Shown: piece after piece, positions 1 through 64,000 of the stretch | Numbering within the stretch: the first letter of the stretch is position 1 | Layout: each line of letters starts with the position of its first letter | From: an uncultured Pseudomonadales bacterium | GTDB lineage: Bacteria; Patescibacteriota; Microgenomatia; UBA1400; UBA12028 | Length of the DNA: 64,000 bases | Assembly: GCA_964509365.1 (NCBI GenBank) | Contig: CAZDWN010000001.1 | Span: 214,966 to 278,965, forward strand | Direction: 5' to 3' | Position numbers and translations under genes: made by a program | The notes under the pieces: model-generated | What the model was told of the DNA's origin: nothing | Database searches by the model: none | The model's input: the letters and a program-made list of their open reading frames with translations, nothing else

Positions 1-464
1 TCATCTTGAATTTTTTTCGTTTCCTGTCGAGTTTCATCGTATAATCCAGCGATTTGCTCGCGAATTTGCGTCTCACTTGCTGCCACTTCTTTTGAGAGTG
101 AGGTGGCAAAGGCCTGTACTTGAGTAAGTGATTCTTTTTGGAGTGAATCTCCGACTTGCTTTACTACTTGCTCATAGGCACCGGACTCTTTTTGTGCTTG
201 GGACTCGAGAAGCGATGACAACTTATTTTTGAGCTCGGCTGAGAGTTCATCGGAGTGAGCGATGAGCTTTTGCAGTTGATCCTTGGAAGTGGCAGTCAAG
301 ACATTTCCGTACTCATCCAGTTCTTTGGTTAACTTCTCATGATCGAGTCGAAGTTTGTTGTACCCTCGAAGCAAACGAAAATAAAAGATCGCGAACGCGA
401 TGATCGCTGCGACGCCCGTGGCGAGAATAAATGATTCATACATGAGAAGTGGACTGAGTTCCAT
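1..464 (-). CDS. membrane-anchored coiled-coil protein, C-terminal part cut by window edge
   Basis: Reverse-strand ATG at 462-464 (MELSPLLMYESFILATGVAAIIAFAIFYF...). One N-terminal TM helix, then K/E/Q/L-rich heptad-like sequence that runs off the window. Absent from the ORF track because there is no in-window stop. Confidence 0.4.
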   Translation of the reverse strand, partial: MELSPLLMYESFILATGVAAIIAFAIFYFRLLRGYNKLRLDHEKLTKELDEYGNVLTATSKDQLQKLIAHSDELSAELKNKLSSLLESQAQKESGAYEQVVKQVGDSLQKESLTQVQAFATSLSKEVAASETQIREQIAGLYDETRQETKKIQD

Positions 465-505
465 AAAAATAATAGTAGACCAGTGTGATCAGTATGACCA
501 GTAGA

Positions 506-2239
506 TCAGACCATCCCTACTGATCCACTGATCGCCTGATCGCCTTTTAAGAGGTTCTTCCCCGTCATGACAGCAGGAACTGGAATCTTCATGAAATTGA
601 GGATCGTTGGCGCGACATCAGCAAGCGTGCCGGTTTCTAGCGCCGTTGGTTTGCCTCGCATCGAATTTTCAATCATGACAAACGGCACAGGATTATTACT
701 ATGCTCCGTATTCATGGACCCATCATGGGTCGTGTAATAAAATCCGGATGGATCAAAAGTCAAAAGCTCCTCTGCATTCCCATGATCAGCAGTGATAAAG
801 ATAGCACCATCGACGGTGAGCACAGCAGTTTTCATGACACCAAGGGCCCAATCCACGTGCTCGACCGCTTTGATTGTCGCTTGCAATTTTCCGCTGTGAG
901 CCACCATGTCTGGGTTCGCAAGGTTGAGGACAAAAAAATGATACTTGTTAAGTGAAAGTGCCCAGAGAAACTCTCTTACTAGACCAGGCAACGACATCTC
1001 GGGTTTGTGATCATACGTTCCCACTTTTGGGGATGAAATAATCTTCACGTCTTCTCCCTCAAATGGCACGCCTCGCAGTCCATCAATGTAGTAGGTCACC
1101 ATTCGTTCTTTCTCACTTTCTGCCATATGCATCTGCTTCATGCTGTTCTCAGAAATTACTTGACCAATTGGTTGGTCAATGGACTCGGTCGGAAAGCCAA
1201 CTGCGCTCACTGGCACTCCAGATTGATACTCAGTCATAGTGACAAAACACAACTCTTTGATCACATTTTTTCGTTCAAACGTTGGCGGAGGCGCTTGCCC
1301 TTTCAGACCCAAACTCCCCCCAATTTCTTTTTTCAAAAATGCTCCCGATTCAAATTCAGGTTTAGGAATGACGAATGCTTTCGTTAGCTGTCGTGGACGG
1401 TCGACACGAAAATTAAAGAAAATGACTGCATCACCGTCCTTGACGATTGAAGGTTCTTCACCTGCTTTGGCAATGACCGTCGGTTCGACGAACTCATCAG
1501 TTTTTCCGGCTTTATATGAATCGCTGACTGCTGAGACCGCAGAGTCCGCTCGGGGACCAATTCCCGATGTGATCGCCTCATACGCTTGCTGCGTGCGCTC
1601 CCACCGGTTATCTCGATCAAGTGCATAGTAGCGACCCGCAACTGATCCAATTTTTCCGATTCCCACGTCCTTTAAGGCAAATTCGATATTTGAAAGAATA
1701 TTCACCCCGTCATGGGGAGGAGCATCGCGGCCATCAGTAAAGACGTGCAAGACCACGTTTGTGACATTCATTCGCTTGGCCATCTTAAGTAATGCGTACA
1801 GATGCTCTACCGATGAGTGGACGTTTCCTGAACCGACAAGTCCCATGAGATGAAGTGTGCTTTTTTTGGTCAGTACATGATCCACTGCAGTTGTCAGCGC
1901 TGGATTACGGAAAAATGATTCATCTGCGATACTTCGATTGATACGCAATAAGCTTTCAAAGATCACTCTCCCGACTCCCATAGTCAAATGACCGACTTCA
2001 GAATTTCCCACTTCATTCGCTGGCAATCCCACTGATTCACCGGACGCTATGAGTGAGGTGTTCGGATATTCCTTGAGGATTGACTCCCAGTTTGGTAACT
2101 TCGCCGCAGTCAGCGCGTTGCCGTGACTTGGTGGGGCTATCCCCCACCCGTCCATGGAGATCAATACAACTGGTCGTATGCCATCCGGCCGCTTCACTAT
2201 TTTCGGATCAAAAAAACTCGAGACTATAGGAATACGCAT
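506..2239 (-). CDS. gpmI: 2,3-bisphosphoglycerate-independent phosphoglycerate mutase
   Basis: 577-aa ORF with iPGM hallmark segments (VVLISMDGWGIAPPSHGNAL; SGESVGLPANEVGNSEVGHLTMGVGRV; metal-binding ADHGNAE). Immediately downstream of the 2246-3004 ORF on the same strand. Confidence 0.9.
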   Translation of the reverse strand: MRIPIVSSFFDPKIVKRPDGIRPVVLISMDGWGIAPPSHGNALTAAKLPNWESILKEYPNTSLIASGESVGLPANEVGNSEVGHLTMGVGRVIFESLLRINRSIADESFFRNPALTTAVDHVLTKKSTLHLMGLVGSGNVHSSVEHLYALLKMAKRMNVTNVVLHVFTDGRDAPPHDGVNILSNIEFALKDVGIGKIGSVAGRYYALDRDNRWERTQQAYEAITSGIGPRADSAVSAVSDSYKAGKTDEFVEPTVIAKAGEEPSIVKDGDAVIFFNFRVDRPRQLTKAFVIPKPEFESGAFLKKEIGGSLGLKGQAPPPTFERKNVIKELCFVTMTEYQSGVPVSAVGFPTESIDQPIGQVISENSMKQMHMAESEKERMVTYYIDGLRGVPFEGEDVKIISSPKVGTYDHKPEMSLPGLVREFLWALSLNKYHFFVLNLANPDMVAHSGKLQATIKAVEHVDWALGVMKTAVLTVDGAIFITADHGNAEELLTFDPSGFYYTTHDGSMNTEHSNNPVPFVMIENSMRGKPTALETGTLADVAPTILNFMKIPVPAVMTGKNLLKGDQAISGSVGMV

Positions 2240-2245
2240 ACAGTT

Positions 2246-3010
<765 letters not shown>

Positions 3011-3086
3011 TTAAGTATACGACGTTGATTACAAAAAATATAATCAAGCCAATTTTTTTTGGACCGAATGATCGCCGCATGAACCT

Positions 3087-3255
3087 GAAAATATTGGACA
3101 TTTTCTCAAGCAAACCTAAGAACCCCACACTCCTAATGGTTCGTATGTACTCAACATTCGTACTTTGAATTCTGATCTTGAGATACTTTTCCCAGTCCAA
3201 AACTCAAACCACGTCCTATTTATTGAAGTATTCTTGAGAAAATGTCCAATTTTAT
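3087..3255. repeat. pair of 23-bp inverted repeats (3087-3110 and 3233-3255) flanking a 122-bp spacer in the divergent promoter region
   Basis: gaaaatattggacattttctcaag versus cttgagaaaatgtccaattttat; the arms are reverse complements with one mismatch. Confidence 0.6.
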
Positions 3256-3267
3256 AACTCACCATAC

Positions 3268-3372
3268 TATCTCCCATTCACTCTTCTCCCTTTTCTCTCC
3301 ACTCTTCACTCTCCACCTTTCACCCTTTCCCTTTCCTTTCGCTTCCCCCTTCCTACTTCCTACTGAAACGTC
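3268..3372 (+). repeat. strand-asymmetric polypyrimidine (C/T-only) tract
   Basis: About 100 nt that are almost exclusively C and T on the plus strand (ctcttctcccttttctctccactcttcactctccacctttcaccctttccctttcctttcgcttccccc...), about 500 nt upstream of the giant gene. Confidence 0.7.
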
Positions 3373-3750
3373 GACGAGCAAATGAGACGTGCGATCACTC
3401 TCAAACTTTTGTACTCAAAGTTTTCAAAAGAAACTTTGAAAAGTTTGACATCGCGATAACAGAAAATGGAAATTGGAAGGCGACAAATATTCATTTCCCT
3501 ATAATACGTACGCGAGGCTCGATCATTTCCATGCGGAAATGGTGCTTTTTTTCTCATTTTTTCTACACATATAAAAATCTTTCATTCGCTAGTGATCTCC
3601 GCCTGTATCCCGCAGTTTTTTCAACAAGAATTATTCCAAATTACCAGAGTTAAAGCGAAGATATTACAATTGCAGATCTGTTTATAGTGTGAAATACACT
3701 TTACAACATTTTTCAGGCTAAATGACCATATTTTTGAGCGGTATTCCCCG

Positions 3751-3779
3751 TTGACATGCCATGCAAAAAATCCCATTAT
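3751..3779 (+). promoter_or_regulatory. candidate sigma70-type promoter for the giant gene
   Basis: Perfect TTGACA (3751-3756), 17-nt spacer, then CATTAT (3774-3779), about 90 nt upstream of the ATG at 3872. Confidence 0.3.
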
Positions 3780-3871
3780 AGAAGTTGGACATTGCAACAA
3801 GAAAAAGTTAGACAGAACCAGAGAAAAAATAAAAAAACACAACGAAGAAAAAACTTACCCAAAGTGAAGTT

Positions 3872-6800
3872 ATGGATCAGCAGAGTCGAAATAGTTCCCA
3901 TCTTTCCATTCAAGAGGCTGCCCACATCCTCAAAGTTTCTGAAAAAACATTGCGACGCTGGGAGGACAAAAATATTTTGGTACCTATCCGGACTGCTGGT
4001 GGCCATCGTCGCTATACGCTTGATCAACTTCACGCATTCAAATCAAACAAGAAGAAAAATAGAGAAATTCAAGCCAGTGAAGCGATCTTTGTCCCTACAG
4101 TGGAAATTCGCCCAACTCTTATCAAGCAGGCTGTGGCTTCACCACTCCTCCATCGCCCCGCTCAAACGCGTTTCTCATTTCCAGTGAAGCGAGTGGTTAT
4201 ATTTGCTTCCTTAGTGTTGGCCCTTTTTGCCCTGAGCATGATTGCCAAGCCTATCACTAGTTCTTTGGCGTCAATCAAATTACCGACTCTACGTGGACCA
4301 CTCATTGCGACGAAGAAAACTCCTGCCAAAGCCATCACTAAAGCGTCCTCTGCTTCAGTGCTCGGCATAGCTGATGAATATATTCAGTTCACTCTCAATG
4401 TCGATACGGTTCTCAATGAGAATTTGAGAGTAGTCAAAGATGCGAGCATCGGCGGGACTCTGGGTGTCAATAGTGGTCGCATCGCGTCAGCAGCTTCCTC
4501 AGGAAGTATTTTTGATGACAATGTATCGACGTTGACGATTGGCTCATCAGGCACGGCAATTAGTATCGGCGCGACTACCGGAACGACGACAATCAACAAT
4601 CAAACAACAGCAGTCCGAGGCACTCTTACTCTTATTGGAAATCGGCTGACCTCGGCTGCTGATCTCGTCATCGATCCAGGTGGAGGCGGTGTGCTCATTG
4701 GGACAAGTACTCCTGCAAGCATCGATTCCGCCTCAGGCGATTTGTTCGTTTCTGACCAGTTTGAAGTCAAAGGTGCTTCGTATTTACCAACCATCATCAC
4801 CAATGGTGATACCATCACTGATTTCACCGGCACAGGACTCCAGGTCTCAGCTGGGATCCTCTCTACCACGCTAGGCACAAGTATCCAAAGCACTGAAATC
4901 GACAATTCAGCTATTACGAGTGACAAGCTAGCAGATGAGGCAGTGACCGAGCCAAAGCTCAATGTCACGAACGATGCAAGCAACGGATATATCCTGAGTT
5001 CTGCTGGTGATGGCAAGTTTACTTGGGTACCTCAAAATACCGCAGTGAACTTCTTTACCGATGCTGGACCAAATATCTACATCACCGACACCACCGATGA
5101 TCTCAGTCTCGGGACCACGAGCGATTTGGCCAAACTCGGAGTCAGCGGCGACAGCGACGAAATTCAGCTGTTGGCTCGTGGGAATACGACGCAGACGAGT
5201 GACATTCTATCTGTGCAAAATTCGAGTGGAACGAGCCTGTTTTCTGTGAGTGGTACCGGTGTGCTGACTGCATCGCAACTCAACTGTACGTCGTATGCAA
5301 ATGGAGGAGCGTTGACGACCAATGCATCTGGAGTGATTTCCTGTGCTGATGATGATGGTGGCGGCACCGCATCCCCATTCCAAACCACAGCTGGTGTCGC
5401 GAATCTGATTACCCCGACTGACGACGTGACAGTCGGGTCAAACACTGACTACGGTAAACTTGCAGTTGCTGGCGATAGCGATGAAGTCCAGTTCTTGGTT
5501 CACGGGAACGCCACACAAACCTCTTTCCTCGGTGTTTTCGAACAATCAACTGGCACAGATGTCTTTACAATCGCAAATAGCGGAGATCTCGTAACTGCTG
5601 GCAATTTAGCGGTCAATGGTGGAAGTATCACCACCACATCGACGACAGCAAATATCTTCAACTCGACGGTAACAACGCTCAATATCGGTGCAGCGGCAAC
5701 CAATATAAATATCGGAGTGGTCGGAGGGACAATGACCATCCCAAGTAATGTAACGATCACCGGGACGTTGACAACCGCTGCCAGTGATTTTGCTGCCGAT
5801 GGCGCAGTGACGCTCTCGCCTTCTGGCACAAATGACATCACCTTTAATCTCGATGCGAACTCAACCTTTATTCTCAATGGTGTACAGTCTGGTACTGCTT
5901 CCAATGGCTTGTGTCTCGATGGCAGCAATAACTTGATTACGTGTTCGACTGTCGGCTCGCTGACGTTGCAGTCTGCCTACAACAACGATGGCGACGGATC
6001 GGATACAGTGATTGCTCTAACTTCGGCTGATGATTCCGTGGTTATTCGAAATCCTGCTTCATCTGGAACAGATTCTGGGTACACATTCTTCATCGACCAA
6101 CTCAATACAGGAAACGTCGACGGCATTCGAGTTGATACAGCTGGTACAGGCACAGGCATCGCCGTCAACAGCTCTTCAACGGGCACACTTCTGAGTCTGG
6201 TCGCAAGCAGTATCGGGACGACGACGACAGGCATCTCAGTTCAAAACTCAGACACTGGAGTCATCACAAATGGATTGGATGTGTCCGATCCTGAGATCGT
6301 GAATGCCATTAGCCTGGGCAGCAACAGCATTTTGACGGGATCTGGCGCGGTGACTTCTGCAGAATTATTCAGACTCTCGGGGAAAGATGCTGCGCTCGTC
6401 GATACGAATGATGCAGTCGTAACTGCGATCACAGGCACAGGCGCGTTAAACACTGGAAGTATCACCAGTGGTTTTGGAAGTATTGACGTCGGCGCTGATG
6501 CAGTCGCCGCCGGGACGATCACCGTCAATGGTGACAGTATCACCGACTTCACAGGCAATGGCCTACAAGTGAGCGGAGGCAATCTCGCACTCAAGCTGCA
6601 GACTGCCACTGATGCACTCTCTTCCACTATTTCAAGTGGTTCTGGGCTAGAGACGTTTGCTGGCGGAGTCGCCATGCTCCAAGGGTGTACCGATGGCCAA
6701 ATTCTCAAATGGAACGAGACTACTGACGAGTGGGGTTGTGCAAATGACTCAGGAGCCACGAGCGCAATTATTAATGTCAAAAACAACGGCTCATCGGTAG

Positions 6801-9800
6801 GCACCAATGTCGACACCCTCAACTTCACCACGGACTTCCTCGTCGCTGAGAGTCCAAGCGGAACTGACAATATCTCAGTTGCAGATGACATTCTCAATTT
6901 TACAGAGTTGAGCGATTCTCTCGTGCTTGATGCAAATACCACCATCACCGCCGGATCTGCCTTGAGTTTAACGATTGGAAACAACGCGACGTTGACGACA
7001 ACTGGATCTGGATCAATCATCGCGACTGATCTTGTGTGCGCTGATTGCGTAGCATTAGGCAGTGAGACGACCGGAAACTATGTCGCCACAATCACTGCAG
7101 GCAACGGTCTGACCGGTGACGTCTCAAGCGAAGGGTCGACACCGACCTTGGCAGTTGGAGCTGGGAATGGCATACTTTCCAATGCAAATGACGTCGCAGT
7201 CGATCAAAGTTATGGTTTCACCTTTACTGGAAATGTTTCCTTCTCACCTTCTGGCACGAATAATCTTTCCTTCACTGGTGATGCAAACTCACAAATTAAT
7301 TTGACTGGTCTCCAAGCGACATCAGCTGTTTCCGGATTGTGTCTGGATGCATCAAATAATGTGGTGACATGTGCTGTTGGAGGTTCTATGTCGAGCTTCT
7401 CTTTGGCAGGAGATTCTGGAAGTGACACGGTGTCCAATGGCCAAACTGCCACGATTGCAGGTGGCACCAATGGGATTGACACGGTTGAATCAGGGCGAAC
7501 TGTGACCTTGAACTTGGATACGACCGAGATTACGAATGCGACATTTGGCACCGGTGCAGCTGGATTCACTTGGACCTTTGATGCTTCAGCAGGCACTGAT
7601 ACGACGATCGCATTTGGCAATAACACGCAGACATTTACGACAGGTACTGCCACATTCACCGGCAACTTGACGGCACAAGGCACGACGCTTTCCCTTGGAA
7701 ACGGTTCTGCAAGCACTATCTCTACCCCGTCCGGAAATGCGGGATTAACTATCGCACCAAATGGTACTGGAACTTTGAATCTGGCGACCACAAACACAGG
7801 AAATGTCGTCATCGGAAATGGCACGGGCAGCTTTCAATTAACCTCGAGCGGTGGACTCAATGTCTCTACTGGAGGAGCACTGACGGGAGTGGCCTCGCTT
7901 GATACGATCTCGACGTCAGCCACTGCGCTCGGATTTGCTGGGACGGGGACACTGAGTTCCGGAGCGGCCACTGCCCTCAATATTGTCCCTGGGACATCAG
8001 GCGCCTTAAATCTGGCCACAACCAACACAGGAAATGTCGTCATTGGGAACGCGACTGGGACGTTTGTCCTCAATTCAAATGGTGGTCTTAATGTGACGAG
8101 TGGAGGAGCGCTCACGGGTGTCGCCTCTCTTGATACGATCTCAACGTCAGCGACTGCGCTCGGATTTGCCGGCGCTGGCACTATTACCTCTGCAGGCGCA
8201 AATGCGCTGACTCTGGACTCCGGATCCACGGGTACGATCAATATCGGCACCGGCACAAGTGGAAAGACAATTAATGTCGGTACAAGTAATAGTAATGCGG
8301 ACACCATCAACATTGGATCTGCGCTTGATACCCTAGCCTTGGCAGGCACAACCGGTATTACGGGGACGACGACGATCACTGGCACAGCAAATATCAATTC
8401 CTCAGGAGCAGCGACAACAAATATTGGGACTGGCACTGGGAACGTCGTCATTGGGAATGGCACGGGCACGTTTGCTCTGACAAGTAATGGTGGGCTGAAT
8501 GTCTCGACCGCAGGTGTACTCTCTGGGATCACTGGATACACCCAGAGCTCAGGCGCATTCTCACTCACACTTTCGACCACAAACTCCGCACTGTTTGCAT
8601 CAACGACGAGTGGAGCTGATGCCCTAGCTATCAAGCCACAATCAGCACTGACTTCCGCAGGGTTTACTGGCACAGTCAGTACCGTTGATTTGACTGCTGC
8701 TCGCACCTACACGTTCCCAGATGCGACTGGAGACGTCTGTTTGACGAGCGGAAACTGTGCTGGAGTTGGCGGTGGATTGACTGGTTCAGGAACCACAGGC
8801 CAGATTGCATATTTCAATGGCTCGGGTTCACTCACATCTGAAGCAAGTGGATTTGCATGGGATGCTACCAACAATCGACTTGGTATTGGGACAGATACGC
8901 CGACTGGTATGCTTCACGTGACCGGAGCCGTGACTGGGAAAGCACTTACTATCTTTAATGAAACTGGAGACCAAAACATACTCGCTGCATCAGCTTCAGG
9001 CACAACGGTCGCTACTTTGGACCGCAATGGTCAGTTTATGGTCAATACAACGACGGCAAACGCAGACAAAATTGCGCTCGTTGGAAATGCGACTGGAGCA
9101 AATACGTTTACAGGATCCGTATCGGTCGCTGACCTGACTGCAGATCGCACATTTACCTTTCCAGATGCAACCGGCACCGTGTGTTTGACCAGTGGCAACT
9201 GTACTGGAGCTGGTGGCTCGATGGCAAGCTTTAATCTTGCCGGAGACACTGGCAGCGACGCAGTTGCTGACGCACAGACTGCAACAATAGCTGGTGGGAC
9301 TAATGGGATCGATACTACGGAAACAGGACGAACAGTGACATTAAATCTCGATGCGACTGAGATTAGCGGTACATCTTCTTCCGGTGCAACGACGTTTAGT
9401 GATGGCACTCAGTCGACAGTTACGTGGACGTTTAATACTTCAGGAGCAACTGATACTTCCCTCGCCTTTGCAAACAATGCGGTGACGTTGACGGCCGGAA
9501 CCACGACAATGTCTGGCAATCTGACTGTACAAGGCACTGCACTTTCACTCGGGAATGGATCGGCAAGTACCATCTCCACTCCATCTGGAAATGCTGGAAT
9601 CACCATCGCACCAAACGGCACCGGTTCGCTCAATTTAGCAACGACAAACACTGGCGCAGTAACCATCGGCAACGCGACTGGAGCTTTCCAGTTGATTTCA
9701 AATGGTGGTCTCAATGTGAGTACCGGCGGAGCTCTCACTGGAGTTGCATCGCTTGATACGATTTCCACTTCTGCCACCGCAATTGGATTCGCTGGCGTCG

Positions 9801-12800
9801 GGGTACTTTCGTCTGGAGCCGGGACAAACTTGAGTATTATTCCGGGGACAACGGGATCGCTAAACCTCGCGACGACGAATACTGGAAATGTCGTGATCGG
9901 GAATGGCACTGGCACGTTTGCCCTGACAAGTAATGGAGGGTTAAATGTCTCAACGGCAGGCGTGCTCACTGGTGTGACGAGTATTGATACAATCGGAACG
10001 ACCGCCACTGGCCTGACATTCGCCGGCTCTGGAAGCATCGTTACAACCACTTCATCAGCGTTGACGCTCGACAGCGGTACTACTGGTGCAGTCAATCTTG
10101 GCTCAGGAAACAATGCCAAGACGATCAACATCGCCACTGGGACAGCTGGCGATACGGTGAATATCGCTACAGATAACTCCATCGCTGACACCATCAACAT
10201 CGCCAGTGCCCTGGATACGACCACCATTGCCGGATCATTTAAACTCACTGGCCTATCTGCACAAACTGGCTCACAATTGTGTATTACCGGTGGGAATGTC
10301 GTCGGTACCTGTTCATCTGGTTCAGGGGTCACCGGATCAGGATTAGCAAATCAAATTACCTATTGGTCATCAGGAACAGCAGTCACAGGAAATGCAAACT
10401 TCTTGTTTAACCCATCAAATGTCAGTGGAACTACAACGTCCTCATCAGTTGTCTTGACTGACGCATCGCTTACAACGGGTACAAATCTCTACGTTTCAGG
10501 GACCAGCACACCAGTTGCGAATACAGCGACATCACAAAATGTCATCGCCGTCACATACGCACAAGTCACTGCAGCCAACACCAATGGATTTACTGGCCTT
10601 GATCTCAAGTTCACCAATGCAAGTACCATCGCTGGAAATACAGAATATGCTGCTCGCATTCAAAACCAAGCAAGTGGAAGTAGCCCCTCAGATGCAGCGA
10701 TAGCCGCACTGCTTCAGCTTGATAACGCGGATACCACCTCAGGAAATTCGATTGTCGTCACCGATGCGCTCCAAATCAGTAACTCTGGAGCAATCGCGGC
10801 TGGCGTCACCAACGGTATCGCGTTCAGATCAACCACCATCGACACCGGAATTAACTTTGTCTCCACACCGACGACCAATTACATCAGTGGCACAAACTTC
10901 ACAGTCACCGCTGCAGGTGCAGAAACGCTTGGGAGTAACTTGACTGTCAATGGAACATCTTTGTCACTTGGGAATGGATCCGCCAGTACAATCTCGACCC
11001 CATCTGGCAATGCTGGGATCACCATCGCTCCAAATGGCACAGGGACCTTGAATCTTGCGACGACCAATACCGGCGCAGTCAGCATTGGAAATGCGACGGG
11101 GTCATTTGCCTTAGCTTCAAGTGGTGGATTAAACGTCTCTACCGGCGGGGCACTCACTGGAGTCGCGAGTATCGATACGATTGGGACCTCAGCCACTGGA
11201 TTGACGTTTGCTGGAGCTGGCACAATCGTCACAAACACTTCCTCTGCTCTAACACTTGATAGCGGGACAACAGGGATTGTGAACTTAGGCACAGGAAACA
11301 ATGCAAAGACGGTTAATATTGCGACTGGTACCGCCGGAGATACCGTAAACATTGGCACTGACAATTCGATAGCTGATACCATAAACATCGCCAGTGCCCT
11401 GGATACGACCACCATTGCCGGATTATTTAAACTCACTGGCCTCTCTGCACAGACAGGATCACAACTCTGTATCACTGCTGGAAATGTCATCGGTACGTGT
11501 GCCTCTGGGTCTGGAGTCACTGGATCAGGTGTCGCCAACCAAATCGCTTACTGGAGTGGGACGAATGCACTCACCGGAAATGCAAATCTCACATTTGATC
11601 CGACCGCGACCACTGGAAATGCGCTCGCACTTGCCGATACGTCACTCACCACTGGAAAGCTCACATCCTTTACGGGTACGAGTACACCAGTTGCAAACAC
11701 CGCGACCACTCAAAACTTATTTGCAGTCACGTATGCTCAGGGTACGGCGGCAAACACCAATGGCTTCGTTGGACTTGGCGTGAACTTTACAAATAGTCCA
11801 ACTATTGCTGGGAATACTGAGTATGCGGCTCAAATTCAAAATCAAGTGACGACGAATACGACTGACAATGCAGTCGCTGCACTCCTCCGACTTGATAACG
11901 CTGACACGAGTGGCACGGGCTCGACAGTCGTCACCGATGCATTGCAAATCAGTAACTCGGGAGCAATCGCCGCTGGCATCACCAACGGAATTGCGTTCAG
12001 ATCAACGACAATCGACACTGGGATCAACTTTGTCTCAACCCCGACGACCAATTACATCAGTGGCACAAACTTCACAGTCACCGCTGCAGGTGCAGCCACG
12101 CTTGCAAGCAATTTGACTGTGAATGGGACGACGCTCTCACTTGGCAACGGTTCTGCCAGCACAATTAGTACGCCATCTGGAAATGCTGGTATTAGTATTA
12201 CTCCAAACGGATCTGGGGCTCTCGCATTAGGGTCAGGAAATACAGGAAATTTCACCCTCGGCAACTCGACAGGTACTGGCGCGATCACCACCAGTGACTG
12301 GGTAATTGGCACCACTGGGAATATGACTGGCATCGGCAATATCGTCGCTGATGGAAATATCTCATTTACTCCAAGTGGAACATCAGACATCACGTTCAAT
12401 ACTGCTCCAGGTTCAGGCGCGAACTTGACGATCACTGGACTGACGAGTGGCACAGCATCAAGCGGCATTTGTCTTGACGGTTCAAATAATGTCATTACAT
12501 GTAATGCGGCAACGACCGTAAACTTACAAGATGCCTATGACCATGACACTGATACCGGAGACACGCTCATTACATTCTCTGCCGCCGATGACTCTCTGAT
12601 CTTTCGAAATCCTGCATCATCAGGAACCGATAGTACGTTCCTCTTAAACCTTGATCAACTTGCTTCAGGGACGCAAGATGTCTTGACGATCTCACAGGCC
12701 GGTACGGGAAATGCGTTCGCCATCACGACGACCAATGCAGGCACGACGCCGGCTGCCATCAAGATCAGTAACAGTGCAGGGACCATCACCGATGCAATTG

Positions 12801-15800
12801 ATTTGACTGATGCCACCGGTATCACCAATGCGATCAATGTCGCAGGAAACAAGATCAAAGGGACGACTGGATCAATCGACTACACCAACTTTGATGTCGA
12901 TGGCGCGACTGGGAATATCACCGTTGCCGCGGGTGTTGGACTCGATTCGAATGCCGCAGGAATCTTGGCACTTGGAAATACGACTGCGACTACGGTAAGC
13001 ATTGGTTCGACAGCTGCAACGACTTTAAATCTTGGTGCAAGTGGATCCTTAACGCGAGCCATCAATATCGGTACTGGAACTGGAGCGGACACAATCAACA
13101 TCGGTACTGGTGGAACAGCCGCAGATGCCATCACCATCGGAAATAATGCTTCAAGTACATCCCTGGCATTCACTTCAGGGACTGGGGTACAGACATTTAC
13201 CAGTTCAGCGACGAGTGGAAATGCATTTGTATATGCCGCAAACGCGTTGACGTCTGGAAATGAACTCAACCTTTCATCAACATCCACGACGTTGACTTCA
13301 GGAAAATTGGCTTCCTTTGACTGGAGCCCAGGATCTGCGACACTCGCGACTGGAGATTTGTTCAACATCAACATTGGCACTAACGGTACCACCACTGGAA
13401 ACCTCTTCTCTGTCAGTGATACCGCCAGTAATCTCTTCACAGTGTCTGAGTCTGGCATCACTGCAAACTTGCCTACGGCCTTCACTGCTGCTGGCGACGT
13501 GACGATGGCCTATGACCTGCAGTTTACCAATCAAACTTCAAGCTTTATCAAGAGTAAAGCTCCGTTGTATCTTGACGTCGGTGAGACATTCGAAAACAAT
13601 GATTTGACGCTTCGCACTTACAATTTCGGTCGAGTCATCGCTGATGTTTCAAACAATGGTGGCGTCTTAATCTCAAGTAACCCAGCAGCGTCCACTCAAA
13701 ATGGATTGCTGCAAGTCAATGGTGCCGCGACTGGAAAAGCACTCGCAATCTTTAATGAAACTGGCGATCAAAAAATCTTGAGTGCTTCTGCCTCTGGGAC
13801 GACAGTTGCGACATTGGATCGAGCTGGCCAATTTACGGTCAACACGACGACTGCAAATGCCGACAAACTTGCACTCAAAGGCAATGCGACTGGCTCGAAC
13901 TCATTTACGGGGACCTTGAGTACAGCCGACTTGACTGTCGGAGATCAGACCTTCAATCTTCCTGATCTAGCTGCCGCCACTTCTGCCACGATCTGTGTCT
14001 CGACCGGAAACTGTGCTGGCTTGGGTACGGGAGTGACGCAATCAGGCACGAATGCGAGCGGCCAAATCGCGTACTTTACAAGCACAAACAATATCACTTC
14101 AGATGCAACCTATCTCTTGAGTCCAAATGCAACCACGGGAACTGCACTGTCACTGACTGACACTGCATTGACAACTGGGAAGCTCACCTCTTTCTCTGGT
14201 ACGAGTACTCCAGTCGCAAACACGGCCACGACGCAGAACTTGTTTGCAGTCACCTACGCACAAGGCACCGCTGCCAACACCAATGGCTTCGTCGGCCTCG
14301 GAGTGAACTTTACAAATAGTCCGACCATCGCTGGAAATACAGAGTATGCCGCTCAAATTCAAAACCAAGTGACCACCAACACAACAGACAACGCAGTCGC
14401 TGCTCTCCTCCGACTTGATAATGCGGACACGAGTGGCACGGGTTCCACAGTCGTCACTGATGCATTGCAGATCAGTAACTCGGGAGCCATTGCAGCTGGT
14501 GTCACCAACGGTATTGCCTTCAGATCAACCACCATCGACACTGGTATCAACTTTGTCTCCACTCCGACAACCAACTACATCAGTGGCACGAACTTCAACG
14601 TCGCTGCAACCGGTGCGATCACGGTCGCCGGTGGAGTTGGTCTTGATACCAATGCATCTGGAGTCTTGGCTCTAGGCAACACGACAGCGACCACGGTCAA
14701 CATCGGCAATACTGCTGCGACCACGCTCGCGCTCGGAGCTGGAGGAGCACTCACTCGCACGATCAATATCGGTACTGGTACTGGCGTGGATACGATTCAT
14801 ATTGGTGATGGAGGGACTGGAGCTGATGTCATCACAATTGGGAGTACAAATGCCGGTAATGTCTCCATTAAGAGCGCAGCAGCCCTAAATCTCACCGGTG
14901 GAACGAGCTCGTTGATTGATTTCCCGAACTTTGATGTCAGCACAACCGGCCTTGTCACTTTCCTCGGTGGCCTGACTCCAGACATCACCACCCAGTCAAA
15001 TAATTCCTTGACCATCACGCCTGCTGGTACTGGCGACTTAGTGTTCGCTGGTGATGCTGATACCACGTTTGAAAATAATTTATCAAATACCTCAGCATTC
15101 AATATCAATGGGACGACTGCATCATCAAGAACAGGCGTCGATATGGTGACAATCTCGCAAGCAAGTGGCGCAGGCTCATCAAATTCAAACTTGCTGCAAC
15201 TTACAAATAATGACGCTGATTCCACTTCAGCTGCACTTGCAATTAGCCAAGTTGGAAATGGCACCGGCATCGATATTTCAGGAGTGACTTCAGGATCCGG
15301 AATCACGCTGGCGCTAGCTCTCTCGGCTGGGGGATCAGGAATCGCATTCCCAGTTGGATATGGCATTAGTGATGCATACGGAATTATCTTTAATGGCAGC
15401 GGTACTGTCACTGCAGGACTATCAGGCTCGATGATTGAGGCGTCACCAACTCGTATCTATCAAGGAGCTGGGACTATCAGTGAAACTGGCAACTTCTTGA
15501 AACTAGCAAGGACCGAAACTCAAAATACAGGCGTCGGGACTATCGCGATCACCGGTGACGTTGCTTCACTGTCGTCTACGTGTACGATCTCAGGCGGAGT
15601 GTGTACCGATAACTCAAATATTTTGTCATTGGCACAAAACTTTGCATCTGCCACGGGTGCCGTACTCGATATTACGAACGCAGGTACCGGAAAAGGAACA
15701 TTGCTCACATCCTCCTCCACTGGAGATTTGATGGAACTTGATTCTTCGGGAGCAGTGACGACGACCAATGGCTTGGTCATCGCAGCCACGAATGGCTCTG

Positions 15801-18800
15801 GAGTCATCACGAATGCACTCAATGTATCTGATGCTGAGATAGTCAACGCCATCAACGTCGGCGCCAATGATATTACGGGTACGACCTATACACAGTACGC
15901 AACCGCTGGCGATCTGACGTTGGATTCTTCAAACGATATCAATCTTGATGCAGATGGTGCCGATGTGATTTTGAAAGACAATGGTGTCGTCTACGGCAAT
16001 CTTTCAAATTCAGCCGGTGCACTTTCAATCACTTCAAATACCACGAATGCTGCCAGTCTAGATACGGGCGCTGCTGGAGCGGTCAACATTGGAAACGCAA
16101 ATGCTTCTTCAGTAAACATTGGCGCTACTGCTGCCACGACCATCAGTATTGGGAATGGTGGAGCGTTGACACGAGCCATCAATATCGGTACAGGGACTGG
16201 TGCAGATACGATCAATATTGGTACTGGTGGAACCACCGCCGATGCCATCACTATCGGCAACAATGCTTCGAGTACTTCCCTCTCCTTCACCTCAGGCACC
16301 GGAGCTCAGACATTTACCAGTTCAGCAACCAGTGGAAATGCTTTTGTATATGCCGCAAACGCACTGACGTCTGGGAATGCCTTGAGTCTCTCATCGACGG
16401 CGACGACGTTAACCTCAGGGAAACTCGCCTCCTTTGACTGGAGTCCAGGGTCAGCGACACTCGCATCTGGTGACTTGTTCAACATCAATATTGGCACCAA
16501 TGGCACCACTACAGGAAGCTTGTTCTCTGTCAGTGATGCTGGGAGCAACCTCTTTACTGTCTCTGAGACTGGAGTTACTTCAAATCTCCCAACCTCATTC
16601 ACGTCAGCTGGAGATGTCTCGATGGCATATGACTTGCAATTTACGAATCAAACCTCAAGCTTTATCAAGAGCAAAGCACCACTCTACTTGGAAGCCGGAG
16701 AATCATTCGAAAGTAACGATTTGACGTTGCGTACGTATAACTCAGGTCGAGTCGTCCTGGACAATATCTCTGGAGGATACGCCCAGCTGAACTTCTTGGG
16801 CAAATCAACAACTGGTGATCCGGCAACTTGTTTACCAGGTGATATTTACTTCAACAGTACTGATGCGACCGTCAAAGCGTGTACAGCAAGCAATACGTGG
16901 GAGACGCTTGATGGCGGTGGAACTGTAACTGGATCAGGAGCAACAAATCAAATGGCATACTGGACGTCTGCTTCGAACTTATCTACATCTGGGAACTTCA
17001 CGTTTAATCCAAGCGCGACGAGCACTACTCAAAATGCAATTAGTAACAACGCATTGACGACTACCGGTCAGTTACTCACCTTGAGTTCGTCAGCTACTGG
17101 ATTGACCAGCGCAGGTTCAAACTTGGGATCGCTGTTTGATGTCACTGAGTCAGGAGTCATGACTGGATTCACTGGTTCACTTGCCAGCATCAATGCTTCT
17201 TCAATCAATAACGTTGGGAACACTGGAAATGCACTTAATATCAACTTAGCTGGCGCTGCTAATATCATGAAGGCAGTGAATATCACCGATAACTCGACCG
17301 GCGCACTGACGAACGGAGCGTTCTATATGAACATGACCGGCAACCACACCGGTAGTGCGTTTGCGATCGATGATGTGACGACAGCAGGAAACGTCATGAG
17401 CTTGCGTGACAATGCGCTGACTACTGGGACCGCGTTCCTTGCCTCACACACGACGTCAGTCATCGCCGCTGGTGGATCTTTGATTCGTGCCACATCAAGT
17501 TCAAACGACACCTCGACGACGACCGGTACACTGCTTGATCTCCAGTCATCTGGATCAACCGCTGGCACGATCGCCACGATTACGAATAACACAGCTTCCT
17601 TTACTGGTATCTCTGAGAGCATTTCAAACACAGGATTGACGACGGGAACTGGGCTCAACATTGCTGGTGGTTCCACCATGGCCGCGGGAGGAAAACTCAT
17701 TAATCTTGATATGAGTACATCCACAGCCGGCAATGGCCTCAACATCTCGTCTACCGGCGTCTACGCTGGGACAGGACTTGAGACATTGAGCTCGACCGGA
17801 TTGACCACTGGGACGGTACTGTCAGTTGCTTCGTCAGGAAACAGTCAAACAAGCGGCAAATTAATAAACGTCGCACAAACTGGCGTCACCACCGGATTCA
17901 CTGGCAACTTACTCAATCTTTCCTCGACGAGTACGACTGGAGCTGCGACATTTATCAACCTAGCAGCAGACGCCTCGACAGTCGGAATCGGACAAAAAAT
18001 CTCAATGAATGCACTGACCACTGGTACTGAACTCAGTTTGACGTCTACGTCAACCGCGATCACTTCCGGTAACATGTTTAGCTCTTCACTGACCGGAGCA
18101 TCTGCATTCACTGGTAACCTCAATTACTTTGACTGGACATCATCCGCAGCCACCGCCACTGGCGACCTGATGCGACTGCACATTGGTCCAAACAATAACG
18201 TGGGCAACTTGTTCAACGTCGTTGACGACACGACCAGTCTCTTCTCCATCTCAGAAGCAGCGGTCACTTCAAATCTCCCGACTTCATTCACTGCAGCTGG
18301 TGATGTCTCGATGGCGTATGACTTGCTCTTCACTAACCAAACATCCAGCTACATCAAGAGCAACGGACCACTTACGATCCAATCTGGTGAGAGTTTTGAG
18401 AACAACAACTTGACCCTGCAAACCTTCGGAACTGGAGCGATCATCCCAAGTGGAAAGTTTGCATTTGGATCACAACTCACGCTGACTGCAAACAGCACGA
18501 CGCCATCGGTGACTGCCGGCAACACGTACATCACTGCAAACACCTCGGGAACATTGATCACAAACTTTACGAATGGGACTCCAGGTCAAGTCATCTTCGT
18601 GAAGATTAATGACGTCAACACAGACTTTGACTGTACCAGTTCAAACATCGTCTGTGGGACCACTGACCTCACCACACCGACCACCGGAGATCAACTCGAG
18701 TTTATTTACGATGGAACGAACTGGAACTTACTCGCCTGGATGTTACCAGCAGTCAACAATGCAGATACCACATTTAGTGGCGGTGTCGACGTGGCTGAGT

Positions 18801-20320
18801 TCTACCCAAGTAGCGAGTCACTGCAGGCCGGAGATGTGATCAGTATCGATGCATCCACACCAGTGACAATCAAGAAAGGCGCTCAAGCAGATGGCCAGAA
18901 AGTGATCGGTATCATCTCTACTCAACCTGGTATGACTTTGGGAACTCAGACTCCAAACTCCTACAAAGTCGCACTTGCTGGTCGAGTCCCAGTCACTCTT
19001 GATCCAAATTCTCAAGCAATTCAGCCTGGTGACTTCCTCGCCGCATCTTCAGTCTCTGGAAAAGCAATCAAAGCCACGAGTGGCTACATCATCGGTCGAG
19101 CACTTGAGACATGGACACCAGGCAATGGGACAAATTCTGTCACCGTCTTTGTTGAGACTCACTACATCGATCCAATGATGGCATTGACGACGACTGGGAA
19201 TATGGCGATTGCCGAAGTCGTCAATGGCCAGATGCCATCCACTTTCTCGCTTGCGAATGCAAGTTCGTTCACCGACCGCATTGGGATCTTTACCAAGGCA
19301 ATCATCGCCAATTTGACTGCTGGTCGAATCAATTCGACTGAAGTGAATACGAGTCGCCTCTCGATTGATGGAAAGAGCGTCCAACAGTTGATTAGTGAAG
19401 CAGTGCAAAATGCATCTGTAAGTGGCACGTATGATGGAAACGCGACTATCTCTGGTCAGTTAGTTGCGCAAACGGCATCTGTCTCCGGTGATGCAACCGT
19501 GTCCGGCACTCTCTATGCCGATCGCATCGCCGCATTGGATCCAATCAAATCAGCACTGGACCTCAACACCGCGTCGATGAGTGCCCTCCTCTCTTCTTGG
19601 TCGAACTGGAGTGCGTCAGCCTCCGCCAATGTGATCACTGCAGATGCTGTCTTTGCAAATGAGTATTTGAATGTCCAAGGGAGTGCCAGTATTACTGATG
19701 CTGCGATCAACCACAGTTTGATTGTCGGCGGCTCACTTGCACTAGATCACAACTCACTGACATTGATTTCGGACAGTGAAGATACTCTGTACATCCAGGC
19801 GACGACATCTGGCAAACTCAACTTACTCGCAGGAACGATGACGTTGTCGACCGAAGGAGGTCTCTTCGTCAACACCAACGCAACTTTTGCCAAAGATGTG
19901 ACAGTCCAAGGGACACTTGAAGCTCGCACACTCGGAATTGCGACAGAGAGTGGCAAACTCGCGATTGCCAATAGTGAGCACTCTGAGGTCGCGAGTATCG
20001 ACGCCTCAGGATCAGCAACCTTCGCCAAACTCGCCTTGACGACAAGTGCTACCAGCTCAGCAGTGGTAAAACTTGACGCAACCGTCGGAAAAGCCACGTT
20101 GAAGAATGGTCAGACATCAGTGACGATTTATACCAACCAGATCTCAGACAAGTCTTTGATCTACATCACTCCGACGAGTAGTACAGGCAACAAAGTGCCA
20201 TTCATCCAGAGTAAGTTCTCCTATGACCCACAAAATCCAAGTATCGTCGGTAGCTTCACCGTCGCGATTGATGCCCCAGTGGCAAACGATATCTCCCTCA
20301 ACTGGTGGATCATCAACTAA
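3872..20320 (+). CDS. giant (5,482 aa) repetitive Thr/Gly/Ser/Asn-rich surface protein with N-terminal excisionase/MerR-type HTH and single TM helix
   Basis: Single uninterrupted ORF of 16,449 nt. aa 10-58 match the HTH_17/excisionase pattern (LSIQEAAHILKVSEKTLRRWEDKNILVPIRTAGGHRRYTLDQLHAF). One TM helix (VVIFASLVLALFALSMIA). Then several families of long internal repeats (LSLGNGSASTISTPSGNAG units; about 200-aa GSGxANQIxYW...TNYISGTNFTVTAAG units; about 190-aa NIGTGTGADTINIGTGG...FIKSKAPLYL units), paired Cys motifs (CLTSGNCxG, CLDGSNNxITC) and a non-repetitive C-terminal region. Antisense ORFs in the track are Pro/Val-rich mirror artefacts. Confidence 0.85.
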   Translation: MDQQSRNSSHLSIQEAAHILKVSEKTLRRWEDKNILVPIRTAGGHRRYTLDQLHAFKSNKKKNREIQASEAIFVPTVEIRPTLIKQAVASPLLHRPAQTRFSFPVKRVVIFASLVLALFALSMIAKPITSSLASIKLPTLRGPLIATKKTPAKAITKASSASVLGIADEYIQFTLNVDTVLNENLRVVKDASIGGTLGVNSGRIASAASSGSIFDDNVSTLTIGSSGTAISIGATTGTTTINNQTTAVRGTLTLIGNRLTSAADLVIDPGGGGVLIGTSTPASIDSASGDLFVSDQFEVKGASYLPTIITNGDTITDFTGTGLQVSAGILSTTLGTSIQSTEIDNSAITSDKLADEAVTEPKLNVTNDASNGYILSSAGDGKFTWVPQNTAVNFFTDAGPNIYITDTTDDLSLGTTSDLAKLGVSGDSDEIQLLARGNTTQTSDILSVQNSSGTSLFSVSGTGVLTASQLNCTSYANGGALTTNASGVISCADDDGGGTASPFQTTAGVANLITPTDDVTVGSNTDYGKLAVAGDSDEVQFLVHGNATQTSFLGVFEQSTGTDVFTIANSGDLVTAGNLAVNGGSITTTSTTANIFNSTVTTLNIGAAATNINIGVVGGTMTIPSNVTITGTLTTAASDFAADGAVTLSPSGTNDITFNLDANSTFILNGVQSGTASNGLCLDGSNNLITCSTVGSLTLQSAYNNDGDGSDTVIALTSADDSVVIRNPASSGTDSGYTFFIDQLNTGNVDGIRVDTAGTGTGIAVNSSSTGTLLSLVASSIGTTTTGISVQNSDTGVITNGLDVSDPEIVNAISLGSNSILTGSGAVTSAELFRLSGKDAALVDTNDAVVTAITGTGALNTGSITSGFGSIDVGADAVAAGTITVNGDSITDFTGNGLQVSGGNLALKLQTATDALSSTISSGSGLETFAGGVAMLQGCTDGQILKWNETTDEWGCANDSGATSAIINVKNNGSSVGTNVDTLNFTTDFLVAESPSGTDNISVADDILNFTELSDSLVLDANTTITAGSALSLTIGNNATLTTTGSGSIIATDLVCADCVALGSETTGNYVATITAGNGLTGDVSSEGSTPTLAVGAGNGILSNANDVAVDQSYGFTFTGNVSFSPSGTNNLSFTGDANSQINLTGLQATSAVSGLCLDASNNVVTCAVGGSMSSFSLAGDSGSDTVSNGQTATIAGGTNGIDTVESGRTVTLNLDTTEITNATFGTGAAGFTWTFDASAGTDTTIAFGNNTQTFTTGTATFTGNLTAQGTTLSLGNGSASTISTPSGNAGLTIAPNGTGTLNLATTNTGNVVIGNGTGSFQLTSSGGLNVSTGGALTGVASLDTISTSATALGFAGTGTLSSGAATALNIVPGTSGALNLATTNTGNVVIGNATGTFVLNSNGGLNVTSGGALTGVASLDTISTSATALGFAGAGTITSAGANALTLDSGSTGTINIGTGTSGKTINVGTSNSNADTINIGSALDTLALAGTTGITGTTTITGTANINSSGAATTNIGTGTGNVVIGNGTGTFALTSNGGLNVSTAGVLSGITGYTQSSGAFSLTLSTTNSALFASTTSGADALAIKPQSALTSAGFTGTVSTVDLTAARTYTFPDATGDVCLTSGNCAGVGGGLTGSGTTGQIAYFNGSGSLTSEASGFAWDATNNRLGIGTDTPTGMLHVTGAVTGKALTIFNETGDQNILAASASGTTVATLDRNGQFMVNTTTANADKIALVGNATGANTFTGSVSVADLTADRTFTFPDATGTVCLTSGNCTGAGGSMASFNLAGDTGSDAVADAQTATIAGGTNGIDTTETGRTVTLNLDATEISGTSSSGATTFSDGTQSTVTWTFNTSGATDTSLAFANNAVTLTAGTTTMSGNLTVQGTALSLGNGSASTISTPSGNAGITIAPNGTGSLNLATTNTGAVTIGNATGAFQLISNGGLNVSTGGALTGVASLDTISTSATAIGFAGVGVLSSGAGTNLSIIPGTTGSLNLATTNTGNVVIGNGTGTFALTSNGGLNVSTAGVLTGVTSIDTIGTTATGLTFAGSGSIVTTTSSALTLDSGTTGAVNLGSGNNAKTINIATGTAGDTVNIATDNSIADTINIASALDTTTIAGSFKLTGLSAQTGSQLCITGGNVVGTCSSGSGVTGSGLANQITYWSSGTAVTGNANFLFNPSNVSGTTTSSSVVLTDASLTTGTNLYVSGTSTPVANTATSQNVIAVTYAQVTAANTNGFTGLDLKFTNASTIAGNTEYAARIQNQASGSSPSDAAIAALLQLDNADTTSGNSIVVTDALQISNSGAIAAGVTNGIAFRSTTIDTGINFVSTPTTNYISGTNFTVTAAGAETLGSNLTVNGTSLSLGNGSASTISTPSGNAGITIAPNGTGTLNLATTNTGAVSIGNATGSFALASSGGLNVSTGGALTGVASIDTIGTSATGLTFAGAGTIVTNTSSALTLDSGTTGIVNLGTGNNAKTVNIATGTAGDTVNIGTDNSIADTINIASALDTTTIAGLFKLTGLSAQTGSQLCITAGNVIGTCASGSGVTGSGVANQIAYWSGTNALTGNANLTFDPTATTGNALALADTSLTTGKLTSFTGTSTPVANTATTQNLFAVTYAQGTAANTNGFVGLGVNFTNSPTIAGNTEYAAQIQNQVTTNTTDNAVAALLRLDNADTSGTGSTVVTDALQISNSGAIAAGITNGIAFRSTTIDTGINFVSTPTTNYISGTNFTVTAAGAATLASNLTVNGTTLSLGNGSASTISTPSGNAGISITPNGSGALALGSGNTGNFTLGNSTGTGAITTSDWVIGTTGNMTGIGNIVADGNISFTPSGTSDITFNTAPGSGANLTITGLTSGTASSGICLDGSNNVITCNAATTVNLQDAYDHDTDTGDTLITFSAADDSLIFRNPASSGTDSTFLLNLDQLASGTQDVLTISQAGTGNAFAITTTNAGTTPAAIKISNSAGTITDAIDLTDATGITNAINVAGNKIKGTTGSIDYTNFDVDGATGNITVAAGVGLDSNAAGILALGNTTATTVSIGSTAATTLNLGASGSLTRAINIGTGTGADTINIGTGGTAADAITIGNNASSTSLAFTSGTGVQTFTSSATSGNAFVYAANALTSGNELNLSSTSTTLTSGKLASFDWSPGSATLATGDLFNINIGTNGTTTGNLFSVSDTASNLFTVSESGITANLPTAFTAAGDVTMAYDLQFTNQTSSFIKSKAPLYLDVGETFENNDLTLRTYNFGRVIADVSNNGGVLISSNPAASTQNGLLQVNGAATGKALAIFNETGDQKILSASASGTTVATLDRAGQFTVNTTTANADKLALKGNATGSNSFTGTLSTADLTVGDQTFNLPDLAAATSATICVSTGNCAGLGTGVTQSGTNASGQIAYFTSTNNITSDATYLLSPNATTGTALSLTDTALTTGKLTSFSGTSTPVANTATTQNLFAVTYAQGTAANTNGFVGLGVNFTNSPTIAGNTEYAAQIQNQVTTNTTDNAVAALLRLDNADTSGTGSTVVTDALQISNSGAIAAGVTNGIAFRSTTIDTGINFVSTPTTNYISGTNFNVAATGAITVAGGVGLDTNASGVLALGNTTATTVNIGNTAATTLALGAGGALTRTINIGTGTGVDTIHIGDGGTGADVITIGSTNAGNVSIKSAAALNLTGGTSSLIDFPNFDVSTTGLVTFLGGLTPDITTQSNNSLTITPAGTGDLVFAGDADTTFENNLSNTSAFNINGTTASSRTGVDMVTISQASGAGSSNSNLLQLTNNDADSTSAALAISQVGNGTGIDISGVTSGSGITLALALSAGGSGIAFPVGYGISDAYGIIFNGSGTVTAGLSGSMIEASPTRIYQGAGTISETGNFLKLARTETQNTGVGTIAITGDVASLSSTCTISGGVCTDNSNILSLAQNFASATGAVLDITNAGTGKGTLLTSSSTGDLMELDSSGAVTTTNGLVIAATNGSGVITNALNVSDAEIVNAINVGANDITGTTYTQYATAGDLTLDSSNDINLDADGADVILKDNGVVYGNLSNSAGALSITSNTTNAASLDTGAAGAVNIGNANASSVNIGATAATTISIGNGGALTRAINIGTGTGADTINIGTGGTTADAITIGNNASSTSLSFTSGTGAQTFTSSATSGNAFVYAANALTSGNALSLSSTATTLTSGKLASFDWSPGSATLASGDLFNINIGTNGTTTGSLFSVSDAGSNLFTVSETGVTSNLPTSFTSAGDVSMAYDLQFTNQTSSFIKSKAPLYLEAGESFESNDLTLRTYNSGRVVLDNISGGYAQLNFLGKSTTGDPATCLPGDIYFNSTDATVKACTASNTWETLDGGGTVTGSGATNQMAYWTSASNLSTSGNFTFNPSATSTTQNAISNNALTTTGQLLTLSSSATGLTSAGSNLGSLFDVTESGVMTGFTGSLASINASSINNVGNTGNALNINLAGAANIMKAVNITDNSTGALTNGAFYMNMTGNHTGSAFAIDDVTTAGNVMSLRDNALTTGTAFLASHTTSVIAAGGSLIRATSSSNDTSTTTGTLLDLQSSGSTAGTIATITNNTASFTGISESISNTGLTTGTGLNIAGGSTMAAGGKLINLDMSTSTAGNGLNISSTGVYAGTGLETLSSTGLTTGTVLSVASSGNSQTSGKLINVAQTGVTTGFTGNLLNLSSTSTTGAATFINLAADASTVGIGQKISMNALTTGTELSLTSTSTAITSGNMFSSSLTGASAFTGNLNYFDWTSSAATATGDLMRLHIGPNNNVGNLFNVVDDTTSLFSISEAAVTSNLPTSFTAAGDVSMAYDLLFTNQTSSYIKSNGPLTIQSGESFENNNLTLQTFGTGAIIPSGKFAFGSQLTLTANSTTPSVTAGNTYITANTSGTLITNFTNGTPGQVIFVKINDVNTDFDCTSSNIVCGTTDLTTPTTGDQLEFIYDGTNWNLLAWMLPAVNNADTTFSGGVDVAEFYPSSESLQAGDVISIDASTPVTIKKGAQADGQKVIGIISTQPGMTLGTQTPNSYKVALAGRVPVTLDPNSQAIQPGDFLAASSVSGKAIKATSGYIIGRALETWTPGNGTNSVTVFVETHYIDPMMALTTTGNMAIAEVVNGQMPSTFSLANASSFTDRIGIFTKAIIANLTAGRINSTEVNTSRLSIDGKSVQQLISEAVQNASVSGTYDGNATISGQLVAQTASVSGDATVSGTLYADRIAALDPIKSALDLNTASMSALLSSWSNWSASASANVITADAVFANEYLNVQGSASITDAAINHSLIVGGSLALDHNSLTLISDSEDTLYIQATTSGKLNLLAGTMTLSTEGGLFVNTNATFAKDVTVQGTLEARTLGIATESGKLAIANSEHSEVASIDASGSATFAKLALTTSATSSAVVKLDATVGKATLKNGQTSVTIYTNQISDKSLIYITPTSSTGNKVPFIQSKFSYDPQNPSIVGSFTVAIDAPVANDISLNWWIIN

Positions 20321-20410
20321 TGACCGCAACAGTCCTTGTCAAATCCTCAGAGCGCAACGCAAGCAAAAAGGTAAAGGTATCAATGCGAATGGAATGGAGA
20401 GAAAGTGATT

Positions 20411-21964
20411 TTACTTTTGAAGAACTTTAAATATTCTCGCGCCGCCTTTATCGAAGACTTTTTCAAGATATGATTTTGATTCTGGATGATAGCCGTATTG
20501 CAACAGCGAATCATTATTACCCACGTAGATATACGTGATGGAGTTCTCACGTAAAAATGATTGTGATTTTTCATCGTCTTTCTCAAGTAGAAAAGAATTA
20601 ATTCGAGCTACTTTGTCTTCAAATGTAATGGTTTGTGCCTTGTGCCCGACATACACTCGTCGTCCCGAAGTCCCAGGAATCAGATTGCCATAAAACCAAT
20701 TGGAGAGAATCACATCGGTTGGCTGCGTGTGCTCTCGCAACCAAGTCAAACCTTCATATTCTTCCGTTGAAACAAAGTAATAATACGAGGCCTTGCTATC
20801 CTTCCCTATTGTTTGAAAATCGGTTATTACCAGTTGAACGGACCCCAGTAGTAAGAAGATGGTGATCGCGGCAATGCATGGAACTGCGAGGCGTACGCGA
20901 TAAGATTTGATGACACTGTACAGTTGAAAGAGACCCGCAGCTGCAAGTAGGCTGATTGGAATCGAAATTCCTTCACTCAGTCGTCGTTGAAAACCAACGG
21001 GCGCATACATCATCACGATTCCAATGCCACTCCACAAGAGAATGAGCTTGATACTCGCGCGCCTTGAAAGCAGCCAAGTGTTTGCGCCACTCAGTGCGAG
21101 TGGAATGAACATTCCAAATCCAGATAGGAATGCCATTGGTGACGGTGAGAGCGATACACCTTGCGCTTGTTCACTCGCAAACACTGGATTTACTCGCAAT
21201 TGGTAGAGCGGATAGGCGATGCCTATGACGGAGAAAAAACTCAACAAGAACGTAGGGGCCAACGCAGCGCTTGAGAGCAAGCCAGTAAAAAACAGCACCG
21301 GTCCCAAAATCATGAGGTCAAATGGATGATCAAATGCCAAGAGTGCACAGCAGATGAGTATGACAATCGGCAAGTGAGATCGTTTGGTCTTCAGAAAGCG
21401 TACGTAACAGTACAACACAGTGAGCATCAGCGCTTGTGAAAAAATAAAGTGTGGACTCTCAGCAAGTGACATGAACACATTTGATTCAGGGATCCACAAA
21501 TCAGAAGATTGATTGATAAATCTGCCGAGCAGCCATCCCAGTCCAGAGGAAGTCAAGACTAGGAGGAATGCACATACCCGTTGTTTTTCTCGCTGAAATA
21601 GTTCGCTGATAAACAAGTACAGGATAAAACAAAAGTAAAGCGAAGCGAGGACTCGAGCGAGTTGATACGACTGCAGTGATGAGGTATGCGTAAAACGCGC
21701 GAATGTGCCAATGGCTAGATATACAGGTCGAATAATGGTTGGAGATTGAGGTTCAGTCGTGTACAAGTTTTCAAAAATAAGTTTTCCCTGCCTTGATTGC
21801 TCAATAAAAGAGAGGTAGGTGTACATGTCTTGTGAGTTGATCACTCGACGACCCAGGAATGTGAGATCTAACTTCCCAACAAATGAGAAATAGAGTATCG
21901 GGGCGTTCACAAAGAGGATGACAAGTACAGCAACTAACGTGGCGATGAGGTGTTCTTTTTTCAT
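20411..21964 (-). CDS. polytopic membrane glycosyltransferase, GT-C fold, STT3/AglB/PglB-like (paralog B)
   Basis: Start taken at the internal Met (MKKEHLIATLVAVLV...) that forms an ATGA overlap with the upstream gene stop. About 11-13 predicted TM helices plus an approx. 120-aa C-terminal soluble domain containing SNWFYGNLIPGTSGRRVYVGH, which resembles the WWDYG...DGxxH region of oligosaccharyltransferases. Confidence 0.5.
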   Translation of the reverse strand: MKKEHLIATLVAVLVILFVNAPILYFSFVGKLDLTFLGRRVINSQDMYTYLSFIEQSRQGKLIFENLYTTEPQSPTIIRPVYLAIGTFARFTHTSSLQSYQLARVLASLYFCFILYLFISELFQREKQRVCAFLLVLTSSGLGWLLGRFINQSSDLWIPESNVFMSLAESPHFIFSQALMLTVLYCYVRFLKTKRSHLPIVILICCALLAFDHPFDLMILGPVLFFTGLLSSAALAPTFLLSFFSVIGIAYPLYQLRVNPVFASEQAQGVSLSPSPMAFLSGFGMFIPLALSGANTWLLSRRASIKLILLWSGIGIVMMYAPVGFQRRLSEGISIPISLLAAAGLFQLYSVIKSYRVRLAVPCIAAITIFLLLGSVQLVITDFQTIGKDSKASYYYFVSTEEYEGLTWLREHTQPTDVILSNWFYGNLIPGTSGRRVYVGHKAQTITFEDKVARINSFLLEKDDEKSQSFLRENSITYIYVGNNDSLLQYGYHPESKSYLEKVFDKGGARIFKVLQK

Positions 21965-23511
21965 TGCGGTTGTCCATTGATGTGTGGTTTTTGCGGAAGC
22001 GCCGTCGAGTCGCCATCTTTGATCGCAAACACCACGCGCTCGTCTTGATAGCTGACTTTCCAATTGCCTAGCGTTGTCCCAGTGAGGAGTTTGGTCGCCA
22101 GCTCCGAGTGAGCTGGAATGAACACCCAGTCAAAATTATATTTTAAGAAAATATCATCTCTGCCGTGATAATACATCTCGATGTAATCGCCAAATGGTTG
22201 ATATCCATCTTCTGTCTTCCAGACATGCATTCTGCCATCGATAAATAATTTGACGGGAACTCCTTTCCCTATCAAGTACCCTCCCCAATCATAAAATGTA
22301 AATCCTTTCCCATGCGGAGGATGCGTGAGGAGAAAATTGGCCCCATCGACGGGACAGTTCGCCGCAAAATCACAATACGCGACTTCATCATAGTGATACA
22401 GTCGCCCAGCGGTGAAGCGATCAAAAAAATGATATTGAATAAAAATTATGAGAAGAAGCAAGTATGCGACAGGAGTAATTCGATAGCGATCAAATTCCAA
22501 TTTGAGATACGTGAGCGACTCTGCGATGAGCGGCAATGTGACGATCGCAAACACAGGAAGCAGTCTCCTGGTGTCCCACGTTGGCATTGCAAAGAGTACA
22601 AATAAGACGACGCTTGGGAGCGCATATTCATTTTTCTTCCACACTGCGATTGCAGCACAGGCAGAAAAAAGGACTCCATATGCAACAAATGCATGAGGAT
22701 GACATGCCTGACATCCATCAGAAATGGGGTCCCACTCGAGAATATTTCGTAAATATGGATTGCTCGCGTGACGAAACGACTCAAAGTAAGCTTGATAGCC
22801 AAACGGATTGATGAGCGTTGCGATGAAGCATACCAGGAGTATTTTTGAACAAAAGAAAAACAAATCTGTCGAGAAATCGTGCTCTCTATACGCATCGATT
22901 AAAAAGTAACTTCCTAGATAGACAGCGAGTATTCCCATGCCGATAGTGAAATCACCATGAAAGTTTGTCCACAAGAGAAAAAGTCCTGGCAATATCCAGA
23001 GGAGTGTCAGTTTTTCCCTTGCCTTGATGAGGATCCAAATGAGGAGTGAGAAGAACAGAAGTGAAATGATTTGTGAGCGCATGCCGGAACCGATGACTAT
23101 CTCATTCATGAGTAAGAAGAATGCCGCGAGGATGCCTTTCTTCCAGAGGGAAAGACGAAATGCGGTCGCAACAAAATAAAATGTCAGTGCCGATACTACT
23201 GCGGCCAGAATGGATAAACCCGCATAACCCAACACGTTGGTCCACACATAAAACAGCGCATCATAAGCCCAAGAATGATTCGCCCACTTGTAGCCTGGTA
23301 ACGTCCAAGAGAAAATATCTTCGCGTAAGAGTTTCCCCGTTGTCAAAAAGTACTCTCCATATCGGTAGTGCCATCCTTGATCTCGATCTGCTTGTGGGTA
23401 GACTGAAGCAAGCAGCACAAGAACATACAGACTTGCATGAAAAAACCGATCTTTGTACAGTCCGTACGAGAGAAGCGCTGAGTAATACAACGAGCGAAAT
23501 GTAGTTGTCAT
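21961..23511 (-). CDS. polytopic membrane glycosyltransferase, GT-C fold, STT3/AglB/PglB-like (paralog A)
   Basis: 516 aa with many TM helices. Acidic first external loop (YPQADRDQGW...LLRED). C-terminal soluble domain with FTFYDWGGYLIGKGVPVKLFIDGRMH, which aligns to the PglB WWDYGYP....VK.L.DGGKH motif. Translationally coupled to paralog B. Confidence 0.5.
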   Translation of the reverse strand: MTTTFRSLYYSALLSYGLYKDRFFHASLYVLVLLASVYPQADRDQGWHYRYGEYFLTTGKLLREDIFSWTLPGYKWANHSWAYDALFYVWTNVLGYAGLSILAAVVSALTFYFVATAFRLSLWKKGILAAFFLLMNEIVIGSGMRSQIISLLFFSLLIWILIKAREKLTLLWILPGLFLLWTNFHGDFTIGMGILAVYLGSYFLIDAYREHDFSTDLFFFCSKILLVCFIATLINPFGYQAYFESFRHASNPYLRNILEWDPISDGCQACHPHAFVAYGVLFSACAAIAVWKKNEYALPSVVLFVLFAMPTWDTRRLLPVFAIVTLPLIAESLTYLKLEFDRYRITPVAYLLLLIIFIQYHFFDRFTAGRLYHYDEVAYCDFAANCPVDGANFLLTHPPHGKGFTFYDWGGYLIGKGVPVKLFIDGRMHVWKTEDGYQPFGDYIEMYYHGRDDIFLKYNFDWVFIPAHSELATKLLTGTTLGNWKVSYQDERVVFAIKDGDSTALPQKPHINGQPQ

Positions 23512-23532
23512 GACGAGCTTTCATTCTACAGG

Positions 23533-24783
23533 TCAAGCACTCACAACTTCTAGAGTCGGTAATGGAAAGATCATTACCCCGCCACTTTGAAGAAACTTGC
23601 GTTCTCGATGCAGAAACTCTTCCCGGAAATGCCAAGGTAAGACAAGGAGCACATCAGGTTTGTTCAGTCGAAGGTCACGATCGGACACAATTGGAATATG
23701 ACTCGCCACCGTGACTCTACCTACTTTCTCGGGATTACGATCGTATGCAGCGGCGATGACCGGAAATGACAGGCCGCAATATTGAAGCATCGTGTTCCCT
23801 TTGGTTGACGCTCCATACACTCCTATCTTCTTGCCAGCAGTAGCGTACGCATCAATGAGCGTGCGCAATTCCCGTCGCATCCGCCGCACTTTGCTGGCAA
23901 ACGCCTTGTACGTGCCCAATTTTGAAAGACCGAGTAGTCGTTCACTCTCCAATACAGCTCGAATTTTGGCGCTAGCTGCCTCACTCGGCTGTAATATCGA
24001 GTCATTTTTGACGGCAATCGTACGAATGCTTCCGCCGTTGACATCATTTTGGTCCACATCAATGAGTCGCATCCCACCTCGTTTCAACACCTCCATAAAT
24101 GTCGCGAGCGAGTAATAGGTCACATGTTCGTGACAAATATTTGGATAGTCGTTTTTCTCAAGCATTGACCCAAGATACGTCATTTGATTGACCCACATAC
24201 CATCTTGAGCGAGGCAGTCTACGACATCACTGACAAATGTGACCGGATCATCGAGATCATAGAACATTGCAAGGCTTGTGATCAGTGTAGCTGGAGGTTG
24301 ACCTACATATTTAGTATAGGCCTTTTTAGTAAAATATTCTGGGACGTTGACACTAGTATACAGAGACAAGTCCTTCTGAATATTGAGCGCCGGCTCAAAA
24401 CCCACTCGAGTAAGAAATTGAGGAAAAAAAGACAACAACGTCCCGTCATTTGCACCAATATCGACGATCACATCACCTGCTTTGAGTGTCATTCTCCTCT
24501 GGCAGTCGACCGCAACTTCTTTTAGTGCTCGTTTCATGCTTGCGTTCACACCTGACTTGTACCAATACTGCCGATACAGTATGTCTTGATCGACGCCCAT
24601 GGTACTCAGTTGCAAGAGCCCGCAACCGTGGCGAGGATCGCACAGGACGAGATGCAGCGGATACGTATCGGCCAACGTGTTTGTGATGGGAAAATCTGAC
24701 ACAGCCAAATCTCCGAGATCAAGAATGGAGTTGAGATGTGGTGAGCCGCACACACGACAGGAATGCAGTGATCGAGACGACAT
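23533..24783 (-). CDS. SAM-dependent C-methyltransferase family protein (sugar C-methyltransferase-like; zinc-ribbon N-terminus)
   Basis: 416 aa. N-terminal CxxC...C/H zinc-binding module (CRVCGSPHL...CDPRHGCG), class I SAM-MTase motif (VIVDIGANDGTLL) and a C-terminal domain typical of the TylC3/NovU-like C-methyltransferase family. Confidence 0.65.
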   Translation of the reverse strand: MSSRSLHSCRVCGSPHLNSILDLGDLAVSDFPITNTLADTYPLHLVLCDPRHGCGLLQLSTMGVDQDILYRQYWYKSGVNASMKRALKEVAVDCQRRMTLKAGDVIVDIGANDGTLLSFFPQFLTRVGFEPALNIQKDLSLYTSVNVPEYFTKKAYTKYVGQPPATLITSLAMFYDLDDPVTFVSDVVDCLAQDGMWVNQMTYLGSMLEKNDYPNICHEHVTYYSLATFMEVLKRGGMRLIDVDQNDVNGGSIRTIAVKNDSILQPSEAASAKIRAVLESERLLGLSKLGTYKAFASKVRRMRRELRTLIDAYATAGKKIGVYGASTKGNTMLQYCGLSFPVIAAAYDRNPEKVGRVTVASHIPIVSDRDLRLNKPDVLLVLPWHFREEFLHRERKFLQSGGVMIFPLPTLEVVSA

Positions 24784-24824
24784 GATTCCCAGATAGTATC
24801 AAGGAAGTGACGATACATCCAGGT

Positions 24825-25568
24825 TTAGATTCGTTTCATTGAATCAAGCCGATGTCGAATTGCGAATTGAAAAGAATCGAGGAGTTCTTTGATAGCCTTA
24901 GAGGCAACCATCTTCGATGTGCCCACTTGCCTATCCTGAAATCGTACCGGAAGTTCTCGAAATGAAGCGGTATGTTTTGAAAGTTCATACAACATTGCTG
25001 GAAAAAATGCGTATCCATTGGGAAGAGCACCAAAATTTATTTCATCGATAAGTCCATTGACTTTGATTGCGCGTCCCGCGCTCGTATGTTCATGGACGGC
25101 AGTCATTCCTGCAATCCATTCCGCAAGGATCGTATTCGCCACGAAGTGACCCACTCGTCGCGACAGGCTCGAACTATAAAATTCTGCCTCATTTACTCTG
25201 GAAGCTATGACGACGTCATTTTCCGAAAGGAGATCAATCATTGAGAGTATAGTTTCGGGTGGAAACACGAAATCTGATTCATAGGTAACAATTCCTTCAG
25301 CGTGCATATTTTCCATCGCATACGCATAGCCTCGCTTCATTGCTGCTCCGATTCCGGACTTATCCCCATATGATACAAAAAAATGTGGATATGTCCGAAC
25401 AAAAGAATCCAACACTGCTCGAGTGCCATCCTGAGAATTATCATCGACAATGAGTGTGGAAAAAGAAATGTTTGGACGCATCAAATAAATTTTCGAGTAC
25501 AGCAGTGGTACCAGCTTTTCCAAATTCACCTTTTCGTTGTAAGTCGGAATGAGAATTGTTACTTCCAT
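24825..25568 (-). CDS. GT2 polyprenol-phosphate sugar synthase (Dpm1/AglJ/ArnC-like)
   Basis: 247 aa. ILIPTYNE ... VDDNSQDGT ... acidic DxD-like pocket, typical of dolichyl/undecaprenyl-phosphate glycosyltransferases. Divergent from the LamG operon. Confidence 0.8.
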   Translation of the reverse strand: MEVTILIPTYNEKVNLEKLVPLLYSKIYLMRPNISFSTLIVDDNSQDGTRAVLDSFVRTYPHFFVSYGDKSGIGAAMKRGYAYAMENMHAEGIVTYESDFVFPPETILSMIDLLSENDVVIASRVNEAEFYSSSLSRRVGHFVANTILAEWIAGMTAVHEHTSAGRAIKVNGLIDEINFGALPNGYAFFPAMLYELSKHTASFRELPVRFQDRQVGTSKMVASKAIKELLDSFQFAIRHRLDSMKRI

Positions 25569-25668
25569 TTTTTCATTGTACTGCCAGCTCGCATATACGT
25601 CTATTCTTTGGGTACAAAAGACGGTGGAAAAGAGGCATACTAACTTGGAGAAATACTCTCAATTTTTT

Positions 25669-28600
25669 ATGCACTTTTTTACGTATCAGCGGCGTACAGG
25701 CCACAGGAAAAAATCCAACCGACGAGTCTTCATGTTGGCACTTACCGTTCCAATTGTTCTCGTGCTCCTCCCTGCTTTGTACTTCGGCCTCAAAAGAGCT
25801 TTTCCAGCCAAAGCTGCATGGATGGATAGCAATTGGCGGTATCGCAAGACTGTCGCGATCGTGAATAATGGCTCGACTCAGACGTCGTATCAAGTCATGG
25901 TACCAGTTGACACCTATACGTTGATCAACGCAGGAAAAATGAAATCAGATTGCAGTGACCTGCGGTTTGCGGATAGTGCTGGCTCGACAATGGGCTATTA
26001 TCTTGAGTACTGCGTCAATACCGCAAGCAGTGGAAACTCCGTAGTTTGGGTGACCGTACCGTCGATCACTGGTTCTGCGACGACCAATGTCTACATGTAC
26101 TATGGCAATGGGAGCGCCTCTGCAGTCAGTGCATTTACTTCTGCACCGACTGGCATTGACATCGGCAGTGGCGCAGATGGAAATATCGCGATTGCAGCGG
26201 ATACAAATATCAATACGGCTGATTCCATCAACACTGGTACTGCCCGCGCATGCAGCGATACTACTGGCGGTGACGCTGTCATTTACACGACAGGAGTGAA
26301 TGCTGTCGCTGGCAACACGTCAGTGAATGTCGCGACTGCTGTGAGTTCGAGTTGCTTAAACTCCGGCGACGAAGTCATTATCATCGTTCTCTCTGGTGCC
26401 AATTCAGGGAAATTCGAATTCAATCGCGTCACCTCCACTCCGAGTGGCAATATGATTTCTCTCAGTCATGCGCTCGTTAATTCATACAATGGCGCCGCAG
26501 AAAAAGTTGTGGTCCAGCGCGTACCCAATTATGCAAACGTCACAACCAGTGGCACTGCAAACTTTACTCCCTCCGCATGGAACGGTACATCTGGTGGTGT
26601 GATGATGTTTCGAGCCAGTGGAAATGTCGTCGTCGCCGCGAGCACTGCTATTCATTCAAATTTCTTGGGAAGCAATGGTGGGACGTTTGGAAATGCTGGA
26701 TCTGGAGGAGCGGCCGGCGGTAGCGGCGGCACAGCTGGAACAAGCGGAAGTAGTGGCGTCACTGGAAGTGGCAATGGCGGAGGTGTCTTGGCTACTGCAC
26801 CTGGCACTGGAGGAAATGGTGGAGCGAACGGATCGAACACAGCATCTCTAGGAAACATCCCAGGTGGTGGTGGAGGCGGAGGAGGTGGTGGTGGTGGAGG
26901 CGGTGCCTACGGCACAGCCGCGACTGGAGGCACCGCCGGAAGTGCCGGAGGAAATGCAGGAAACGGAACCTCCACTGCTTCGTATGCTGGCGCGAAAGGA
27001 AATGCTGGCCAGGCAGGAGCCGCAGGCTCTACCTATGGGAACACGAACTTCACGACTTCAAATGCGAATCTGTATTTAGGTTCTGGCGGAGGAAGTGGCT
27101 CTGGAGGAGGAGGAGGTGGTGGTGCTGATTTATTCTTGGCTGCCACCGGTGGAACCGGAGCCAATGGTGGCCGCGGTGGCGAAGGTGGCAATGGTGGCGG
27201 CATCGTTGGAATTTTTGCAAACGCGATTATCAATAATGGCAATATTGGCTCGAATGGACAAAACGCAGCTGCCAGTAATGGAGGAAATGCCGGTGTCGCC
27301 GGATCAGGTAACTCAGCTGGCGGCGGTGGTGGTGGAGGCGGTGGTGGTGGAGGCGGTGGTGGCTCAGGAGGCTCAATTTGGCTGTCCGCAAATAGCGTCA
27401 CGCTTGGGACCTCAAAAGTTGTTGCCAACGGAGGCACTGCTGGCGTCGGTGGCGGCGCGGGAGCTGGTGGAACTTGTGGCAGTGGTGCGAATGATGGTGG
27501 TGGTGGCGGTGGAGGTGGAAATACTGGTGGTGCCGGAGGTACTACGAGCTGTCTCAATGCTGGGACAGCGGGAACAACTGCGGCAAGTTCAGGAAATGGT
27601 GGTAGTGGTGGTCAAGGTCGCATCTTCCAGCAATACAACTCAAATTCAGGGACGACCTCCCCCGCCGCTTCTGGCGTCCAGCTGCCGGTCGCAGCAGCTC
27701 CGACGAGTGAGGAATCTGTCACAAGCTCAGCAAATGTCGAAGCCGTAAACTGGAAATTTGATGAAGGATATGGGACGACTACGGCCGACTCTATGTCAAA
27801 TGCGACGACAGCGACTCTTGCAGGAGCTGCCTTGCCGACTTGGGCAACGGAAGACCAATGTATCTCTGGAAAATGTCTGTATTTCGGAGGCGTCTCCTCA
27901 AAACTGACGGTCGCTAATCCCATTTTGGTGAGTAGTATCTCGTTTTGGATTCGCCCGATTACCACTGCTTCATCAGCGTTCTTTGATTTTGGAGGTGGCA
28001 CAGTCACGATAAAAAGTGACGCTTCAAGCAACTTGACCACCACTGGGTTTACCGGCGCCACCATGTATCTCAATGGCGCAGCATGTACTACCTGTACTCT
28101 TGTCGCGAACCGTTGGCAACACATTGCGGTGATTAGTACTGCAGCGATCACCAGTACAAGCAGTATGACTGTCGCCACCGCGACTCAGTTTTACAAAGGC
28201 TACATGGATGAAGTACGTATCTACTCGTCGACAGTGACCGCTTCACAGATTCTCTCAGAGTACACTAGTCGAGGAAGTATCAACGGGACTTCCGTGCAAA
28301 CTGGCCAGGCATCCCAAGCATTTTTGAGCGATGGTCTTGCTGCGTATTGGAAACTCGAAGAGTCCTCGACCAGCTCAGCTGATAGTACAAATAACGGTAT
28401 GACTGGCACTTGGAATGGTGCCCCTGCCGTCGCAACCGGAAAATTTGGGAAAGCGATCTCCTTTAGCGGGACACCCACTGCCTATGTCAACGTGCTTGAT
28501 AATACGATCCTTGATCCAAGCTATATTACTATTGCTGCTTGGATTAACCCTACGAGCGGGACAGATCGACTCCTCGTCGCCAAGGATGTAAGTTACACAT

Positions 28601-31600
28601 TTGGGATCAATAGCTCTGGATTTTTAAGTTGTGAGATTTACAATGGCTCGGGCTACCTCCCTTCTGCAGTGAGCACCGTGGCTGTCTCGACCGGTACCTG
28701 GCAACATGTCGCCTGTACTTTTGATGGGACAACTACCGCAGTGTATCTCAATGGACAGTTGGTTGGTTCAATCACCACAAGCCCACCAAAAACGGTAAAC
28801 AACGGCTCAAATTCTCTCCGGCTTGGTCATCACGTCGCGGGTACATACGGGGACTACAATGGCAAACTTGACGAGGTTCGTATATACAACCGAGCCTTAC
28901 CCATCAATGAATTGCGTCAATTATATTCCTGGGCTCCAGGGCCGGTTGGCTACTGGCCGTTTGACGAAAATACAGGCCAAATTGCCAATGATCTGAGTGG
29001 CAATGATTGGTCTGGAGACCTTGGCACGACAACTGGTGTCGATACGACAGATCCAGCCTGGGATACTGGGAAGTATGGCTCGGCACTACGATTTACGACG
29101 AGTGCCGACACCTCGGTAAACATTGGAGATGACGATGCGCTCGACGCAGATGCAAACTCGAGTATGTCTTTTGGGCTTTGGGTGAAAGTAACTGGCGTTT
29201 CTTCGTTCAATAATGACACAATCCTCATGGACAAGGAAAATATTGGCGCAGATGCGGGATTTACTTTGGCAATTGGAAATGACTCTTGCGGATCTTTTGG
29301 CCAGATTTGTGTCACCTTGTGGGATGCAGGAGCGGCGATCACCTATTCGATGCACACGACGACTACCGTACCTGATTCAAACTGGCATCATATCGCTTTC
29401 GTCTTTGATCGAACTAGTGAGACGAACACGAATATCTACCTTGATGGAGTCGTCCAGCCGGTTACTCGAACTGGTACATTTGCCAGTCTGGGAAGTCTTG
29501 CGACGACCGATGTACTCTGCGTCGGGATTGAGTCATCAGGCTCAAACTGCGGAGGACTTCATGAACTGACAGGTTCTGTCGACGATATCAAATTTTACAA
29601 TTATCCTCGGACGCAATCGCAAATCATTGAAGACATCAACGGCGGACATCCGATTGGAGGCTCCCCGGTTGCATCACAGCTTATTTATTGGAATTTCGAT
29701 GAACAATCCGGTGCAGGTACGAGCAACAAAGGGTTTGGAGGCACGACGTACAATGGGACCGCCAACGGACCGCAATGGTCAGGTATCTCCAGATCAGTAT
29801 GTAAAGTAAATGGCTGTCTGAAGTTTGTAAGCGGGACAGATTACGTCAGCGTGGCCGATGCAAACTTAGCCTCACTTGATAGTCTGGCTGGCTTTGGCGT
29901 GTCCTTTTGGATAAATCCGCAGACGATGGGCACTGATAAATCGATTCTTTCAAAAAACGATTCAGCGCAGAGAAGTTTCGCTATCGTCACCGATTCGTCA
30001 GATAACACCAAGCTACGTGTCCATATCGCTGCAAGCACTGCTGAAGCAGCAAATACGACCTACTGCACGACAGATTCCGGAGCATTGACGACGAGTGTTT
30101 GGCAGCACTTCACGATTTCCTATGATGGCTCACAATCGACTGCAGCAAATCGAGTGAAAGTCTATAAGAATGGGAGTCAAATAAATTGCTCCATGACGGG
30201 CACATTCCCTACTGCAATGACTTCGGGAAGCACCTCAGATTTGCGAGTTGGTGACGATGTTTCAGCGACATACACCGCCTTATTGGCTTTGATTGATGAG
30301 GTCAAAGTATACAATGCAGCCATATCTGCAGACCAGGCAAAACTTGAAGCAAACTACGGATCTGCTGCCGCCTACTCTACAGGCAATGACGAAGTCACGC
30401 AGATCACAGGAACTGCCGAGACTCCACCAGTCGGCTACTGGCCGTTTGATGACAACACCGGGACCACTGCCTATGACCGCAGCGGCAACAGTAATGATGG
30501 GACCTTAACAAGTTTTGTCAGTAATATCTGGGTACCAGGCAAAGTTGGCTCGAGTCTCAATTTTGATGGCGTCGATAGTCGCGTGACCATTTCCAATTCA
30601 TCGACTTTAGGAGATTTGCCAAGCAGCGGAATGACCTTATCCGCTTGGGTATATCCTCGCTCGACCGGTGAATCTGCTGGAGGTCGTATCGTATCCAAAG
30701 ACGACACCGGACCTGCTAATGGCTGGCAATGGCTGATTGAGAGTACCTCAAAGATGGAGTTTCAAGCAGATTTTACGGGTGGGACCAATACTGACCTTGA
30801 TGTGAAGACGACGGGGACACTCACACTCAATACCTGGCAACATATCGCCCTCACCTGGGATGGCTCAGCAAACGCATCAAATGTGCACATTTACATAAAC
30901 GGTGTTGAGCAAACCCATAGTACCAACACGAGTGGAGACTCAACCAGAGTCTCTGATGTGACAAAAAACTTCATGATTGGCAATGGCCAGACAGGGACAC
31001 GTACGTTTGATGGAATGATCGATGATGTCCGCGCATACAACTATGTACGGACAGCGACTCAAATTGCCTATGATTACAATCGAGGTGGTCCTACCCGATG
31101 GTACAAATTCGATGATAACGTTTCGGGAAATACTCAAACGCTCAAGGATGCGTCAGGCAATACTCTGAATGCCACTACTCATTATGGTGCAAACACGACT
31201 GGCATGGACTGCACCGCAGAGGCGAAGTTCAATAAAGGTTGTTCTCTTGACGGAGTTGATGACTATATCGATATGGCCAACACAGGTTTCCCCACTGGAG
31301 ATTTTACCTTCTCAGTGTGGATAAACCCGACAGCGACAGCGAGTTTCCCTGTTGTATATTTACCGAATGGTAGCGGCAGCTACGTCTTTGAAATACTAAC
31401 TATTAACAGCACAAATAAAATGGAACTGTCACTCAATGCAAGCGGAGTCGTTCTGGACACAAACCAGACAATTACTCCTGGTGCATGGAACCACGTCGTC
31501 TTTACTCGTTCTGGAAGCTCCATAAAAGCGTACATAAACGGAAAGCTCGACTCTGTGACTGCGACATATGGGACTGCCATGACACTAGGAAGTTGTAACA

Positions 31601-31773
31601 TCTTGATTGGCAATCTTGCTTCTTCATCGTGTGCGACTGGGTTGTCGTCTTATTATTCAGGGAAAATTGACGACTATCGATTTTTTAATTATGCGTTGAC
31701 ATTGCCTCAAGTGCAAAAACTGTATACCAACGGTTCCAGTGTGTTTTTTGGCCCAGCAACTGGGTCCCCATAA
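25669..31773 (+). CDS. secreted DUF2341 + multi-LamG (concanavalin A-like lectin/glucanase) protein, paralog 1, with long Gly-rich insertion
   Basis: Start trimmed to the ATG at 25669 (MHFFTYQRRTGHRKKSNRRVFMLALTVPIVLVLLPALYF signal anchor) because the longer ORF overlaps the divergent gene. DUF2341-type N-domain (WMDSNWRYRKTV...DLRFADSAGST..YYLE...VWVTVPSI...VYMYYGN). Repeated LamG_3 signature (W.H.A.T.DG...LY.NG....LDEVRIYNRAL...E). Ends in ...NGSSVFFGPATGSP. Confidence 0.8.
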   Translation: MHFFTYQRRTGHRKKSNRRVFMLALTVPIVLVLLPALYFGLKRAFPAKAAWMDSNWRYRKTVAIVNNGSTQTSYQVMVPVDTYTLINAGKMKSDCSDLRFADSAGSTMGYYLEYCVNTASSGNSVVWVTVPSITGSATTNVYMYYGNGSASAVSAFTSAPTGIDIGSGADGNIAIAADTNINTADSINTGTARACSDTTGGDAVIYTTGVNAVAGNTSVNVATAVSSSCLNSGDEVIIIVLSGANSGKFEFNRVTSTPSGNMISLSHALVNSYNGAAEKVVVQRVPNYANVTTSGTANFTPSAWNGTSGGVMMFRASGNVVVAASTAIHSNFLGSNGGTFGNAGSGGAAGGSGGTAGTSGSSGVTGSGNGGGVLATAPGTGGNGGANGSNTASLGNIPGGGGGGGGGGGGGGAYGTAATGGTAGSAGGNAGNGTSTASYAGAKGNAGQAGAAGSTYGNTNFTTSNANLYLGSGGGSGSGGGGGGGADLFLAATGGTGANGGRGGEGGNGGGIVGIFANAIINNGNIGSNGQNAAASNGGNAGVAGSGNSAGGGGGGGGGGGGGGGSGGSIWLSANSVTLGTSKVVANGGTAGVGGGAGAGGTCGSGANDGGGGGGGGNTGGAGGTTSCLNAGTAGTTAASSGNGGSGGQGRIFQQYNSNSGTTSPAASGVQLPVAAAPTSEESVTSSANVEAVNWKFDEGYGTTTADSMSNATTATLAGAALPTWATEDQCISGKCLYFGGVSSKLTVANPILVSSISFWIRPITTASSAFFDFGGGTVTIKSDASSNLTTTGFTGATMYLNGAACTTCTLVANRWQHIAVISTAAITSTSSMTVATATQFYKGYMDEVRIYSSTVTASQILSEYTSRGSINGTSVQTGQASQAFLSDGLAAYWKLEESSTSSADSTNNGMTGTWNGAPAVATGKFGKAISFSGTPTAYVNVLDNTILDPSYITIAAWINPTSGTDRLLVAKDVSYTFGINSSGFLSCEIYNGSGYLPSAVSTVAVSTGTWQHVACTFDGTTTAVYLNGQLVGSITTSPPKTVNNGSNSLRLGHHVAGTYGDYNGKLDEVRIYNRALPINELRQLYSWAPGPVGYWPFDENTGQIANDLSGNDWSGDLGTTTGVDTTDPAWDTGKYGSALRFTTSADTSVNIGDDDALDADANSSMSFGLWVKVTGVSSFNNDTILMDKENIGADAGFTLAIGNDSCGSFGQICVTLWDAGAAITYSMHTTTTVPDSNWHHIAFVFDRTSETNTNIYLDGVVQPVTRTGTFASLGSLATTDVLCVGIESSGSNCGGLHELTGSVDDIKFYNYPRTQSQIIEDINGGHPIGGSPVASQLIYWNFDEQSGAGTSNKGFGGTTYNGTANGPQWSGISRSVCKVNGCLKFVSGTDYVSVADANLASLDSLAGFGVSFWINPQTMGTDKSILSKNDSAQRSFAIVTDSSDNTKLRVHIAASTAEAANTTYCTTDSGALTTSVWQHFTISYDGSQSTAANRVKVYKNGSQINCSMTGTFPTAMTSGSTSDLRVGDDVSATYTALLALIDEVKVYNAAISADQAKLEANYGSAAAYSTGNDEVTQITGTAETPPVGYWPFDDNTGTTAYDRSGNSNDGTLTSFVSNIWVPGKVGSSLNFDGVDSRVTISNSSTLGDLPSSGMTLSAWVYPRSTGESAGGRIVSKDDTGPANGWQWLIESTSKMEFQADFTGGTNTDLDVKTTGTLTLNTWQHIALTWDGSANASNVHIYINGVEQTHSTNTSGDSTRVSDVTKNFMIGNGQTGTRTFDGMIDDVRAYNYVRTATQIAYDYNRGGPTRWYKFDDNVSGNTQTLKDASGNTLNATTHYGANTTGMDCTAEAKFNKGCSLDGVDDYIDMANTGFPTGDFTFSVWINPTATASFPVVYLPNGSGSYVFEILTINSTNKMELSLNASGVVLDTNQTITPGAWNHVVFTRSGSSIKAYINGKLDSVTATYGTAMTLGSCNILIGNLASSSCATGLSSYYSGKIDDYRFFNYALTLPQVQKLYTNGSSVFFGPATGSP

Positions 31774-31774
31774 T

Positions 31775-34700
31775 ATGATTTGGCAAAAAAAATATTCCCA
31801 GCGCAAAAATCCAAATCGTCGACTCTATGTCTTGGCGGCTACCCTTCCTCTACTCTTCATATTGATTCCAGCAATCTATTTCGGCCTGAGGTTTGCCAAT
31901 CGTACACGAGCAGTCTGGATGGATGACTCTTGGCAATATCGAGTGAAAGTCCCAGTGACTGCGCATACAGGAGCCGAGACAAATAAATACTTTACGAAGA
32001 CCGTCGATACATCTGACACTACTCGATTCCAAGCGGATTGTGGTGACATACGGTTTACCGATGTCGGCGGAAAAATACTCTCATATTACATTGCATCAGG
32101 GTGCAGCAGTGCGAGTACCGTCATCCATGTACTTGTGCCAGACTTCACTGCTGGAGCCACTGATTACTACATGTATTATGGGAACCCAAGCGCGCCAGAT
32201 GGATTCTCAGCAAGCGACTTCACTGCTGGCTCTCTTGTCACGGTCGGAACTTTGGGAGGTGAAGAAAAAGGAGTTGGGCCGGTTGCGTATTGGTCATTTG
32301 GTGACGGCAATGGGACGACTGCTCAAGATGGCACAAATAATAATAATGACGGAACCTTGAGTAACGGTCCTACTTGGAAAGCCGAGGGAGACTGCATCTC
32401 TGGCAAATGCATCTCTCTTGATGGAACTGATGACATCGTCACGGTCACCAACTCGACTGCTATAGACTTAGACGCTACTGGAGGCCTGGCATCCGGATTT
32501 ACTGTTGAAGCTTGGATCCGGCCAAACGGAGCTGGCGAAGGAACCGGTGGACAAATCTTCTTCAAAGGTACGAATACTTGGTTGAAAGTGACCAATCTTA
32601 CGAGTGGTCTGCTTGATCTCTCTGCCAGTGTTGATCTGGCCACCACTGATGCGACGTTGACTGCATCTGCCAAAGTGACAAACAACCAATGGACCCATGT
32701 TGCTTTGTCATACACAGATGATGGCGACGATGAGATTACGATTTGGGTCAATGGTGTCTCCGTCGGCAGCTCGACGAATGGAGTTGGCTCTTTGGCAACG
32801 GACACCAACAACTTTGTGATCGGAGGGACGACGACCAATAACTTCGCCGGAAGCATTGATGAAATGAAGATTTACAATGCCGAAAGAAGTGCAGCGCAAA
32901 TGAGAGTTGATTATAATTCTCGAGGCGGTATGACTGCCTCTTCAACTGTCCAAGGTACTGGTAACGCACGTTCACTCTCAAATGGACTGGTCGGATATTG
33001 GAAAATGGACGAAGCGAGTTGGGCAACTGACTGCTCGACTGCGTCAGTACTCGACTCTTCGGGCAATGGCAACAACGCTCGCCCATGTCCAAACGCCTCC
33101 GCCGCGACACAAGGAGTCGGCAAGTTTGGAAAAAGCGGTAGTTTTGACGGCACAAACGATTATCTTGAGATACCGACAGCGACAAGTTTGCATCCGGGTG
33201 ATACGTTTACGCTCTCTGCCTGGGTGAAGCGCAGCGGCACTGGGACGTTCGATGCGATTCTTGGGACCGGTGCAGATGATTTTCAGTTAGCTTTTGTAAA
33301 TGACAACATCAAATTGTCCAGACAATCCACCTCAGATGTATTTGTTAGCACCAGTACCTATACCGACACCACAAACTGGCATCACATCGTTGCCTCCAAG
33401 AACGGATCAACTTCAGCAACTGTCTATGTTGACGGCCAACCCATAGCAGGTACGTACACCAATCAGACTATCATCGCTGGTTCAAGTTCGGTGTACATCG
33501 GTGGCGATGGGAACGGAGCCGACATTCTTGCAGGGTCGATCGACGAAGTGCGTATCTATAATCGAGCTCTTTCGCCGGCGGAAGTAAGCCAACTGTATGC
33601 ATCAGCTCCTGGGCCGGTGGCGTATTGGAAGCTCGATGACAATACCGGAAGCAGCGCGATTGACTCGAGCGGCAACACAAACACTGGATCGTTGGGAGGA
33701 GCACTTTCATGGACCCAAGGGAAACTTGGAGGCGGCGTCACCTACCCCACTGCAGGCGGCACCTGTATTAGTGCCGGCACAGGAGCCAGTATTACGAATC
33801 TCCCTTCCCTCACCATTTCTGCGTGGATAAAACCGACGAGTGAAGGATCTGATAGTGGAGTTGGCCGCATCGTCGGGAAAGACCCTGGATATTCTTTTTT
33901 AGTTGGCGACACCGCACCGGTCAACACGACAAATGGATTGACATTTACCAAAGGATACGCCACTACTGAGCTCAAAGTACAGTCTGCAAATAATGTGTGG
34001 ACTGCAAATACTTGGCAGTATGTGACCGTAACCTGGAATGGAAGTCAAACCGCCTCGACAGCGGTCAAGATGTACGTCAATGGCGTTGAGACGACGTATC
34101 AAACACAACAAAATGGAGTCGGATCGACCAGCTCAGATGTCAATGGTCTAGCCATTGGTGCCTTTAGTGCTGCCTCATGCAACTTTGCCGATTTTGAGGG
34201 AGCTCTCGACGATGTAAAGATCTACAACTACGCTCGTACGCCTTCGCAGATCATTGAAGATATGAATGGAAGTCATCCAATCGGAGGCTCGCCAGTAGGC
34301 TCCCAACTCATCTACTGGAATATGGATGAACAAGCGACAGCGGTGATAAATAACACAGGATCAGGAGGATCGACTTATAATGGATCGGCGAATGGTCCCC
34401 AATGGTCCACGATCACCGTTCCAAGCTGCAAAGTAAACGGATGTCTTTACTTTGACACTGCAGCAGATTATACGAACACGTCACTTGGAACCATACTGAA
34501 TGGAGCATCCGCATTTGCGACTTCTTTGTGGATCAAACCAACTTCGCTTGCCGGCGGCACAATGATTGTTTCAAAAGCAAACACCACGACGCAGCGGGCA
34601 TTTCAGATCCTTGAAGACTCAGCGAACACTAACTCCGAAATCAAAGTCATGATTTCATCGATTGCAAGCGATACGAGTAATTATTGCATTACGAACGGGT

Positions 34701-36319
34701 TTGGTTTATCTACGACAGCTTGGCAACATCTCAGTGTGAGTTACGATGGATCTCAGCCAACTGGTGACAATAACCGAATCAAAGTGTATAAAAATGGTTT
34801 CCCTATCCCCTGTGTAGTGACTGGCACCATACCGACTAGCCTGCCCGCCACAACCAGTCTACTCAAACTTGGTCAAGGTGATGACACGACTCCAAACTCA
34901 GTCACAGCGTATATCGACGAATTCAAATTCTATACCGTGCCACTTTCAGCCGATCAAGTGAAAATCGAAGCAAATTATGGTGCATCGACGGCGTACTCGA
35001 CTGGAAGTGATGAACCGACGCAGATCACTGGCACGGCAGAGACAGTCGGAATTGGATATTGGCCGTTTGAGGAAAACAGCGGAACGCTGGCAAGTAATAA
35101 ATTTGGCACATCCTATGATGGTACTCTCAACAACTCACCGACGTGGATGCAAAGCTCCAACTGCAAAGTCGGTCACTGTCTCTCGTTTGCGAGTGCAAGC
35201 AGCCAAGATATATCTGTTGCGAATACAGTTCTTGGTATCAAGACCGTCTCATTTTGGGCAAAGCCGACATCGACAACTACGAGCCTTCTCCAACTACAGG
35301 CGAGCGGTGCTGTGGCAATCACTGCTACTGCCGGAACACTTTCAGCGACGGGCTTTACGAGTCCAACCATCTACGTGAATGGATCACTGAGCTCGACCAT
35401 AGTCGCCAATGTCTGGCAATACATCACTGTCACGACTGGTACGAGCATTTCGGGATCTGCAGTCAAATTTGGACACGTAAACGCTACGTATTACGACGGT
35501 CAACTGGATGAAATCAAGATGTATAACTATGCTCGTACCAAAGCGCAAGTGAACTATGACTACAATCGTGGAGCTCCGATTGGCTGGTGGCAATTTGACG
35601 AGTGTCAAGGTTCGAGTGCGTTTGATGCAAGTGGAAATGGAAGTACAGCCACCTTGACGTATGGAGGTGGGACATACACGCAAGTGGGCACGTGTAACTC
35701 TGGGACAAGTTCCGATGCCTGGTATGGAGGTGTATCAGGTCGATTCAATGGTGGCATCGCGATTGACTCAACCACAGATACGATCAACGTCGGGAATGTG
35801 AGTCTCTATTCATTTGACCGTACTGATCCATTTACGACATCAATTTGGTTTAAGACATCGACATTGCAGTCATCGACATTATTTTCAAAACAAGACAGTA
35901 GCGCCCCTTTTAGCGGATGGAATATCCAGACAGATAATACGGGAAAACTCTATTTTCAATTCGTAAACACGTACAGTTCAAATATTTTAGAACGACGGAC
36001 AACTAGCGCAGTTGCCTATACGGATGGCAACTGGCACAACGTTACTACGACGTATGACGGTTCTAGTTCCCCTTCCGGTGTCCACATCTATTATGATGGA
36101 AATGATCAAGTGCTGACGACCGATTTTAATAGCTTGAGTGCTGCTACAACAAATTCAATATCAGTCTACATTGGTTCGCGAAATGGAACGGCGCAAAAAT
36201 ATTCTGGACTTCTTGATGATGTTCGCTTATACAACTACGCGTTAAGTAGCAGCCAAGTAAAGAAACTTATTATCAATGGCTCATCGATAAATTTTGGCCC
36301 CGCGATAGGATCACCGTAA
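31775..36319 (+). CDS. secreted DUF2341 + multi-LamG protein, paralog 2
   Basis: ATG at 31775, one nt after the paralog-1 stop (taatATG). Signal anchor RRLYVLAATLPLLFILIPAIYFGL, DUF2341 domain and multiple LamG_3 repeats (IDEVRIYNRALSPAEVSQLY and others). Ends in ...NGSSINFGPAIGSP. Confidence 0.8.
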   Translation: MIWQKKYSQRKNPNRRLYVLAATLPLLFILIPAIYFGLRFANRTRAVWMDDSWQYRVKVPVTAHTGAETNKYFTKTVDTSDTTRFQADCGDIRFTDVGGKILSYYIASGCSSASTVIHVLVPDFTAGATDYYMYYGNPSAPDGFSASDFTAGSLVTVGTLGGEEKGVGPVAYWSFGDGNGTTAQDGTNNNNDGTLSNGPTWKAEGDCISGKCISLDGTDDIVTVTNSTAIDLDATGGLASGFTVEAWIRPNGAGEGTGGQIFFKGTNTWLKVTNLTSGLLDLSASVDLATTDATLTASAKVTNNQWTHVALSYTDDGDDEITIWVNGVSVGSSTNGVGSLATDTNNFVIGGTTTNNFAGSIDEMKIYNAERSAAQMRVDYNSRGGMTASSTVQGTGNARSLSNGLVGYWKMDEASWATDCSTASVLDSSGNGNNARPCPNASAATQGVGKFGKSGSFDGTNDYLEIPTATSLHPGDTFTLSAWVKRSGTGTFDAILGTGADDFQLAFVNDNIKLSRQSTSDVFVSTSTYTDTTNWHHIVASKNGSTSATVYVDGQPIAGTYTNQTIIAGSSSVYIGGDGNGADILAGSIDEVRIYNRALSPAEVSQLYASAPGPVAYWKLDDNTGSSAIDSSGNTNTGSLGGALSWTQGKLGGGVTYPTAGGTCISAGTGASITNLPSLTISAWIKPTSEGSDSGVGRIVGKDPGYSFLVGDTAPVNTTNGLTFTKGYATTELKVQSANNVWTANTWQYVTVTWNGSQTASTAVKMYVNGVETTYQTQQNGVGSTSSDVNGLAIGAFSAASCNFADFEGALDDVKIYNYARTPSQIIEDMNGSHPIGGSPVGSQLIYWNMDEQATAVINNTGSGGSTYNGSANGPQWSTITVPSCKVNGCLYFDTAADYTNTSLGTILNGASAFATSLWIKPTSLAGGTMIVSKANTTTQRAFQILEDSANTNSEIKVMISSIASDTSNYCITNGFGLSTTAWQHLSVSYDGSQPTGDNNRIKVYKNGFPIPCVVTGTIPTSLPATTSLLKLGQGDDTTPNSVTAYIDEFKFYTVPLSADQVKIEANYGASTAYSTGSDEPTQITGTAETVGIGYWPFEENSGTLASNKFGTSYDGTLNNSPTWMQSSNCKVGHCLSFASASSQDISVANTVLGIKTVSFWAKPTSTTTSLLQLQASGAVAITATAGTLSATGFTSPTIYVNGSLSSTIVANVWQYITVTTGTSISGSAVKFGHVNATYYDGQLDEIKMYNYARTKAQVNYDYNRGAPIGWWQFDECQGSSAFDASGNGSTATLTYGGGTYTQVGTCNSGTSSDAWYGGVSGRFNGGIAIDSTTDTINVGNVSLYSFDRTDPFTTSIWFKTSTLQSSTLFSKQDSSAPFSGWNIQTDNTGKLYFQFVNTYSSNILERRTTSAVAYTDGNWHNVTTTYDGSSSPSGVHIYYDGNDQVLTTDFNSLSAATTNSISVYIGSRNGTAQKYSGLLDDVRLYNYALSSSQVKKLIINGSSINFGPAIGSP

Positions 36320-36320
36320 T

Positions 36321-39300
36321 ATGTTGTGGCATCACAAGAAATATCAGCGCAAGAGTAACCGGCATCTCTACGTTTTGGCCGCGACACTTCCCTTGCTTCT
36401 CATCTTGATCCCTGCGATTTACTTTGGATTACGCTTTGCCAATCGAACCCAAGCAGTCTGGATGGATGATTCCTGGCAATATCGAATTAAAGTCCCAGTG
36501 ACTGCTCACACAGGAGCCGAGACAAATAAATATTTCTCGGCCACATTTGACACATCTGACACTACAAGGTTTCAGTCCGACTGCGGAGATATTCGCTTTA
36601 CTGACCTGAAAGGGAGGATTTTGCAGTATTACATTGCCTCAGGCTGTAGCAGTGCAAGCACCGTTATCCATGTACTGGTGCCAGATTTTGCCATCAATGC
36701 CACTGACTATTATATGTACTATGGAAATCCCAATGCAGCGGATGGCTTCTCAGCGAGTGACTTTAGCGCTGGCACGGGTGTGACGATCGGGACACTTGGA
36801 AGTGAAGAGAAGACGACTGGACCCTATGCGTACTGGGCGTTTGACGAAGGCACGTCGACGATCGCTCATGATTCTGCCTCTGGTCGATATGATGGCACAA
36901 TTACAAACGGCCCTATCTGGAGAGATAGCAACCTCTGTATCTCCGGAAAATGTCTTTTTTTTGACGGGACCAATGATACTGTAACCATTGGAAATATCGC
37001 CGCTCTCAATTTTGAAAAGACAGATGCGTTCTCCATCTCGACGTGGATTCGTACAAACAATCCAGCAGCAGCAAATATCATTTCCAAACAAGCTAATATT
37101 GCCCCGTTTGCTGGCTGGAATTTGCAGACTGGCGGATCAGGAAAAATTATTTTTCAACTCGCCAACACCTACAGCTCAAATACGCTCGAGGTCGTTACGA
37201 CAAATGACATGGCGTATTCAGATAACAAATGGCATCACGTCGAAGTCACGTATGATGGTTCCAATACACCCGCAGGAGTTAATCTGTATTTTGACGGAGT
37301 CGCCCCTGCCATGACCACCACCACAAATACACTCTCGGGTTCAATCGCCAATTCATCAAGTGTTGAGATCGGCTCAAGAAATGCTGCTGGCAATTTCTTC
37401 AAGGGTGAGATCGATGAAACAAAGATCTATAAATCAGTTCGATCGGCCGCGCAAGTGCGTGCAGACTACAACTCCAAGGGTGGCTCTCGTTTAACTGGGA
37501 GCGTTCAAGGTGGAGTCGACAACGTTGCCTTGAGTAGTGGCCTTGTCGGATACTGGAACATGGATGAGGCATCCTGGAACAATAACTGCTCAAGCCAGTC
37601 AGTGACCGATCTCTCTGGCAACATCAATGCGGTCAAGAGTTGTCCAAATACAACTGGACCGACTGGAGGTGCCGCGGGGAAATTTGGCAACAGCGGGAAC
37701 TTCGATGGGACGAATGATTACCTAGATGGCGGCGATGATACAGACTTTGAATTTGGAAGTGCGACTTCAGAGATGACACTTGCCGCTTGGGTCAATCCGA
37801 CGACAATCACACCTGCTGCCGCGATGACAATCGTGAGTAAATATAATTCCACTTCAAATCGAGAATACATTTTTCAGATGTCGACGAGTGGCAAATTGAC
37901 GTTGACTCTTTCAGGTGACGGTGCGAGCGTGACTTCGCTTTCAAGTACGTCGTCAATGACTGCGAGCACGTGGCAACATGTCGCCGTGACGTTTGCTGCC
38001 TCGACGGGCACAGTCAGATTTTATATCAATGGAGTGTTGGATAAAGAAGGCACGATTGCGATTTCACCTATTTTTACAGGTACTGCCCTCTTTGAGATCG
38101 GAGCGACGAATAAGAGTGGGACGACACCTGACTTGTTTTGGAGTGGGAATCTCGATGAGGTACGAGTGTACAAGAAGCTTTTGTCACCTGGAACGATAAG
38201 AAGTCTGTACGCATTCGCCCCTGGCCCACTCGGGTACTGGCCACTTGATGAGCATGCGGGTACATCGGCATCAGACTTAAGTGGCAATTCTCTCACCGGC
38301 ACCGTCACAAATGGCCCAGTATGGACGGCTGGGAAATTTGGCTCCGCACTGACGTTTGATGGCTCCGATGACAACGTAAATATCGGAAACACCATTGATC
38401 TTTCAGGAAACAAACCGATGAGCCTGTCGGCATGGATCTATCCGACAGCGACACCAGGGGTGAATGGCGCAGGAATCATCTCAAAATATGATCGAGGAAA
38501 TGCTGGTGAATGGAGATTGTTTCTTAATTCTTCTCGGCAAATTCAAATGTTACGAGAATGTGGAGGGTTTGGAATTGTCAGCACAACCGCAGTCACCCTC
38601 AATACGTGGACTCATGTGGAAGGATCTTATGACGGAACGAACTTGAGGATCTATTTGAATGGAGTTTTGGACAAGACTACCGCAGACAGTTGTTCCGTGA
38701 GTAGTACCGCAATCGAAGTCATCATTGGGGCCGGAGATAACGGATCAGGCGTGGAAGACGTTTTTACTGGCAGCATTGATGATGTACGCATGTACAGTTA
38801 TGGGAGAACTGCGTCACAAATTACAGAAGATATGAATGGAGGACATCCGATCGGAGGATCTCCAGTCGGTTCGCAAGTCAGTTATTGGAATATGGATGAA
38901 ACCAATGGGACGACTGCTCGAGATACATCCGTCAACGCAAACAACCTGACGTTATCAACTGCTTCATGGACACGATCAGGGAAAACCAATTCAGCCTGGA
39001 ATGGTGTAGGGACAAACTGGCTCTCTCGCGCCGATGATGACGATCTTGATTTCTCGGCGGCAGAAGATTTTACGCTCTCACTCTGGTTCAAATCAGATTC
39101 AGCTAGTAATCCCGCGGCCACTGAATACTTGATGTATAAAGCTCCGTCAGGGGCTAGCAATGGTGGATATGGATTGTATGTCAATACGTCGGGCCAGCTT
39201 TGTTTTGGCATTGACGATGACAATACATCCTTCCCTGAGGATTCCTCTTGCTCCACTGCAGACTTTTATGATGCCACGTGGCATCACGTGCTTGCGATCA

Positions 39301-40967
39301 AGACTGGCACGTCAAAAATTCAACTCTTTGTGGATACGAGACCACAAACTGCAGATGTGAGCATCTCATCCACTGGGACACTAGCAAACACTTCTACGTT
39401 TTATCTGGGAGATAAAGATGGGACAGACAATGGCGATGAGCTCAATGGAGATCTCGACGAAGTAAAGATCTACCGGTCTGCACTGACAAGTGAGCAAGTT
39501 GCCATTGATTACAATGCGGGAGCTTCACTCAACTACGGAGTCACAGCGACAAGTGAGAGTACACAAATCACTGGTTCAGCCGAAACTGGACCCATCGGCT
39601 ACTGGCCTATGGATGAAAAAAACGCGTCAACCGCAAAAGATATGTCTGGCAACGGAAGAGACGCTACGCTCAATGCGAATTTTACGTTCGATAGTGACTC
39701 TGGATGGACTCAAGGAAAGCTCGGAAGTGCAGTTCATTTTGATGGGACCAATGACGTCATGCAAGTGATCTCGACGGCATACAACTTGGTCGGCAGCGGA
39801 GATTTTACGATCGAAAGTTGGGTCAAGCTCGATACGATTAGCTCTTCCGTCAACTCGCGTATTTTGACGTTCCAACAAGACGCTTCAAATGGCTACCATT
39901 TTGCGGTTGTCAGTAGCGCCAGTGGGACATGTGGAAGCCGGTTCTTATTTGAAGTTGATAAAGCAGCCACGTATCATGCCAGCGGCTGTTCATCGAGTAA
40001 TCCACTAGCTGTAGTCAATACGTGGTATCACCTCGTCGGCGTCTACAATGGGACTACCAATGTAGCGACATTGTATGTCAATGGTATCCCTCAAGTTGCC
40101 GGCTCCAACGTCACACTCGGTCTTGGCGTCGCTGGTCGATTATCTTGGGCCAGTCAATCGACTGCCGGGACGAACCTCATGGATGGAGTCATCGATGAAA
40201 CGAAAATTTTCGATTATGGCCGGACGCAGGCTCAAGTCGCCTATGACTATAATCGCGGGGCTCCACTTGGGTATTGGCAACTCGATGATTGCCAGACTTC
40301 GACAGCTCGCGATGCGAGTGGCAATGGTTACAATGGCACACTGACGATCGGAGGATCGGGGACTTCGGTGGTTGGAACTTGTAACACCTCATCTTCTGCC
40401 TGGGGCAATGGCTCGACAGGAAAAGTAAATTCTGGACTTGGCCTGGACGGTACCGATGACTTTGTCGACGTTTCCGATACCTCAAACATACGATTTGATG
40501 CTGCGACACAAGACTTTTCAGTTTTTGCCTGGGTAAAACGTGGAGCTACGGGCGCGGAAATGGACATCGTGAGTAAAGAAGATGCTGATAACGACGGGTG
40601 GAGACTTGAGTTCACCAGCAGCAACACCGTGAGGTGTAGTGTGAACTCAATCGATGTTGATAGCACACAGACGATCACTGATACGACCACTTGGCACCAT
40701 GTGGGATGTAGCGTTTCGCGCGCAGGAAATGGTCAAGTGTATATTGATGGCAAACCATCTGGTAGCGCTACGGCGATTTCCTCAACAGCCATGGCGACGA
40801 CCGCTGGACTTCGTTTTGGGGCACGCTCGTATACAGTGGCAAATTATTTCAACGGAATTCTCGATGATGTGAAGCTCTTCAATTATGCTTTGACACTTTC
40901 GCAAGTACGGACCATCTTTAATGGCGGTGGTGGTGTCAATTTTGGCCCATCTACGGGACAACCGTAG
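36321..40967 (+). CDS. secreted DUF2341 + multi-LamG protein, paralog 3
   Basis: ATG at 36321, one nt after the paralog-2 stop. The first approx. 130 aa are nearly identical to paralog 2. Multiple LamG_3 repeats. Ends in ...GGGGVNFGPSTGQP. Confidence 0.8.
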   Translation: MLWHHKKYQRKSNRHLYVLAATLPLLLILIPAIYFGLRFANRTQAVWMDDSWQYRIKVPVTAHTGAETNKYFSATFDTSDTTRFQSDCGDIRFTDLKGRILQYYIASGCSSASTVIHVLVPDFAINATDYYMYYGNPNAADGFSASDFSAGTGVTIGTLGSEEKTTGPYAYWAFDEGTSTIAHDSASGRYDGTITNGPIWRDSNLCISGKCLFFDGTNDTVTIGNIAALNFEKTDAFSISTWIRTNNPAAANIISKQANIAPFAGWNLQTGGSGKIIFQLANTYSSNTLEVVTTNDMAYSDNKWHHVEVTYDGSNTPAGVNLYFDGVAPAMTTTTNTLSGSIANSSSVEIGSRNAAGNFFKGEIDETKIYKSVRSAAQVRADYNSKGGSRLTGSVQGGVDNVALSSGLVGYWNMDEASWNNNCSSQSVTDLSGNINAVKSCPNTTGPTGGAAGKFGNSGNFDGTNDYLDGGDDTDFEFGSATSEMTLAAWVNPTTITPAAAMTIVSKYNSTSNREYIFQMSTSGKLTLTLSGDGASVTSLSSTSSMTASTWQHVAVTFAASTGTVRFYINGVLDKEGTIAISPIFTGTALFEIGATNKSGTTPDLFWSGNLDEVRVYKKLLSPGTIRSLYAFAPGPLGYWPLDEHAGTSASDLSGNSLTGTVTNGPVWTAGKFGSALTFDGSDDNVNIGNTIDLSGNKPMSLSAWIYPTATPGVNGAGIISKYDRGNAGEWRLFLNSSRQIQMLRECGGFGIVSTTAVTLNTWTHVEGSYDGTNLRIYLNGVLDKTTADSCSVSSTAIEVIIGAGDNGSGVEDVFTGSIDDVRMYSYGRTASQITEDMNGGHPIGGSPVGSQVSYWNMDETNGTTARDTSVNANNLTLSTASWTRSGKTNSAWNGVGTNWLSRADDDDLDFSAAEDFTLSLWFKSDSASNPAATEYLMYKAPSGASNGGYGLYVNTSGQLCFGIDDDNTSFPEDSSCSTADFYDATWHHVLAIKTGTSKIQLFVDTRPQTADVSISSTGTLANTSTFYLGDKDGTDNGDELNGDLDEVKIYRSALTSEQVAIDYNAGASLNYGVTATSESTQITGSAETGPIGYWPMDEKNASTAKDMSGNGRDATLNANFTFDSDSGWTQGKLGSAVHFDGTNDVMQVISTAYNLVGSGDFTIESWVKLDTISSSVNSRILTFQQDASNGYHFAVVSSASGTCGSRFLFEVDKAATYHASGCSSSNPLAVVNTWYHLVGVYNGTTNVATLYVNGIPQVAGSNVTLGLGVAGRLSWASQSTAGTNLMDGVIDETKIFDYGRTQAQVAYDYNRGAPLGYWQLDDCQTSTARDASGNGYNGTLTIGGSGTSVVGTCNTSSSAWGNGSTGKVNSGLGLDGTDDFVDVSDTSNIRFDAATQDFSVFAWVKRGATGAEMDIVSKEDADNDGWRLEFTSSNTVRCSVNSIDVDSTQTITDTTTWHHVGCSVSRAGNGQVYIDGKPSGSATAISSTAMATTAGLRFGARSYTVANYFNGILDDVKLFNYALTLSQVRTIFNGGGGVNFGPSTGQP

Positions 40968-41022
40968 TCGATACAAATCAGCGCTAGCTTTTTGTAAAAA
41001 AAAATGGAATACTTAGAGACCT

Positions 41023-43116
41023 ATGCAAGGCAACTCATCCTTTTCCCTGAAAAACACATTCTCTTTCCTCTCTATCGCAGTTGCACTCGGCGTAGTCGCA
41101 CTACTCCCCGTCTTGTTTTTTCCGTTCATTCCAAATTTATTTGACACTGCAAAATACTCAATGGTGATCATCGTGAGTTTGCTCATGGTCATCGCATTTG
41201 CGGTCTTCGCAGTCCTTCGTCGTTCACTCGAAGTGTCTCGTTCCCTCGTGACCGTCGGTTTTGGGCTTCTCTCGCTCTCGACTGTCATTTCAATAATTCT
41301 TTCCAGTCCAAATAAATATGAAGCCATGACCGGATCAGGCGTCTTCTTCTTGTGTCTTGGGCTTCTGTATATCGTTCTCGCGACGAGCATTAAAAAAAGA
41401 TTCACTACTTCCCTCGTCATTGCGATGGGTGTTGGCGGTGTGTTGATCACTCTCTTTTCTATACTTGAGAAAGTCGGCGCAAATCTTTTCTCATTGTTTG
41501 GACTCAACGGCACCACCGTCATGGGATTGTTTCCAAATGGTGGCAGCTTGATCAACTTCTCACTACTGCTGATCATTTTGGTGACATTAGTATTGTCCGC
41601 GATCACTCAGAAGCAAGTGGTGACTCGAGCAATCTCGATCGCGCTCTCCGGAGTCGTCGTCCTCGGTCTCATCCTCAATGGAGTGAATCTCTTACCTGGA
41701 AGTGCCCAAGCTCCTGTATTGCTTCCGTTCAGTGCAAGCTGGAGTATCGCCTTGGATGTGTTGAAGACTCCTCGCACGGCTTTAGTTGGAGTCGGTCCAC
41801 AAGGCTACGTCCAAGCGTTCAGTTTGTTTAAGCCAATAGCGCTCAATAACACGCCATTCTGGGCTGTGCGATTTGGAGCCGCTCACAACGTCCCACTTGA
41901 TATCATTGTCACACACGGAGCCATCGGAGTTGTCGCATTGGCGCTGATTCTCTTGGGTATTCTCGCAAAAGTGAAATCCACGCGAAAGCAAGATCTTCCT
42001 CTGCTTGGTGGTGTCGCGATCAGCGTCCTGATTTTCCTCCTCATCCCTGCAGGACCAGTCCTCTGGGTACTGCTTGCAGTGCTGCTCGTTGCGTGGAATG
42101 CTGCAAACGCAGAGTCGTTGGTGGATGGCAGTGAAGACACTTCGACATTTGTGCTCTTGAGCGCGCATAGTAAGACTGGCAAAGATGAGAAACATGTATC
42201 GACGGGCATCATTGCCGTGATCGCTCTCCTATTGATCGGAGGCTCGCTCTTCGGCTTGTACTTCAATACTCGCTCACTGGCATCTCAAATTGTGTATGGA
42301 AAAGCGCTTGAAGCGATCCGTACCAACAAAGCAAAAGATGCGTATGATTTGATGCGCACCGCGATCACGATTGCTCCATATCATGAAGATCTGCGCCGCA
42401 CCTTCTCTCAGATCAACCTGTCGATCGCCCAAGGTCTCACCCAAAATAAAGATTTGAGCGATGAGGACAAAAAGACTGCGATCACCTTGATCCAACAATC
42501 GATCAATGAAGCAAAAGCTTCAGTGGCTCTCAACCAAACCGAGTCTTCAAACTGGCTTTCACTCGCTATCGTCTATGACAATTTGATCGGTGCTGCCAAA
42601 GAGGCCGATCAATGGACAGTAGCCGCGTATACGCAAGCGATCATTCGAGATCCAGCCAACCCACGCACTCGCGTTGATTTGGGAGGCGTGTATCGTAAGT
42701 TGAAGAGTGACGACCAAGCAAGTCGACTCTTTGAGCAAGCAGCTCAATTGAAGCCTGACTATGCCAATGCCTACTTCAATATGGCAAGTATCGCCCAGTC
42801 ATTGGATCACAAAGATCAGCAGTTGGCACTGCTCAAGAAGACCCTCTCACTGTTGGATCCAAAAGACCCTCAGTATGCACAGGTCAAAGACATCGTCGAC
42901 AAGCTTGATACCGAAGTCCAAGCAGCCGCGAAAGATTCAAAGACTGGCACGCCAACTGCAACGCCAAGGCCGACGGCGACACCAGTCCCGGCTGACGCGA
43001 CAGCGACAAGTAGTGCAAAGGCAAAGATTGAATTGCCACCGGATGCTGGGATAGCGAGCAACTCCGCTTCTGTCCCACCAGTCCCGACCGCATCTCCAAA
43101 AGCGGCGACACAGTAA
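41023..43116 (+). CDS. O-antigen ligase (Wzy_C) family membrane protein with C-terminal TPR repeats and Pro/Thr/Ala tail (WaaL/PglL-like)
   Basis: 697 aa. About 12 TM helices. Wzy_C signature loop (LVGVGPQGYVQAF...FWAVRFGAAHNVPLDIIVTHGAIGVVAL). Then an approx. 250-aa TPR-like helical region (KPDYANAYFNMASIAQSL...) and a TPTATPRPTATPVP tail. Confidence 0.7.
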   Translation: MQGNSSFSLKNTFSFLSIAVALGVVALLPVLFFPFIPNLFDTAKYSMVIIVSLLMVIAFAVFAVLRRSLEVSRSLVTVGFGLLSLSTVISIILSSPNKYEAMTGSGVFFLCLGLLYIVLATSIKKRFTTSLVIAMGVGGVLITLFSILEKVGANLFSLFGLNGTTVMGLFPNGGSLINFSLLLIILVTLVLSAITQKQVVTRAISIALSGVVVLGLILNGVNLLPGSAQAPVLLPFSASWSIALDVLKTPRTALVGVGPQGYVQAFSLFKPIALNNTPFWAVRFGAAHNVPLDIIVTHGAIGVVALALILLGILAKVKSTRKQDLPLLGGVAISVLIFLLIPAGPVLWVLLAVLLVAWNAANAESLVDGSEDTSTFVLLSAHSKTGKDEKHVSTGIIAVIALLLIGGSLFGLYFNTRSLASQIVYGKALEAIRTNKAKDAYDLMRTAITIAPYHEDLRRTFSQINLSIAQGLTQNKDLSDEDKKTAITLIQQSINEAKASVALNQTESSNWLSLAIVYDNLIGAAKEADQWTVAAYTQAIIRDPANPRTRVDLGGVYRKLKSDDQASRLFEQAAQLKPDYANAYFNMASIAQSLDHKDQQLALLKKTLSLLDPKDPQYAQVKDIVDKLDTEVQAAAKDSKTGTPTATPRPTATPVPADATATSSAKAKIELPPDAGIASNSASVPPVPTASPKAATQ

Positions 43117-43143
43117 GAGCGTTGAATAGTGAAAAAAAAGAAA

Positions 43144-43172
43144 GGGGCGCACCTACTCGGACGCCCCTTTTT
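43144..43172 (+). terminator. Rho-independent terminator after the ligase gene
   Basis: GGGGCG stem / 12-nt loop / CGCCCC followed by TTTTT (aaaggggcgcacctactcggacgcccctttttc), 28 nt after the stop. Confidence 0.7.
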
Positions 43173-43515
43173 CATGTTCATTTCCAAGCCTTTGCACGCA
43201 GACACATACATGCTCAGCTTGATGAATTGCTGCCGATTTTTGGCCAAAAGCGAGCTTCCTTCTATCCAAGAATCTCCACTGACCGAATGAATCCTACGTG
43301 TCATTTGGAGGCGGTTTTGGTAAACATATCCAACTATCTAATACTATATAAAAAAGCATCGCTTTTTCTTATTTCAAACCAATCACTCGAGGTAATTCTG
43401 CCACGGTATCAAAATACCTAACACTATATAAATAGACATCATTTCCGTAGTCAGCCATCTTCATTTTGGCAAGTCTCTGAGAGTCAAAATTTAGGAGGAT
43501 TGGGATGGATGACGA

Positions 43516-43728
43516 GTGTTTGTACCTCTCCTTTTGGCCACGTGTATAATAGAAACCATGGCCTACAACTCTCCCTACCAACCAAATGCAGATCGAAATG
43601 AGCTCAGGAGAATTGGAATGCAAGCCGGCGAATCGGCATTGCGCAACATCATTATTTGGAGTTCGCAACTTATCAAGTTTGTGGTGCAGTTTGTGATCGA
43701 CGCGATCAAGCAAGTATTGGGACAGTAG
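43516..43728 (+). CDS. small hypothetical protein (70 aa from a GTG start; 56 aa if the ATG at 43558 is used)
   Basis: ORF-track entry (GTG start) ending ...IIIWSSQLIKFVVQFVIDAIKQVLGQ. A separate perfect SD (AGGAGG at 43493-43498) precedes a 14-codon mini-ORF (ATG 43505) in another frame. The true start is uncertain. Confidence 0.25.
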   Translation: MFVPLLLATCIIETMAYNSPYQPNADRNELRRIGMQAGESALRNIIIWSSQLIKFVVQFVIDAIKQVLGQ

Positions 43729-43736
43729 TGAGCGTG

Positions 43737-43807
43737 TGGACTGTGGGGGAATCGAACCCCCGTTCTATCGTTGCGGACGATATGTACTACCGCTGTACGA
43801 ACAGCCC
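43737..43807 (-). tRNA. tRNA-Ala (anticodon CGC by manual fold)
   Basis: Manual cloverleaf: acceptor GGGCTGT/ACAGTCC with G3:U70, D-arm GTAC-AGCGGTA-GTAC, anticodon arm TATCG-TCCGCAA-CGATA, T-arm GGGGG-TTCGATT-CCCCC, discriminator A73, no encoded CCA. The loop has C33, which is unusual, so the anticodon call is tentative. Confidence 0.7.
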
Positions 43808-43840
43808 TTTTTCTACCCAAAGTATTGTATCATTAAATCT

Positions 43841-44203
43841 ATGAAGAAATTCTTCAAGGGATTTTATTATGCTGCCAGAGGGATCGCATTGTCGTCTTCA
43901 GAACGAAACATGCGGGTGCACTTTGTCGCCAGTTGGGCAGTGATTATAGCGGGCATATACTTTCGCTTGGCAAGAGTTGAATGGATTATTCTGTTCTTCG
44001 CGATCGCTCTTGTACTATGTGCTGAGGGTTTTAATACATCTATTGAATATGTCATCAATCTCATTCGAGATGACTGTCACGTCCCGTATGCGAATGTAAA
44101 ATTAGGCAAAGCCAAAGACATCGCTGCTGGCGCAGTTTTCGTGGTTGCAATCATGTCTGCTTTGATTGGCGCTCTTATCTTCCTGCCTCATATTTTCCCA
44201 TGA
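43841..44203 (+). CDS. dgkA: diacylglycerol/undecaprenol kinase family protein (DgkA-like)
   Basis: 120 aa from the ATG at 43841 (the upstream part of the 155-aa ORF overlaps the tRNA). Three TM helices. DgkA motifs SSERNMRVHF, AEGFNTSIEYVINLIRDD, AKDIAAGAVF. Confidence 0.75.
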   Translation: MKKFFKGFYYAARGIALSSSERNMRVHFVASWAVIIAGIYFRLARVEWIILFFAIALVLCAEGFNTSIEYVINLIRDDCHVPYANVKLGKAKDIAAGAVFVVAIMSALIGALIFLPHIFP

Positions 44204-44221
44204 TACAATAGTCTCCTAGCC

Positions 44222-44292
44222 GGGCCCGTAGTACACCGGTAGTATACTTCCATGGCATGGAATAGAAAGGGGTTCGATTCCCCTCGGGTCCA
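44222..44292 (+). tRNA. tRNA-Ala (anticodon GGC)
   Basis: Manual cloverleaf: acceptor GGGCCCG/CGGGTCC with G3:U70, D-arm GTAC-ACCGGTA-GTAT, anticodon loop ATGGCAT (U33, GGC, A37), T-arm AGGGG-TTCGATT-CCCCT, discriminator A73, no encoded CCA. Confidence 0.75.
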
Positions 44293-44298
44293 CAGTGA

Positions 44299-45588
44299 TC
44301 AATCTTGAGATTCGATGATTTGATTTCGAAGAGTATCCAATCCCTCACCCGTGCTGCTACTGATCCAAAATACGCCTTTTACGGCCTTGCTCATTTGCGT
44401 CAGGATTTCAGATTTTCGCTCTGGCGTCAAAAGATCTGCTTTTGAGAGGACAATGATTCGTTCCTTTTGAGAGAATGGGATCGAAGAGTTTGTTGCTTCC
44501 TTCTCGTACGTTTCAAGCTCATTTTCAAGGGTTTTGAGCGAGAATTGATACTGATCACAAATAGTATTCACTTCACTCATATCATCAAGCAGTATCGCAT
44601 CATCCATTGAGAGCAAAAATATGAGCATTTTGCAGCGGCTGACGTGACGCAGGAATTTTATGCCGAGGCCTTTGCCTTCACTGGCACCTTCGATTAAGCC
44701 TGGGATATCTGCGATCACGACAGTTTTTCGATCAGCCACATCGCCACTCTCGACCATCATGACTCCCAAGTTTGGTTCGAGGGTCGTGAATGGATAGTTA
44801 GCGATTTTTGGAGTCGCTTTCGTGAGTACAGAAAGCAGCGTGCTCTTTCCAGCGTTCGGGAAGCCGACAAGTCCGACATCGGCGATGAGTTGCAATTCAA
44901 ATAGGAAATCGCCTTCCTCTCCCCCTTCGCCCGTTTGGGCTTCCATTGGAGTGGTGTTGCGACTGCTCTTGAAGCTCTCATTCCCTTTGCCGCCTCGACC
45001 ACCTCGGGCAATGGTGACTTCCACACCTTCCTCTGTAAGATCTTCGACCAGCACGACGTCATAGGTTTGGCCGCCGTAATTGAGTGTCGCTTTGTCACCT
45101 TTGATGGCCGTGACTTGTGGGGCCTGCGTGTCTTCGTCATTGACGCTCACGGCATACGGATCACCTGCCAGAGTAAACACACCTTCTCGTTCGCGAATGA
45201 TGCTACTAGCCCGACGTTCGATCGGTCGTTCGACGCGGCCAAGCTCTTGGTCGTTTTTGTACATCATCTTCGGCTTGTTACGGACGTAGGTACTGATGAT
45301 GCGCCAGACTCGAGTCCCAATTGGGAGCTTCACGACCACATTTTCCTGGTCTTTCCCGTGCATATTGGTGACCCCACCCATTTGTCCATTATCTGCTTCT
45401 ATGTTTGATATACCCGCAAAATTACGCAGGGTGTTTTCATGGCCAGTACCAACGACGATGACACTGCCACCATTTCCGCCATCACCACCATCTGGACCCC
45501 CTTTGAGTGTCCGACGGTTTCGGAAAAATGAGATGCGACCATCTCCCCCTTTCCCTGCGCTAATGTGTATTTTGACGAGATCAACCAT
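44299..45588 (-). CDS. obg: GTPase Obg/CgtA (with large insertion in the N-terminal Gly-rich Obg fold; no C-terminal OCT domain)
   Basis: Start at MVDLVKIHISAGKGGDGRISFFR (the upstream in-frame extension lacks homology). GGPDGGDGGNGGSV and ARGGRGGKGN Obg-fold glycine motifs. G1 GLVGFPNAGKST, G3 DIPGLIEGA. About 80 extra residues between the Gly-rich strands. Confidence 0.85.
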   Translation of the reverse strand: MVDLVKIHISAGKGGDGRISFFRNRRTLKGGPDGGDGGNGGSVIVVGTGHENTLRNFAGISNIEADNGQMGGVTNMHGKDQENVVVKLPIGTRVWRIISTYVRNKPKMMYKNDQELGRVERPIERRASSIIREREGVFTLAGDPYAVSVNDEDTQAPQVTAIKGDKATLNYGGQTYDVVLVEDLTEEGVEVTIARGGRGGKGNESFKSSRNTTPMEAQTGEGGEEGDFLFELQLIADVGLVGFPNAGKSTLLSVLTKATPKIANYPFTTLEPNLGVMMVESGDVADRKTVVIADIPGLIEGASEGKGLGIKFLRHVSRCKMLIFLLSMDDAILLDDMSEVNTICDQYQFSLKTLENELETYEKEATNSSIPFSQKERIIVLSKADLLTPERKSEILTQMSKAVKGVFWISSSTGEGLDTLRNQIIESQD

Positions 45589-45657
45589 ATGCGTATTGTA
45601 CCAGAGATTGCTTCCCTTCTCCTTGACAAACTTCTTCACCGTCTTTAGGATCAGAAT

Positions 45658-46089
45658 ATGTCCGATAGCGCATCGAATGCGTCCAAAAATCCTCCAAAAA
45701 CAATCCTCATTATTGACGATGATCGGTATAATCGTGATTTCTATCAAGAGTTACTCCAAGATAATGGCTATGTGGTCGATACAGCAGAAAACGGTCTCGT
45801 CGGCTACGAAAAGATGAATACCTCTCCCCACTACGATATTGTGCTCCTGGATATCGTCATGCCGACCAAAGACGGGATGGAGACCCTTACCGATCTCAAA
45901 GCCCGTCCAGATATTCGTGAAAAGCATGGTCCGATTTATATGCTCTCGGCACTGGGCCAAGATTCTGTAGTGGAGAATGCAAAAGAACTTGGAGCGGCTG
46001 GCTATATCGTGAAGACCGATATCACGCCAGATCAATTTTTACGAAAGATCAAAGAGCTTATCCCTACCTCTCCTACTTCCCAAGCCTAA
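45658..46089 (+). CDS. single-domain response regulator (CheY-like receiver)
   Basis: 143 aa. ILIIDDD...DIVLLDIVMP..DG...KHGPIYMLSALG receiver-domain pattern (Asp pocket, phospho-acceptor Asp, conserved K region). Divergent from obg. Confidence 0.8.
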   Translation: MSDSASNASKNPPKTILIIDDDRYNRDFYQELLQDNGYVVDTAENGLVGYEKMNTSPHYDIVLLDIVMPTKDGMETLTDLKARPDIREKHGPIYMLSALGQDSVVENAKELGAAGYIVKTDITPDQFLRKIKELIPTSPTSQA

Positions 46090-46113
46090 AGCTAGTACGC
46101 TATATTTTATTCT

Positions 46114-46521
46114 ATGCACTTCGTTCACCATATTCCGACACTTATAGCAAGGCAAAAACGTATGTATAAAGCTTGGGGAAAATCAGTTGCAATCGACTTA
46201 CTTGATTGCCCACATGAAATGATCGACAACAAAGAGACTGTGTTGGACTTCATCAAAAAAGTGATAAAACACATCGATATGAAAGCCCATGGACCGACGT
46301 ATATTGAGAGGTTTGGCGAAGTAGGCAAACACCCTGGCCCAGGGTATTCCGCGATGCAATTCATCGAAACTTCATCGATTACGATTCATTGCGATGAGTT
46401 TGATAACCGTGTGTTTATCGATATTTTCTCCTGTAAAGATTTTGATGCTGATTCGGCAGCAGCATTTGCGAAAGAGTTTTTCAAAGCGAAAGAAATGAAG
46501 TACACACCATTAGAAAGATAG
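46114..46521 (+). CDS. S-adenosylmethionine decarboxylase-related protein (SpeH/SpeD small-type AdoMetDC)
   Basis: AWGKSVAIDLLDC...HGPGYSAMQFIETSSITIHCDEFDN..FIDIFSCKDFD matches the small pyruvoyl-dependent AdoMetDC family (processing Ser in ETSS; FSCK motif). The true start may be the Met at 46162. Confidence 0.6.
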   Translation: MHFVHHIPTLIARQKRMYKAWGKSVAIDLLDCPHEMIDNKETVLDFIKKVIKHIDMKAHGPTYIERFGEVGKHPGPGYSAMQFIETSSITIHCDEFDNRVFIDIFSCKDFDADSAAAFAKEFFKAKEMKYTPLER

Positions 46522-46530
46522 AGGAGATTT

Positions 46531-46707
46531 TATGTCGGATATTTCTAGAAAGTTGGAGCAAGCTAAAGTAGGTAACTTTGCAAAAGATGTCTTGACACCT
46601 GTTGGGAAAATCCCAGAGCCGAGTATAAATTCTTCTGAACAGACGAACCCGGAAAAAAAGAATTTAATACAGACTCTTCAAGACTTGATTAACAAGTTAA
46701 GAAGATA
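46531..46707 (+). CDS. small hypothetical protein (approx. 58 aa)
   Basis: ATG preceded by GAGGAG at 6-7 nt spacing (agatagaggagattttATG). Encodes MSDISRKLEQAKVGNFAKDVLTPVGKIPEPSINSSEQTNPEKKNLIQTLQDLINKLRR. Below the ORF-track size cutoff. Coordinates are within 1 nt. Confidence 0.3.
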
Positions 46708-46710
46708 GGT

Positions 46711-47604
46711 CTATTTGTAGATTGCCCAAAGTCCAAGGAGCATGAGTACGAAAGCTCCAGCTTTCTTTAGGAGTGTCTCCCTGCTCGTGTCTTCCGTAAA
46801 ATACTTTGGCACGAATACACTCAGGACAATCGAGTAGAGTAAGACAAACACCGGTTGTATTCCGGATAAGACGCTTACGATCGAAACACTGCCGAGTGAG
46901 TATGCATAGAGGAGCAAAAATCGAAACGCGACGTAAAACACTTCGGAAGTCGCCAAGGCTCCGTATCCTGCTGTCGGCATTTTCTTAAAATACTTTTGAA
47001 TCTTTTTTGAATAGCCTGGCTGCAAGAACAACGTTGCCGTTCCCACTCCAATTCCGATACTTTCTATGGATATTGTTTGCATGACATTTGTGTCATTGAC
47101 GATACCCTTGAATAACACGGTCGACAGTGCAAACAGAAATGATGCGCTCATCATGAGCCAAAACACTTTTCGAAGCCGAAAGCTTCCTTTTTTCGAGACA
47201 CTCATCCACACTGCTCCAGCGAGAATACACACAAATCCAATGACCTGCATTCCCGCCAATTTTTCACCAAGATAGAGACTTGCAAGTAACAGTGAAAAGA
47301 TAGGGACCGCCTGTGCGAGAGGTACGACGGTGGACGCATCTTCGAGCTCCAATGACTGGAAATACGGGATCAAATAGTACTGCAAACACATACCAGCAAG
47401 GATGACTCGAAGCCACTCACCAGCGCTATATTGAGGCAAGCCCACAAACGGAAGCATGAGGAACCCAACAACTGCAGCGATACTCCCAGTGAATACGACT
47501 ACCACTGCAGAGTCTTTCAAATATTTATCCACCAACAATTTATCAGTGATATTTGCAACTGCGACGACCGCATATGCTAGAAGTGCATACAAGATCCAGC
47601 TCAT
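46711..47604 (-). CDS. EamA/DMT-superfamily transporter
   Basis: 297 aa, about 10 TM helices, two EamA-like halves. ATGA overlap with the upstream gene. Confidence 0.7.
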   Translation of the reverse strand: MSWILYALLAYAVVAVANITDKLLVDKYLKDSAVVVVFTGSIAAVVGFLMLPFVGLPQYSAGEWLRVILAGMCLQYYLIPYFQSLELEDASTVVPLAQAVPIFSLLLASLYLGEKLAGMQVIGFVCILAGAVWMSVSKKGSFRLRKVFWLMMSASFLFALSTVLFKGIVNDTNVMQTISIESIGIGVGTATLFLQPGYSKKIQKYFKKMPTAGYGALATSEVFYVAFRFLLLYAYSLGSVSIVSVLSGIQPVFVLLYSIVLSVFVPKYFTEDTSRETLLKKAGAFVLMLLGLWAIYK

Positions 47605-48527
47605 GGTTGTTCTGTCTCTTTGAGCGATACTCGGTACTTTTTCAAAAAGAAAATTGGTTTACACAGTTCCTTTGCATGTCGCAATCCCTCGATTCCAAGA
47701 TCTTGTTCATAGTTGATGAGTGTACACCCCATGGCCTCGAGACGAACGAATGCTTCGCGTTGCAAGAACTCGCCACATCCTCGGTACTTCATATTCCATT
47801 TTCCAAATTCGAGCATTGCATACTTGTGATTCACAACTCGAGAAAGAATATAGCCAATGAGTTTCCCTTCTACTCGCAAGCCAAACGCATTCATTTCATA
47901 GGAGTCAATTCCAGAAAACAGTTTTTGCGTCGCTTTATATTCATGCGCATTCTCAAGTGGGTTCTTGTCAAAATTATCAATCCAAAACTGGAACAGATCC
48001 AGAATTTCTTGCTGCACTGTTTTGTTTCGTAGATCCAATTCTTCGACTTGAGCAGTTTCACTATACATATCTAGGAACCGATAGACTTCTTGTCGTTTAC
48101 TTCGGTATTCACCGCCTACAAGCATAGAAAAAGCGTGGCAATCGATGACGTAATCAAAATCATCTCGACTTTCTTGGATAAGTAAGTCCGATTCACCAGA
48201 GAGCGATTCGATGCACGTTTTCGGAATGAGTTTCAGAAATGGTTTGAGTCCATTCTTCTTTGCCTCAGCCAGGAGCGTGTGAATGACCGTATCCACATTA
48301 TTTGTTCCTAAGAATGTGTAAAACATTTCAAGGTCCAAATAGTCTTGAAATTTGAGGACCAGATTTCCTGACAAAGTTGAGACTTCAACAAGATGATCGG
48401 TATCGTAACTCCATAGGCTCACAAAATCAAAATCGGAATAGGGAGGAAAAGGCCGTGTCAGGTCTTCAATATCTTTTTGGTCAGATAATTCCAGTTTTTT
48501 AAACTGTGGAAACTCAGGGATCATCAT
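47601..48527 (-). CDS. DUF2156 / lysyl-phosphatidylglycerol-synthase C-terminal-domain-like (GNAT-fold, possibly aminoacyl-tRNA-dependent transferase) protein
   Basis: 308-aa soluble protein. DFDFVSLWSYD and C-terminal ...YEQDLGIEGLRHAKELCKPIFFLKKY resemble the MprF C-terminal/DUF2156 family. The assignment is from memory of family motifs only. Confidence 0.4.
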   Translation of the reverse strand: MMIPEFPQFKKLELSDQKDIEDLTRPFPPYSDFDFVSLWSYDTDHLVEVSTLSGNLVLKFQDYLDLEMFYTFLGTNNVDTVIHTLLAEAKKNGLKPFLKLIPKTCIESLSGESDLLIQESRDDFDYVIDCHAFSMLVGGEYRSKRQEVYRFLDMYSETAQVEELDLRNKTVQQEILDLFQFWIDNFDKNPLENAHEYKATQKLFSGIDSYEMNAFGLRVEGKLIGYILSRVVNHKYAMLEFGKWNMKYRGCGEFLQREAFVRLEAMGCTLINYEQDLGIEGLRHAKELCKPIFFLKKYRVSLKETEQP

Positions 48528-48613
48528 GTAGTCTTTGCTTCGCGAAAAAGACCTTGTTGATTATATACCACAAGTCGCTTGACAGGATTGATCAAACTCA
48601 CTACGCTTGATAC

Positions 48614-49429
48614 ATGAGCTCTTTTGTGGCCGAGCACAAATACCATGTGGTGACGGGAATCTTCTTTTTAGCGCTGTCCGCCTGGTGGGTACACGTCCAA
48701 CCTGGGACGTTCGGAGAAACGGATCGCCAGCACTTCTCTGATTTGTATGGGATTATGGCTCTTTGGGGAGCTGTCTGGGGCATGAAGACTTCAAAAGACT
48801 GGGGTGGGACAAAGAGCTTATTTGGCAAAGCAATCCTCATGTTCTCACTCGGACTCTTGTTGCAGGAATTTGGTCAACTTGCCTACTCCTATTATAAGAA
48901 CTTCCTTCAAATCGAGATTCCTTACCCATCGCTGGGTGACTTGGGATATTTTGGAAGTATTCCCCTGTATGCCTATGGGGCGTATCTGCTCGCCCAGACT
49001 TCAGGCATCAAATTCGCAGTGCAATCAGGCTGGGACAAACTCAAAATTATCTTTTTCCCGATTGCTTTGCTGCTTATTTCGTACACCCTATTTTTGCGAG
49101 GCTATGAGTTTGACTGGACCAACCCATTAGTAATTTTCTTGGATTTTGGCTATCCATTAGGACAAGCAATCTATATCTCTATTGCCATAGTGACGTACAT
49201 CATGTGTCGGAAAATGCTTGGAGGAGTCATGCGCTCAAGAGTGTTATTGATTTTGGGAGCGTTCTTGCTCCAATATCTTGCTGACTTTACATTTTTGTAT
49301 CAAAATAGTCAGCAAACCTGGGAAGTTGGTCGAATTAACGATTACATGTATTTAGTAGCATATACTGCGATGACGATCGCATTACTCGAGCTTCGTCACG
49401 TGATCCTGAGGATCAGAAAAAGCGAGTAA
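48614..49429 (+). CDS. integral membrane protein (about 7-8 TM), hypothetical
   Basis: 271 aa, strongly hydrophobic with regularly spaced TM segments. Directly upstream of a small ORF and a TM-less histidine kinase. Confidence 0.5.
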   Translation: MSSFVAEHKYHVVTGIFFLALSAWWVHVQPGTFGETDRQHFSDLYGIMALWGAVWGMKTSKDWGGTKSLFGKAILMFSLGLLLQEFGQLAYSYYKNFLQIEIPYPSLGDLGYFGSIPLYAYGAYLLAQTSGIKFAVQSGWDKLKIIFFPIALLLISYTLFLRGYEFDWTNPLVIFLDFGYPLGQAIYISIAIVTYIMCRKMLGGVMRSRVLLILGAFLLQYLADFTFLYQNSQQTWEVGRINDYMYLVAYTAMTIALLELRHVILRIRKSE

Positions 49430-49434
49430 CGCCT

Positions 49435-49725
49435 ATGTTAAGTATTTCGGTAGCCAGTGACATCGCTCAAGCTATCGTAAACCATCAAAGTGCAATTATC
49501 GGGCCCTTGGCATACGAACAAGCAAAGAAGGTCCCGGGTATTGTTGTTTCTTCAAATACGGTAGAAGTCGAAAATAAAGAAGCTGACCCGTCCACACCAC
49601 TGACTGGACTGGTAAAAAAATATGAGGAGCTATTCGGGACTACGTCCATAGAAGTCTGTAAAGATGCCGTCCGCGAGCTAAAAATAAGTTTCTCTGCAAA
49701 CGATCTCCCTTCCATTCTGCAGTGA
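49435..49725 (+). CDS. small hypothetical protein (96 aa)
   Basis: ORF 6 nt after the membrane-protein stop. No recognisable motifs. Confidence 0.35.
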   Translation: MLSISVASDIAQAIVNHQSAIIGPLAYEQAKKVPGIVVSSNTVEVENKEADPSTPLTGLVKKYEELFGTTSIEVCKDAVRELKISFSANDLPSILQ

Positions 49726-49744
49726 CATCCGCTAGAGTAAAAGA

Positions 49745-51070
49745 ATGTCCGATCAACCTTCTGATATCGCCAAACAGCTCTACGAGCAAAATTTTCAGTT
49801 AGCGGTCAATAACAAGACACTTTCCATCATTTCCAAGCTCTATGAGATTACGATGAGCTCACTCGATGTGAAAGAAGTCTGTCAGAAGATTGTCGACACC
49901 CTTGTCTCCGAACTCAGTTTTAATGCTGCCATTCTCAATATCACAAGTGCGGAAAAAAATGAATTTTGCCCGCTCGCAATTACGAGGACACCGCAGGTCG
50001 AGCAAGCATTGGCACTTCTTGGCAAGCCACTCGAAGAAATTTGTCTTCCTCTCGGTTCAAATGAGAACTTAGTCGCGACCAGCATGCGAGACAATGATCG
50101 CAAGATTACTGGAAGCATGCTCGATATCCTCTTCCCCGTTGCGAGTCAGGAAGTGGCCGATCAAATCGAAAACTTGACTGGGATCAAAACGTTGATTATC
50201 TATCCAGTCTCTTTAGGGACCAAGATGATCGGAAGTCTCGTGGTCGGACTCGGGAAAAAAGCGGATGACCTTTCCAAAGCGGAAAAACAGACGCTCGAAG
50301 AAGTGATCAATTTGATCGCGATTGCGATCGAACGTGCCCAGTTACATCAAAGTGTCGAGAAAGCGAATGAGGATCTCAAAGCCTTGGATAAGCTCAAGGA
50401 TGAATTCCTTTCCATGGCTAGCCATGAGCTCAAGAGTCCTATGAATGCCGTCAAGAATTACCTGTGGATGTCTTTAAACAAGGGTTTAGAGAATCCCGAG
50501 CGACTCAAAGAATATTTGACCGTTGCGTATGAGCAAATTCAGCGCCTCACTTCACTCGTGAATGATTTGCTAGACGTATCCCGTATCGAGAGTGGTCGCA
50601 TCAAGCTCGAGATGATTGATATTGATTTGACCAAAGCAATCAAAGAGACACTCGAGATATTCGAGACCCAAGCAAAGAATAAGAATCTGGAACTGATTAA
50701 TAAAGTGACGGACCCGGTCACTATCAAAGCTGACGACACAAAAATTCGAGAGATACTCAACAATTTTGTCTCGAATGCGGTCAAATACACGCTAGCTGGA
50801 AGTGTCACAGTGAGTACCGAAAAGAAGGATGGATTCTTGCGAATAAACGTGAGTGACACCGGCTCGGGAATCACTCTTGAAGATCAACAGAAATTGTTTC
50901 AAAAATTCTCTCGCGTCAATGCAAGTTACAAAGGGTTGGCCGCTGTCGAAGGCACGGGCCTAGGCCTGTACATCACGAAGCAATTTATTGAGATGATGGG
51001 TGGAAACGTCGGACTCGACTCTGTTGTCGACAAAGGGACTACTTTCTGGGTCGAGCTCCCGACCACATAA
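49745..51070 (+). CDS. cytoplasmic sensor histidine kinase (GAF-like N-domain + HisKA + HATPase_c)
   Basis: H-box LSMASHELKSPMNAVKNY, N/G boxes (NFVSNAVKYT; DTGSGI; GTGLGLYITKQFIEMMGGNVGL). No TM helices. Confidence 0.8.
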   Translation: MSDQPSDIAKQLYEQNFQLAVNNKTLSIISKLYEITMSSLDVKEVCQKIVDTLVSELSFNAAILNITSAEKNEFCPLAITRTPQVEQALALLGKPLEEICLPLGSNENLVATSMRDNDRKITGSMLDILFPVASQEVADQIENLTGIKTLIIYPVSLGTKMIGSLVVGLGKKADDLSKAEKQTLEEVINLIAIAIERAQLHQSVEKANEDLKALDKLKDEFLSMASHELKSPMNAVKNYLWMSLNKGLENPERLKEYLTVAYEQIQRLTSLVNDLLDVSRIESGRIKLEMIDIDLTKAIKETLEIFETQAKNKNLELINKVTDPVTIKADDTKIREILNNFVSNAVKYTLAGSVTVSTEKKDGFLRINVSDTGSGITLEDQQKLFQKFSRVNASYKGLAAVEGTGLGLYITKQFIEMMGGNVGLDSVVDKGTTFWVELPTT

Positions 51071-51110
51071 CACTTTTCTGATCGACTGATCTCCTGATCC
51101 TACTGTTCAG

Positions 51111-52253
51111 CTATTTCAAATAGTTTCCAGGGTCTTGTGGCACTCCGCCAAGTCGCACTTCAAAGTGACAATGTGTTCCGGTCGAGCGGCCAGTACTCCC
51201 CATTTGCCCGAGGACATCGCCACGTTTCACCGTCTGCCCGACTTGGACCGAGATGACTGACATATGTCCATACAGTGTGACGAAGCCGTTTCCATGATCG
51301 ATCATGACACGATTACCATATCCTGAGTTATCGACCCATCCGGCCACAATGACTCGCCCACTGTCTGCGGCGAGGATCGGACCACCACTTCGGTTCGCGA
51401 TATCGAATGCTTTGTGGAAGAAACTAAAACCTTGCGTAATTCGACCCGCAGCTGGCCAAATAAACTGTCCTGAAGCACTGACAGCGCCTGCATTTGGGGT
51501 CAAACGAGCAGACACACGTGTGACTGGCGCATCGTCAGGAGCTGGCATTTCTCCCCCTGGCACGACCAAGTATTGCCCTACCTGTAAACCGAACTCATCA
51601 TTGGTAAATGTATTGAAAGGATAGTCGACGATCGGCTGTGCCCCCGAACCACAGTCATCGCCTTTTTCAATCAAGCCGTACAATCTCGCGATACTACAGA
51701 TCGTGTCACCCTTTTTCACTTTGTGATACACGCCGTCGACTGGCAAAATTTTCAGTTTCTGCCCTGGTTTAATTGGATCTTTTTCATTGATGTTATTGAG
51801 CCAGGTGATACTGGTGGTTTTGCTTAAACCGTATTTTTGAGCGATGCTTTTTAATGTCTCCCCTGATTCGACCGTGTGCTCGTAGATCTCTCCACCTCGA
51901 TAGCGCGACACGTCTTCACCTTGGACAGTCAAAAATCCACCCGCGTCCACTTCCTGACCAGATGCACTCAACAACACTCCAGATGGTAGCGTATCGACCA
52001 CCGTGCCTTCAGCTGCCTGACTTTGGACAATGCGAGGACCGATGGTGATCCCAAAAAACAAGGTTACAAACAAGACGACATGCAGAAATGGTCGAGCGTA
52101 CTTCCCACGCTTTTGATACAACAAATCGACGATGAGGTCTTTGACCGTCTCAAACTTTGAAAACAGTGAATAGGCTCGCTCTTTGACATATCGACGCGCG
52201 AAATCATTAAATGCGCGGAAATCCGATATGAACGTAGGCTCCGACGGTGACAT
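51111..52253 (-). CDS. membrane-anchored LysM-domain M23 family metallopeptidase
   Basis: N-terminal TM. Two LysM-like segments (GETLKSIAQKYGLS...KPGQKLKILP; KKGDTICSIARLYGL). C-terminal M23 motifs (HxxxD region GNRVMIDHGNGFVTLYGHMS; GSTGRSTGTHCHFEV). Confidence 0.8.
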   Translation of the reverse strand: MSPSEPTFISDFRAFNDFARRYVKERAYSLFSKFETVKDLIVDLLYQKRGKYARPFLHVVLFVTLFFGITIGPRIVQSQAAEGTVVDTLPSGVLLSASGQEVDAGGFLTVQGEDVSRYRGGEIYEHTVESGETLKSIAQKYGLSKTTSITWLNNINEKDPIKPGQKLKILPVDGVYHKVKKGDTICSIARLYGLIEKGDDCGSGAQPIVDYPFNTFTNDEFGLQVGQYLVVPGGEMPAPDDAPVTRVSARLTPNAGAVSASGQFIWPAAGRITQGFSFFHKAFDIANRSGGPILAADSGRVIVAGWVDNSGYGNRVMIDHGNGFVTLYGHMSVISVQVGQTVKRGDVLGQMGSTGRSTGTHCHFEVRLGGVPQDPGNYLK

Positions 52254-52255
52254 CT

Positions 52256-53788
52256 CTAGCCCTCCTTCAGGCTTGCCAAGAATTCTTTATTGCTCTTTGT
52301 TTTCTTGAGCTTGTCCAAGATGATAATGGTTCGTTCATCTTTGCCCAAGAGGTCAATCATGCGTCGCATGGTGATCACACTTTGGTAATCAGATTGAGTG
52401 AACAAGAGATCTTCGTTTCGTGTCCCTGAGTGTGGGATATCGATAGCTGGATAGACTCGTCGCTCAGTGAGATTGCGATCCAAGATCAATTCCATGTTAC
52501 CTGTTCCCTTGAACTCTTCATAGACGAGGTCATCCATACGTGAACCGGTATCCACTAATGCAGTCGCGATGATTGTCAAACTGCCATTCTTCTTTCCTTG
52601 AGGAGTATCAAATTCCTCGAAGTTTCGAGCAGCTCCAAAGAACTTCTTTGGTGGGTGCAATGCAGCCGGATCAAATCCTCCAGACAATGTACGTCCTGAA
52701 GTTGGGATTGCTAAGTTATATGCTCGAGCCAATCGAGTGATCGAGTCAAGAATGATAAACACGTGCTGGCCCATTTCCACCAAACGTTTTGCTCGTTCGA
52801 TCGCAATTTCACTGACACGCACTTGATCTTCTGGTGGTTCGTCAAAGTTACTGGCAGCGACTTCACCTTTGCCATTGGTGATTTTGGCAATATGGCGTCT
52901 GATATCCGTGACTTCTTCCGGGCGTTCACCGATGAGCACAGCCATCAAATGAATTTCAGGATAGTTCGCCGCGATTCCGGTCGAGATCTCTTTCATGATG
53001 GTCGTCTTACCTGCTTTTGGTGGAGAGACGATCATTCCGCGTTGCCCTCGTCCGATTGGAGCAACAAGATCGATCAGGCGGGTCGACAATGGTTCATTGC
53101 CACTCTCGAGTTTCAGATGTTCTTTTGGAAACACCGGAGTCAGACTTTGAAATTTGACGCGAGGGCCGACGAGCGCAGCTTCGATTCCGTTGACTTTATC
53201 GACTTTCAAAAGCCCCCAATATCGCTCATTTTCCTTTGGAGCTCGAGCTGGCCCTTCCACGATATCGCCAGGTCGCAATCCAAATCGTCGGATTTGTGAA
53301 GTGGAGATATAGGCATCACGGTCAGATGGCGAGAAATTACTTCGCAACACTCCGTGTCCGTCCGTACTCGTATCCAAGACACCAGTGATGATCTCTGCAT
53401 CGACGCCAGCATCAGGCAGTACTCGCCCATCGACTTCTCCAGCAAACTCAACTGATTTTGCAGGATCAATAAATCGATTTGGATTGTACTCACCAGGCAT
53501 TTGCCCTTCAGTATTTTCCTCGTACTCATTGCCTGGGCGAGGCCGTGAATATCGTCCACCGCCACGAGAGTTTCCTCGGCTGTAATTGCCTTCAGAGCTT
53601 CGACTTCGACTCGATGTTGGGCGAGCGCGATAGGAAGTAGATCGAGCATTGCTGCGAGGTTCACTGACCGCTTGAATCGGCTCTGGAGTTGGTGCGACTC
53701 GAGTCGGTGCACCGATAATGTCGTCAATATTGACTACTGGTTTTGCCGCTGGGGCTGGGACTGGTGAAGTTTGTATATCGTCGCTCAT
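52256..53788 (-). CDS. rho: transcription termination factor Rho with Arg/Ser/Gly-rich disordered N-terminal extension
   Basis: Start at MSDDIQ, preceded by AAGGAGG. CSD-like RNA-binding region (GVLRSNFSPSDRDAYISTSQIRRFGLRPGDIV). Walker A GRGQRGMIVSPPKAGKT. RecA-like ATPase core with Q/R loops. Confidence 0.85.
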   Translation of the reverse strand: MSDDIQTSPVPAPAAKPVVNIDDIIGAPTRVAPTPEPIQAVSEPRSNARSTSYRARPTSSRSRSSEGNYSRGNSRGGGRYSRPRPGNEYEENTEGQMPGEYNPNRFIDPAKSVEFAGEVDGRVLPDAGVDAEIITGVLDTSTDGHGVLRSNFSPSDRDAYISTSQIRRFGLRPGDIVEGPARAPKENERYWGLLKVDKVNGIEAALVGPRVKFQSLTPVFPKEHLKLESGNEPLSTRLIDLVAPIGRGQRGMIVSPPKAGKTTIMKEISTGIAANYPEIHLMAVLIGERPEEVTDIRRHIAKITNGKGEVAASNFDEPPEDQVRVSEIAIERAKRLVEMGQHVFIILDSITRLARAYNLAIPTSGRTLSGGFDPAALHPPKKFFGAARNFEEFDTPQGKKNGSLTIIATALVDTGSRMDDLVYEEFKGTGNMELILDRNLTERRVYPAIDIPHSGTRNEDLLFTQSDYQSVITMRRMIDLLGKDERTIIILDKLKKTKSNKEFLASLKEG

Positions 53789-54009
53789 GGCGACCTCCTT
53801 ACATGGTGCCCTGTGGCTCAAAAATGCCTACAGGAACGTATAATTATAGATTGCTTGGGAAAAAACTAGGTAATTCATGAAAAAGACAATGGTACTTGAG
53901 AAAAGCTATCGATGTCCAAATTGTCGGGAAACGTCAAACCAAGGAATAATCCTTGAAGATTGGGTTCATTATGCCCCGAAACTACGATTTTGTCAAGAAA
54001 GCCTGCCAC

Positions 54010-55326
54010 CTACTTGACTGGCTCCGCGATGACCAGAAACCGCTTCCAGCTCGTTCCCGGTGGCCAGCAGGTCTGTAAGATGATCTGATCCTTGTCAGTT
54101 TGAGGCAGCAAGAAGCTGACATCATTTGCGGCGACGATCTTCGTTTCCTTTACTTGGTAGTGAAACTCTTTCCCCCAAAACCAGACAGAAAATGTATCCC
54201 CGACGATCATATCTCGCAGCGCATAAAAGAGCGCATTGTATCGTTCGATATTCCATTCTCCGTTCGTAGAATGACCAAAGATAAAGATCGTTTTGTTTTG
54301 ACTATTTTCTTCACCTGGAAGGCCGGTACCCGCTGCATGAGCCACTCCCTTCTTCAGCGCAGCTGTATATTCCTTTTCATTCGCGGCGTCGACATTTGCG
54401 ATCACTTTTGAGTTCACTCCAATCTTTGGGATGATGATTTGAAATTGTTTGTCAGGATCAGGATTCGCGCTTGGGACAGGAGTCGGTTTGGTGTCGACAG
54501 CGACGTTACTTTCTTGCGCATGAGACGAGACGGTTGAGAGTGAGTAGGAGATTTTTTGAGCGATGCTTTGGATCTCAAGTGCGACCATTGGACCCACGGT
54601 CAGAAGCATGAGTACCAGTGAGCCAGCAAGCAATGCTTTTGAGGTAAATGAAACGAAATTAAATTTCGGAATGAATACTTTTGATGGCCAATTCACTGTA
54701 GGCAGCGAAATTTCAGGCATTCCCTTTCGAAGTTGTCGAATCTTCTTGAAGATTTGAATGGATTCAAATTTCGCTACTTCCAGTAGTGACTGCACTGAAT
54801 ACGGTGCAAACGTAGGGATCTCTCCTCGCTCGAAATACCCGTCTCGGTGATGCGTATGAAGGAGTGTCTTCGTCGGTTTCGGCACAGAAATTCTTGGCAC
54901 CACTGGTTTGACGGACGCGAGTTCACGCAGAATCGTATCCAACTCGATGAGTGGAATCTCGATGCGGACAAGTGCTGGATCATCTGCCACTTCACTGCGC
55001 ACCGTTTCTGGTTGTACGCTAATAGGTACGGGCGGTGAGCTTACCAGCTCAGTGCTCTGCGCAAACTCGCCGGTCTGCCCTCCAGACGAGTCTGCGCGCA
55101 AAACTGATACTGGTATGCTGACGGTTGGAAGTGGTTTTTCACCATGAATCGATGCCAAAATAGCACTGGCCTTCGGAGAGAGGTACGTGCGGGAAATATC
55201 TTCAGGGACTGGAGTGTTTACTTTCTCCTTGAGCTTTGCCGCAAAAACGGGCACATCAGAGAGGCCCGCTTGCGTACGGTCAAAGATCACGACAGAGATA
55301 GGTTTTTTTCCGATTAAGGTGGACAT
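54010..55326 (-). CDS. sortase-family transpeptidase with approx. 220-aa N-terminal cytoplasmic extension
   Basis: C-terminal sortase fold with catalytic His (IFIFGHST), Cys (LILQTCWPPGT) and Arg (SWKRFLVI). One TM (ALLAGSLVLMLLTVGPMVAL) after a long N-terminal region. Last gene of the LPXTG operon. Confidence 0.7.
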   Translation of the reverse strand: MSTLIGKKPISVVIFDRTQAGLSDVPVFAAKLKEKVNTPVPEDISRTYLSPKASAILASIHGEKPLPTVSIPVSVLRADSSGGQTGEFAQSTELVSSPPVPISVQPETVRSEVADDPALVRIEIPLIELDTILRELASVKPVVPRISVPKPTKTLLHTHHRDGYFERGEIPTFAPYSVQSLLEVAKFESIQIFKKIRQLRKGMPEISLPTVNWPSKVFIPKFNFVSFTSKALLAGSLVLMLLTVGPMVALEIQSIAQKISYSLSTVSSHAQESNVAVDTKPTPVPSANPDPDKQFQIIIPKIGVNSKVIANVDAANEKEYTAALKKGVAHAAGTGLPGEENSQNKTIFIFGHSTNGEWNIERYNALFYALRDMIVGDTFSVWFWGKEFHYQVKETKIVAANDVSFLLPQTDKDQIILQTCWPPGTSWKRFLVIAEPVK

Positions 55327-55354
55327 AGGGCAGTATGTCTAACGATGATTCTGT

Positions 55355-58057
55355 TTACAGTCCTTTTTTCTTGAGCCACATCCCGATGGAGTACATGGCG
55401 ATTGAGCCAATGCCTCCAAATGCGGTCGTGAATCCGGTCGCTGGCAATGTTCTTGGAGTTGTCGCTCCGAGGACTTGAGGTTTCCCTCTCCAGTTTCCAA
55501 AGACCATTAATTGGTTGTTATCGGTGGTGATATGGATAGTGACTTCAGTTGGTGTTGTCGCACTCCATCCATCCGCTGACTTTTCTCGAATACGGACTTG
55601 CGTGCCTTCTGGCAACGTCACGACTCCCCCTTCACCCAAATGGTTTTCAAAGGTCTCGTAGTCGTGCCAGTTGTTGTCACCATTACTGTCCCATTGGAAT
55701 TTCCAAGAAAGTCCTTTTTCGCTCGTATCTTGATGTCCGTTCCCGTTCTCATCAAAGTACTTGCGGATAAAGAAGCCTCCCATTTTTCGGGTGTCACAAC
55801 TGGTGCTATCCACATTTTGTGGAGCGCGGCAGTATTTGACTGAGCCATCTGCGTGACAGACATATCCACTCTGACAATCACTATCGACACTGCACGTTGC
55901 ATTACAGACTGCAGGAGTCGGGGTCGGAGTTGGCGAAGTGGATGGTGTTGGAGTCGGAGTCACTTTCTTATGATTTCCAAACTTGAGCACCGTTTGCACT
56001 CCGCTGCGGATTGTCGCTGATTGCGTTGCATCGGTCGTGGCTTCCCAGCCGTCTTGCATCACTTCAGATGCACTGACTTGGGTCCCATCTGGCAAGTTGA
56101 CGACGTCTCCACAGCCGCTGTCTGTTTTCCAAAATTCATACCAAGACTTCACCTTTGTCTGGTAGGAGGTGTCAGAGCCATTGTTGAGTTTGTAGACAAA
56201 TGACCAGACCAATCCAGCTTCTCCGTCATCTTGCGTCTTATTTGCATTGGTATCTTCATACTTACAGATGCGCAGTGATCCTTCTGGAGTTGGAGTCGCG
56301 GTTGGAGTTGGACTTGGTGATGGACTTGGAGTCACGGTTGGCGTCGGCGTGACCGTCGGTGTCGGACTTGGGGTCTGAGTTGCTGTCGGTGTCACCGTTG
56401 GCGTTGGGCTTGGGGTGACAGTTGGAGTTGGACTCGGACTAACAGTCGGTGTCGGGGTTGGGTTTGGAGTGAATGTGTTGAGGAACCAGAGCACTTTCAC
56501 TGCATCGACATTTGAAGTGTACATGTAGATCACATCATCAAACTTGACCCCATCGACATAGAGGCCAGTTTGTCGCCAGCCAGACTTCATATCTTCACCG
56601 ACAGAGATTGTCTTGTCAGTTGGGACATCGACGATTGCGCATCCTTGCGTGAAGATATTCCACCAGTGAGCGGTGACTACCTGCTCTGGATCCGTACCAA
56701 CTTGGTAGCGGAAGTCCCATGAGATTTGGTTTTCACCGTTATCGACGACACCATTTCCGTTGTCATCTTCGTATTTACAGATTTTCAGTTGCGTTGTTGG
56801 TGCCGGAGTCGCCGTCGGGGTTGGACTTGGAGTCGGTGTAGCCGTCGGCGTGACAGTCGGAGTTGGACTCGGAGTCACCGTTGGCGTTGGTGTCGGTGCC
56901 TGACAAGTGAGACTGGCTGGATTTTGGTCCAATCGGCAGTAGCCTACATAGCATCGCAGTCCTGCACTGCAGTCTGTGTCGACACTGCAAGCACTATTAC
57001 ATACGCCTGGCGTAGGAGTTGGTGTTGGGGTCGGAGTTGGAGTAACTGTCGGCGTTGGACTTGGTGTAGGTGTTGGCGTCGACGTCAAATACAAATATGA
57101 TTTAAAAAGAATCTTAATCGTTTTTGACTCTCCTGGCTGCACTGTTCCAATGTTCATTGGTGAAGAATACAGTTGATCAGGGATTGGACATCCACCTTGA
57201 GGATCAGCTGGGTTTGGTGTGCAGTCATACAGTCCAGTATCGCCAAACTTCTTTGAATATCCCGGTAATGCGTAAAGGTAATTTGAAGTTGAAGAATGTA
57301 CTGTCACGTCGTCAGTGACAGATGGACTATTATCAGAAGACAGCGTAACTGATGGATGAAGATCCAATGCTTTTTGATCAAGTCCAGGAAGTTGAGCGAG
57401 TACTTTGACATTTCGTGCAGGGTTTGAACCATTGTTGGTGATTGAAACTTGATATTCAATGATGTTCCCTGGCCGACCATTCACTTCTTCACTCTGCCAA
57501 CCAGTTGCAGTAGTTACGTTCGCAACTTTGACGAATTCTCCACCCCACAATGTTGTATCAGTGTTTGGAGAAATAACTTTCACTTGTGAATCGACAGCTG
57601 ACCAAGGGACATTATCTGCACCAACCTCAGCGCCGGATTTGATAATAGTTCCAACGGGAACTGTTGATTTTGCTTTCACTTTGAATCGCACATACACCAA
57701 CTGATTTGGCGTCAGCGTTCCCATATTAGTCGATGTAGTTACCCAAGCATCGATCACTGGAGTCGTCGTACCATTCTTTTCTTTCTCTCCACTCCCAGCC
57801 ACATATTCAACGTCCGTGGAAAGTGCTGGGCGTGCAAGAACATTGGTCAAACTCGCGCCAGTTCTATTTTGGATCTGGATTGTATACATGAATTCTTCAC
57901 CTGGCTTCACTTCAGTCTTGTCCATGCCCAAACCAAACCAAAGATCTGGTTGAGATACAGCCTTACTGACAACTTGAGAGAATCCAAGAATAAAGATTGC
58001 AAAGAATGCAAGCGCTAAAGCGAGGATTTTTTGTGAGGTTTTGGAGAAAAGGTTCAT
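55355..58057 (-). CDS. LPXTG-anchored surface protein with DUF11/CARDB-like and SdrD-B/Cna-B-like domains, Thr-Pro linkers and Cys-rich modules
   Basis: Signal peptide. Two DUF11-like repeats. TPTPTPSPTPTV linkers. Two approx. 35-aa Cys-rich modules (CNSACSVDTDCSAGLRCYVGYC...). Three SdrD-B-like repeats (KYEDDNGNGVVDNGE...). C-terminal LPATG + hydrophobic segment + KKKGL sorting signal. Confidence 0.8.
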   Translation of the reverse strand: MNLFSKTSQKILALALAFFAIFILGFSQVVSKAVSQPDLWFGLGMDKTEVKPGEEFMYTIQIQNRTGASLTNVLARPALSTDVEYVAGSGEKEKNGTTTPVIDAWVTTSTNMGTLTPNQLVYVRFKVKAKSTVPVGTIIKSGAEVGADNVPWSAVDSQVKVISPNTDTTLWGGEFVKVANVTTATGWQSEEVNGRPGNIIEYQVSITNNGSNPARNVKVLAQLPGLDQKALDLHPSVTLSSDNSPSVTDDVTVHSSTSNYLYALPGYSKKFGDTGLYDCTPNPADPQGGCPIPDQLYSSPMNIGTVQPGESKTIKILFKSYLYLTSTPTPTPSPTPTVTPTPTPTPTPTPGVCNSACSVDTDCSAGLRCYVGYCRLDQNPASLTCQAPTPTPTVTPSPTPTVTPTATPTPSPTPTATPAPTTQLKICKYEDDNGNGVVDNGENQISWDFRYQVGTDPEQVVTAHWWNIFTQGCAIVDVPTDKTISVGEDMKSGWRQTGLYVDGVKFDDVIYMYTSNVDAVKVLWFLNTFTPNPTPTPTVSPSPTPTVTPSPTPTVTPTATQTPSPTPTVTPTPTVTPSPSPSPTPTATPTPEGSLRICKYEDTNANKTQDDGEAGLVWSFVYKLNNGSDTSYQTKVKSWYEFWKTDSGCGDVVNLPDGTQVSASEVMQDGWEATTDATQSATIRSGVQTVLKFGNHKKVTPTPTPSTSPTPTPTPAVCNATCSVDSDCQSGYVCHADGSVKYCRAPQNVDSTSCDTRKMGGFFIRKYFDENGNGHQDTSEKGLSWKFQWDSNGDNNWHDYETFENHLGEGGVVTLPEGTQVRIREKSADGWSATTPTEVTIHITTDNNQLMVFGNWRGKPQVLGATTPRTLPATGFTTAFGGIGSIAMYSIGMWLKKKGL

Positions 58058-59919
58058 ATTATGTTTGGATTATATACATCTGCCGTTGGTGCGGCTGACG
58101 GTTCTACTGGAGGTGCTGAAAGAGTGGACTCACTGCCGTTAGTTGCCAAAGTCGGAGCAACTGTTGGTTGAGGTACAGCTGTCGCATCAATGTTTGGCGT
58201 TGGCGTAGGATGATTTTGATTATTATTTTCTACATCAGTCGAACTTGGCTCGACTGTTGGCTGTTCTGTGACTGGAGTCTCGCCTGGTGAAGGAGTATCC
58301 ACAATCACTTGTCCCGGAGCCACAATTTCTGGTTGCGGTTGTGGTGTTGGAGTATAAACAGCTTCAGCACCTACCCCACAGTTCCATGGAATTTTTACTA
58401 CTTCCATTGGCTCTGTTGGTTTTGGAGAATTTTCAAAAAATTTTGGGATACCGTCCTGACCTCGGTCTCGAAGTGCAATGCTGAGACCTTGGACTTGTAC
58501 TGCGACATCTTCAGCAGTGAGTAGTCCGTCTTTGATTGCCTCAAAGTCTAATACTGTGAACGCACTGTATTCATGATTTCCGTCATGAGTACCGTACAGC
58601 TCTTCACTTACTCGAGCTGATCCGTCTGCATTTTTTGGAAATTTGACAGGCACTCGCAGTGCCATTAAAGGCTTCTGGAATTCCGGCTCATCGAGTTGCT
58701 TTGCTGGAGGTTTTTGAATCTCGCAAGTCTCGACGGGAAGCGGCATTCGAACGATTTCTTTCATTGTTGTATTGCCATCCTCGACTGTTTCTGCAGAGAT
58801 TCCAAAATCTGAGGATTTTGAGAATTCAAACTGTCGACCAAGATCCATCATCGCCAGTTCCTTGGCCATGTTCCACAGTTCTTCTTCAGACATACTGTGA
58901 GCTGAATCAGCGACTTTCAGAGCGGAAACATAGACCAACAGTTTTGAAGCTGCTAGTTCTTGATACCCATTGAGTTCGACAAATTCAGAGCGAAGTAAAC
59001 CATCTTTGGATTCTTCGAAAATTGCTGGAACAGTTCCAGCCTTATTTGAAAATAACTCAGCATCTTTAAAGACAACATCTCCGTTCAGTTGTTTCGATGC
59101 GAAACTAGAAAATGGTTCAATTCCCTCACGAGCAAGTGCTTCTTTTCTCGTGTCAATGATCTGATTAAAGCCAAGTCGTGCAGTTTCTGGAGTAAATGGA
59201 TTGAATTCCGAATTATTCAGACCCAGGTTGACTGGATCTTTTTGATCTTCATTTGAGAGCATGACCATTTCGAGGAGTGGAGAACCATCAAGTATTGTCT
59301 TGACAATCTCACTTGTATTTTCAGGTGCGACATGCGCGGCCGTTTCGTTGGCGATGCCTTGAATTTTCTCCAAGTTCTTGTACATGTCACTGGTGACGAA
59401 AAATCCTCCGAGGCCATGTAAAGAATCGGTCTCATCTTTTTGTACATCAATTCCGAACTTCAAGTACATGTAAGATTTGATTTCATTCTTTGACAATAAT
59501 TCACTGGGAGTAGGAGTCTCGAGATTCACCTCTCCGGTTGGAGTAGGTCGAGGTGTCTCAGTTGACGTAGCAGTTGCAGTGGATGTTGCAGGAATTTCAG
59601 TATTGGTTGATTTTTGAGCGTCTGAAGCCGCAGGTGCGAGTGGAGTTAGTGTCGAGAACTGATCTTCAAGTGCAGTTTGTGTTGCTTCTATCGCAGCCCA
59701 TTTCGTGGCAATGTCCGCGTTGGATTCAGAAGGAGATTTGAGCTTCATTTCAGGGGTCTGAGTCGGAGGCAAAGTGAGCGTGACGCTGTCTTTGACGGAT
59801 CTGAAGATTTGAGCATCTGACTTCTGCTCACCCGCCGCTTGAAAACAAGCAGCAGTTCCGAGTGCTGTTGCTGCCAGACCGACATACAATGCTGTCTTTT
59901 CTTTTGACATTCCACTCAT
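58054..59919 (-). CDS. secreted hypothetical protein with Pro/Thr-rich C-terminal tail
   Basis: Start set at the Met preceded by GGAGA (MSGMSKEKTALYVGLAATALGTAAC..., 18 nt inside the longer ORF). N-terminal signal/possible lipobox-like Cys. ATGA overlap with the LPXTG gene. Confidence 0.5.
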   Translation of the reverse strand: MSGMSKEKTALYVGLAATALGTAACFQAAGEQKSDAQIFRSVKDSVTLTLPPTQTPEMKLKSPSESNADIATKWAAIEATQTALEDQFSTLTPLAPAASDAQKSTNTEIPATSTATATSTETPRPTPTGEVNLETPTPSELLSKNEIKSYMYLKFGIDVQKDETDSLHGLGGFFVTSDMYKNLEKIQGIANETAAHVAPENTSEIVKTILDGSPLLEMVMLSNEDQKDPVNLGLNNSEFNPFTPETARLGFNQIIDTRKEALAREGIEPFSSFASKQLNGDVVFKDAELFSNKAGTVPAIFEESKDGLLRSEFVELNGYQELAASKLLVYVSALKVADSAHSMSEEELWNMAKELAMMDLGRQFEFSKSSDFGISAETVEDGNTTMKEIVRMPLPVETCEIQKPPAKQLDEPEFQKPLMALRVPVKFPKNADGSARVSEELYGTHDGNHEYSAFTVLDFEAIKDGLLTAEDVAVQVQGLSIALRDRGQDGIPKFFENSPKPTEPMEVVKIPWNCGVGAEAVYTPTPQPQPEIVAPGQVIVDTPSPGETPVTEQPTVEPSSTDVENNNQNHPTPTPNIDATAVPQPTVAPTLATNGSESTLSAPPVEPSAAPTADVYNPNII

Positions 59920-60026
59920 AGTATCTCCTTCATCCATCTATCTGACCAAGATGTGGCAGTAGTGTAAGAGGACTGAAGTAAACGTGTAATTTACTCAAGT
60001 CATCCGTTGTTTGTACAGTACTTCCC

Positions 60027-60043
60027 TTGACAAAGGTTGTCAA
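60027..60043. promoter_or_regulatory. perfect palindrome TTGACAAAGGTTGTCAA (candidate -35 element and operator) upstream of the sortase operon
   Basis: A 7-3-7 inverted repeat with TTGACA in both orientations. On the minus strand, TTGACA + 17 nt + TACTGT precedes the 59919 start by about 80 nt. Confidence 0.3.
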
Positions 60044-60361
60044 AGTTGATAGTTTGATACACGAGAAGCCCGGCCTTAGGTTTTACTTTAAGGTTAGGAT
60101 TCTTACATATAAAGCATTGCTACACGTGTCTTTCCAAGGTCAGCGGTAGTAATGCTTTTTTTTGATCTCCAGATAGTATAACTTTTTTGAGTCTCCTGTC
60201 AAGCCTATATTTATTTATCTCCTCTGGTATTGCCGTCCCGTAGTAATACTTTTACAACCTTTATTGGCGGAAATCAAGAGGTTATCCACAGGCACTGTTG
60301 AGCTCCAAAGGAATCGGGATAAACTGTGTTCAGCTGTGGAAAAGGAATGTGTGCAACGAAC

Positions 60362-61750
60362 CTACTTTGAAGATGATGTGGAAATCACGTCTTTGACCAT
60401 CCGAGCAGTACTCGCGGAGATTATAGAAGTAAAGCCAAGGCGCTTGCTTTCTTTGATTCGCTTCTCTAAGAGCTTCACTTTTCGTATCTCCCCCAAGAGT
60501 CCGACCTCACCGACATAGACGATGCCCTTCCCTACTGCTTTGTTGTGGTAGGAGGACGCGATAGCGACTGCGATACCGAGATCCGCGGCTGGCTCATTGA
60601 TCGTCATCCCACCTGCGACGTTGACAAAGATATCACACTCACCCAACGGTAGGCGACAAAACTTCTCCAGTACGGCACCGATCACTTGCAGCTTGGGTAC
60701 AGGGATTCCTCTGGCGACTCTCCTGGGGACTGGTAACTCACTGCGGACGACGAGAGCTTGGACTTCAATGAGGATGGGTCGTGTGCCTTCGACGATGGAG
60801 ACGAGTGCACTTCCAGCTGCACCTTCGACTCGTTCCTCCAAGAAACTAGCCGACGGATTCGTCACTTCTTCCAAACCATTATCAGTATGGACGAATATAC
60901 CGACCTCGTCAGTTGCCCCAAATCGGTTTTTTATCGCTCGCAAGATACGATATTGACCAGTTCGTTCGCCTGACAACTCCAAGACACTATCCACCATATG
61001 TTCGAGGACTTTCGGTCCGGCGATCGTCCCCTCTTTCGTGACATGACCCACGAGAAAGATCGGGATATTCGTTTGTTTGGCACATCGAGTCAGCCGATCA
61101 GTACTTTCCTTCAGTTGTCCGATCGACCCAGTCGCACCGGAAAGATCGTTGGTCGAGAGTGTTTGGATACTATCGACGATGACGAGCGTCGGTTTCTCTC
61201 GCTCGATCGTCGCAGTGATCTCATCGACGTCCGTGCTCGTCAAAAACAACAGATTTTCTTTCCACCCCTCTGCATTTCCCCCCTTACCAAGGGGAGATGT
61301 TAGGGGGTCCTGCATTCGTTGGACTCTGAGAGAGATCTGTTCCGGACTCTCCTCGCCAGCGATATAGAGCACAGACTGTTTATCTTCTCTATTCAACACA
61401 TTTAATGTCAAATGAGTAAGGAGGGTAGACTTACCGATGCCTGGTTCCCCGCCAATAAGTACTACCGAACCAAACACGATACCGCCACCCAAGACGCGAT
61501 CGAATTCTTCCATTCCCGTGCTTATACGGTTCAAATTTGCATCGTACTCTTTGACATCGCTGAACCGAAGAATTGACGCTGATTGTGAGGTATTATTTTT
61601 GGTCCGCCCGCTGGCGGATTGAATTTTGGTATTTTGCTTTGCCGTCTCTTCAAACGAGTTCCACGTGCCACATTCAGGACACTGCCCGAGCCACTTGGGT
61701 GATTCATACGCGCAGTTTTGACAGATAAAGACTGAGGAGCTTTTAGCCAT
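60362..61750 (-). CDS. radA: DNA repair protein RadA/Sms
   Basis: N-terminal C4 zinc finger (CQNCAYESPKWLGQCPECGTW), Walker A GGEPGIGKSTLL, KNRFG motif and a Lon-protease-like C-terminal domain. Confidence 0.9.
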   Translation of the reverse strand: MAKSSSVFICQNCAYESPKWLGQCPECGTWNSFEETAKQNTKIQSASGRTKNNTSQSASILRFSDVKEYDANLNRISTGMEEFDRVLGGGIVFGSVVLIGGEPGIGKSTLLTHLTLNVLNREDKQSVLYIAGEESPEQISLRVQRMQDPLTSPLGKGGNAEGWKENLLFLTSTDVDEITATIEREKPTLVIVDSIQTLSTNDLSGATGSIGQLKESTDRLTRCAKQTNIPIFLVGHVTKEGTIAGPKVLEHMVDSVLELSGERTGQYRILRAIKNRFGATDEVGIFVHTDNGLEEVTNPSASFLEERVEGAAGSALVSIVEGTRPILIEVQALVVRSELPVPRRVARGIPVPKLQVIGAVLEKFCRLPLGECDIFVNVAGGMTINEPAADLGIAVAIASSYHNKAVGKGIVYVGEVGLLGEIRKVKLLEKRIKESKRLGFTSIISASTARMVKDVISTSSSK

Positions 61751-61795
61751 ACTGGCATCCTACCTTGTGAGGAAAATGAATGAAAGGGGAGGAAC

Positions 61796-63607
61796 TTATC
61801 CCACCAAATCAAATTTTTTGAGTTTCTCGGATTTCTTCTCTTTATCTCCAGGAGCTTTGAGCAGCTGGGATTGGAGCTCTACCAAGCCGCGATACAAGCC
61901 ATCTGTCTTCTTGAGAAGCTCAGCGCTGGTCCCCTGCTCGGCGACTTTGCCCCCAGAGAGCACGAGGATATGGTCAGCATTGGAGATCGTACTGAGGCGG
62001 TGTGCGATTATGATCGACGTACGTCCATGGAGCAGTCGTTCCAATCCTTTTTGTACTTCTAGTTCTGATTTGCTATCGAGGGCTGATGTGGCTTCATCGA
62101 GGATGATGATTGGTGCATTCGTCAGCATGGCTCTGGCGATCGCAATCCGCTGCTTTTGGCCACCTGAGAGCTTCACTCCACGTTCTCCAGTCACACTATC
62201 GTATCCATCTGGGAGGGCCAGGATAAACTCGTGAGCATTTGCCCCTTTTGCGGCAGCGACTACATCTGCTCTACTCGCATCCGGTCGACCATAGCGAATG
62301 TTATCGATAATGGTCCCTGAGAAAAGTAACGATTCCTGAAAGACAACTGCGATATTTTTGTGAAGTGAGTCCTCAGTGAGACCATTAATATCTTGATCGT
62401 TGATTCGAATGTGACCAGATTTTGGTTCATAGAAGCGCAACAGGAGATTGACGATAGTCGATTTCCCTTGCCCAGACTCGCCAACAAGTGCGAGTTTATT
62501 TCCTTCGCGAATATGAAAGGAGATATTGTGAAGGACATTTTTCTCTTCATATCCAAACGAGACATCGTCAAATTCGATAATCTTGGCCGCGTCAGTTTTC
62601 TTCATATCAAGTGCTTGCGCTCCTGGTGTATCGGTGATGAGCGTTTTGGTGGCCAACACCTCAAAGAAATCTTTCGATCCACTACTTGCCTGTTGGATTT
62701 GACCCAAGATAAATGACATTGCAAACAATGGGAAGCGAGCTTGGTTGACGAGTTGGATGAGCAGAGTCATCTCCCCGATCGTGTAGCGTCCATTAAACGT
62801 CCAATACACGATATATGCGATGATTCCGAATAAAACGATATTGAGCATCAGACGTCTGGCAAAATCATATCCGTGCCAAATGCGAGTTTTGTCCTTTGCC
62901 AGTTTCTGGACGTCGTTTCTCGCCATGAGAAACGAGCTGAGCTCTTGCGCGCCACCAGTAAACGCTTTGACGACACGGATCCCAACAAGCGCTTCAAAGA
63001 CACGCCCCTGAGCGGTATCCTTGATTGCATTTTCCTTCGCTGAGTATTCCCCCCAGACAATCGTCGAGCGATGGGAGATGAGAATATAGAGAGGAAATAA
63101 CGAAGCGAGCAGGAGTGCGATGATCGGAGAGTAGAAAGCGAGCAATACGATCGTCACAAATGCCGTCAAGAAAAATGGCAAGAAGTTGTTGAGCATGTTT
63201 TGGATAAAGTCAGTGATGCTTTGAATGCCGCGAGTCATCTTGTTGGTAATTTTTCCAGTGATCTCATTGTCAAAATAGCCGATGTGAAGTGACAAGACGT
63301 GTTTGTAAAAACTCGAGCTTAAATGTGTTTGCAGTTTTTCACCCAACTGGTCACCAATCCACTGCCCGTACGCCGTGAGCGTCGTACTGAGCACATCACT
63401 GAGGATGATAGCTCCCAAGAGCCAAAAAATGATTTGAATGTCCTGAGGGACGCCTGCAAAATGAGCGACGATGACGTCCACAATCTGCTTAAACAATAGC
63501 GGTGATGCCAATGACAGGAGTGAGGTCGATATGACAAAGAAAGCCATGAAAGCGTACAACTTCCAGAATTTCTTCGTAAACTTGAGGATTTCAAAAATTG
63601 GAGACAT
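61796..63607 (-). CDS. ABC exporter, fused permease + ATPase (MsbA/lipid-A-type family)
   Basis: 603 aa. 6-TM N-terminal domain. NBD with Walker A GESGQGKST, signature LSGGQKQRIAIARAM and Walker B IIILDEATSALD. Confidence 0.85.
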   Translation of the reverse strand: MSPIFEILKFTKKFWKLYAFMAFFVISTSLLSLASPLLFKQIVDVIVAHFAGVPQDIQIIFWLLGAIILSDVLSTTLTAYGQWIGDQLGEKLQTHLSSSFYKHVLSLHIGYFDNEITGKITNKMTRGIQSITDFIQNMLNNFLPFFLTAFVTIVLLAFYSPIIALLLASLFPLYILISHRSTIVWGEYSAKENAIKDTAQGRVFEALVGIRVVKAFTGGAQELSSFLMARNDVQKLAKDKTRIWHGYDFARRLMLNIVLFGIIAYIVYWTFNGRYTIGEMTLLIQLVNQARFPLFAMSFILGQIQQASSGSKDFFEVLATKTLITDTPGAQALDMKKTDAAKIIEFDDVSFGYEEKNVLHNISFHIREGNKLALVGESGQGKSTIVNLLLRFYEPKSGHIRINDQDINGLTEDSLHKNIAVVFQESLLFSGTIIDNIRYGRPDASRADVVAAAKGANAHEFILALPDGYDSVTGERGVKLSGGQKQRIAIARAMLTNAPIIILDEATSALDSKSELEVQKGLERLLHGRTSIIIAHRLSTISNADHILVLSGGKVAEQGTSAELLKKTDGLYRGLVELQSQLLKAPGDKEKKSEKLKKFDLVG

Positions 63608-63656
63608 ATGAAAGTGATAAACTACACATATTCTATCAAACTAATGGAGATCTCAT

Positions 63657-64000
63657 ATGGCAAATCCTGAACAAACGGTATTGATCATTGACGATGCTCC
63701 TGACTATAGCATCATGATTCGGACGGTTTTGCGACAAAACTTTCCAGAAGCTAAAATTCTCAAAGCAGACGGTACAAAGAGTGCAGTGACTCAGCTTGAG
63801 CCACTATCCGATAAAGGAGCTGTTCGTTTAATCATTGACGGGCTTGAGGGGGAATGGAAAGCGATGGTCGAGCGTGCCTTGTCCTTAGGAATTTCCAAAG
63901 AAAATATGATCATCTTTAGCTCTGCTCCTGAAATTCAAAAAGAGGCAGAAGCACTGGGAATAGAATTTAAATTAAAACCAGACAGCCCTGAGTTGGAATC
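63657..64000 (+). CDS. receiver-domain protein (response-regulator-like), C-terminally truncated by window edge
   Basis: ATG at 63657. VLIIDDAPDY...RLIIDG pattern of a CheY-like receiver. It runs off the window. Confidence 0.55.
   Translation, partial: MANPEQTVLIIDDAPDYSIMIRTVLRQNFPEAKILKADGTKSAVTQLEPLSDKGAVRLIIDGLEGEWKAMVERALSLGISKENMIIFSSAPEIQKEAEALGIEFKLKPDSPELE

Follow-up and report, generated by a model that had tools for sequence, protein, structure and literature searches.

The window, a stretch of 64,000 nt, carries one giant gene, a divergent partner gene and a set of promoter-like elements between the two. The giant ORF was found to run exactly from 3872 to 20320 on the plus strand, from an ATG start and without an internal stop. 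It occupies 25.7% of the window, in accordance with the quarter estimated in an earlier sequence-only reading, and the residue dominance described there was also borne out (T 16.8%, G 12.4%, A 11.6%, S 11.4% and N 8.4%, summing to 60.7%). That reading had recognised a fibrous surface protein, which stands, and had missed the helix-turn-helix (HTH), the transmembrane (TM) anchor, the gp12-like domain, the divergent partner gene and the operator. The features of the locus are as follows.

2246 to 3004, minus strand: divergent partner gene, 252 aa, with a predicted signal peptide, a beta-tulip and two C-terminal TM helices
3094 to 3249, no strand assigned: distal motif pair by the partner gene, TTGGACATTTTCTCAAG (3094-3110) and CTTGAGAAAATGTCCAA (3233-3249), a perfect 17-nt inverted repeat
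3751 to 3779, plus strand: sigma-70-like promoter of the giant gene, TTGACA-17-CATTAT, with 10/12 consensus matches
3785 to 3814, plus strand: operator-like element TTGGACA-N16-TTAGACA, starting 5 nt after the -10 hexamer
3872 to 20320, plus strand: giant gene, 5,482 aa, in the order HTH, TM helix, mosaic fibre, beta-tulip, stalk and terminal domain

The N-terminal part of the giant protein contains two features.

3905 to 4048, plus strand: MerR/excisionase-type winged HTH, aa 12-59, above the Pfam cut-off and predicted to be cytoplasmic
4190 to 4246, plus strand: sole TM-like hydrophobic helix, aa ~107-125, mean Kyte-Doolittle above 1.8

The HTH passed the Pfam cut-offs of PF00376 (45.1 bits, cut-off 28.2), PF13411 (37.8 bits, cut-off 21.6) and PF12728 HTH_17 (35.9 bits, cut-off 27). 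The NCBIfam search of the giant protein returned sub-threshold HTH models only, the nearest being BldC, HspR and excise. The recognition helix KTLRRWE and the wing RTxGxxRRY are near-invariant across ~78 loci, and the helix remains so while the rest of the protein drops below 30% identity among relatives. Pfam and NCBIfam revealed no coiled-coil dimerisation helix or effector-binding domain after the HTH, which is followed by a basic linker and then by the TM helix. No other segment of the 5,482 aa reaches a mean Kyte-Doolittle value above 1.8, and nearly all relatives have their TM helix within aa 90-200. The helix would act as a signal-anchor with N-in/C-out orientation. As its flanks are balanced in charge (3 K/R on either side), the grounds for this topology are that the folded N-terminal domain is leaderless and that the overall charge is positive, with 19 K+R against 9 D+E in aa 1-106.

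A DNA-binding domain and at least one TM helix in one chain define a transmembrane transcription regulator (TTR; PMC10269533), and the giant protein combines the two, its DNA binding being predicted only. The single-pass form is the commonest among TTRs, and the text of the same survey makes no mention of MerR or Patescibacteria (PMC10269533). The predicted arrangement of a cytoplasmic N-terminal DNA-binding domain, a single TM helix and an extracytoplasmic domain is that of the ToxR, TcpP and CadC class. The members of this class mostly join OmpR-type or other HTHs to small periplasmic sensors, whereas the giant protein joins a MerR-type HTH to a fibre of ~5,350 aa.

The promoter layout of the giant gene recurs in about 40 related loci. 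The operator half-sites are direct in the present locus and form a TTGGACA-N13-TGTCCAA palindrome in most relatives. The element is unique in the window, against 0.03 expected, and a wider regulon scan gave no second paired operator elsewhere in the window. Upstream of the giant gene TTGGACA is enriched 12-fold in 42 loci, and because its density elsewhere in those loci equals the random expectation, the motif is specific to the giant-gene promoter. Palindromes numbered 33 in 81 loci against 0.8 expected, and dozens of species have the operator shortly downstream of the promoter. Relatives L003, L023, L027 and L043 show a second cluster of the motif at -750 to -860. The 867-bp spacer between the partner and giant genes gave no known RNA in Rfam at E<=1. 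HspR binds the HAIR inverted repeat at dnaK promoters, and a 7-nt half-site inverted repeat that overlaps the promoter or transcription start resembles HspR-type repression. The likeness of the HTH to the minimal MerR-like binders HspR, BldC and the excisionases is its best in NCBIfam and stays below cut-off there; it differs from them in being membrane-tethered without a following coiled-coil or effector domain, and the operator differs from HAIR.

The HTH might alternatively be non-regulatory, serving as a cytoplasmic plug or anchor (a nucleoid tether or a means of fixing topology), with the operator served by a separate soluble regulator. A weak NCBIfam likeness to the chromosome-anchoring RacA (E 9e-4) is consistent with this, and so is the operator position: classical MerR promoters hold a palindrome inside a 19-20 bp -35/-10 spacer, whereas here a 17-nt spacer is found, with the operator 3' of the -10. 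No covariation of HTH and half-site variants was seen, which also fits a plug, although this test is uninformative because both sides are nearly invariant. These points are opposed by the specificity of the motif and by the fact that the operator accompanies the HTH head even in loci whose ectodomains are unrelated in sequence, having diverged past recognition. The near-invariant recognition helix likewise argues for sequence-specific binding over a passive plug. A non-regulatory HTH is on this evidence unlikely, and the operator could still be bound by a different regulator.

The remainder of the chain was divided into the following parts.

4379 to 4921, plus strand: conserved membrane-proximal ectodomain head, aa 170-350, from homologues in alignment A2
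5789 to 18445, plus strand: mosaic body with module types A-E, from self-BLAST
Within the mosaic body, plus strand: module A, aa 640-830, 1116-1190 and 2823-3002
Within the mosaic body, plus strand: module B, aa 1258-1560, 1875-2130, 2349-2530 and 2740-2825
Within the mosaic body, plus strand: module C, aa 2122-2374, 2519-2740 and 3361-3609
Within the mosaic body, plus strand: module D, aa 3002-3258, 4063-4297 and 4683-4858
Within the mosaic body, plus strand: module E, aa 1566-1781 and 3275-3385
18446 to 18763, plus strand: small beta-rich domain with a Cys pair, aa 4859-4964, preceding the putative cleavage site
18788 to 19171, plus strand: phi29-gp12-type (Peptidase_G2-like) beta-tulip, a candidate intramolecular-chaperone domain, aa 4973-5100, from D4973 (DVAEFY)
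19172 to 20056, plus strand: stalk, aa 5101-5395, with a conserved 'VSGTLYADRI' motif and a poor monomer model
20057 to 20317, plus strand: conserved terminal beta domain, aa 5396-5482, ending ...SLIYITPTS...LNWWIIN, pLDDT 82-94

The ectodomain of ~4,850 aa is low in charge, rich in T/G/S/A/N and built as a mosaic of shuffled modules. Homologues cover 65-99% of aa 1-350, with 21 cluster representatives at E<=1e-30. Tiled self-BLAST revealed modules of 100-400 aa in 2-4 copies each, with 45-87% aa identity and 67-83% DNA identity between copies, exact DNA repeats of at most 55 nt and every offset in frame; TRF gave no short tandem array in the giant gene. Collapse across the repeats is unlikely, since the copies have diverged and the longest exact repeat is so short. 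Neither Pfam nor PHROG gave any match in aa 60-5482, and the Pfam Beta_helix model was not matched in the giant protein, PF13229 being carried by one distant homologue of the body modules. The modules occur in other CPR proteins alongside PF11962, PF24146, PF13884 or a MerR HTH. The AlphaFold model of a central tile was mostly of low confidence (mean pLDDT 59), and its best fold match, a phage triple-stranded beta-helix fibre, was non-significant (E 0.8). A trimeric triple-beta-helix body is for these reasons putative, and so is the beta-helical or beta-solenoid fold, stapled by disulfides, that the earlier reading suggested for the modules.

The cysteine motifs quoted by the earlier reading (CLDGSNNLITC, CLTSGNCAGVGG and CITGGNVVGTC) are present. 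The pairing it described is pronounced, as all 28 Cys fall into 14 tight pairs, 3-19 residues apart, compared to a mean of 3.3 and a maximum of 11 pairs in 2,000 random placements; the regular spacing it also described did not hold, successive pairs lying 98-584 aa apart. The pairs recur with particular module types, and 13/14 sit at or before the end of the mosaic body (18445). The suggestion of glycosylation was dropped because the 134 N-x-S/T sequons are at the chance level (128 +/- 9 in composition-matched shuffles, z = 0.6).

The profile comparison aligned DVAEFY at aa 4973 to residue 1 of PDB 3gqh (E 0.0026). The beta-tulip model had pLDDT 80-95 and matched phage cement/decoration proteins in a Foldseek search of the PDB (E 1.4e-4) and 'Preneck appendage protein' models in BFVD (E 1.2e-10, TM 0.64). 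BLASTP connected the domain to relatives P0052 (E 2e-26) and P0080 (E 2e-14), whose aligned stretches pass PF11962 with 26.9 and 30.6 bits (cut-off 25). The D, A and E of D-x-A-E are invariant in alignment A4, and a scan seeded with this alignment found 103 viral loci carrying the domain, the matches beginning at the Asp. Many HTH-headed relatives have DxAE[FY] at 320-566 aa from the C-terminus, while P0108 and P0155 are without DxAE. As judged from profiles and models, aa 4973-5100 is homologous to the C-terminal auto-chaperone of phi29 gp12.

The D4 domain of phi29 gp12 is a tandem beta-tulip auto-chaperone needed for trimerisation (bioRxiv 10.1101/216911), and the gp12 chaperone domain is removed by cleavage following folding (PMC3357383). 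The giant protein shares with gp12 (PDB 3gqh; MEROPS G2/PF11962) the D-x-A-E-[FY]-[FY] start followed by IG[IV]IS...G..LG, the solved cleaved fragment of gp12 beginning DFAEYF; it also shares the fold match and the placement of the domain after a long fibrous region. It differs in being cellular, membrane-anchored, ~6 times longer and sub-threshold for PF11962 (no match at E<=0.1, which also holds for its close relatives P0102 and P0104); it also gave no sign of an enzymatic beta-helix domain. The distance from the Asp to the C-terminus is 510 aa in the giant protein against 115-136 aa in 37 viral ORFs, and ~120-165 aa for phages in the comparison with gp12. Because 510 aa follow D4973, unlike in the terminal phage domain, the role of the domain may differ and cleavage may not occur. 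The domain of aa 4859-4964 is conserved in P0018, P0104, P0119, P0131, P0185 and L001 with moderate pLDDT, and cleavage, if it takes place, would make it the distal tip. Peptidase_S74 (PF13884) was absent from the giant protein in Pfam; relatives P0212 and P0237 carry a MerR HTH with Peptidase_S74 in the slot equivalent to the beta-tulip (52.6 and 54.7 bits, cut-off 22), a likeness to the endosialidase-type fibres.

Other surface-protein classes were considered and rejected. An LPXTG adhesin is contradicted by the lack of LP.[TSA]G anywhere in the chain and by the C-terminus ...DISLNWWIIN; a trimeric autotransporter, RTX or Bap-type adhesin by the lack of Pfam repeats in aa 60-5482 and by the N-terminal position of the sole hydrophobic helix. 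Polymorphic-toxin identity was rejected on the context and the termini.

The partner beta-tulip is paralogous to aa 5011-5100 of the giant protein (BLASTP 32% identity over 98 aa, E 8e-7). The partner gene was present in 75/81 loci; its proteins have a median length of 258 aa, 66 of them have three hydrophobic segments, and the Pfam matches to XM1 minor capsid and Phage_cement_2 are weak. The iPGM gene adjoins the giant gene in 45 loci. The neighbours in the window are housekeeping or surface genes, with phage structural genes absent, and the GC of the giant gene is similar to its surroundings. No intrinsic terminator was found 3' of the giant gene.

Homology searches were run on three pieces of the giant protein. 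They place it, on sequence comparison, in a conserved family of Microgenomates (Woesebacteria-like CPR) that comprises 212 loci in species-representative genomes, with Woesebacteria, Levyibacteria, Amesbacteria and Chisholmbacteria at the top. An exhaustive search gave 135 family representatives at E<=1e-10, among them proteins of 3,679-6,172 aa. The ORFs of relatives that start with the HTH and have the TM helix within aa 90-200 run from 2,200 to more than 3,700 aa. Full-length members span 2,200-6,200 aa, so the giant size is normal for the family. The closest loci belong to Candidatus Woesebacteria and other Microgenomates, a group of which we know no cultured member. These loci and the type of the C-terminal chaperone domain support the earlier claim of an extracellular fibrous CPR protein, as a chaperone domain of phage-fibre type fits an elongated oligomeric surface fibre.

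The locus is best read as encoding a giant single-pass membrane protein, whose mechanism, with trimerisation, cleavage, DNA binding and surface display, we infer from sequence, profiles and models. The product is probably a phage-like surface fibre that is trimeric and folded by way of a chaperone domain, with a cytoplasmic HTH that autoregulates the locus. The HTH would stay in the cytoplasm, the TM helix would act as the signal-anchor and the remaining chain would be exported from N to C. Three chains would then be brought into register at the C-terminal chaperone domain and fold from there into an intertwined trimeric fibre, the way phage tailspikes and tail fibres do. The membrane-anchored partner beta-tulip may nucleate or dock this folding, because the giant C-termini would emerge last, at the membrane surface. 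The chain may self-cleave before D4973 in the manner of gp12, which would leave the Cys-stapled aa 4859-4964 exposed as its distal tip. With a length of perhaps a few hundred nm, the fibre would contact other cells or surfaces, and host attachment is plausible. The HTHs gathered at its base would bind the TTGGACA-type operator past the -10 and the sites by the partner gene, and this binding would autoregulate a costly locus. Since minutes pass between translation of the HTH and the end of the 16-kb message, the HTH could work on its own promoter in cis. The largest appendage of this ultra-small cell may in this way be wired directly to the control of its own gene.

The ectodomain could instead form a structural envelope or coat, S-layer-like or a spacer/glycocalyx-like brush, which gives the cell surface its shape or protection and recognises no host. 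The single copy at a fixed position by iPGM in those 45 loci is like a housekeeping envelope gene; the low-complexity, low-charge composition and the absence of a recognisable lectin or receptor-binding Pfam domain from the giant protein are also in line with a coat. The shuffled modules, fast divergence and swappable phage-type chaperone cassettes resemble receptor-binding fibres more, relative P0237 carries the carbohydrate-binding module CBM_4_9, and SLH/S-layer families were not detected with Pfam, so that a coat is judged quite improbable. A gene for the tail fibre of a prophage or tailocin, or a phage remnant acquired recently, could be suspected from the spread of the chaperone domain in viral contigs and from the body modules that co-occur with phage-type domains. 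This origin is very doubtful, as synteny with iPGM and the partner gene is kept across dozens of species, the N-terminal HTH and TM anchor are not features of phage fibres, and neither the neighbouring genes nor the GC point to a phage. An assembly artefact or decaying pseudogene is hardly credible, for although the L001 orthologue is split by an apparent 1-nt frameshift and many related contigs end inside the giant gene, which is hard to assemble, the 16.4 kb run without a stop, the repeats are diverged and in frame, and the two ends recur in independent full-length relatives of 3.7-6.2 thousand aa; the ORF is real.

The autoregulated fibre can be extended, as a tentative and somewhat doubtful proposal, to a family of attachment-sensing, membrane-tethered transcription factors in which a cell-scale fibre reports its assembly or host engagement to DNA through the HTHs at its base. 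Occupancy of the TTGGACA operators could shift on clustering, pulling or proteolytic release; alternatively, the nascent HTH could clamp its own promoter in cis and tether the locus to the translocon during translation of the 16-kb message. If true, bacteria would possess a counterpart of Notch/MyRF-type signalling made from phage tail-fibre parts. MyRF joins a DNA-binding domain and a TM helix to a phage-derived, trimerising, self-cleaving chaperone domain (PMC8326128). In the giant protein, unlike in MyRF, the chaperone domain lies at the far extracellular end, so that its cleavage could not release the HTH, and the DNA-binding domains are unrelated (Ndt80-like in MyRF, MerR-like here). The union of a phage intramolecular chaperone with a membrane transcription factor, so far seen only in eukaryotic MyRF, would now extend to bacteria, and the TTR class would gain a 5,000-aa 'sensor'. 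The open-access literature yielded no described protein in CPR with a MerR-HTH, TM helix and giant fibre.

Little is understood about how CPR/Patescibacteria find a host, hold on to it and sense it; here the locus provides a candidate that is conserved, present in single copy and easy to recognise. The fibre would be the largest surface structure that the cell can make, combining phage tail-fibre logic, a dedicated membrane partner and a DNA-binding domain with its operator. Cell-encoded phage-like fibres also occur in Bdellovibrio, a predator living on other bacteria; one of them, Bd2133, was among the non-significant fold matches of the central tile (E 6.9), and to our knowledge fibres of this type are far shorter and without an HTH-TM head. 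The giant proteins of Omnitrophota are likewise very large and surface-associated in ultra-small host-dependent bacteria, but they have many TM regions and SecA-DEAD domains, and the text of the preprint describing them makes no mention of helix-turn-helix or autochaperone (bioRxiv 10.1101/2023.11.21.568195). Present records call the giant gene no more than 'excisionase family DNA binding protein' or 'hypothetical'. Annotation rules for this gene, on which assemblies often break, can be built on its HTH head, its operator and the F[DN]WW[IV]V ending that is common to the complete relatives.

The single uninterrupted ORF noticed in the sequence-only reading was recovered exactly at 3872..20320 (+), with an ATG start, 5,482 codons and zero internal stops, and it occupies 25.7% of the window. 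The dominance of T, G, A, S and N also held, these five making up 60.7% of the residues of the giant protein. All 28 of its Cys residues fall in 14 pairs with a within-pair distance of 3-19 residues, compared to a mean of 3.3 pairs (maximum 11) in 2,000 trials of random placement; the pairs described earlier are thus real, while their supposed regular spacing proved uneven. The pairs recur together with particular module types. The abundance of N-x-S/T sequons, taken earlier as a hint, came to nothing: 134 were observed versus 128 +/- 9 expected from composition, so the sequons are uninformative on glycosylation. The features on which the analysis turned are as follows.

Features of the giant protein and of the region upstream of its gene
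aa 12-59 of the giant protein: MerR-type winged HTH, above the Pfam curated cut-offs
aa ~107-125 of the giant protein: TM helix, the sole strongly hydrophobic segment of the entire protein
2246..3004, minus strand: partner gene, 252 aa, divergently upstream of the giant gene
3751-3779: best sigma-70-like promoter, TTGACA-17-CATTAT, in the spacer upstream of the giant gene

The domain architecture of the giant protein is close to certain. The HTH scored 45.1 bits against PF00376 (cut-off 28.2) and also matched MerR_1 and HTH_17; the nearest NCBIfam models, all below cut-off, were the minimal MerR-like binders BldC, HspR and 'excise'. The topology is predicted to be N-in/C-out because the folded HTH has no preceding signal peptide. 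Residues 1-106 are net basic (19 K+R versus 9 D+E), the ectodomain is low in charge and slightly acidic, and no LPXTG signal was found in the protein. By the definition of the TTR class (PMC10269533), the head counts as a single-pass transmembrane transcription regulator. It is not a canonical MerR regulator, as there is no effector or dimerisation domain and the putative operator does not sit in a long spacer.

The last ~620 aa recur at the C-termini of otherwise different CPR proteins. The profile of this cassette matched the C-terminal fragment of gp12, the pre-neck appendage (tailspike) protein of phi29, in PDB 3gqh, starting at residue 1 of the chain (E 0.0026), aligning gp12 DFAEYF...IGVISETAGFVLGES to DVAEFY...IGIISTQPGMTLGTQ of the giant; the D, A and E of this DxAE motif are invariant in the tighter alignment of the domain. 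The AlphaFold model of the C-terminus was confident at aa ~4970-5100 and in the final ~80 aa. Its Foldseek matches in the PDB were phage cement/decoration proteins and the C-terminal domain of K1-lyase (best E 1.4e-4), and those in the viral structure set were 'Preneck appendage protein' models (E 1.2e-10, TM 0.64, rmsd 3.3 A). The D4 domain of gp12 is a tandem beta-tulip auto-chaperone needed for trimerisation; the beta-tulip is the decoration-protein fold, and D4 homologues occur in 'some bacterial adhesion proteins' (bioRxiv 10.1101/216911). The giant's own domain remained below the Pfam Peptidase_G2 threshold; it aligned to two relatives, P0052 (E 2e-26) and P0080 (E 2e-14), whose aligned stretches exceed that threshold. 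The chaperone domain is encoded in 103 viral loci, with matches beginning at the Asp. The distance from this Asp to the stop is 115-136 aa in 37 phage ORFs versus 510 aa in the giant, where the residues after D4973 comprise a stalk and a terminal domain that is conserved and ends in NWWIIN. The tail is thus related, though divergently, to the gp12/Peptidase_G2 auto-chaperone, and differs from it in not being terminal.

In two relatives, P0212 and P0237, both the HTH-TM head and the stalk-tail end are retained, but Peptidase_S74, the other phage intramolecular chaperone and unrelated to the beta-tulip, replaces the beta-tulip in its slot (52.6 and 54.7 bits, cut-off 22). This equivalence is the strongest argument that the slot would serve chaperone-assisted oligomerisation, because two unrelated chaperone modules occupy it; self-cleavage is a probable further role. 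Two others, P0108 and P0155, have a C-terminal beta-tulip variant with 'NAFTGSHYAW...' instead of DxAE, and part of the family may therefore have lost or replaced the putative self-cleavage.

The body (aa 126-4858) gave no match in Pfam or PHROGs. Homologues of its central tile were found in many CPR proteins together with Peptidase_G2, K1-lyase_C, Peptidase_S74, Beta_helix/NosD or again a MerR HTH, a co-occurrence that reads as the module shuffling typical of phage receptor-binding proteins. The AlphaFold model of aa 2820-3400, built on a 53-sequence alignment, was mostly of low confidence (mean pLDDT 59) and confident at aa ~3109-3269 only. It had no significant PDB fold match, the weak, non-significant top matches being intertwined trimeric phage fibres, and the beta-helix/solenoid fold suggested in the sequence-only reading is therefore a hypothesis.

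A homologue of the partner gene lies in the same position in 75 of 81 related loci, with iPGM beyond it in 45. Its product has a signal peptide, a beta-tulip-like domain without the DxAE motif and two C-terminal TM helices, and the pattern of three hydrophobic segments is present in 66 of the 75 homologues. The domain is 32% identical to aa 5011-5100 of the giant over 98 aa (E 8e-7) and weakly resembles phage cement and minor capsid families in Pfam. As export runs N-to-C, the giant's chaperone domains would emerge last, beside the membrane, where we infer that the anchored beta-tulip of the partner could nucleate or dock them.

The 867-bp spacer between the two genes holds three of the window's seven TTGGACAT sites, ~0.04 being expected. 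One of these three, of the TTGGACA type, begins 5 nt past the promoter's -10 hexamer, on its downstream side, and forms with TTAGACA a direct pair found nowhere else in the window. Over 42 loci, 38 of which contain TTGGACA, the motif's density was 1.78 per kb within 1 kb upstream of the giant gene versus 0.15 per kb elsewhere, the latter about the random expectation. The layout -35 / 17-19 nt / -10 / 3-5 nt / T(T/A)(G/A)GACA-N13-TGTC(C/T)AA was seen, judged by eye, in ~40 species. The palindrome occurs 33 times in 1.19 Mb versus 0.8 expected, almost always 50-450 nt upstream of an HTH-headed gene, and also in loci where only the HTH is recognisably conserved. A second motif cluster adjoins the partner gene, in the window as a perfect 17-nt inverted repeat (3094-3110 / 3233-3249). 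The recognition helix KTLRRWE and the wing RTxGxxRRY are almost invariant in ~78 loci, and the remainder of these proteins diverges below 30% identity. There is good reason to suppose that the putative operator is bound by the giant's own HTH. The relation appears as co-conservation, not covariation, and a rival explanation is that this HTH is non-regulatory and a separate regulator acts; autoregulation by the HTH is about evenly balanced.

Two further stretches of the spacer were noted. The block 3480-3700 (+), conserved with L002-L004 and L009 among the related loci, carries a hairpin (3522-3543) followed by a T-run and invariant TGCGGAAAT / CTCCGC / TTACCAGAG strings; Rfam gave no match at E<=1, and the block may represent a small RNA, a leader or additional regulatory sites. 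At 3270-3370 (+) lies a ~100-nt almost pure pyrimidine (C/T) tract, whose conservation in related loci is not obvious.

The best-supported reading, of moderate confidence as a whole, is a type-II-anchored homotrimeric surface fibre, which would be assembled C-to-N by a phage-type intramolecular chaperone, perhaps aided by the membrane partner. It may cleave itself before D4973, exposing the Cys-stapled tip domain, and the HTHs clustered at its cytoplasmic side would act on the two divergent promoters, repressing or tuning them. Each step is directly testable. Trimerisation and chaperone function are probable. Host adhesion is plausible, the rival being that the protein is a structural coat and not an adhesin. 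Scaled by analogy from phage fibres such as T4 gp34 (1,289 aa for roughly 70 nm), the ectodomain could, as a rough estimate, be a few hundred nm long, about the size of a CPR cell. Around the giant gene lie cellular genes (iPGM, Obg, Rho, M23 peptidase, histidine kinase, sortase and three large LamG/DUF2341 proteins), and a phage remnant is poorly supported, as is an artefact or pseudogene. Tandem Repeats Finder found no tandem repeats in the gene; what repeats are modules of 100-400 aa, each present in 2-4 copies and arranged as a mosaic (45-87% protein and 67-83% DNA identity). Since the copies are diverged and all keep the reading frame, and exact DNA repeats reach 55 nt at most, assembly collapse is unlikely.

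The giant combines, in our rating, two known kinds, the giant surface fibre and the transmembrane transcription regulator; no description of its architecture was found in the searchable literature. The nearest known combination of DNA-binding domain, TM helix and phage chaperone domain is eukaryotic MyRF, which differs in domain order and topology (PMC8326128). The giant proteins of Omnitrophota are of a different kind.

With the N-terminal 350 aa as query and one genome per species, 212 related loci were found, the best named being Candidatus Woesebacteria, followed by Levyibacteria, Amesbacteria, Chisholmbacteria and 'Microgenomatus'. Judged by these relatives, the window probably derives from a CPR bacterium of the Microgenomates class. 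The HTH-headed ORFs of the related loci have a TM helix at aa 90-200 and lengths of 2,200 to >3,700 aa, mostly lower bounds as the ORF reaches the edge of the fetched flank or the contig end. Complete relatives end F[DN]WW[IV]V, many with DxAE[FY] 320-566 aa before the end. The exhaustive search gave 1,211 representatives at E<=1e-3, 135 at <=1e-10 and 21 at <=1e-30, including proteins of 3,679-6,172 aa; P0102 and P0103 have both ends in common with the giant and DFAELF/DFAEYF at the position of the cleavage motif. Family members are named 'hypothetical protein' or 'excisionase family DNA binding protein' in databases. A large share of the related contigs (among L002-L081) end inside the giant gene, and the family therefore appears to break short-read assemblies. 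In L001, a JGI metagenome orthologue, the gene is called as ORFs of 532 and 2,867 aa, with an apparent 1-nt frameshift between them at 11500-11720: one frame stops at ...TAPFL* and the next reads ...SVDESANTVRVGEG. This may reflect a sequencing error, a pseudogene or programmed frameshifting. The iPGM-partner-giant locus of Woesebacteria type is also present in several TPA bins that bear the title 'uncultured Gammaproteobacteria/Pseudomonadales', a label that looks taxonomically wrong.

Elsewhere in the window, 20411-25568 (-), convergent with the 3' end of the giant gene, resembles a cluster for glycan synthesis: the ORF of a 550-aa DUF6541-like membrane protein overlaps a 516-aa ORF by ~100 nt, alongside a sugar C-methyltransferase-like protein (Methyltransf_14/13) and a GT2 glycosyltransferase. 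By tblastn these genes had no homologues in the related loci fetched. Three consecutive large ORFs at 25549-40967 (+), of 2,074, 1,526 and 1,548 aa, each carry DUF2341 at the N-terminus together with 5-6 LamG/ConA-like domains (lowest Laminin_G_3 E 1e-139), and two of them gave additional matches to receptor-binding N-domains of Clostridium neurotoxins. They may be a second surface-recognition battery. In L001 and several more of the related loci, too, the giant gene is followed by one encoding DUF2341. The RNA genes of the window are two tRNA-Ala (anticodons CGC and GGC; 43736-44293), divergent, ~415 nt apart and just upstream of obg, with no rRNA gene in the window. At 54010-59937 (-) a 438-aa sortase-domain protein adjoins a 627-aa protein without Pfam match and a 900-aa DUF11/DUF7601/DUF7619 protein; this is likely a sortase-dependent surface or pilus locus.

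Follow-up and report, generated by a model that had tools for sequence, protein, structure and literature searches.

A BldC-like DNA-binding head on a giant membrane-anchored fibre protein of Patescibacteria and a conserved box motif at its promoter

One-component regulators of the ToxR, CadC and TcpP group bind DNA while held in the membrane, and they share an N-terminal cytoplasmic DNA-binding domain, a flexible linker, a single transmembrane (TM) helix and an extracytoplasmic C-terminal domain. RodZ likewise combines an N-terminal cytoplasmic helix-turn-helix (HTH), a single TM helix and an extracytoplasmic C-terminal domain. Among giant surface adhesins and phage tail fibres, we know of none that carries a cytoplasmic DNA-binding domain. 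For CadC, DNA binding by the membrane-held protein has been described (PMC5430869). BldC of Streptomyces (PDB 6ama and 6amk; PMC5859096) is a free cytoplasmic repressor of 68 amino acids, with a MerR-like winged HTH (wHTH) that lacks both the coiled-coil dimerisation helix and the effector domain. Its target is a short repeat made up of an AT tract plus GGAC(A), variable in number and orientation; in the repeat 5'-AATTCGGACA-3', R30 recognises the C-G pair, and the AT-rich minor groove is contacted by the wing (PMC5859096). The same arginine base contact is made by RacA of Bacillus subtilis (PDB 5i41 and 5i44; PMC5859096), another MerR-like wHTH protein, which ties DNA to the cell envelope.

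The window, that is, the whole stretch of 64,000 nucleotides analysed here, contains a giant open reading frame (ORF), the parts and surroundings of which are listed in Table 1. The frame is uninterrupted, with an ATG that is the earliest start codon after the preceding stop and without any in-frame stop, and an independent gene caller returned the same 5,482-aa product (NCBI contig, 326,014 bp). Across the whole protein, the TM segment is the sole window that reaches at least 1.6 on the Kyte-Doolittle scale. In an AlphaFold2 model of aa 1-330, only the HTH and the TM helix (105-124, pLDDT ~81) were confident, and the stretch 65-102 was disordered. The original prediction, an HTH joined in-frame via one TM helix to a giant protein, is borne out by this single ORF and its only hydrophobic helix.

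Table 1 Features of the locus in the window (positions are those of the window; aa numbering refers to the giant ORF)
Feature	Position	Strand	Details	Basis
Conserved divergent partner gene	2246..3004	-	252 aa	Synteny and predicted structure
Inverted repeat, left arm	3090..3115	+	26 nt, with box TTGGACAT at 3094-3101	
Inverted repeat, right arm	3228..3253	-	Box AAAATTGGACAT at 3242-3249, minus strand, facing the 252-aa gene	
Sigma-70-like promoter	3751..3779	+	TTGACA, 17 nt, CATTAT; 10/12 matches	Predicted; -35 and -10 conserved
Box 1	3785..3791	+	TTGGACA; 34 nt from the start of the -35 element to that of the box	
Box 2	3808..3814	+	(AAAG)TTAGACA; direct repeat, 23 nt after Box 1	
Giant ORF	3872..20320	+	Single ORF, 5,482 aa: HTH, linker, TM helix, giant ectodomain	ORF and translation
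MerR/BldC-like winged helix-turn-helix	3902..4060	+	aa 11-63	Pfam, NCBIfam and PDB sequence matches, AlphaFold2, Foldseek
Cytoplasmic linker	4061..4186	+	aa 64-105, predicted disordered	AlphaFold2 and orthologue comparison
Single transmembrane helix	4187..4246	+	KRVVIFASLVLALFALSMIA, aa 106-125; signal-anchor type, N-in, preceded by K-R	Hydropathy, AlphaFold2
Ectodomain	4247..20317	+	~5,350 aa	Composition and sequence searches
Domain in the C-terminal region	18902..19171	+	aa ~5011-5100, homologous to the partner's extracytoplasmic domain	BLASTP

T, G, A, S and N make up 61% of the ectodomain, which also contains internal repeats and 14 Cys pairs. It is like giant adhesins and fibres (Ebh, SiiE and LapA) and phage tail fibres in its size, low-complexity T/S/G/N-rich repeats and extracellular location, and searches of Pfam, PHROG and PDB gave no sequence match to these proteins. 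Additionally, the Pfam, PHROG, NCBIfam and PDB sequence searches gave no match at all for the ectodomain and C-terminus, including no recognisable sensor domain. The C-terminal region was conserved among complete orthologues. The K+R value was 3.07 on the N-terminal side of the TM helix vs 1.81 on the C-terminal side, with the N-terminal side higher in 52 loci against 9. The positive-inside rule, the single hydrophobic segment and the Cys-paired ectodomain support a predicted bitopic N-in/C-out topology, in line with the ToxR/CadC-like membrane tethering that the original prediction had proposed. Past the TM helix, no A-x-A-like signal-peptidase motif was found consistently across homologues; we provisionally treat the helix as an uncleaved anchor.

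In HTH class, operator position and its giant ectodomain, the protein departs from the ToxR group. Those regulators have HTH domains of the OmpR/PhoB type and activate from sites upstream of the promoter, whereas the OmpR/PhoB-type winged helix (Pfam Trans_reg_C) was absent here and only MerR-class models matched. Their sensor domains span 100-250 aa, in contrast to the fibre of ~5,350 aa, and they are not characterised by autoregulatory boxes at the start of transcription.

Specifically, aa 11-59 matched the Pfam families MerR (1.2e-12; 47.9 bits vs a cut-off of 28.2), MerR_1 (2.2e-10; 41.0 vs 21.6) and HTH_17 (8.9e-10; 39.1 vs 27). The top NCBIfam match was the BldC family NF033787 (3.2e-09), at 36.5 bits and thus under the family cut-off of 77, and PDB sequence matches included BldC, RacA and CarH. 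AlphaFold2 gave a confident winged helix for aa 11-63 (pLDDT ~90; beta-alpha-alpha-beta-beta-alpha), and the top Foldseek matches were all MerR-like wHTH domains (CarH, RacA, BldC and Xis), with a TMt of 0.70-0.75 to BldC. Scores above the Pfam gathering cut-offs and the fold beta-alpha1-alpha2-beta-beta(wing)-alpha3 place the domain in the MerR-like superfamily. As in BldC, to which it is 37-39% identical (rmsd 1.7-2.0 Å over 49-51 residues), the coiled-coil dimerisation helix of classical MerR proteins is absent, the chain past alpha3 (aa 50-63) being predicted as disordered until the TM helix, and no MerR effector-binding domain was found with Pfam. A basic tail, KSNKKKNRE (aa 57-65), follows the domain. 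No further HTH of this BldC/MerR-like kind was found in the 64-kb window. Of the HTH_17/excisionase consensus noted in the original prediction, HTH_17 is confirmed, and the excisionase model TIGR01764 scored 27.7 bits against a cut-off of 28.8. Judged by its matches, the nearest kin of the domain are BldC and MerR, with excisionases further away. Domain matches, TM helix and single ORF together are far beyond chance.

The DNA-contact residues of BldC are K26, T27, T29, R30, W31, K33, H46, R47 and R48 (PMC5859096), and the alignment of the PDB match places K25, T26, R28, R29, W30, D32, H45, R46 and R47 at these positions. Seven of the nine are identical (K25, T26, R29, W30, H45, R46 and R47), and K33 of BldC is replaced by Asp. 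The seven are invariant or near-invariant in the family, in a sample collected with a search pattern that fixes the helix T[LI]RRWE and so contains near-identical recognition helices.

Relatives were sampled from one-genome-per-species bacterial assemblies, and 79 loci were tested for a stop between the HTH and the TM helix, the outcome set beforehand as refutation of the fusion. Across 78 loci with 27-64% identity and unconserved linkers, none showed such a stop. HTH and TM helix followed each other in the same ORF in 75 of the 78 informative loci, usually with more than 1,000-3,700 aa beyond; the named sources include Woese-, Levy-, Chisholm- and Gottesmanbacteria. The linker varied in both length and sequence, with 25-143 residues from HTH to TM helix in the 75 loci long enough to measure, and a semi-conserved juxtamembrane motif, (L/I)Y.x(I/L)P...K, preceded the TM helix in many homologues. 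An in-frame TM segment followed the helix in 78 of 81 T[LI]RRWE ORFs; two of the other three were truncated by the end of the locus. The third, L065, comes from a cyanobacterial bin; its 101-aa product stands alone, without a TM segment. Moreover, a wider search gave 14,001 relatives, and many of the 50%-identity clusters are represented by proteins of 3,000-7,954 aa, with the profile match in their first 350-460 residues. Because 75 of 78 loci keep HTH and TM helix in one ORF and none has a stop between them, the fusion, as far as these sequences tell, is not an artefact. Sequence, structure prediction and conservation thus describe one bitopic protein, with a cytoplasmic BldC/MerR-type wHTH, a flexible basic linker, a signal-anchor helix and an extracellular fibre. 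The original prediction had taken this architecture to be previously unknown. We found no published description of an HTH-TM-giant-fibre protein in the open-access literature, but proteins of this kind are common rather than rare in sequence databases, where their annotation stops at domain level.

New here is a family of AAAnTTGGACA boxes on the promoters of these HTH-headed fibre genes, present in 2-5 copies just past a sigma-70-like promoter in nearly every such gene. In total, 158 strict boxes were found in 80 upstream regions, compared with 7.4 ± 2.9 (maximum 19) in dinucleotide shuffles. Since the loci had been chosen through the HTH gene, flanks of the same loci served as the control for enrichment: the density was 1.975 boxes per region vs 0.073 upstream of 383 other ORFs (27-fold). 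At least one box was present in 77 of the 80 loci and at least two in 61, whereas only 4 of the 383 control regions had two or more; numbers varied from 1 to 6 per locus. Within 1.2 Mb, 69 clusters of at least two boxes were detected, of which 45 lay directly upstream of an HTH gene and, among the remaining 24, about ten upstream of the partner gene. The first box started 33-34 nt (19 loci) or 44-50 nt past the start of the -35 element. When the window was aligned with L002, L003 and L004, the invariant islands were the -35 and -10 elements and both boxes. Box 1 lies over the expected transcription start, because it begins 34 nt past the start of the -35 element.

The boxes resemble the BldC repeat AATTCGGACA in having an A-tract next to GGACA: the AAA positions adjoining GGACA were each A in 84% of cases vs a background of 36%. 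Direct boxes 10 bp apart occurred in nine cases, which would be compatible with head-to-tail multimers of the BldC type on 9-10 bp direct repeats. Unlike in BldC targets, inverted pairs equal direct ones in frequency, with 22 cases at 17-20 bp. The layout of a classical MerR operator, a palindrome within an over-long -35/-10 spacer of 19-20 bp, is absent, as the spacer is 17 nt and the boxes lie past the -10 element. Such a position is repressor-like, and from it only we infer repression rather than activation. On 2900-4000, Rfam gave only chance-level matches. The putative autoregulation from the upstream region, raised in the original prediction, gains support from the TTGGACAT boxes in the arms of the inverted repeat and from the box family at orthologue promoters. 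In a motif-first metagenome scan with the exact palindrome TTGGACAT-N11-13-ATGTCCAA, none of the 80 returned loci lay beside an HTH ORF; 48 of the 80 matches were inside ORFs, and GC content spanned 0.29-0.75. Because some 700 chance matches are expected per 10^12 nt for this pattern, and its exact form occurs in only 2 of 80 true loci, a count that did recover the positive control L006, the scan is uninformative rather than contradictory.

The partner gene adjoins the giant gene divergently in 64 of 79 loci, and box pairs were also found upstream of it in some of them. Its product has a signal peptide, and the predicted structure shows a beta domain of the kind seen in phage decoration proteins as well as, at the C-terminus, a hairpin of two helices similar to ATP synthase subunit c. 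In BLASTP, its extracytoplasmic domain matched aa ~5011-5100 of the giant protein (32% identity, E 6e-08); the domain common to both has a predicted phage decoration-protein or appendage-like fold. Neighbouring genes encode iPGM, the partner membrane protein, a methyltransferase, a glycosyltransferase and surface proteins. The locus is chromosomal and syntenic in 64 other genomes, and in many genomes it sits next to genes for iPGM and ATP synthase. Near the locus, integrase, transposase and phage genes were looked for and not found, and no conserved protease gene was found beside the module.

By analogy with BldC, we propose, with a probability of roughly 0.6, that the membrane-tethered module represses its own promoter and sometimes also that of the conserved divergent partner. 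The HTH heads of membrane-inserted molecules would bind the AAAnTTGGACA boxes over or just past their own transcription start, and in some genomes also those at the partner's promoter. They may bind as side-by-side monomers or multimers, as BldC does, on direct repeats with a spacing of ~10 or 23 bp or on inverted ones with ~18-20 bp, and the bound heads would block transcription. Costly fibre synthesis would in this way be tied by negative feedback to the copy number already anchored in the membrane, and the locus, in a very small cell, would of necessity stay at the membrane. The link from HTH to box is one that we infer from association plus analogy, and the protein that actually binds the boxes could be a soluble paralogue from another part of the genome. 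The ectodomain may modulate binding, be it by host contact, pulling, shedding or proteolysis, and the coupling of surface contact to transcription suggested in the original prediction is speculation.

Two readings treat the fusion as an artefact or an accident. It is very improbable, and largely refuted by the comparative data, that a small HTH gene and a giant exoprotein gene starting at GTG 4184 became one through a sequencing error or a lost stop codon. The GTG exists, in-frame at codon 105 and directly ahead of the TM helix, and the orthologue L001 is indeed split by a frameshift; however, this split lies ~390 residues past its TM helix (aa 124-142), the first ORF stopping at aa 532, and the conserved C-terminus is encoded by the second. 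As the original prediction had observed, no purine-rich Shine-Dalgarno-like tract precedes 4184, and this internal start was rejected on that ground together with the lack of stops in the 78 loci in spite of their unconserved linkers. Hardly credible at all is an HTH that is the chance-fused remnant of an excisionase or recombination directionality factor from a mobile element. HTH_17, TIGR01764 and the 'excisionase' matches in PHROG point that way, but TIGR01764 fell below its cut-off, and a mobile-element origin was rejected by the genomic context, in which integrase, transposase and phage genes are absent and synteny beside iPGM and ATP synthase genes is conserved in many genomes.

Two other readings keep the fusion and change how the HTH works; we regard both as unlikely. 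The HTH may be non-transcriptional, as a RacA-like DNA or nucleoid anchor at the fibre or a RodZ-like handle for protein binding, with the boxes read by another factor. In both sequence and fold, RacA belongs to the nearest matches, RodZ sets a precedent for an N-terminal HTH plus single TM helix in protein binding, and association and analogy are what join HTH and box. RacA itself is a soluble coiled-coil protein that docks on DivIVA and occupies many GC-rich sites around the origin; here no coiled coil was predicted by AlphaFold2 and the box clusters were local to the module within the 1.2 Mb of flanks. The HTH of RodZ is of the Xre type, which was not found here with Pfam, and it binds MreB in a small protein without a conserved operator. 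The concentration of boxes at the module's own promoters (45/69 clusters vs 4/383 controls), the retained base- and groove-reading residues of BldC and the resemblance of the box to the BldC repeat also argue against a non-transcriptional HTH. Alternatively, the tethered form may be inactive or only partly active, and fibre-triggered cleavage in the linker or TM helix would free a BldC-like HTH of ~70-100 aa that binds the boxes, as in Notch, SREBP and regulated intramembrane proteolysis. A long, disordered and poorly conserved linker (25-143 aa) would be accessible to proteases, the semi-conserved motif precedes the TM helix in many homologues, and BldC functions as a free 68-aa protein (PMC5859096). 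Nevertheless, neither a conserved neighbouring protease gene nor a cleavage motif was found, and in such small cells an HTH on a 40-140-aa linker plausibly reaches DNA unreleased. 

Beyond self-repression by the tethered module, a wider scheme is possible, and we offer it tentatively and with little confidence: a self-counting and possibly contact- or force-sensitive circuit without bacterial precedent. With one BldC-like head per exported fibre, the heads would multimerise on the array at their own promoter, keep the locus at the membrane, which would help the 5,482 residues to be exported co-translationally, and shut the gene off; loss, engagement or cleavage of the fibre on host contact would lift the block in a Notch-like manner. 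The heads would also co-regulate the partner, which may form the fibre's membrane socket because it is ATP synthase subunit c-like and bears the fibre's C-terminal domain.

Patescibacteria (CPR) are thought to be host-attached and ultra-small, with few recognisable regulators, and a large share of their tiny genomes encodes giant surface proteins whose control is unknown. The design described here recurs in about 75 related genomes with a conserved motif on its own promoter, which suggests that the fibre regulates its own production. The hypothesis is testable without cultivation, as a 70-residue domain and a 60-bp DNA fragment suffice, and the box motif provides a handle for defining regulons in uncultured bacteria. 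If true, the BldC family, in which the DNA-binding domain belongs to a small free protein, would be extended to membrane-anchored giants in which it makes up the first 1%, and a fibre with its own DNA-binding head, together with a conserved operator at the promoter of its gene, would couple surface to expression in a minimal way.

The giant HTH protein starts at the earliest start codon past the upstream stop (ATG 3872), and an independent gene caller gave the identical 5,482-aa product on an NCBI contig of 326,014 bp. Residues 11-59 matched the Pfam models MerR (1.2e-12), MerR_1 (2.2e-10) and HTH_17 (8.9e-10), all above gathering scores; the top NCBIfam model was the BldC family (3.2e-09), but under its family cut-off. 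With a ten-sequence alignment as input for the N-terminus, AlphaFold2 modelled aa 11-63 as beta-alpha-alpha-beta-beta-alpha (pLDDT ~90), aa 65-102 as disordered and aa 105-124 as a helix (pLDDT ~81), the remainder being of low confidence. The Foldseek matches of the HTH model in the PDB were all DNA-binding MerR-like winged helices, including CarH, RacA, BldC (TM-score to target 0.70-0.75, rmsd 1.7-2.0 A, 37-39% identity) and mycobacteriophage Xis, and a PDB sequence search returned the same set. The sole hydrophobic window of the entire protein is KRVVIFASLVLALFALSMIA (aa 106-125). The ectodomain of ~5,350 residues consists of T, G, A, S and N to 61% and carries 14 closely spaced Cys pairs; no sequence match to it was found in Pfam, PHROGs, NCBIfam or PDB. 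The original prediction, an HTH joined in frame through one TM helix to a giant exported chain, was correct in every detail as judged by ORF, Pfam, AlphaFold2 and hydrophobicity, and the in-frame GTG at 4184 that it mentioned is present and lacks a ribosome-binding tract.

The 15 residues before the TM helix contain on average 3.07 K+R, versus 1.81 after it (75 loci), the N-side exceeding the C-side in 52 loci and falling behind it in 9. From this bias, the strongly basic character of HTH and tail, the lone hydrophobic segment and the paired cysteines, the N-terminus is predicted to be cytoplasmic and the C-terminus extracytoplasmic. No consistent signal-peptidase motif follows the TM helix among the homologues. 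Just N-terminal to the helix, many homologues in the family protein alignment share a semi-conserved motif, (L/I)Y.x(I/L)P...K+, present in a weak form in the window protein (LLHRPAQTRFSFPVKR), which may serve in docking or cleavage.

With aa 1-330 as query, a word-indexed protein search found 21 relatives, and in every informative one a single chain runs from the HTH through a variable linker and the TM helix to the first ectodomain motifs. Scanning one genome per bacterial species yielded 79 loci, whose informative names were Woesebacteria, Levybacteria, Chisholmbacteria, Amesbacteria, Gottesmanbacteria, Shapirobacteria and 'Patescibacteria group'. Many MAG records among L002-L079 are titled 'uncultured Gammaproteobacteria' or 'uncultured Pseudomonadales' and carry the Microgenomates-type pair of HTH and partner genes; because this neighbour gene is Microgenomates-specific, we take the titles as placeholders or mislabels. 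The recognition helix T[LI]RRWE occurred in 81 ORFs of the window and loci, and 78 of them had a same-frame TM helix 60-180 residues on; two of the other three were cut by the locus end, and one was a stand-alone 101-aa protein from a cyanobacterial bin. Most HTH-TM ORFs are >1,000-3,700 aa and exceed the 10-kb flank, and complete ones measure 741-3,556 aa; there are also short forms (235-305 aa). Searched exhaustively, 1.84 billion cluster representatives contained 14,001 relatives at E <= 1e-3, of which 101 reached E <= 1e-30; many of them are 3,000-7,954 aa long with the profile aligned to the first 350-460 residues.

A stop codon between HTH and TM, which would have spoken against the predicted fusion, was sought in the orthologues and found in none. 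The syntenic orthologue L001 is split at 11503-11599 into overlapping ORFs of 532 and 2,919 aa in different frames; this frameshift lies ~390 residues beyond the TM helix (aa 124-142), the conserved C-terminus is on the second ORF, and the split could reflect misassembly, a pseudogene or programmed frameshifting. On a Gottesmanbacteria chromosome (L075), two short paralogues 7 kb apart, at 9974-10696 (240 aa) and 17129-17836 (235 aa), each comprise an HTH, a TM helix and a small ectodomain; therefore, the HTH-TM module also occurs without the giant fibre. Another relative of 550 aa (P0010) has two tandem HTH domains before a proline-rich linker and TM helix, which would pair two DNA-binding heads in one molecule as a built-in dimer.

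A conserved DNA motif at the HTH gene's own promoter is new here. Nearly all of 29 family members show, within 160 nt upstream of the gene, a TTGACA -35 and a -10 with at least two boxes, TTGGACA or TTAGACA, right behind them, as direct repeats or as inverted pairs, TTGGACAT-N11-13-ATGTCCAA. With the loose pattern, box density was 8.57 per kb in -250 to +30 versus 0.89 per kb in the other 1.17 Mb, in a sample ascertained through the HTH gene with the flanks of the same loci as controls; 77/80 loci had at least one box and 61/80 at least two. Strict boxes numbered 158, compared with 7.4 +/- 2.9 (maximum 19) in 200 dinucleotide-preserving shuffles, or 1.975 per upstream region for the HTH gene versus 0.073 for 383 other ORFs of the same loci. 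Clusters of at least two strict boxes totalled 69 across the loci, of which 45 were directly upstream of the HTH gene and ~10 of the other 24 upstream of the divergent neighbour gene. In 19 loci the first box begins 33-34 nt past the -35 start, in others 44-50 nt, i.e., over or just past the expected transcription start. At -4 to -2 of the box, A reached 84% at each position versus 36% in the background, also in 134 boxes not adjoining a -10; this AAA flank lies beyond the searched pattern, which covered no flanks, and therefore the full box is AAA(c/a)TTGGACA. Preferred spacings were 10 bp (9 cases), 21-24 and 32 bp for direct pairs and 17-20 bp (22 cases) for inverted ones.

Within the window, three of seven TTGGACAT sites fall inside the 870-nt spacer, and alignment with the three closest relatives left the -35, part of the -10, box 1 and box 2 as invariant islands. 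Each arm of the inverted repeat originally flagged upstream of the giant gene holds a box. In metagenome contigs scanned for the exact palindromic form of the box pair, none of the 80 loci returned had an HTH ORF alongside; by chance this pattern is expected ~700 times per 10^12 nt, and only 2 of the 80 true loci carry it.

Coordinates of the predicted promoter elements and giant genes in the window
Feature	Position	Strand	Remarks
Inverted-repeat arms	3090-3115, 3228-3253	+/-	26 nt, 88% complementary, one box per arm
Promoter-like site	3751-3779	+	10/12 matches, 17-nt spacer
Box 1	3785-3791	+	first box after promoter-like site
Box 2	3808-3814	+	downstream of box 1
Giant HTH ORF	ATG 3872 to stop 20320	+	5,482 codons, single unbroken frame
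Three consecutive giant genes	25549-40967	+	2,074, 1,526 and 1,548 aa

A lone TTGGACAT at 53912-53919 (-), a single site within chance expectation, lies upstream of rho (52256-53821, -); 7 nt after it stands TTTTCTCAAG, the extension found in the inverted-repeat arms at 3094 and 3242. TTGGACA box pairs at L047 (6567-6588) and L061 (1738-1772) precede genes that start like the ATP synthase gamma subunit, a hint that, in some genomes, atp genes may belong to the box regulon. The spacer also holds a CT-rich polypyrimidine tract of ~100 nt (3262-3365, +) within a 131-codon frame (3258-3650) that lacks stops and any convincing start. Mid-spacer, on the strand of the giant gene, a terminator-like hairpin with a T-run (3522-3543, +) could end a small upstream transcript; an Rfam scan of the spacer, hairpin included, found nothing.

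BldC is a 68-residue MerR-like winged helix without dimerisation or effector domain that binds head-to-tail on direct repeats such as 5'-CAATTCGGACAATTCGGACA-3'; R30 and K26 read major-groove bases, T27, T29, W31 and K33 touch the backbone, and the wing residues H46, R47 and R48 enter the AT-rich minor groove (PMC5859096). In the HMMER alignment the equivalents in the giant protein are K25, T26, R28, R29, W30, D32, H45, R46 and R47; seven of the nine are identical, and those seven are invariant or nearly so family-wide. The box, an A-tract then TTGGACA, resembles the BldC repeat, AATT then CGGACA. No second HTH of MerR/BldC type is encoded in the 64-kb window. The HTH head is likely the reader of the boxes, a pairing based on analogy and on association in loci ascertained through the HTH gene.

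The 252-aa partner gene (2246-3004, -) is divergent from the HTH gene in 64/79 loci (median spacer 672 nt), and its 506 relatives at E <= 1e-10 are all ~250-260 aa. Its model (pLDDT 86) shows a signal peptide, a beta domain and a two-helix hairpin. Foldseek (4e-05 to 5e-04) placed the beta domain close to decoration or cement proteins of phage capsids and to the pre-mature phi29 appendage. The hairpin matches ATP synthase c subunits in superposition (TM-score 0.74-0.89, rmsd 1.2-1.7 A, 24-31% identity); it has the loop motif GVEAIGRNP and lacks a conserved membrane carboxylate. Some homologues bear the JGI name 'ATP synthase subunit c', and in L001 the partner adjoins an atp operon, where no separate c subunit was called. 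The partner may be the genuine c subunit of this organism, or a fibre socket that forms a ring. Its beta domain, ~100 aa, is homologous to aa ~5011-5100 of the giant protein (18902-19171, +; 32% identity, E 6e-08), and this common domain suggests that the two proteins may interact. The giant's C-terminal region is conserved in the complete orthologues L001, L009, L011, L015, L017, L021 and L055.

The three consecutive giants carry DUF2341, multiple Laminin_G_3 and neurotoxin-receptor-binding-like domains, and the HTH head is absent from all three. At 54010-58057 (-), a sortase-domain protein (438 aa) adjoins a 900-aa DUF11/DUF7601 surface protein, which suggests a Gram-positive-style anchoring system nearby; the C-terminus of the giant HTH protein is not LPXTG-like.

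Computed directly, one protein joins a BldC-like cytoplasmic head, a flexible basic linker, an anchor helix and a giant ectodomain; this design is conserved, as are the boxes over the expected transcription start. We propose that the heads of membrane-inserted molecules would sit next to each other on the boxes and repress their own promoter, so that output of the very costly fibre would be set by the copy number already in the membrane. Boxes were found near the HTH gene in 57/64 pairs versus 25/64 near the divergent partner (~40% of genomes). We give the tethered autoregulator a probability of about 0.6. A variant with the head released by proteolysis is unlikely, and we hold a non-transcriptional role, as an anchor or in protein binding, to be just as doubtful; RacA and RodZ are useful analogies for such rival readings. 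Artefact or mobile-element explanations, even jointly, are very improbable. The window is chromosomal and, besides the giants, encodes iPGM, a C-methyltransferase, a glycosyltransferase, Obg, Rho, a histidine kinase, a sortase and two tRNA-Ala.

The originally proposed HTH_17/excisionase class held for HTH_17; the excisionase model TIGR01764, at 27.7 bits, narrowly missed its cut-off of 28.8, and excisionase was rejected on genomic context. A classical MerR was also rejected, given the missing coiled coil and effector domain, the 17-nt promoter spacer and the boxes after the -10. The likeness to ToxR and CadC stands for topology, which TcpP also shares, but not for family membership, because their OmpR-type domain is absent. 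BldC is closest by DNA-binding domain, but the giant protein fails its defining 'wHTH-only' architecture and the NCBIfam cut-off. Databases name these relatives only 'excisionase family DNA binding protein', or not at all, and no description of the HTH-TM-giant-fibre family was found in the open-access literature searched, including a giant-gene preprint and the BldC paper text. Given the ToxR-like topology, the BldC-like head and the lack of an earlier description, we therefore rate the family a BldC-headed giant-fibre variant of membrane-bound one-component regulators, in which a BldC-class head and a giant fibre are apparently combined with their own conserved operator.

Follow-up and report, generated by a model that had tools for sequence, protein, structure and literature searches.

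The oligosaccharyltransferase (OST) catalytic subunits STT3, AglB and PglB (CAZy GT66) carry a WWD motif, which binds the sequon, in their C-terminal domain, and this motif has been described as strictly conserved in STT3 proteins (PMC10859629). Multi-component transmembrane glycosylation systems, namely GtrA/GtrB/GtrC, ArnC/ArnT and CsbB/GtcA/YfhO, modify LTA, WTA, O-antigen and lipid A (PMC5836110, PMC8035078). There are also GT-C enzymes that modify proteins using lipid-P-monosaccharide donors; examples are the PMT1/PMT2 heterodimer, DPY19 and the Pseudomonas aeruginosa pilin arabinosyltransferase TfpW (bioRxiv 10.1101/2020.04.19.049825).

We examined a 64-kb stretch of DNA from a Patescibacteria genome (the window), in which four tightly packed co-directional genes encode a GT2 glycosyltransferase, a methyltransferase and two membrane proteins, MemA and MemB (Table 1), as the original prediction had it. 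The intergenic gaps are 41 nt (GT2/methyltransferase) and 21 nt (methyltransferase/MemA), while MemA and MemB overlap by 4 nt. This ATGA overlap, also predicted earlier, is present in the nucleotide sequence and probably couples translation of the two genes. The giant neighbors that had been described are likewise in place, and LamG giants are again divergent from the GT2 gene in the closest relative (locus L001).

Table 1. Features of the glycosylation locus and its surroundings (positions within the window).
Feature	Position	Strand	Description
GT2	24825..25568	-	247 aa; Pfam Glycos_transf_2
Methyltransferase	23533..24783	-	416 aa; Pfam Methyltransf_13, Methyltransf_23 and Methyltransf_14
MemA	21961..23511	-	516 aa; predicted GT-C fold membrane glycosyltransferase
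MemB	20411..21964	-	517 aa counted from internal ATG; predicted GT-C fold membrane glycosyltransferase
MemA/MemB ATGA stop/start overlap	21961..21964	-	direct sequence reading; ...CAA CCG CAA TGA / ATG AAA AAA GAA
MemA D42-R-D44, first outer loop	23380..23388	-	directly after TM1 in the predicted model; putative catalytic acidic pair
MemA E259-W260	22732..22737	-	putative equivalent of the OST loop-5 glutamate (SVSE/TIXE)
MemA C-terminal domain motif FYDWGGYLIGKGVPVKLFIDGRMH, residues 406-429	22225..22296	-	resembles PglB WWDYG...DGGKH
MemB NWFYGNLIPGTSGRRVYVGH, residues 422-441	20642..20701	-	aligned with STT3A WWDYGYQITAMANRTILV (HMMER and hhalign)
Thr/Ser/Gly/Asn-rich giant	3872..20320	+	5,482 aa; convergent with MemB; N-terminal MerR-type HTH; candidate acceptor
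Three tandem DUF2341 + LamG giants	25669..40967	+	2,074, 1,526 and 1,548 aa; divergent from GT2; Pfam Laminin_G_3 x6 and DUF2341 in each; candidate acceptors; first giant starts at 25549 in the ORF finder, likely start 25669
Polytopic membrane protein, C-terminal TPR repeats	41023..43116	+	697 aa; TPR models only

The GT2 protein matches Pfam Glycos_transf_2 (2.4e-15), and its closest solved relatives are the Dol-P-Man synthase of P. furiosus (5mlz, 8.7e-10), GtrB (5ekp, 3.6e-6) and ArnC. From these relatives we infer a polyprenyl-phosphate sugar synthase of the Dpm1/GtrB/ArnC type, in agreement with the Dpm1/AglJ-like enzyme proposed earlier; NCBIfam matches to PgfS, AglJ, PpgS and ArnC are weak, each far under its cut-off. 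An enzyme of this type points to a monophosphate-linked single sugar as the donor, rather than the pyrophosphate-linked oligosaccharide of OST systems. The methyltransferase has an N-terminal zinc-binding domain (Methyltransf_13) in addition to Methyltransf_23 and Methyltransf_14, which bears out its earlier description as a zinc-ribbon SAM C-methyltransferase-family enzyme. It matches D-mycarose 3-C-methyltransferase 4rv9 over its full length (7e-57) as well as TcaB9 (1.4e-44), and it appears to be a homolog of SAM-dependent NDP-hexose 3-C-methyltransferases of the TylC3/TcaB9 type. Neither a sugar 4,6-dehydratase nor a ketoreductase was found within the window, so the pathway to its substrate is incomplete there. 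A TylC3/TcaB9-type gene adjoins the MemA-MemB pair in loci L001, L006-L008 and L084. The repeated presence of GT2 and methyltransferase genes next to the pair supports the proposed lipid-sugar donor, but that they accompany it in a minority of loci only counts against the explanation favored below.

Among solved structures, the closest to the predicted models of MemA and MemB are STT3, PglB and AglB, including the minimal C-terminal domain of the short A. fulgidus AglB-S2. High scores are also reached by ArnT, which acts on lipid A, and AftA, which acts on arabinogalactan, and these count against a protein acceptor. MemA is predicted to have about 11 trans-membrane helices and, at its C-terminus, an alpha/beta domain of some 130 aa, and the models of both proteins show a cut-down OST catalytic subunit, with about 11 helices and a minimal AglB-S2-like C-terminal domain. 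As had been anticipated, both proteins are predicted to adopt the GT-C fold, and their first outer loop carries acidic residues that are conserved; common to the two families are an essentially invariant Asp in this loop and a conserved Arg starting a late trans-membrane helix. The pair had been described as duplicated paralogs, but BLASTP finds no match between them (best E 3.2) and homology is seen by profiles only (hhalign probability 93%, E 2.8e-7, 11% identity). By structure prediction and comparison MemA and MemB are two distantly related GT-C enzymes, and not the product of a recent duplication.

The MemA family has no Pfam model and is very large, with approximately 35,000 clusters at 50% identity. 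In 136 diverse members, D44 is kept in all, D42 in 126, E259 in 133 and R316 in 130. A glutamate is thus kept at the loop-5 catalytic position of OSTs, E259 being aligned with STT3A E351 in the top hhalign segment (E 0.058); the C-terminal motif aligns weakly with PglB 463-485 (E 0.013). Placing OST motifs on MemA residues depends on topology and on these two non-significant alignments. Both reported parts of the motif are present (FYDWG, 406-410; DGRMH, 425-429), and no fewer than 131 of the 136 members retain each of Y407, G410, G411 and the residues of D425-G-R-M, while 91 retain W409. The MemB family profile matches STT3A at the sequence level (HMMER, E 6.5e-7) over a region that begins at loop 5 and takes in the C-terminal domain, pairing NWFYG with WWDYG and R328 with R405. 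The reported MemB motif is also found (NWFYG, 422-426; GH, 440-441), with strong conservation of G426 (112/115), P430 (113/115), G440 (115/115) and H441 (114/115); elsewhere, D46 (112/115), D155 (103/115), E160 (99/115), H172 (110/115) and R327 (113/115) are conserved.

MemA-family genes usually stand alone. At least 571 species genomes carry homologs, for the most part with no MemB and in different surroundings, and the suggestion that the pair is dedicated to giant adhesins fails across the family. Adjacent MemA and MemB genes, in this order, were found at 7 loci in genomes and 17 in metagenomes. MemB-type genes nearly always have a second GT-C gene (MemA, YfhO or PMT_2) as a neighbor: among the 44 with readable flanks, 41 abut a co-directional MemA, YfhO or MemB-type gene, and of the three left over, L113 carries a PMT_2-like GT-C gene one gene downstream, which brings the paired genes to 42. 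MemB-type enzymes would act with the second GT-C, either sequentially or in a complex. In 18 cases a more distant MemB homolog has a YfhO-family gene as its partner. Genes for LysM-M23 peptidases, SpoIID and Wzy_C-like proteins recur adjoining MemA/MemB, and surface-protein or pilus genes are present in several independent contexts; the peptidoglycan-related LysM-M23 and SpoIID neighbors and the YfhO partners fit glycosylation of cell-wall polymers equally well. The 697-aa protein, previously taken for a WaaL/PglL-family ligase, itself matches only TPR models, while Wzy_C is reached by 2 of 15 aligned members (the window protein and 14 homologs; best 9.2e-12); the protein is related to O-antigen-ligase-like (Wzy_C) proteins but divergent from them. 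Proteins of this type are a recurrent third partner of the pair in related genomes, directly adjoining MemA/MemB in L002, L003, L011, L085, L091, L093, L094 and L095.

We consider it somewhat better than an even chance (about 0.55) that the operon is a polyprenyl-phosphate-sugar-dependent extracytoplasmic glycosylation module built around two OST-like GT-C enzymes whose targets are probably surface proteins. The C-methyltransferase would tailor a nucleotide sugar, GT2 would place the sugar on polyprenyl phosphate at the inner membrane face, a putative flippase would turn the lipid-sugar over, and MemA and MemB would pass it on to acceptors outside the membrane. Gene context and fold neighbors, the sole basis for naming acceptors, indicate that these are most likely secreted or surface proteins, with the adjacent giants as candidates. 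The evidence is best fitted by what the original prediction gave as its alternative, PMT/ArnT-type glycosylation from polyprenol-P-sugars. Its OST-like reading stands as far as the GT-C fold, the first-loop acids, the STT3/PglB/AglB structural neighbors and the match of the MemB profile to STT3A are concerned. It is nevertheless improbable that MemA, MemB or both are true N-oligosaccharyltransferases of a minimal AglB/PglB-like lineage, transferring a lipid-linked glycan en bloc to Asn of N-x-S/T in the giants. The WWD motif is described as strictly conserved in STT3 (PMC10859629), but MemB has no Asp there and keeps W423, F424 and Y425 each in about half of 115 members; in the MemA family the Asp position (408) is variable (N50, D29, R17, G16, E10; n=136), as is the first aromatic position. 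Additionally, MemA carries R145-x-Q147 at the loop-2 position where OSTs have DxD/DxE, MemB in its alignment with STT3A lacks an acidic residue opposite the loop-5 Glu, no member of either family matches Pfam STT3, and no DK/MI-type motif is evident in MemA or MemB. No initiating phosphoglycosyltransferase was seen within the window, where the sole flippase-like gene is an ABC exporter (61796-63607) 36 kb away from the operon. The giants, described as extremely rich in N-x-S/T, show no sequon enrichment: their counts equal those of composition-matched shuffles (z from -0.5 to +0.7), for example 134 against 128 +/- 9 expected in the 5,482-aa protein. Because the WWD sequon clamp is missing, MemA and MemB would not be canonical N-oligosaccharyltransferases, and therefore they probably represent a new branch within an enzyme superfamily that is already known, rather than true mini-oligosaccharyltransferases.

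A possible but rather unlikely explanation is that the module's target is a polymer or lipid of the cell envelope (teichoic-acid-like, secondary cell-wall polysaccharide, peptidoglycan or glycolipid), in the manner of CsbB/GtcA/YfhO, GtrABC or ArnC/ArnT. The combination of GT2 and GT-C is the signature of those systems (PMC5836110, PMC8035078), and the YfhO pairings, the recurrent peptidase, SpoIID and Wzy_C-like neighbors and the ArnT and AftA matches all favor it. However, the top structural neighbors are protein-modifying enzymes, and the match takes in the OST-type C-terminal domain, the part that carries WWD in OSTs (PMC10859629). MemA and MemB have no match to Pfam YfhO, PMT_2 or ArnT-type models, hhalign gives a probability of 0.5% between MemA and the YfhO partners, surface-protein or pilus genes are found in several independent contexts, and genes for teichoic-acid or polysaccharide synthesis were not seen within the window. 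Very little weight falls on the idea that MemA or MemB has lost catalysis and serves the other as scaffold or chaperone, or that the two are not glycosyltransferases at all but, for example, polymerase/ligase-like or transporter-like membrane proteins with the same fold. The best matches are active transferases throughout, with much higher scores, and both families have many near-invariant polar residues that face outward in the GT-C topology (D42, D44, H48, N183, H185, E259, R316, D425 and R427 in MemA; D46, D155, E160, H172, R327, R328 and H441 in MemB), a pattern typical of active enzymes.

Among the closest known systems are the OST catalytic subunits, AglB-S2 in particular, from which MemA and MemB also differ in being approximately 190-350 residues shorter and in having about 11 trans-membrane helices as opposed to 13. 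As in GtrABC, ArnC/ArnT and CsbB/GtcA/YfhO, a gene for a predicted GT2 polyprenyl-phosphate sugar synthase adjoins that of a GT-C enzyme acting outside the membrane, and the physical pairing of distant MemB homologs with YfhO-family genes recalls the last of these systems. In contrast to them, the operon has two different GT-C genes instead of one and no GtrA/GtcA-type flippase gene (no GtrA-type flippase was found within the window), its GT2 is shorter than solved GtrB (341 aa) and ArnC (322-363 aa) chains, and MemA and MemB lack YfhO, PMT_2 or related Pfam matches. Unlike PMT1/PMT2, they have no MIR or other PMT luminal domain and their C-terminal domain is of the OST type; PMT and Dpy19 models gave no significant sequence match, with a single MemB member reaching Dpy19 at 0.0037. 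"Component 27" (Durairaj et al. 2023, PMC10584680), a dark YfhO-like GT-C family with a median length of 665 aa and annotated as YfhO in InterPro, is likewise a large, uncharacterized bacterial transmembrane family put near STT3/PglB by structure comparison. MemA and MemB are set apart from it by length (approximately 500-520 aa) and by annotation, having no Pfam YfhO match, and Component 27 serves as a precedent that dark GT-C families of such a kind are already known.

Four consecutive minus-strand genes encode a glycosyltransferase (GT2), a methyltransferase (MT) and two membrane proteins (MemA and MemB). The intergenic gaps measure 41 nt, 21 nt and -4 nt, and we therefore treat GT2-MT-MemA-MemB as one operon. 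At the last junction the ATG of MemB at 21964 overlaps the MemA stop codon as ATGA, as read directly from the sequence (...CAA CCG CAA TGA at the end of MemA, ATG AAA AAA GAA CAC at the start of MemB). The operon is convergent with the ORF of a giant protein and divergent from the first of three tandem giants that carry DUF2341 and LamG domains. Promoter-like and terminator-like sites in the interval 20200-26000 are no commoner than in shuffled sequences. By its homologues, the source genome belongs to the Patescibacteria (Microgenomates/Levybacteria-like).

Genes of the operon and other features of the window
Feature	Coordinates	Strand	Length	Remarks
5,482-aa giant	3872-20320	+	5,482 aa	MerR-type N-terminus
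MemB	20411-21964	-	517 aa	from ATG; ORF finder 20411-22063 from TTG
MemA	21961-23511	-	516 aa	
MT	23533-24783	-	416 aa	
GT2	24825-25568	-	247 aa	
Three LamG giants	25549/25669-40967	+	2,074, 1,526 and 1,548 aa	each DUF2341 and six LamG (Laminin_G_3)
TPR protein	41023-43116	+	697 aa	polytopic membrane protein
tRNA-Ala	43736-43807	-		
tRNA-Ala	44222-44293	+		
EamA-family transporter and LPG_synthase_C protein	46711-48527	-	297 and 308 aa	4-nt overlap
Sortase and two neighbors	54010-59937	-	438, 900 and 627 aa	
ABC exporter	61796-63607	-	603 aa	ABC_membrane and ABC_tran

The giants flanking the operon were originally described as extremely rich in N-x-S/T sites. Counts of N-x-S/T and D/E-x-N-x-S/T in all four proteins equal those of composition-matched shuffles (z -0.5 to 0.7), and this description is not confirmed. 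The 5,482-aa giant begins with a MerR-type helix-turn-helix at residues 12-57 (Pfam MerR, 4.2e-12; MerR_1, 1e-9), followed by a hydrophobic stretch at about 108-125 and then by thousands of repetitive residues rich in Thr, Ser, Gly and Asn; it is unusual for a cytoplasmic DNA-binding domain to be joined to a protein of this size that appears to be extracellular. Consecutive LamG giants overlap by 35 nt and 1 nt, and the first of them contains a long poly-Gly/Ala/Ser low-complexity region at a local GC peak (26-28 kb; GC 0.548, skew +0.16). The divergent layout of operon and LamG giant is also present in the closest relative (locus L001).

GT2 carries the Pfam Glycos_transf_2 domain (2.4e-15), and its nearest solved relatives are the P. 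furiosus Dol-P-Man synthase (8.7e-10), GtrB and ArnC. Its NCBIfam matches are weak and all far under the cut-offs, and every one is a polyprenyl-phosphate glycosyltransferase (PgfS, AglJ, PpgS, ArnC). Based on these relatives and matches we assign GT2 to the Dpm1/GtrB type; judging from its sequence, it is a putative polyprenyl-phosphate sugar synthase encoded together with GT-C genes, which agrees with the lipid-sugar logic proposed in the original prediction. The protein is shorter than the solved chains of GtrB (341 aa) and ArnC (322-363 aa). MT has the architecture of Pfam Methyltransf_13/23/14 (a Zn-binding N-domain, a SAM domain and a C-terminal C-methyltransferase domain) and matches D-mycarose 3-C-methyltransferase over its full length (4rv9, 7e-57, residues 3-414), as well as TcaB9 (1.4e-44) and KijD1. 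This architecture, taken with the full-length match, identifies MT as a homologue of NDP-hexose C-methyltransferases of the TylC3/TcaB9/KijD1 family. Pathways that use such enzymes need a dehydratase and a reductase; neither these companion genes nor a substrate pathway for MT were seen within the window.

MemA and MemB have no similarity detectable by BLASTP, and therefore the recent duplication implied by their earlier description as duplicated paralogues is rejected. Comparison of their family profiles (alignment A1 with 98 sequences for MemA, A2 with 115 for MemB) alone detects homology, with an hhalign probability of 93%, an E-value of 2.8e-7 and 11% identity over the C-terminal two thirds; the two proteins are distant homologues. 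AlphaFold2 models built with the family alignments are very confident (pLDDT 94.8 for MemA and 96.6 for MemB). The models have about 11 trans-membrane helices, whereas the catalytic subunits of oligosaccharyltransferases (OST) have 13, and they predict a GT-C fold whose C-terminal domain is extracytoplasmic and belongs to the OST core type. When MemA was used as a Foldseek query, OST catalytic subunits took ranks 1-10 (E 8.8e-8 to 6e-5, query TM 0.48-0.59), with ArnT, DPY19 and AftA behind them. Among solved GT-C enzymes, the OST catalytic subunit is structurally the nearest to MemA as modeled. An STT3-like fold is supported, and so is the lipid-sugar logic of the operon.

Sequence profiles connect MemB, but not MemA, to solved structures. 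The MemB family profile matches STT3A in the PDB (E 6.5e-7) and also AglB-S2 and fungal Stt3 proteins; the alignment with STT3A spans loop 5 to the C-terminal domain and places NWFYG opposite WWDYG and R328 opposite R405. MemA matched nothing in the PDB, either as single sequences or as a profile of 98 sequences, and has no Pfam family, alone or across 98 relatives. Pfam STT3 (PF02516), a profile put forward in the original prediction, matched neither protein, nor any of 98 MemA and 61 MemB family members, at E<=1. Pfam YfhO (PF09586) likewise has no match in MemA, MemB or their family members, and hhalign comparison with YfhO-type partner genes gave a probability of 0.5% for MemA and 39% for MemB; membership of MemA in the YfhO family is ruled out on these grounds. 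MemB scores 34.5 bits against DUF6541 (PF20176, cut-off 29) over model positions 431-644 of 646, that is, the C-terminal third only, and the model is matched by only 12 of 61 close family members. The Pfam family scan and the metagenome scan for MemB used A3, a closer subset of its relatives. Literature searches on DUF6541 and on OSTs in Patescibacteria/CPR returned nothing relevant.

In order to compare MemA and MemB with OSTs at the level of functional motifs, we used STT3A and PglB reference sequences checked against PDB 6s7o_A and 3rce_A. The WWD(YG) motif binds the +2 Ser/Thr of the sequon. In STT3 proteins its conservation is described as strict (PMC10859629). MemB has NWFYG at this site, with no Asp, and the W/F/Y are retained in only about half of 115 members. 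MemA has FYDWG within its own subfamily (Asp in 81 of 98); in a set of 136 diverse members this Asp is replaced by other residues in most cases (N50, D29, R17, G16, E10), and the first aromatic position varies too. The catalytic Asp of the first outer loop (PglB D56, STT3A D49) has candidate counterparts in the loop after TM1, namely D44 (136/136) and D42 (126/136) in MemA and D46 (112/115) in MemB, which were equated with it by position and without significant alignment; the conserved acidic residues anticipated for this loop are present. OSTs have a metal-binding DxD/DxE pair in loop 2 just before TM4 (PglB D154/D156, STT3A D167/E169). MemA lacks it and has R145-S-Q147 there instead (R in 122 and Q in 113 of 136), and in MemB H172 aligns weakly to STT3A D167, with D155 and E160 further upstream. 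The catalytic Glu of loop 5 lies in the TIXE/SVSE motif of OSTs. Opposite STT3A E351, MemB has a non-acidic profile column, in a significant alignment, followed by conserved Q268/N269.

Alignments of the MemA profile with the single STT3A and PglB sequences are non-significant (hhalign E 0.058 and 0.013, respectively) and provide hints only: E259 (133/136) aligns to STT3A E351 in the best segment, and D425-G-R-M(H) falls opposite PglB D481-G-G-K-H. Following the strand that corresponds to 'YVLV' of STT3A, MemB has G-x-N-D485-S-(M/L)-L in place of DxxK, with a conserved D/E and no Lys, in a stretch without significant alignment; no DK/MI-type motif was seen in the C-terminal domain of MemA, again over a stretch without significant alignment. 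An Arg where a late TM helix begins is conserved in both families (R316 in MemA, R327/R328 in MemB). The OST features that are missing, including a conserved WWD, loop-2 DxD/DxE in MemA, an acidic residue opposite the loop-5 Glu in the MemB alignment, the full TM count, sequon enrichment in the giants and pathway genes in the window, lead us to class MemA and MemB as OST-like in architecture and not as members of GT66.

The MemA profile, used in a full HMMER scan, retrieved 35,180 clusters at 50% identity (E<=1e-3), 12,492 of them at E<=1e-30, and a pattern scan found relatives in at least 571 species genomes from Patescibacteria, Acidobacteria, Chloroflexi and others; this very large family is yet without a Pfam model. 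The order MemA-then-MemB is limited to closer relatives (7 genome loci and 17 metagenome loci, plus one locus with the order reversed), where the pair is repeatedly flanked by the TPR membrane protein encoded in the window at 41023-43116, a LysM-M23 peptidase and Rho, sometimes by GT2 and MT, and often has a giant ORF nearby. Of 44 full-length MemB-type genes whose flanks could be read, unbiased neighbor clustering placed 41 next to a co-directional second GT-C gene. These loci, and those with MemA described here and below, are phylogenetically related, so that their counts are not independent events. The second gene is MemA (20), a YfhO family member (18) or another MemB, and in one of the three exceptions a PMT_2-like gene lies one gene away. 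The YfhO cases often form MemB-YfhO-MemB-YfhO arrays, in which the two GT-C families alternate in the same direction (metagenome loci L103, L107, L112, L114, L116, L123).

MemA homologues without MemB occur in four recurring layouts. In other Patescibacteria (L050 7626-16472; also L045, L048, L051, L057, L064) the gene lies within a WxL-type surface-protein operon in the order WxL protein, PMT_2/TMEM260-like GT-C, MemA, LysM+WxLIP_PGBD protein and a ~1,100-aa protein without a Pfam match. A second layout has SpoIID, MemA and bPH, and a third has two to three tandem copies of an uncharacterised ~407-aa family directly upstream of MemA (L013-L015, L021, L027, L030, L033, L038, L039, L055, L102). 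A ~234-aa family likewise recurs upstream of MemA homologues; neither of these families has a Pfam match. In Acidobacteria (L062 6656-15600; also L053, L065, L074, L075) GT87 and PAP2 genes lie upstream and a tad/Flp pilus block (RcpC, secretin, TadZ) downstream, a context that hints at glycosylation of pilin or pilus-associated proteins.

The TPR gene of the window lies 15 kb from the operon, past the LamG giants. Its product, previously taken for a WaaL/PglL-family ligase, does not match Pfam Wzy_C (PF04932) and matches TPR models only, even at E<=5. When it was aligned with 14 homologues, two of the 15 sequences did match Wzy_C (best 9.2e-12), so that its relation to such ligases is distant and indirect. 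A PDB search with the family profile was dominated by TPR matches, and the protein was rejected as a homologue of MemA or MemB. No gene for a GtrA/GtcA-type flippase is present within 20411-25568, a Pfam scan of the window's ORFs of 150 aa or more gave no GtrA match, and no initiating phosphoglycosyltransferase was found within the window. The only flippase-like gene of the window encodes an ABC exporter, whose architecture is that of MsbA/PglK-type flippases for lipids or lipid-linked glycans; it lies 36 kb from the operon, and we therefore claim no link. Elsewhere in the window, a sortase gene beside those for a DUF11/DUF7601 protein (900 aa) and a protein without a Pfam match (627 aa) resembles a cluster for sortase-dependent surface proteins or pili. 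The LPG_synthase_C protein has the C-terminal domain of phosphatidylglycerol lysyltransferase without the MprF membrane part, and the two divergent tRNA-Ala genes, about 400 nt apart, have the anticodons CGC and GGC.

Taken together, we favor, with a probability of roughly 55%, the reading that the operon encodes a glycosylation module that depends on polyprenyl-phosphate sugars and acts outside the membrane. MT may tailor the sugar at the nucleotide-sugar stage, GT2 would make the lipid-linked sugar, and MemA and MemB, possibly in cooperation, would transfer it outside the membrane. Three observations favor proteins as acceptors: the enzymes with the nearest structures act on proteins, the C-terminal domain is OST-like, and surface-protein or pilus genes are present in three independent contexts. 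Decoration of a cell-wall polymer or lipid by the same module is plausible and has a modest chance of being correct, given the YfhO partners of MemB-type genes and the peptidoglycan-related neighbor genes.

That MemA and MemB are true N-OSTs is quite unlikely, as the motif comparisons tell against it, and a non-catalytic role is very improbable in view of the many invariant polar residues. A pair of duplicated mini-OSTs dedicated to giant adhesins, as first envisaged, is not borne out. The glycosylation module could be given a more specific form, which we regard as speculative and rather unlikely: MemA and MemB would constitute a reduced branch within the OST lineage, not recognised before, in which the sequon clamp and the metal ligands of loop 2 were lost and polyprenyl-monophosphate sugars serve as donors, MemB-type proteins would be obligate partners in Pmt1-Pmt2-like heteromeric machines with a second GT-C (MemA, YfhO or PMT_2), and giant surface proteins would be the ones glycosylated in Patescibacteria.

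If the module does glycosylate proteins, it would represent a widespread bacterial route that is currently missed by annotation, and a minimal OST-like scaffold for studying the gain and loss of sequon recognition or for glycoengineering; in Patescibacteria it would bear on the maturation of giant surface proteins. That MemB-type genes are almost always paired with a second GT-C gene is a hint, open to testing, that bacterial GT-C enzymes may form heteromers.

In the literature searched we found no description of the MemA family, the MemB family or the pairing of MemB with a second GT-C. A large dark bacterial GT-C family near STT3/PglB, 'component 27', has been noted before (PMC10584680); unlike MemA and MemB, it is YfhO-annotated and longer. 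The combination of GT2 and GT-C genes follows the logic of multi-component transmembrane glycosylation systems (PMC5836110, PMC8035078). In such systems (GtrABC, ArnC-ArnT, CsbB-GtcA-YfhO) a GT2 synthase is encoded with an extracytoplasmic GT-C, as is predicted here. The small GtrA/GtcA-type flippase that also marks them is absent from the operon. The heterodimeric Pmt1-Pmt2 is a functional analogy. Another functional analogy is provided by TfpW, a GT-C enzyme that glycosylates pilins (bioRxiv 10.1101/2020.04.19.049825).

Follow-up and report, generated by a model that had tools for sequence, protein, structure and literature searches.

The closest described relatives of the proteins analyzed here are NCBI entries from patescibacterial genomes (e.g. 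Woesebacteria and Levybacteria MAGs), which are titled "DUF2341 domain-containing protein" or "LamG-like jellyroll fold domain-containing protein" and in which, over a length of ~1500 aa, a signal peptide and DUF2341 precede at least six LamG domains. These entries and the three proteins of our locus are members of one family, and no experimental study of family members was found in the literature searched. Beyond this family, COG annotates DUF2341 as type IV pilus (T4P)-associated, and the DUF2341 protein MshQ of Vibrio, to which we liken the present proteins, is presumably a pilus-associated adhesin. T4P-associated DUF2341 proteins such as MshQ and those of arCOG03508 are large, exported, often equipped with LamG as well, and thought to be adhesins; the arCOG03508 proteins of Methanococcus have been read in this way (PMC4858521). 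LamG is also the proposed tip-adhesin domain of TafC (NF052521), a fimbrial tip subunit whose 373 aa include a Tat signal and, at the N-terminus, a donor-strand pilin-like domain, and which exposes its LamG domain on the filamentous haloarchaeal Tat-fimbriae (PMC11821415). Finally, in the small-genome, host-associated symbiont Apilactobacillus kunkeei, the head-to-tail giant extracellular protein genes Giant1-5 account for a considerable fraction of the genome (PMC12863079); their sequences and domains are unrelated to those of our proteins, and the likeness is one of analogy only.

The window, i.e., the whole 64-kb stretch of DNA that was analyzed, carries three such genes on the forward strand, which we call A (25669-31773; 6105 nt, 2034 aa), B (31775-36319; 4545 nt, 1514 aa) and C (36321-40967; 4647 nt, 1548 aa), and which had been delimited identically in a sequence-only reading. 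Their products align collinearly with 33% (A:B), 31% (A:C) and 37.5% (B:C) identity (range 31-38%), and these alignments, together with the open reading frame coordinates, bore out the proposal of three head-to-tail paralogues. The 1-nt spacers were likewise confirmed, as TAA-t-ATG was read at both the A/B (31771-31777) and the B/C (36317-36323) junction. The genes are tightly packed and are probably co-expressed. Spacers of 1 nt were common only to the closest relatives, while distant loci had gaps of 40-140 nt or larger; judged from these gaps, translational coupling at the 1-nt junctions would be a habit of the lineage and not a feature of the family.

The products of B and C were 84% identical across their first 150 aa and ~30% identical elsewhere. 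Because the DNA of this 5' part was only 72-76% identical, the N-terminal likeness points to selection and not to recent gene conversion. Recent conversion was rejected on two further grounds: the longest DNA repeat shared among the paralogues was 248 nt at 76% identity, and the 5' ends of B and C differ at many synonymous sites.

The domain composition was resolved by Pfam and by a family HMM. DUF2341 (PF10102) was matched at aa ~87-154 with 48.1, 38.2 and 43.5 bits in A, B and C, respectively, all above the gathering cut-off of 23.4 bits, and its predicted domain model was confident (pLDDT 87). Laminin_G_3 was matched above its gathering cut-off of 27.6 bits in six stretches of each protein (404, 362 and 459 bits), so that both folds assigned to the three proteins in the sequence-only reading were recovered. 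The family HMM found exactly six LamG domains in each; thus, of the six to nine previously counted, six stands, while seven to nine occur only in other family members. Protein A is composed of a signal peptide (aa 1-49, AKA↓AW), DUF2341 (aa ~50-160), an insert (aa ~161-681) and six LamG domains (aa 682-2022); B of a signal peptide (aa 1-46, TRA↓VW), DUF2341 (aa ~47-157) and six LamG domains (aa 158-1502), ending in NFGPAIGSP; and C of a signal peptide (aa 1-45, TQA↓VW), DUF2341 (aa ~46-155) and six LamG domains (aa 156-1536), ending in NFGPSTGQP. Two inter-domain blocks pointed out earlier were present in all three, slightly divergent in C, and fall in some of the best-conserved columns when 30 family members are aligned. 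The proteins are rich in Ser, Thr, Gly and Asn and contain even numbers of Cys in close pairs; N-x-S/T sequons were not enriched, leaving N-glycosylation without sequence support.

The ~520-aa insert specific to A (26149-27711), absent from the earlier description, begins with an AgmC_N-like part, which weakly resembles the gliding protein AgmC in its N-terminal domain (42 bits against a cut-off of 275), and continues as a poly-Gly and Gly-Ala-Asn-rich segment. Much of the insert is Gly-rich (GGN is repeated in tandem at 26862-26905 and at 27318-27363), and it gave no Pfam or PDB sequence match. PDB sequence searches with B and with the N-terminal 700 aa of A returned nothing useful.

Each N-terminus comprises a positively charged n-region, an h-region of ~20 aa and an (A/S/T/V)-x-A motif. 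Across the family, this motif lies just before a conserved Trp, with Ala at -1 in 109 of 111 sequences and A, S, T or V at -3 in 104. This conservation argues for a cleavable signal peptide instead of the signal anchor proposed earlier, and the N-terminus is most likely a Sec signal peptide that is removed. Anchoring signals were sought in the remainder of A, B and C: there was no LPxT[GAS] motif, the ends (FGPxxGxP) lack a hydrophobic tail, unlike those of sortase (LPXTG) substrates, and Pfam detected neither SLH nor any other domain for anchoring. A sortase gene is present elsewhere in the window (54010-55326). As the mature chains have no recognizable anchor (TM, LPXTG or SLH), their association with the cell is an assumption.

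These N-termini also bear on the proposition that the three proteins serve a T4P-like system as accessory or tip adhesins, in line with the DUF2341 precedents. They have a Sec-type AxA site and no prepilin G↓F..E motif; Pfam detected no ATPase, platform, prepilin peptidase or pilin gene in the 64-kb window or in two annotated related loci (L001 and L003); and the conserved neighbours are a giant fibre gene and a Wzy_C-like/TPR gene (see below), unlike the pilus genes that accompany the T4P-associated proteins. We therefore regard a role in a pilus as very unlikely. The LamG part of B did match the TafC model NF052521 in five stretches (E 2e-48), covering profile positions 149-368 only. With 165 bits against a curated cut-off of 410 and no match to the N-terminal pilin-like part, B falls outside the TafC family; in contrast to TafC, the present proteins combine a Sec signal with DUF2341 and six LamG domains, and there are no Taf genes.

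The concanavalin-like glucanase superfamily includes the same fold, raising the question of whether A, B and C are secreted enzymes that degrade polysaccharides or process glycans. A few matches pointed in this direction: Pfam matches below threshold to the N-terminal domain of sialidase and the C-terminal domain of trans-sialidase, a 3-keto-disaccharide hydrolase match of 37.3 bits (cut-off 26.8) spanning 47 residues within one LamG domain of A, and a faint GH16 neighbour in L001. However, the sialidase and trans-sialidase domains concerned are lectin-like and not catalytic, the GH16-type ExDxxE motif is absent, no glycoside-hydrolase Pfam model was matched above its curated cut-off, and all six domains of each protein were best matched by the non-catalytic Laminin_G_3. 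The top structural matches of the LamG domains were also binding domains, namely the jelly-rolls of clostridial neurotoxin HcN, sialidase CBM40, domain 4 of the GH43 enzyme AbnA, pentraxins and laminin/neurexin LG, at identities of only 10-23%, and A, B and C lack the toxin or enzyme modules of such proteins. An enzymatic function is thus hardly credible.

The family comprised 1219 matches among 8000 candidates scored, with 466 genomic stretches in GTDB species genomes, almost all of them labelled Patescibacteria. The earlier assignment to this group agrees with the names carried by homologues and loci (Woese-, Levy-, Davies-, Ames-, Gottesman-, Roizman- and Shapirobacteria, WWE3 and others), and nearly all Microgenomates-type genomes have members of the family. 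The titles of many related MAGs read "uncultured Gammaproteobacteria" or "Pseudomonadales"; as the same cassette occurs in them at high scores (e.g. L058), these titles were treated as unreliable. Protein B matched dozens of proteins over its full length at E=0 with 30-51% identity, 51% being the best value among GTDB representatives. A, B and C share with the family full-length collinearity, the AxA site, linkers and the C-terminal FGPxTGxP, and with the NCBI entries specifically the linkers EDMNGGHPxGGSP and TQITGxAE..GYWPFDE as well as that C-terminus. Nothing essential sets them apart from these entries; what is found here in addition is three copies, 1-nt junctions and the insert in A. 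The LamG triad alone is an ordinary example of a catalogued, uncharacterized family. A triad is also not the typical arrangement, as had been suggested: in the stretches of DNA analyzed for 78 related loci, 47 loci had a single copy, 24 had two, six had three and one had four. Across the family, divergence of the LamG cores is rapid, and cassettes have occasionally been swapped. A phage origin was considered and rejected, since PHROGs and IMG/VR gave generic LamG matches only, with no full-length family member on viral contigs (IMG/VR), and the window carries the housekeeping genes iPGM, Obg, Rho and probable RadA.

The gene order giant HTH-TM fibre, one to four DUF2341-LamG genes and Wzy_C-like/TPR membrane protein is conserved. 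Both flanking genes were missed by the sequence-only reading. The upstream partner (3872-20320, forward strand; 5482 aa) encodes a MerR/BldC/excisionase-like HTH (aa 10-58), one TM segment (aa 108-126) and ~5300 aa of repeats that are rich in T/S/G/A/N and contain paired Cys; together with A-C it fills ~31.7 kb of the window. Of the 63 loci with enough upstream DNA, 30 had a homologue upstream in the same orientation, separated from the LamG gene by -4 to +36 nt in 17 of these 30. A homologue search with its N-terminal 250 aa yielded only short HTH proteins or fragments, and a PDB sequence search with its C-terminus yielded nothing useful. The downstream partner (41023-43116, forward strand; 697 aa) starts 55 nt past gene C and has ~10 TM segments and TPRs (aa 548-622); no terminator-like site was scored between the two genes, in a scan whose counts did not exceed those of shuffled sequence. 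Homologues were found downstream in 12 loci, with a gap of 50-105 nt in seven. Wzy_C (PF04932) was matched by two of 15 TPR homologues (best E 9e-12), the protein from the window matching TPR models only, so that a remote relationship to Wzy_C/O-antigen-ligase proteins is suggested by its homologues. Both neighbours are absent from many loci with enough flanking DNA.

Between the giant gene and gene A lies a reverse-strand glycosylation module (20411-25568), consisting of genes for a DUF6541-like polytopic membrane protein (20411-22063), a 516-aa polytopic membrane protein (21961-23511), a sugar C-methyltransferase (23533-24783) and a GT2 (24825-25568). Its divergent orientation was verified, the gap between the GT2 gene and gene A being exactly the 100 nt at 25569-25668, where promoters are presumed; none of the promoter-like sites scored in this gap exceeded chance expectation. 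Promoter and terminator counts across 25300-41300 were at or below shuffle expectation and uninformative on a shared promoter or internal terminators. The module is a local feature and not a conserved neighbour across the family: its arrangement recurred in only one other locus (L003), and its two membrane proteins recurred downstream in three further loci.

This neighbourhood could also suit a structural, S-layer-like coat, in which the LamG arrays would bind the cell's own wall glycans and form a protective layer instead of binding a host. Consistent with a coat, the proteins are exported, have the composition and paired Cys described above, adjoin both the GT2/C-methyltransferase/polytopic-membrane module and the Wzy_C-like protein, carry a strongly conserved N-terminal module and belong to a near-ubiquitous family. 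Against it, Pfam detected neither SLH nor any other domain known to anchor S-layers, the glycosylation module does not belong to the conserved neighbourhood, and the copy number of one to four, the fast-diverging LamG cores and the cassette swaps fit variable external ligands better than a lattice. We consider a coat unlikely.

Altogether, we somewhat favor the explanation that A, B and C are Sec-exported surface or extracellular binding proteins with six LamG domains each, docked through DUF2341, within a giant-fibre/Wzy_C-like locus. The disulfide-containing proteins of this Microgenomates-type Patescibacterium would, after probable signal cleavage, present a small DUF2341 beta-sandwich at the mature N-terminus, followed by a fixed scaffold of six lectin-like jelly-rolls joined by conserved linkers, which may serve as multivalent glycan- or ligand-binding modules. 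The strong conservation of the first 150 aa between B and C, compared with ~30% elsewhere, suggests that DUF2341 docks the proteins to one shared partner, for which the giant fibre or the cell envelope is the most plausible candidate, while the divergent LamG sets of the paralogues may widen the range of ligands, e.g. to glycans of host cells or of a matrix. Glycosylation or assembly of the Ser/Thr-rich surface proteins might fall to the Wzy_C-like/TPR protein and, in this genome, to the GT2/C-methyltransferase/polytopic-membrane module, and the 1-nt junctions would let A, B and C arise from one transcript in fixed proportion. The earlier label "adhesin" overstates the case, as it rests on the fold and on the general proposal that LamG/concanavalin proteins of CPR bacteria mediate attachment (PMC11310336, PMC12911398); LamG folds have non-adhesive roles too.

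A bolder interpretation, which we hold to be quite improbable, is that the locus encodes a new surface apparatus, in which a membrane-tethered fibre of several thousand residues would hold one to four variable, DUF2341-docked LamG lectins away from the cell, the Wzy_C-like/TPR membrane protein would glycosylate or assemble the docked lectins, and the fibre, through its cytoplasmic MerR/BldC-like domain, would report contact or tension to the chromosome in the manner of a ToxR-like membrane-bound transcription factor. If true, this apparatus would be previously undescribed and widespread in Patescibacteria; the HTH-TM-giant architecture is odd and worth examining.

To our knowledge, cell recognition and attachment by ultra-small Patescibacteria are little understood outside the pili of Saccharibacteria. 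Few sets of exported lectin-like proteins in Microgenomates-type genomes are as large or as widespread as this family, and its fixed six-domain scaffold, variable LamG cores and consistent linkage to fibre and Wzy_C-like genes make its members concrete candidates, open to testing, for an apparatus that binds a host or a matrix.

Genes A (25669-31773), B (31775-36319) and C (36321-40967) were confirmed as consecutive plus-strand ORFs of 2034, 1514 and 1548 aa, as the sequence-only reading had proposed. They are tightly packed, with TAA-t-ATG at both the A/B and B/C junctions, which bears out the claimed 1-nt spacers, and no obvious Shine-Dalgarno sequence was found for gene B. The ATG starts are backed by homology of the three N-termini, each consisting of a Lys/Arg-rich stretch followed by ~20 hydrophobic residues. 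The proteins are collinear paralogues, as claimed, with identities of 33% (A:B), 31% (A:C) and 37.5% (B:C).

The N-terminus had been read as a signal anchor. In a survey of 111 family members with a recognizable N-terminus, Ala was found two positions ahead of the invariant DUF2341 Trp in 109, the -3 position was A, S, T or V in 104, and a strongly hydrophobic segment preceded the (A/S/T/V)-x-A site in 109; A46 and W48 were invariant in a 30-sequence family alignment. Because this family-wide pattern is of the classic signal peptidase I type, it fits a cleavable export signal instead, and the mature, exported proteins A, B and C most likely begin at (A/V)W(M/F)DD. No LPXTG motif, C-terminal hydrophobic tail or second TM segment was found in these proteins. 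Their Cys residues are even in number and mostly closely paired, which fits extracytoplasmic disulfides. The C-terminal ending (F/Y)GPx(T)GxP-COOH, found in 95 of 121 family members (window 31744-31770, 36290-36316 and 40938-40964 for A, B and C), has a PxTG-like core without the hydrophobic tail typical of a sortase signal and is similar to the inter-domain linker APGPVGYW.

Both predicted folds were found: in each of the three proteins, DUF2341 scored above the Pfam cut-off and Laminin_G_3 matched six stretches. A family-specific HMM trained on the 18 LamG domains in these three proteins likewise counted exactly six per protein; seven to nine domains, within the six to nine originally proposed, were seen only in other family members. 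These six lectin folds are carried on a conserved scaffold. Two linker blocks quoted in the sequence-only reading are present and were among the most conserved columns of the 30-sequence alignment. The LamG3-LamG4 linker, EDMNGGHPxGGSPxGSQ, is nearly invariant family-wide, with conservation far above that of the LamG cores (A, aa 1318-1345, window ~29620-29703; B, aa 825-852, 34247-34330; C, aa 833-860, 38817-38900). AF2 modelling of B (aa 44-400, pLDDT 77) yielded a small N-terminal beta-sandwich and a jelly-roll. No GH16-type catalytic motif was found in A, B or C, and we consider it very improbable that these proteins are enzymes. Protein A also contains an insert of ~520 aa between DUF2341 and LamG1, whose first part is weakly similar to the N-terminal domain of AgmC, a gliding protein (42 bits versus a cut-off of 275), while the remainder is largely poly-Gly or Gly-rich. 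Short tandem GGN tracts at 26862-26905 and 27318-27363 encode poly-Gly runs within this insert, and slippage could change their length.

B and C are 84% identical across the signal peptide and DUF2341 and ~30% identical across the LamG array. Recent gene conversion between the paralogues was considered and ruled out, because identity across this N-terminal region is just 72-76% at the DNA level, with numerous synonymous changes, and no long near-identical repeats linking A, B and C were found. Thus, the N-terminal conservation reflects selection on that module. LamG domains largely keep their positions, with 91% of best matches among 71 six-domain proteins falling at the same position. Occasional swaps occur, e.g. 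LamG1 of C is closest to LamG6 of B, and pairs up to 80% identical were seen at differing positions in different genomes.

To define the gene neighborhood, ORFs of 78 related loci were searched with the window proteins. A giant homologue lay upstream on the same strand (>100 bits) in 30 of the 63 loci whose upstream DNA extended for at least 1.5 kb, and the gap between it and the LamG gene was -4 to +36 nt in 17 loci. Downstream of the LamG genes, a 10-TM/TPR homologue was present in 12 loci, 7 of them with a gap of 50-105 nt. This conserved gene order was overlooked by the sequence-only reading, which had linked the genes to glycosylation instead. The four-gene minus-strand module between the giant gene and A (20411-25568) recurred in the same arrangement at only one locus (L003), and its two membrane proteins were found downstream in three further loci. 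Since the module rarely recurs and the giant and TPR genes do, it is a local insertion and not a family partner, and the glycosylation link was overstated. Its genes encode two polytopic membrane proteins, one DUF6541-like and one of 516 aa without a family match, together with an NDP-sugar C-methyltransferase-type enzyme (Methyltransf_13/14) and a small GT2 weakly resembling polyprenyl-phosphate sugar synthases and S-layer glycosyltransferases; together they may form an extracytoplasmic glycosylation system.

The triad had been called typical and its translation coupled, and both claims went too far. Within the available DNA, 47 loci carry a single LamG gene, 24 carry two, 6 carry three and 1 carries four. 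Junctions of 4 nt or less were confined to the closest relatives, namely L003, with three 1-nt junctions, and L004, L005, L025, L048 and L078; gaps in the remaining loci are 40-140 nt or more.

The giant ORF (3872-20320, plus strand) encodes 5482 aa, with a MerR/BldC/excisionase-type HTH at aa 10-58, a single TM at aa 108-126 and then ~5300 aa of Thr/Ser/Gly/Ala/Asn-rich repeats with paired Cys; no further match was found in Pfam, NCBIfam, PHROG or PDB. Its homologues, which lie directly 5' of DUF2341-LamG genes in many Patescibacteria, have in common the C-terminal ~500 aa (aa ~4950-5482 of the giant) as well as some internal modules. The HTH was seen in 6 of 15 homologues with a visible N-terminus (8 of 15 at a relaxed threshold), and also at locus L001. 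It is unusual for a giant extracellular fibre to have a DNA-binding domain tethered to it.

The downstream partner (41023-43116, plus strand, 697 aa) combines ~10 TM helices with TPR repeats at its C-terminus, and its gene starts 55 nt past gene C, with no terminator-like site found between them. Only TPR models matched the protein itself; 2 of 15 homologues matched Wzy_C (PF04932, O-antigen ligase family; best E 9e-12), suggesting a remote relationship to Wzy_C/O-antigen-ligase proteins. Just downstream of the cassette, ahead of obg, lie two divergent tRNA-Ala genes (43736-43807, minus; 44222-44293, plus; anticodons CGC and GGC). Elsewhere in the window (54010-59937, minus strand), a sortase gene adjoins those for a 900-aa DUF11/DUF7601/DUF7619 protein and a 627-aa protein without a family match, together probably forming a surface or pilus locus of their own that depends on sortase.

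The triad belongs to a large family that is already catalogued and uncharacterised. B had 1219 significant matches among 8000 candidates scored, many full-length with E=0, and the named homologues were from Woesebacteria, Levybacteria or "Patescibacteria group". Scanning one genome per GTDB species gave 466 stretches, the nearest relative being only 51% identical, which places the source species outside this set of representatives; titles of the 77 loci kept were mostly of Microgenomates lineages, with some WWE3, CPR3, Falkowbacteria and Saccharibacteria. Viral contigs held distant LamG pieces only. The sequence-only observation was correct and its interpretation partly so, in that it recognized a Patescibacterial family of lectin-like, exported proteins. 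Many TPA or MAG records with this cassette (L008, L009, L012, L016, L058 and others) are titled "uncultured Gammaproteobacteria" or "Pseudomonadales", and these titles look like mislabelled taxonomy.

Previous reports describe, in general terms, LamG/concanavalin proteins encoded by CPR bacteria and propose a role in attachment (PMC11310336, PMC12911398). DUF2341 is, according to the literature, frequent in large Patescibacteria proteins, its annotation being that of a type IV pili-like component (PMC11809585; PMC4858521). We regard a pilus-associated adhesin as improbable here. Our literature search found no paper specifically on the DUF2341-6xLamG family or its gene neighborhood.

On balance, we favor a reading in which the LamG arrays would provide multivalent binding of glycans or other surface ligands, with DUF2341 docking the LamG proteins to a common partner, either the giant fibre or the envelope, and the paralogues having diversified in specificity. 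Modification or assembly of the Ser/Thr-rich proteins might fall to the Wzy_C-like protein and the local GT module, and the 1-nt junctions would permit termination-reinitiation. The same proteins could instead form an envelope coat that binds its own cell, which we think unlikely. Altogether, the parts that deserve more work are the giant-fibre/LamG/Wzy_C-TPR cassette and the HTH-TM-giant architecture.
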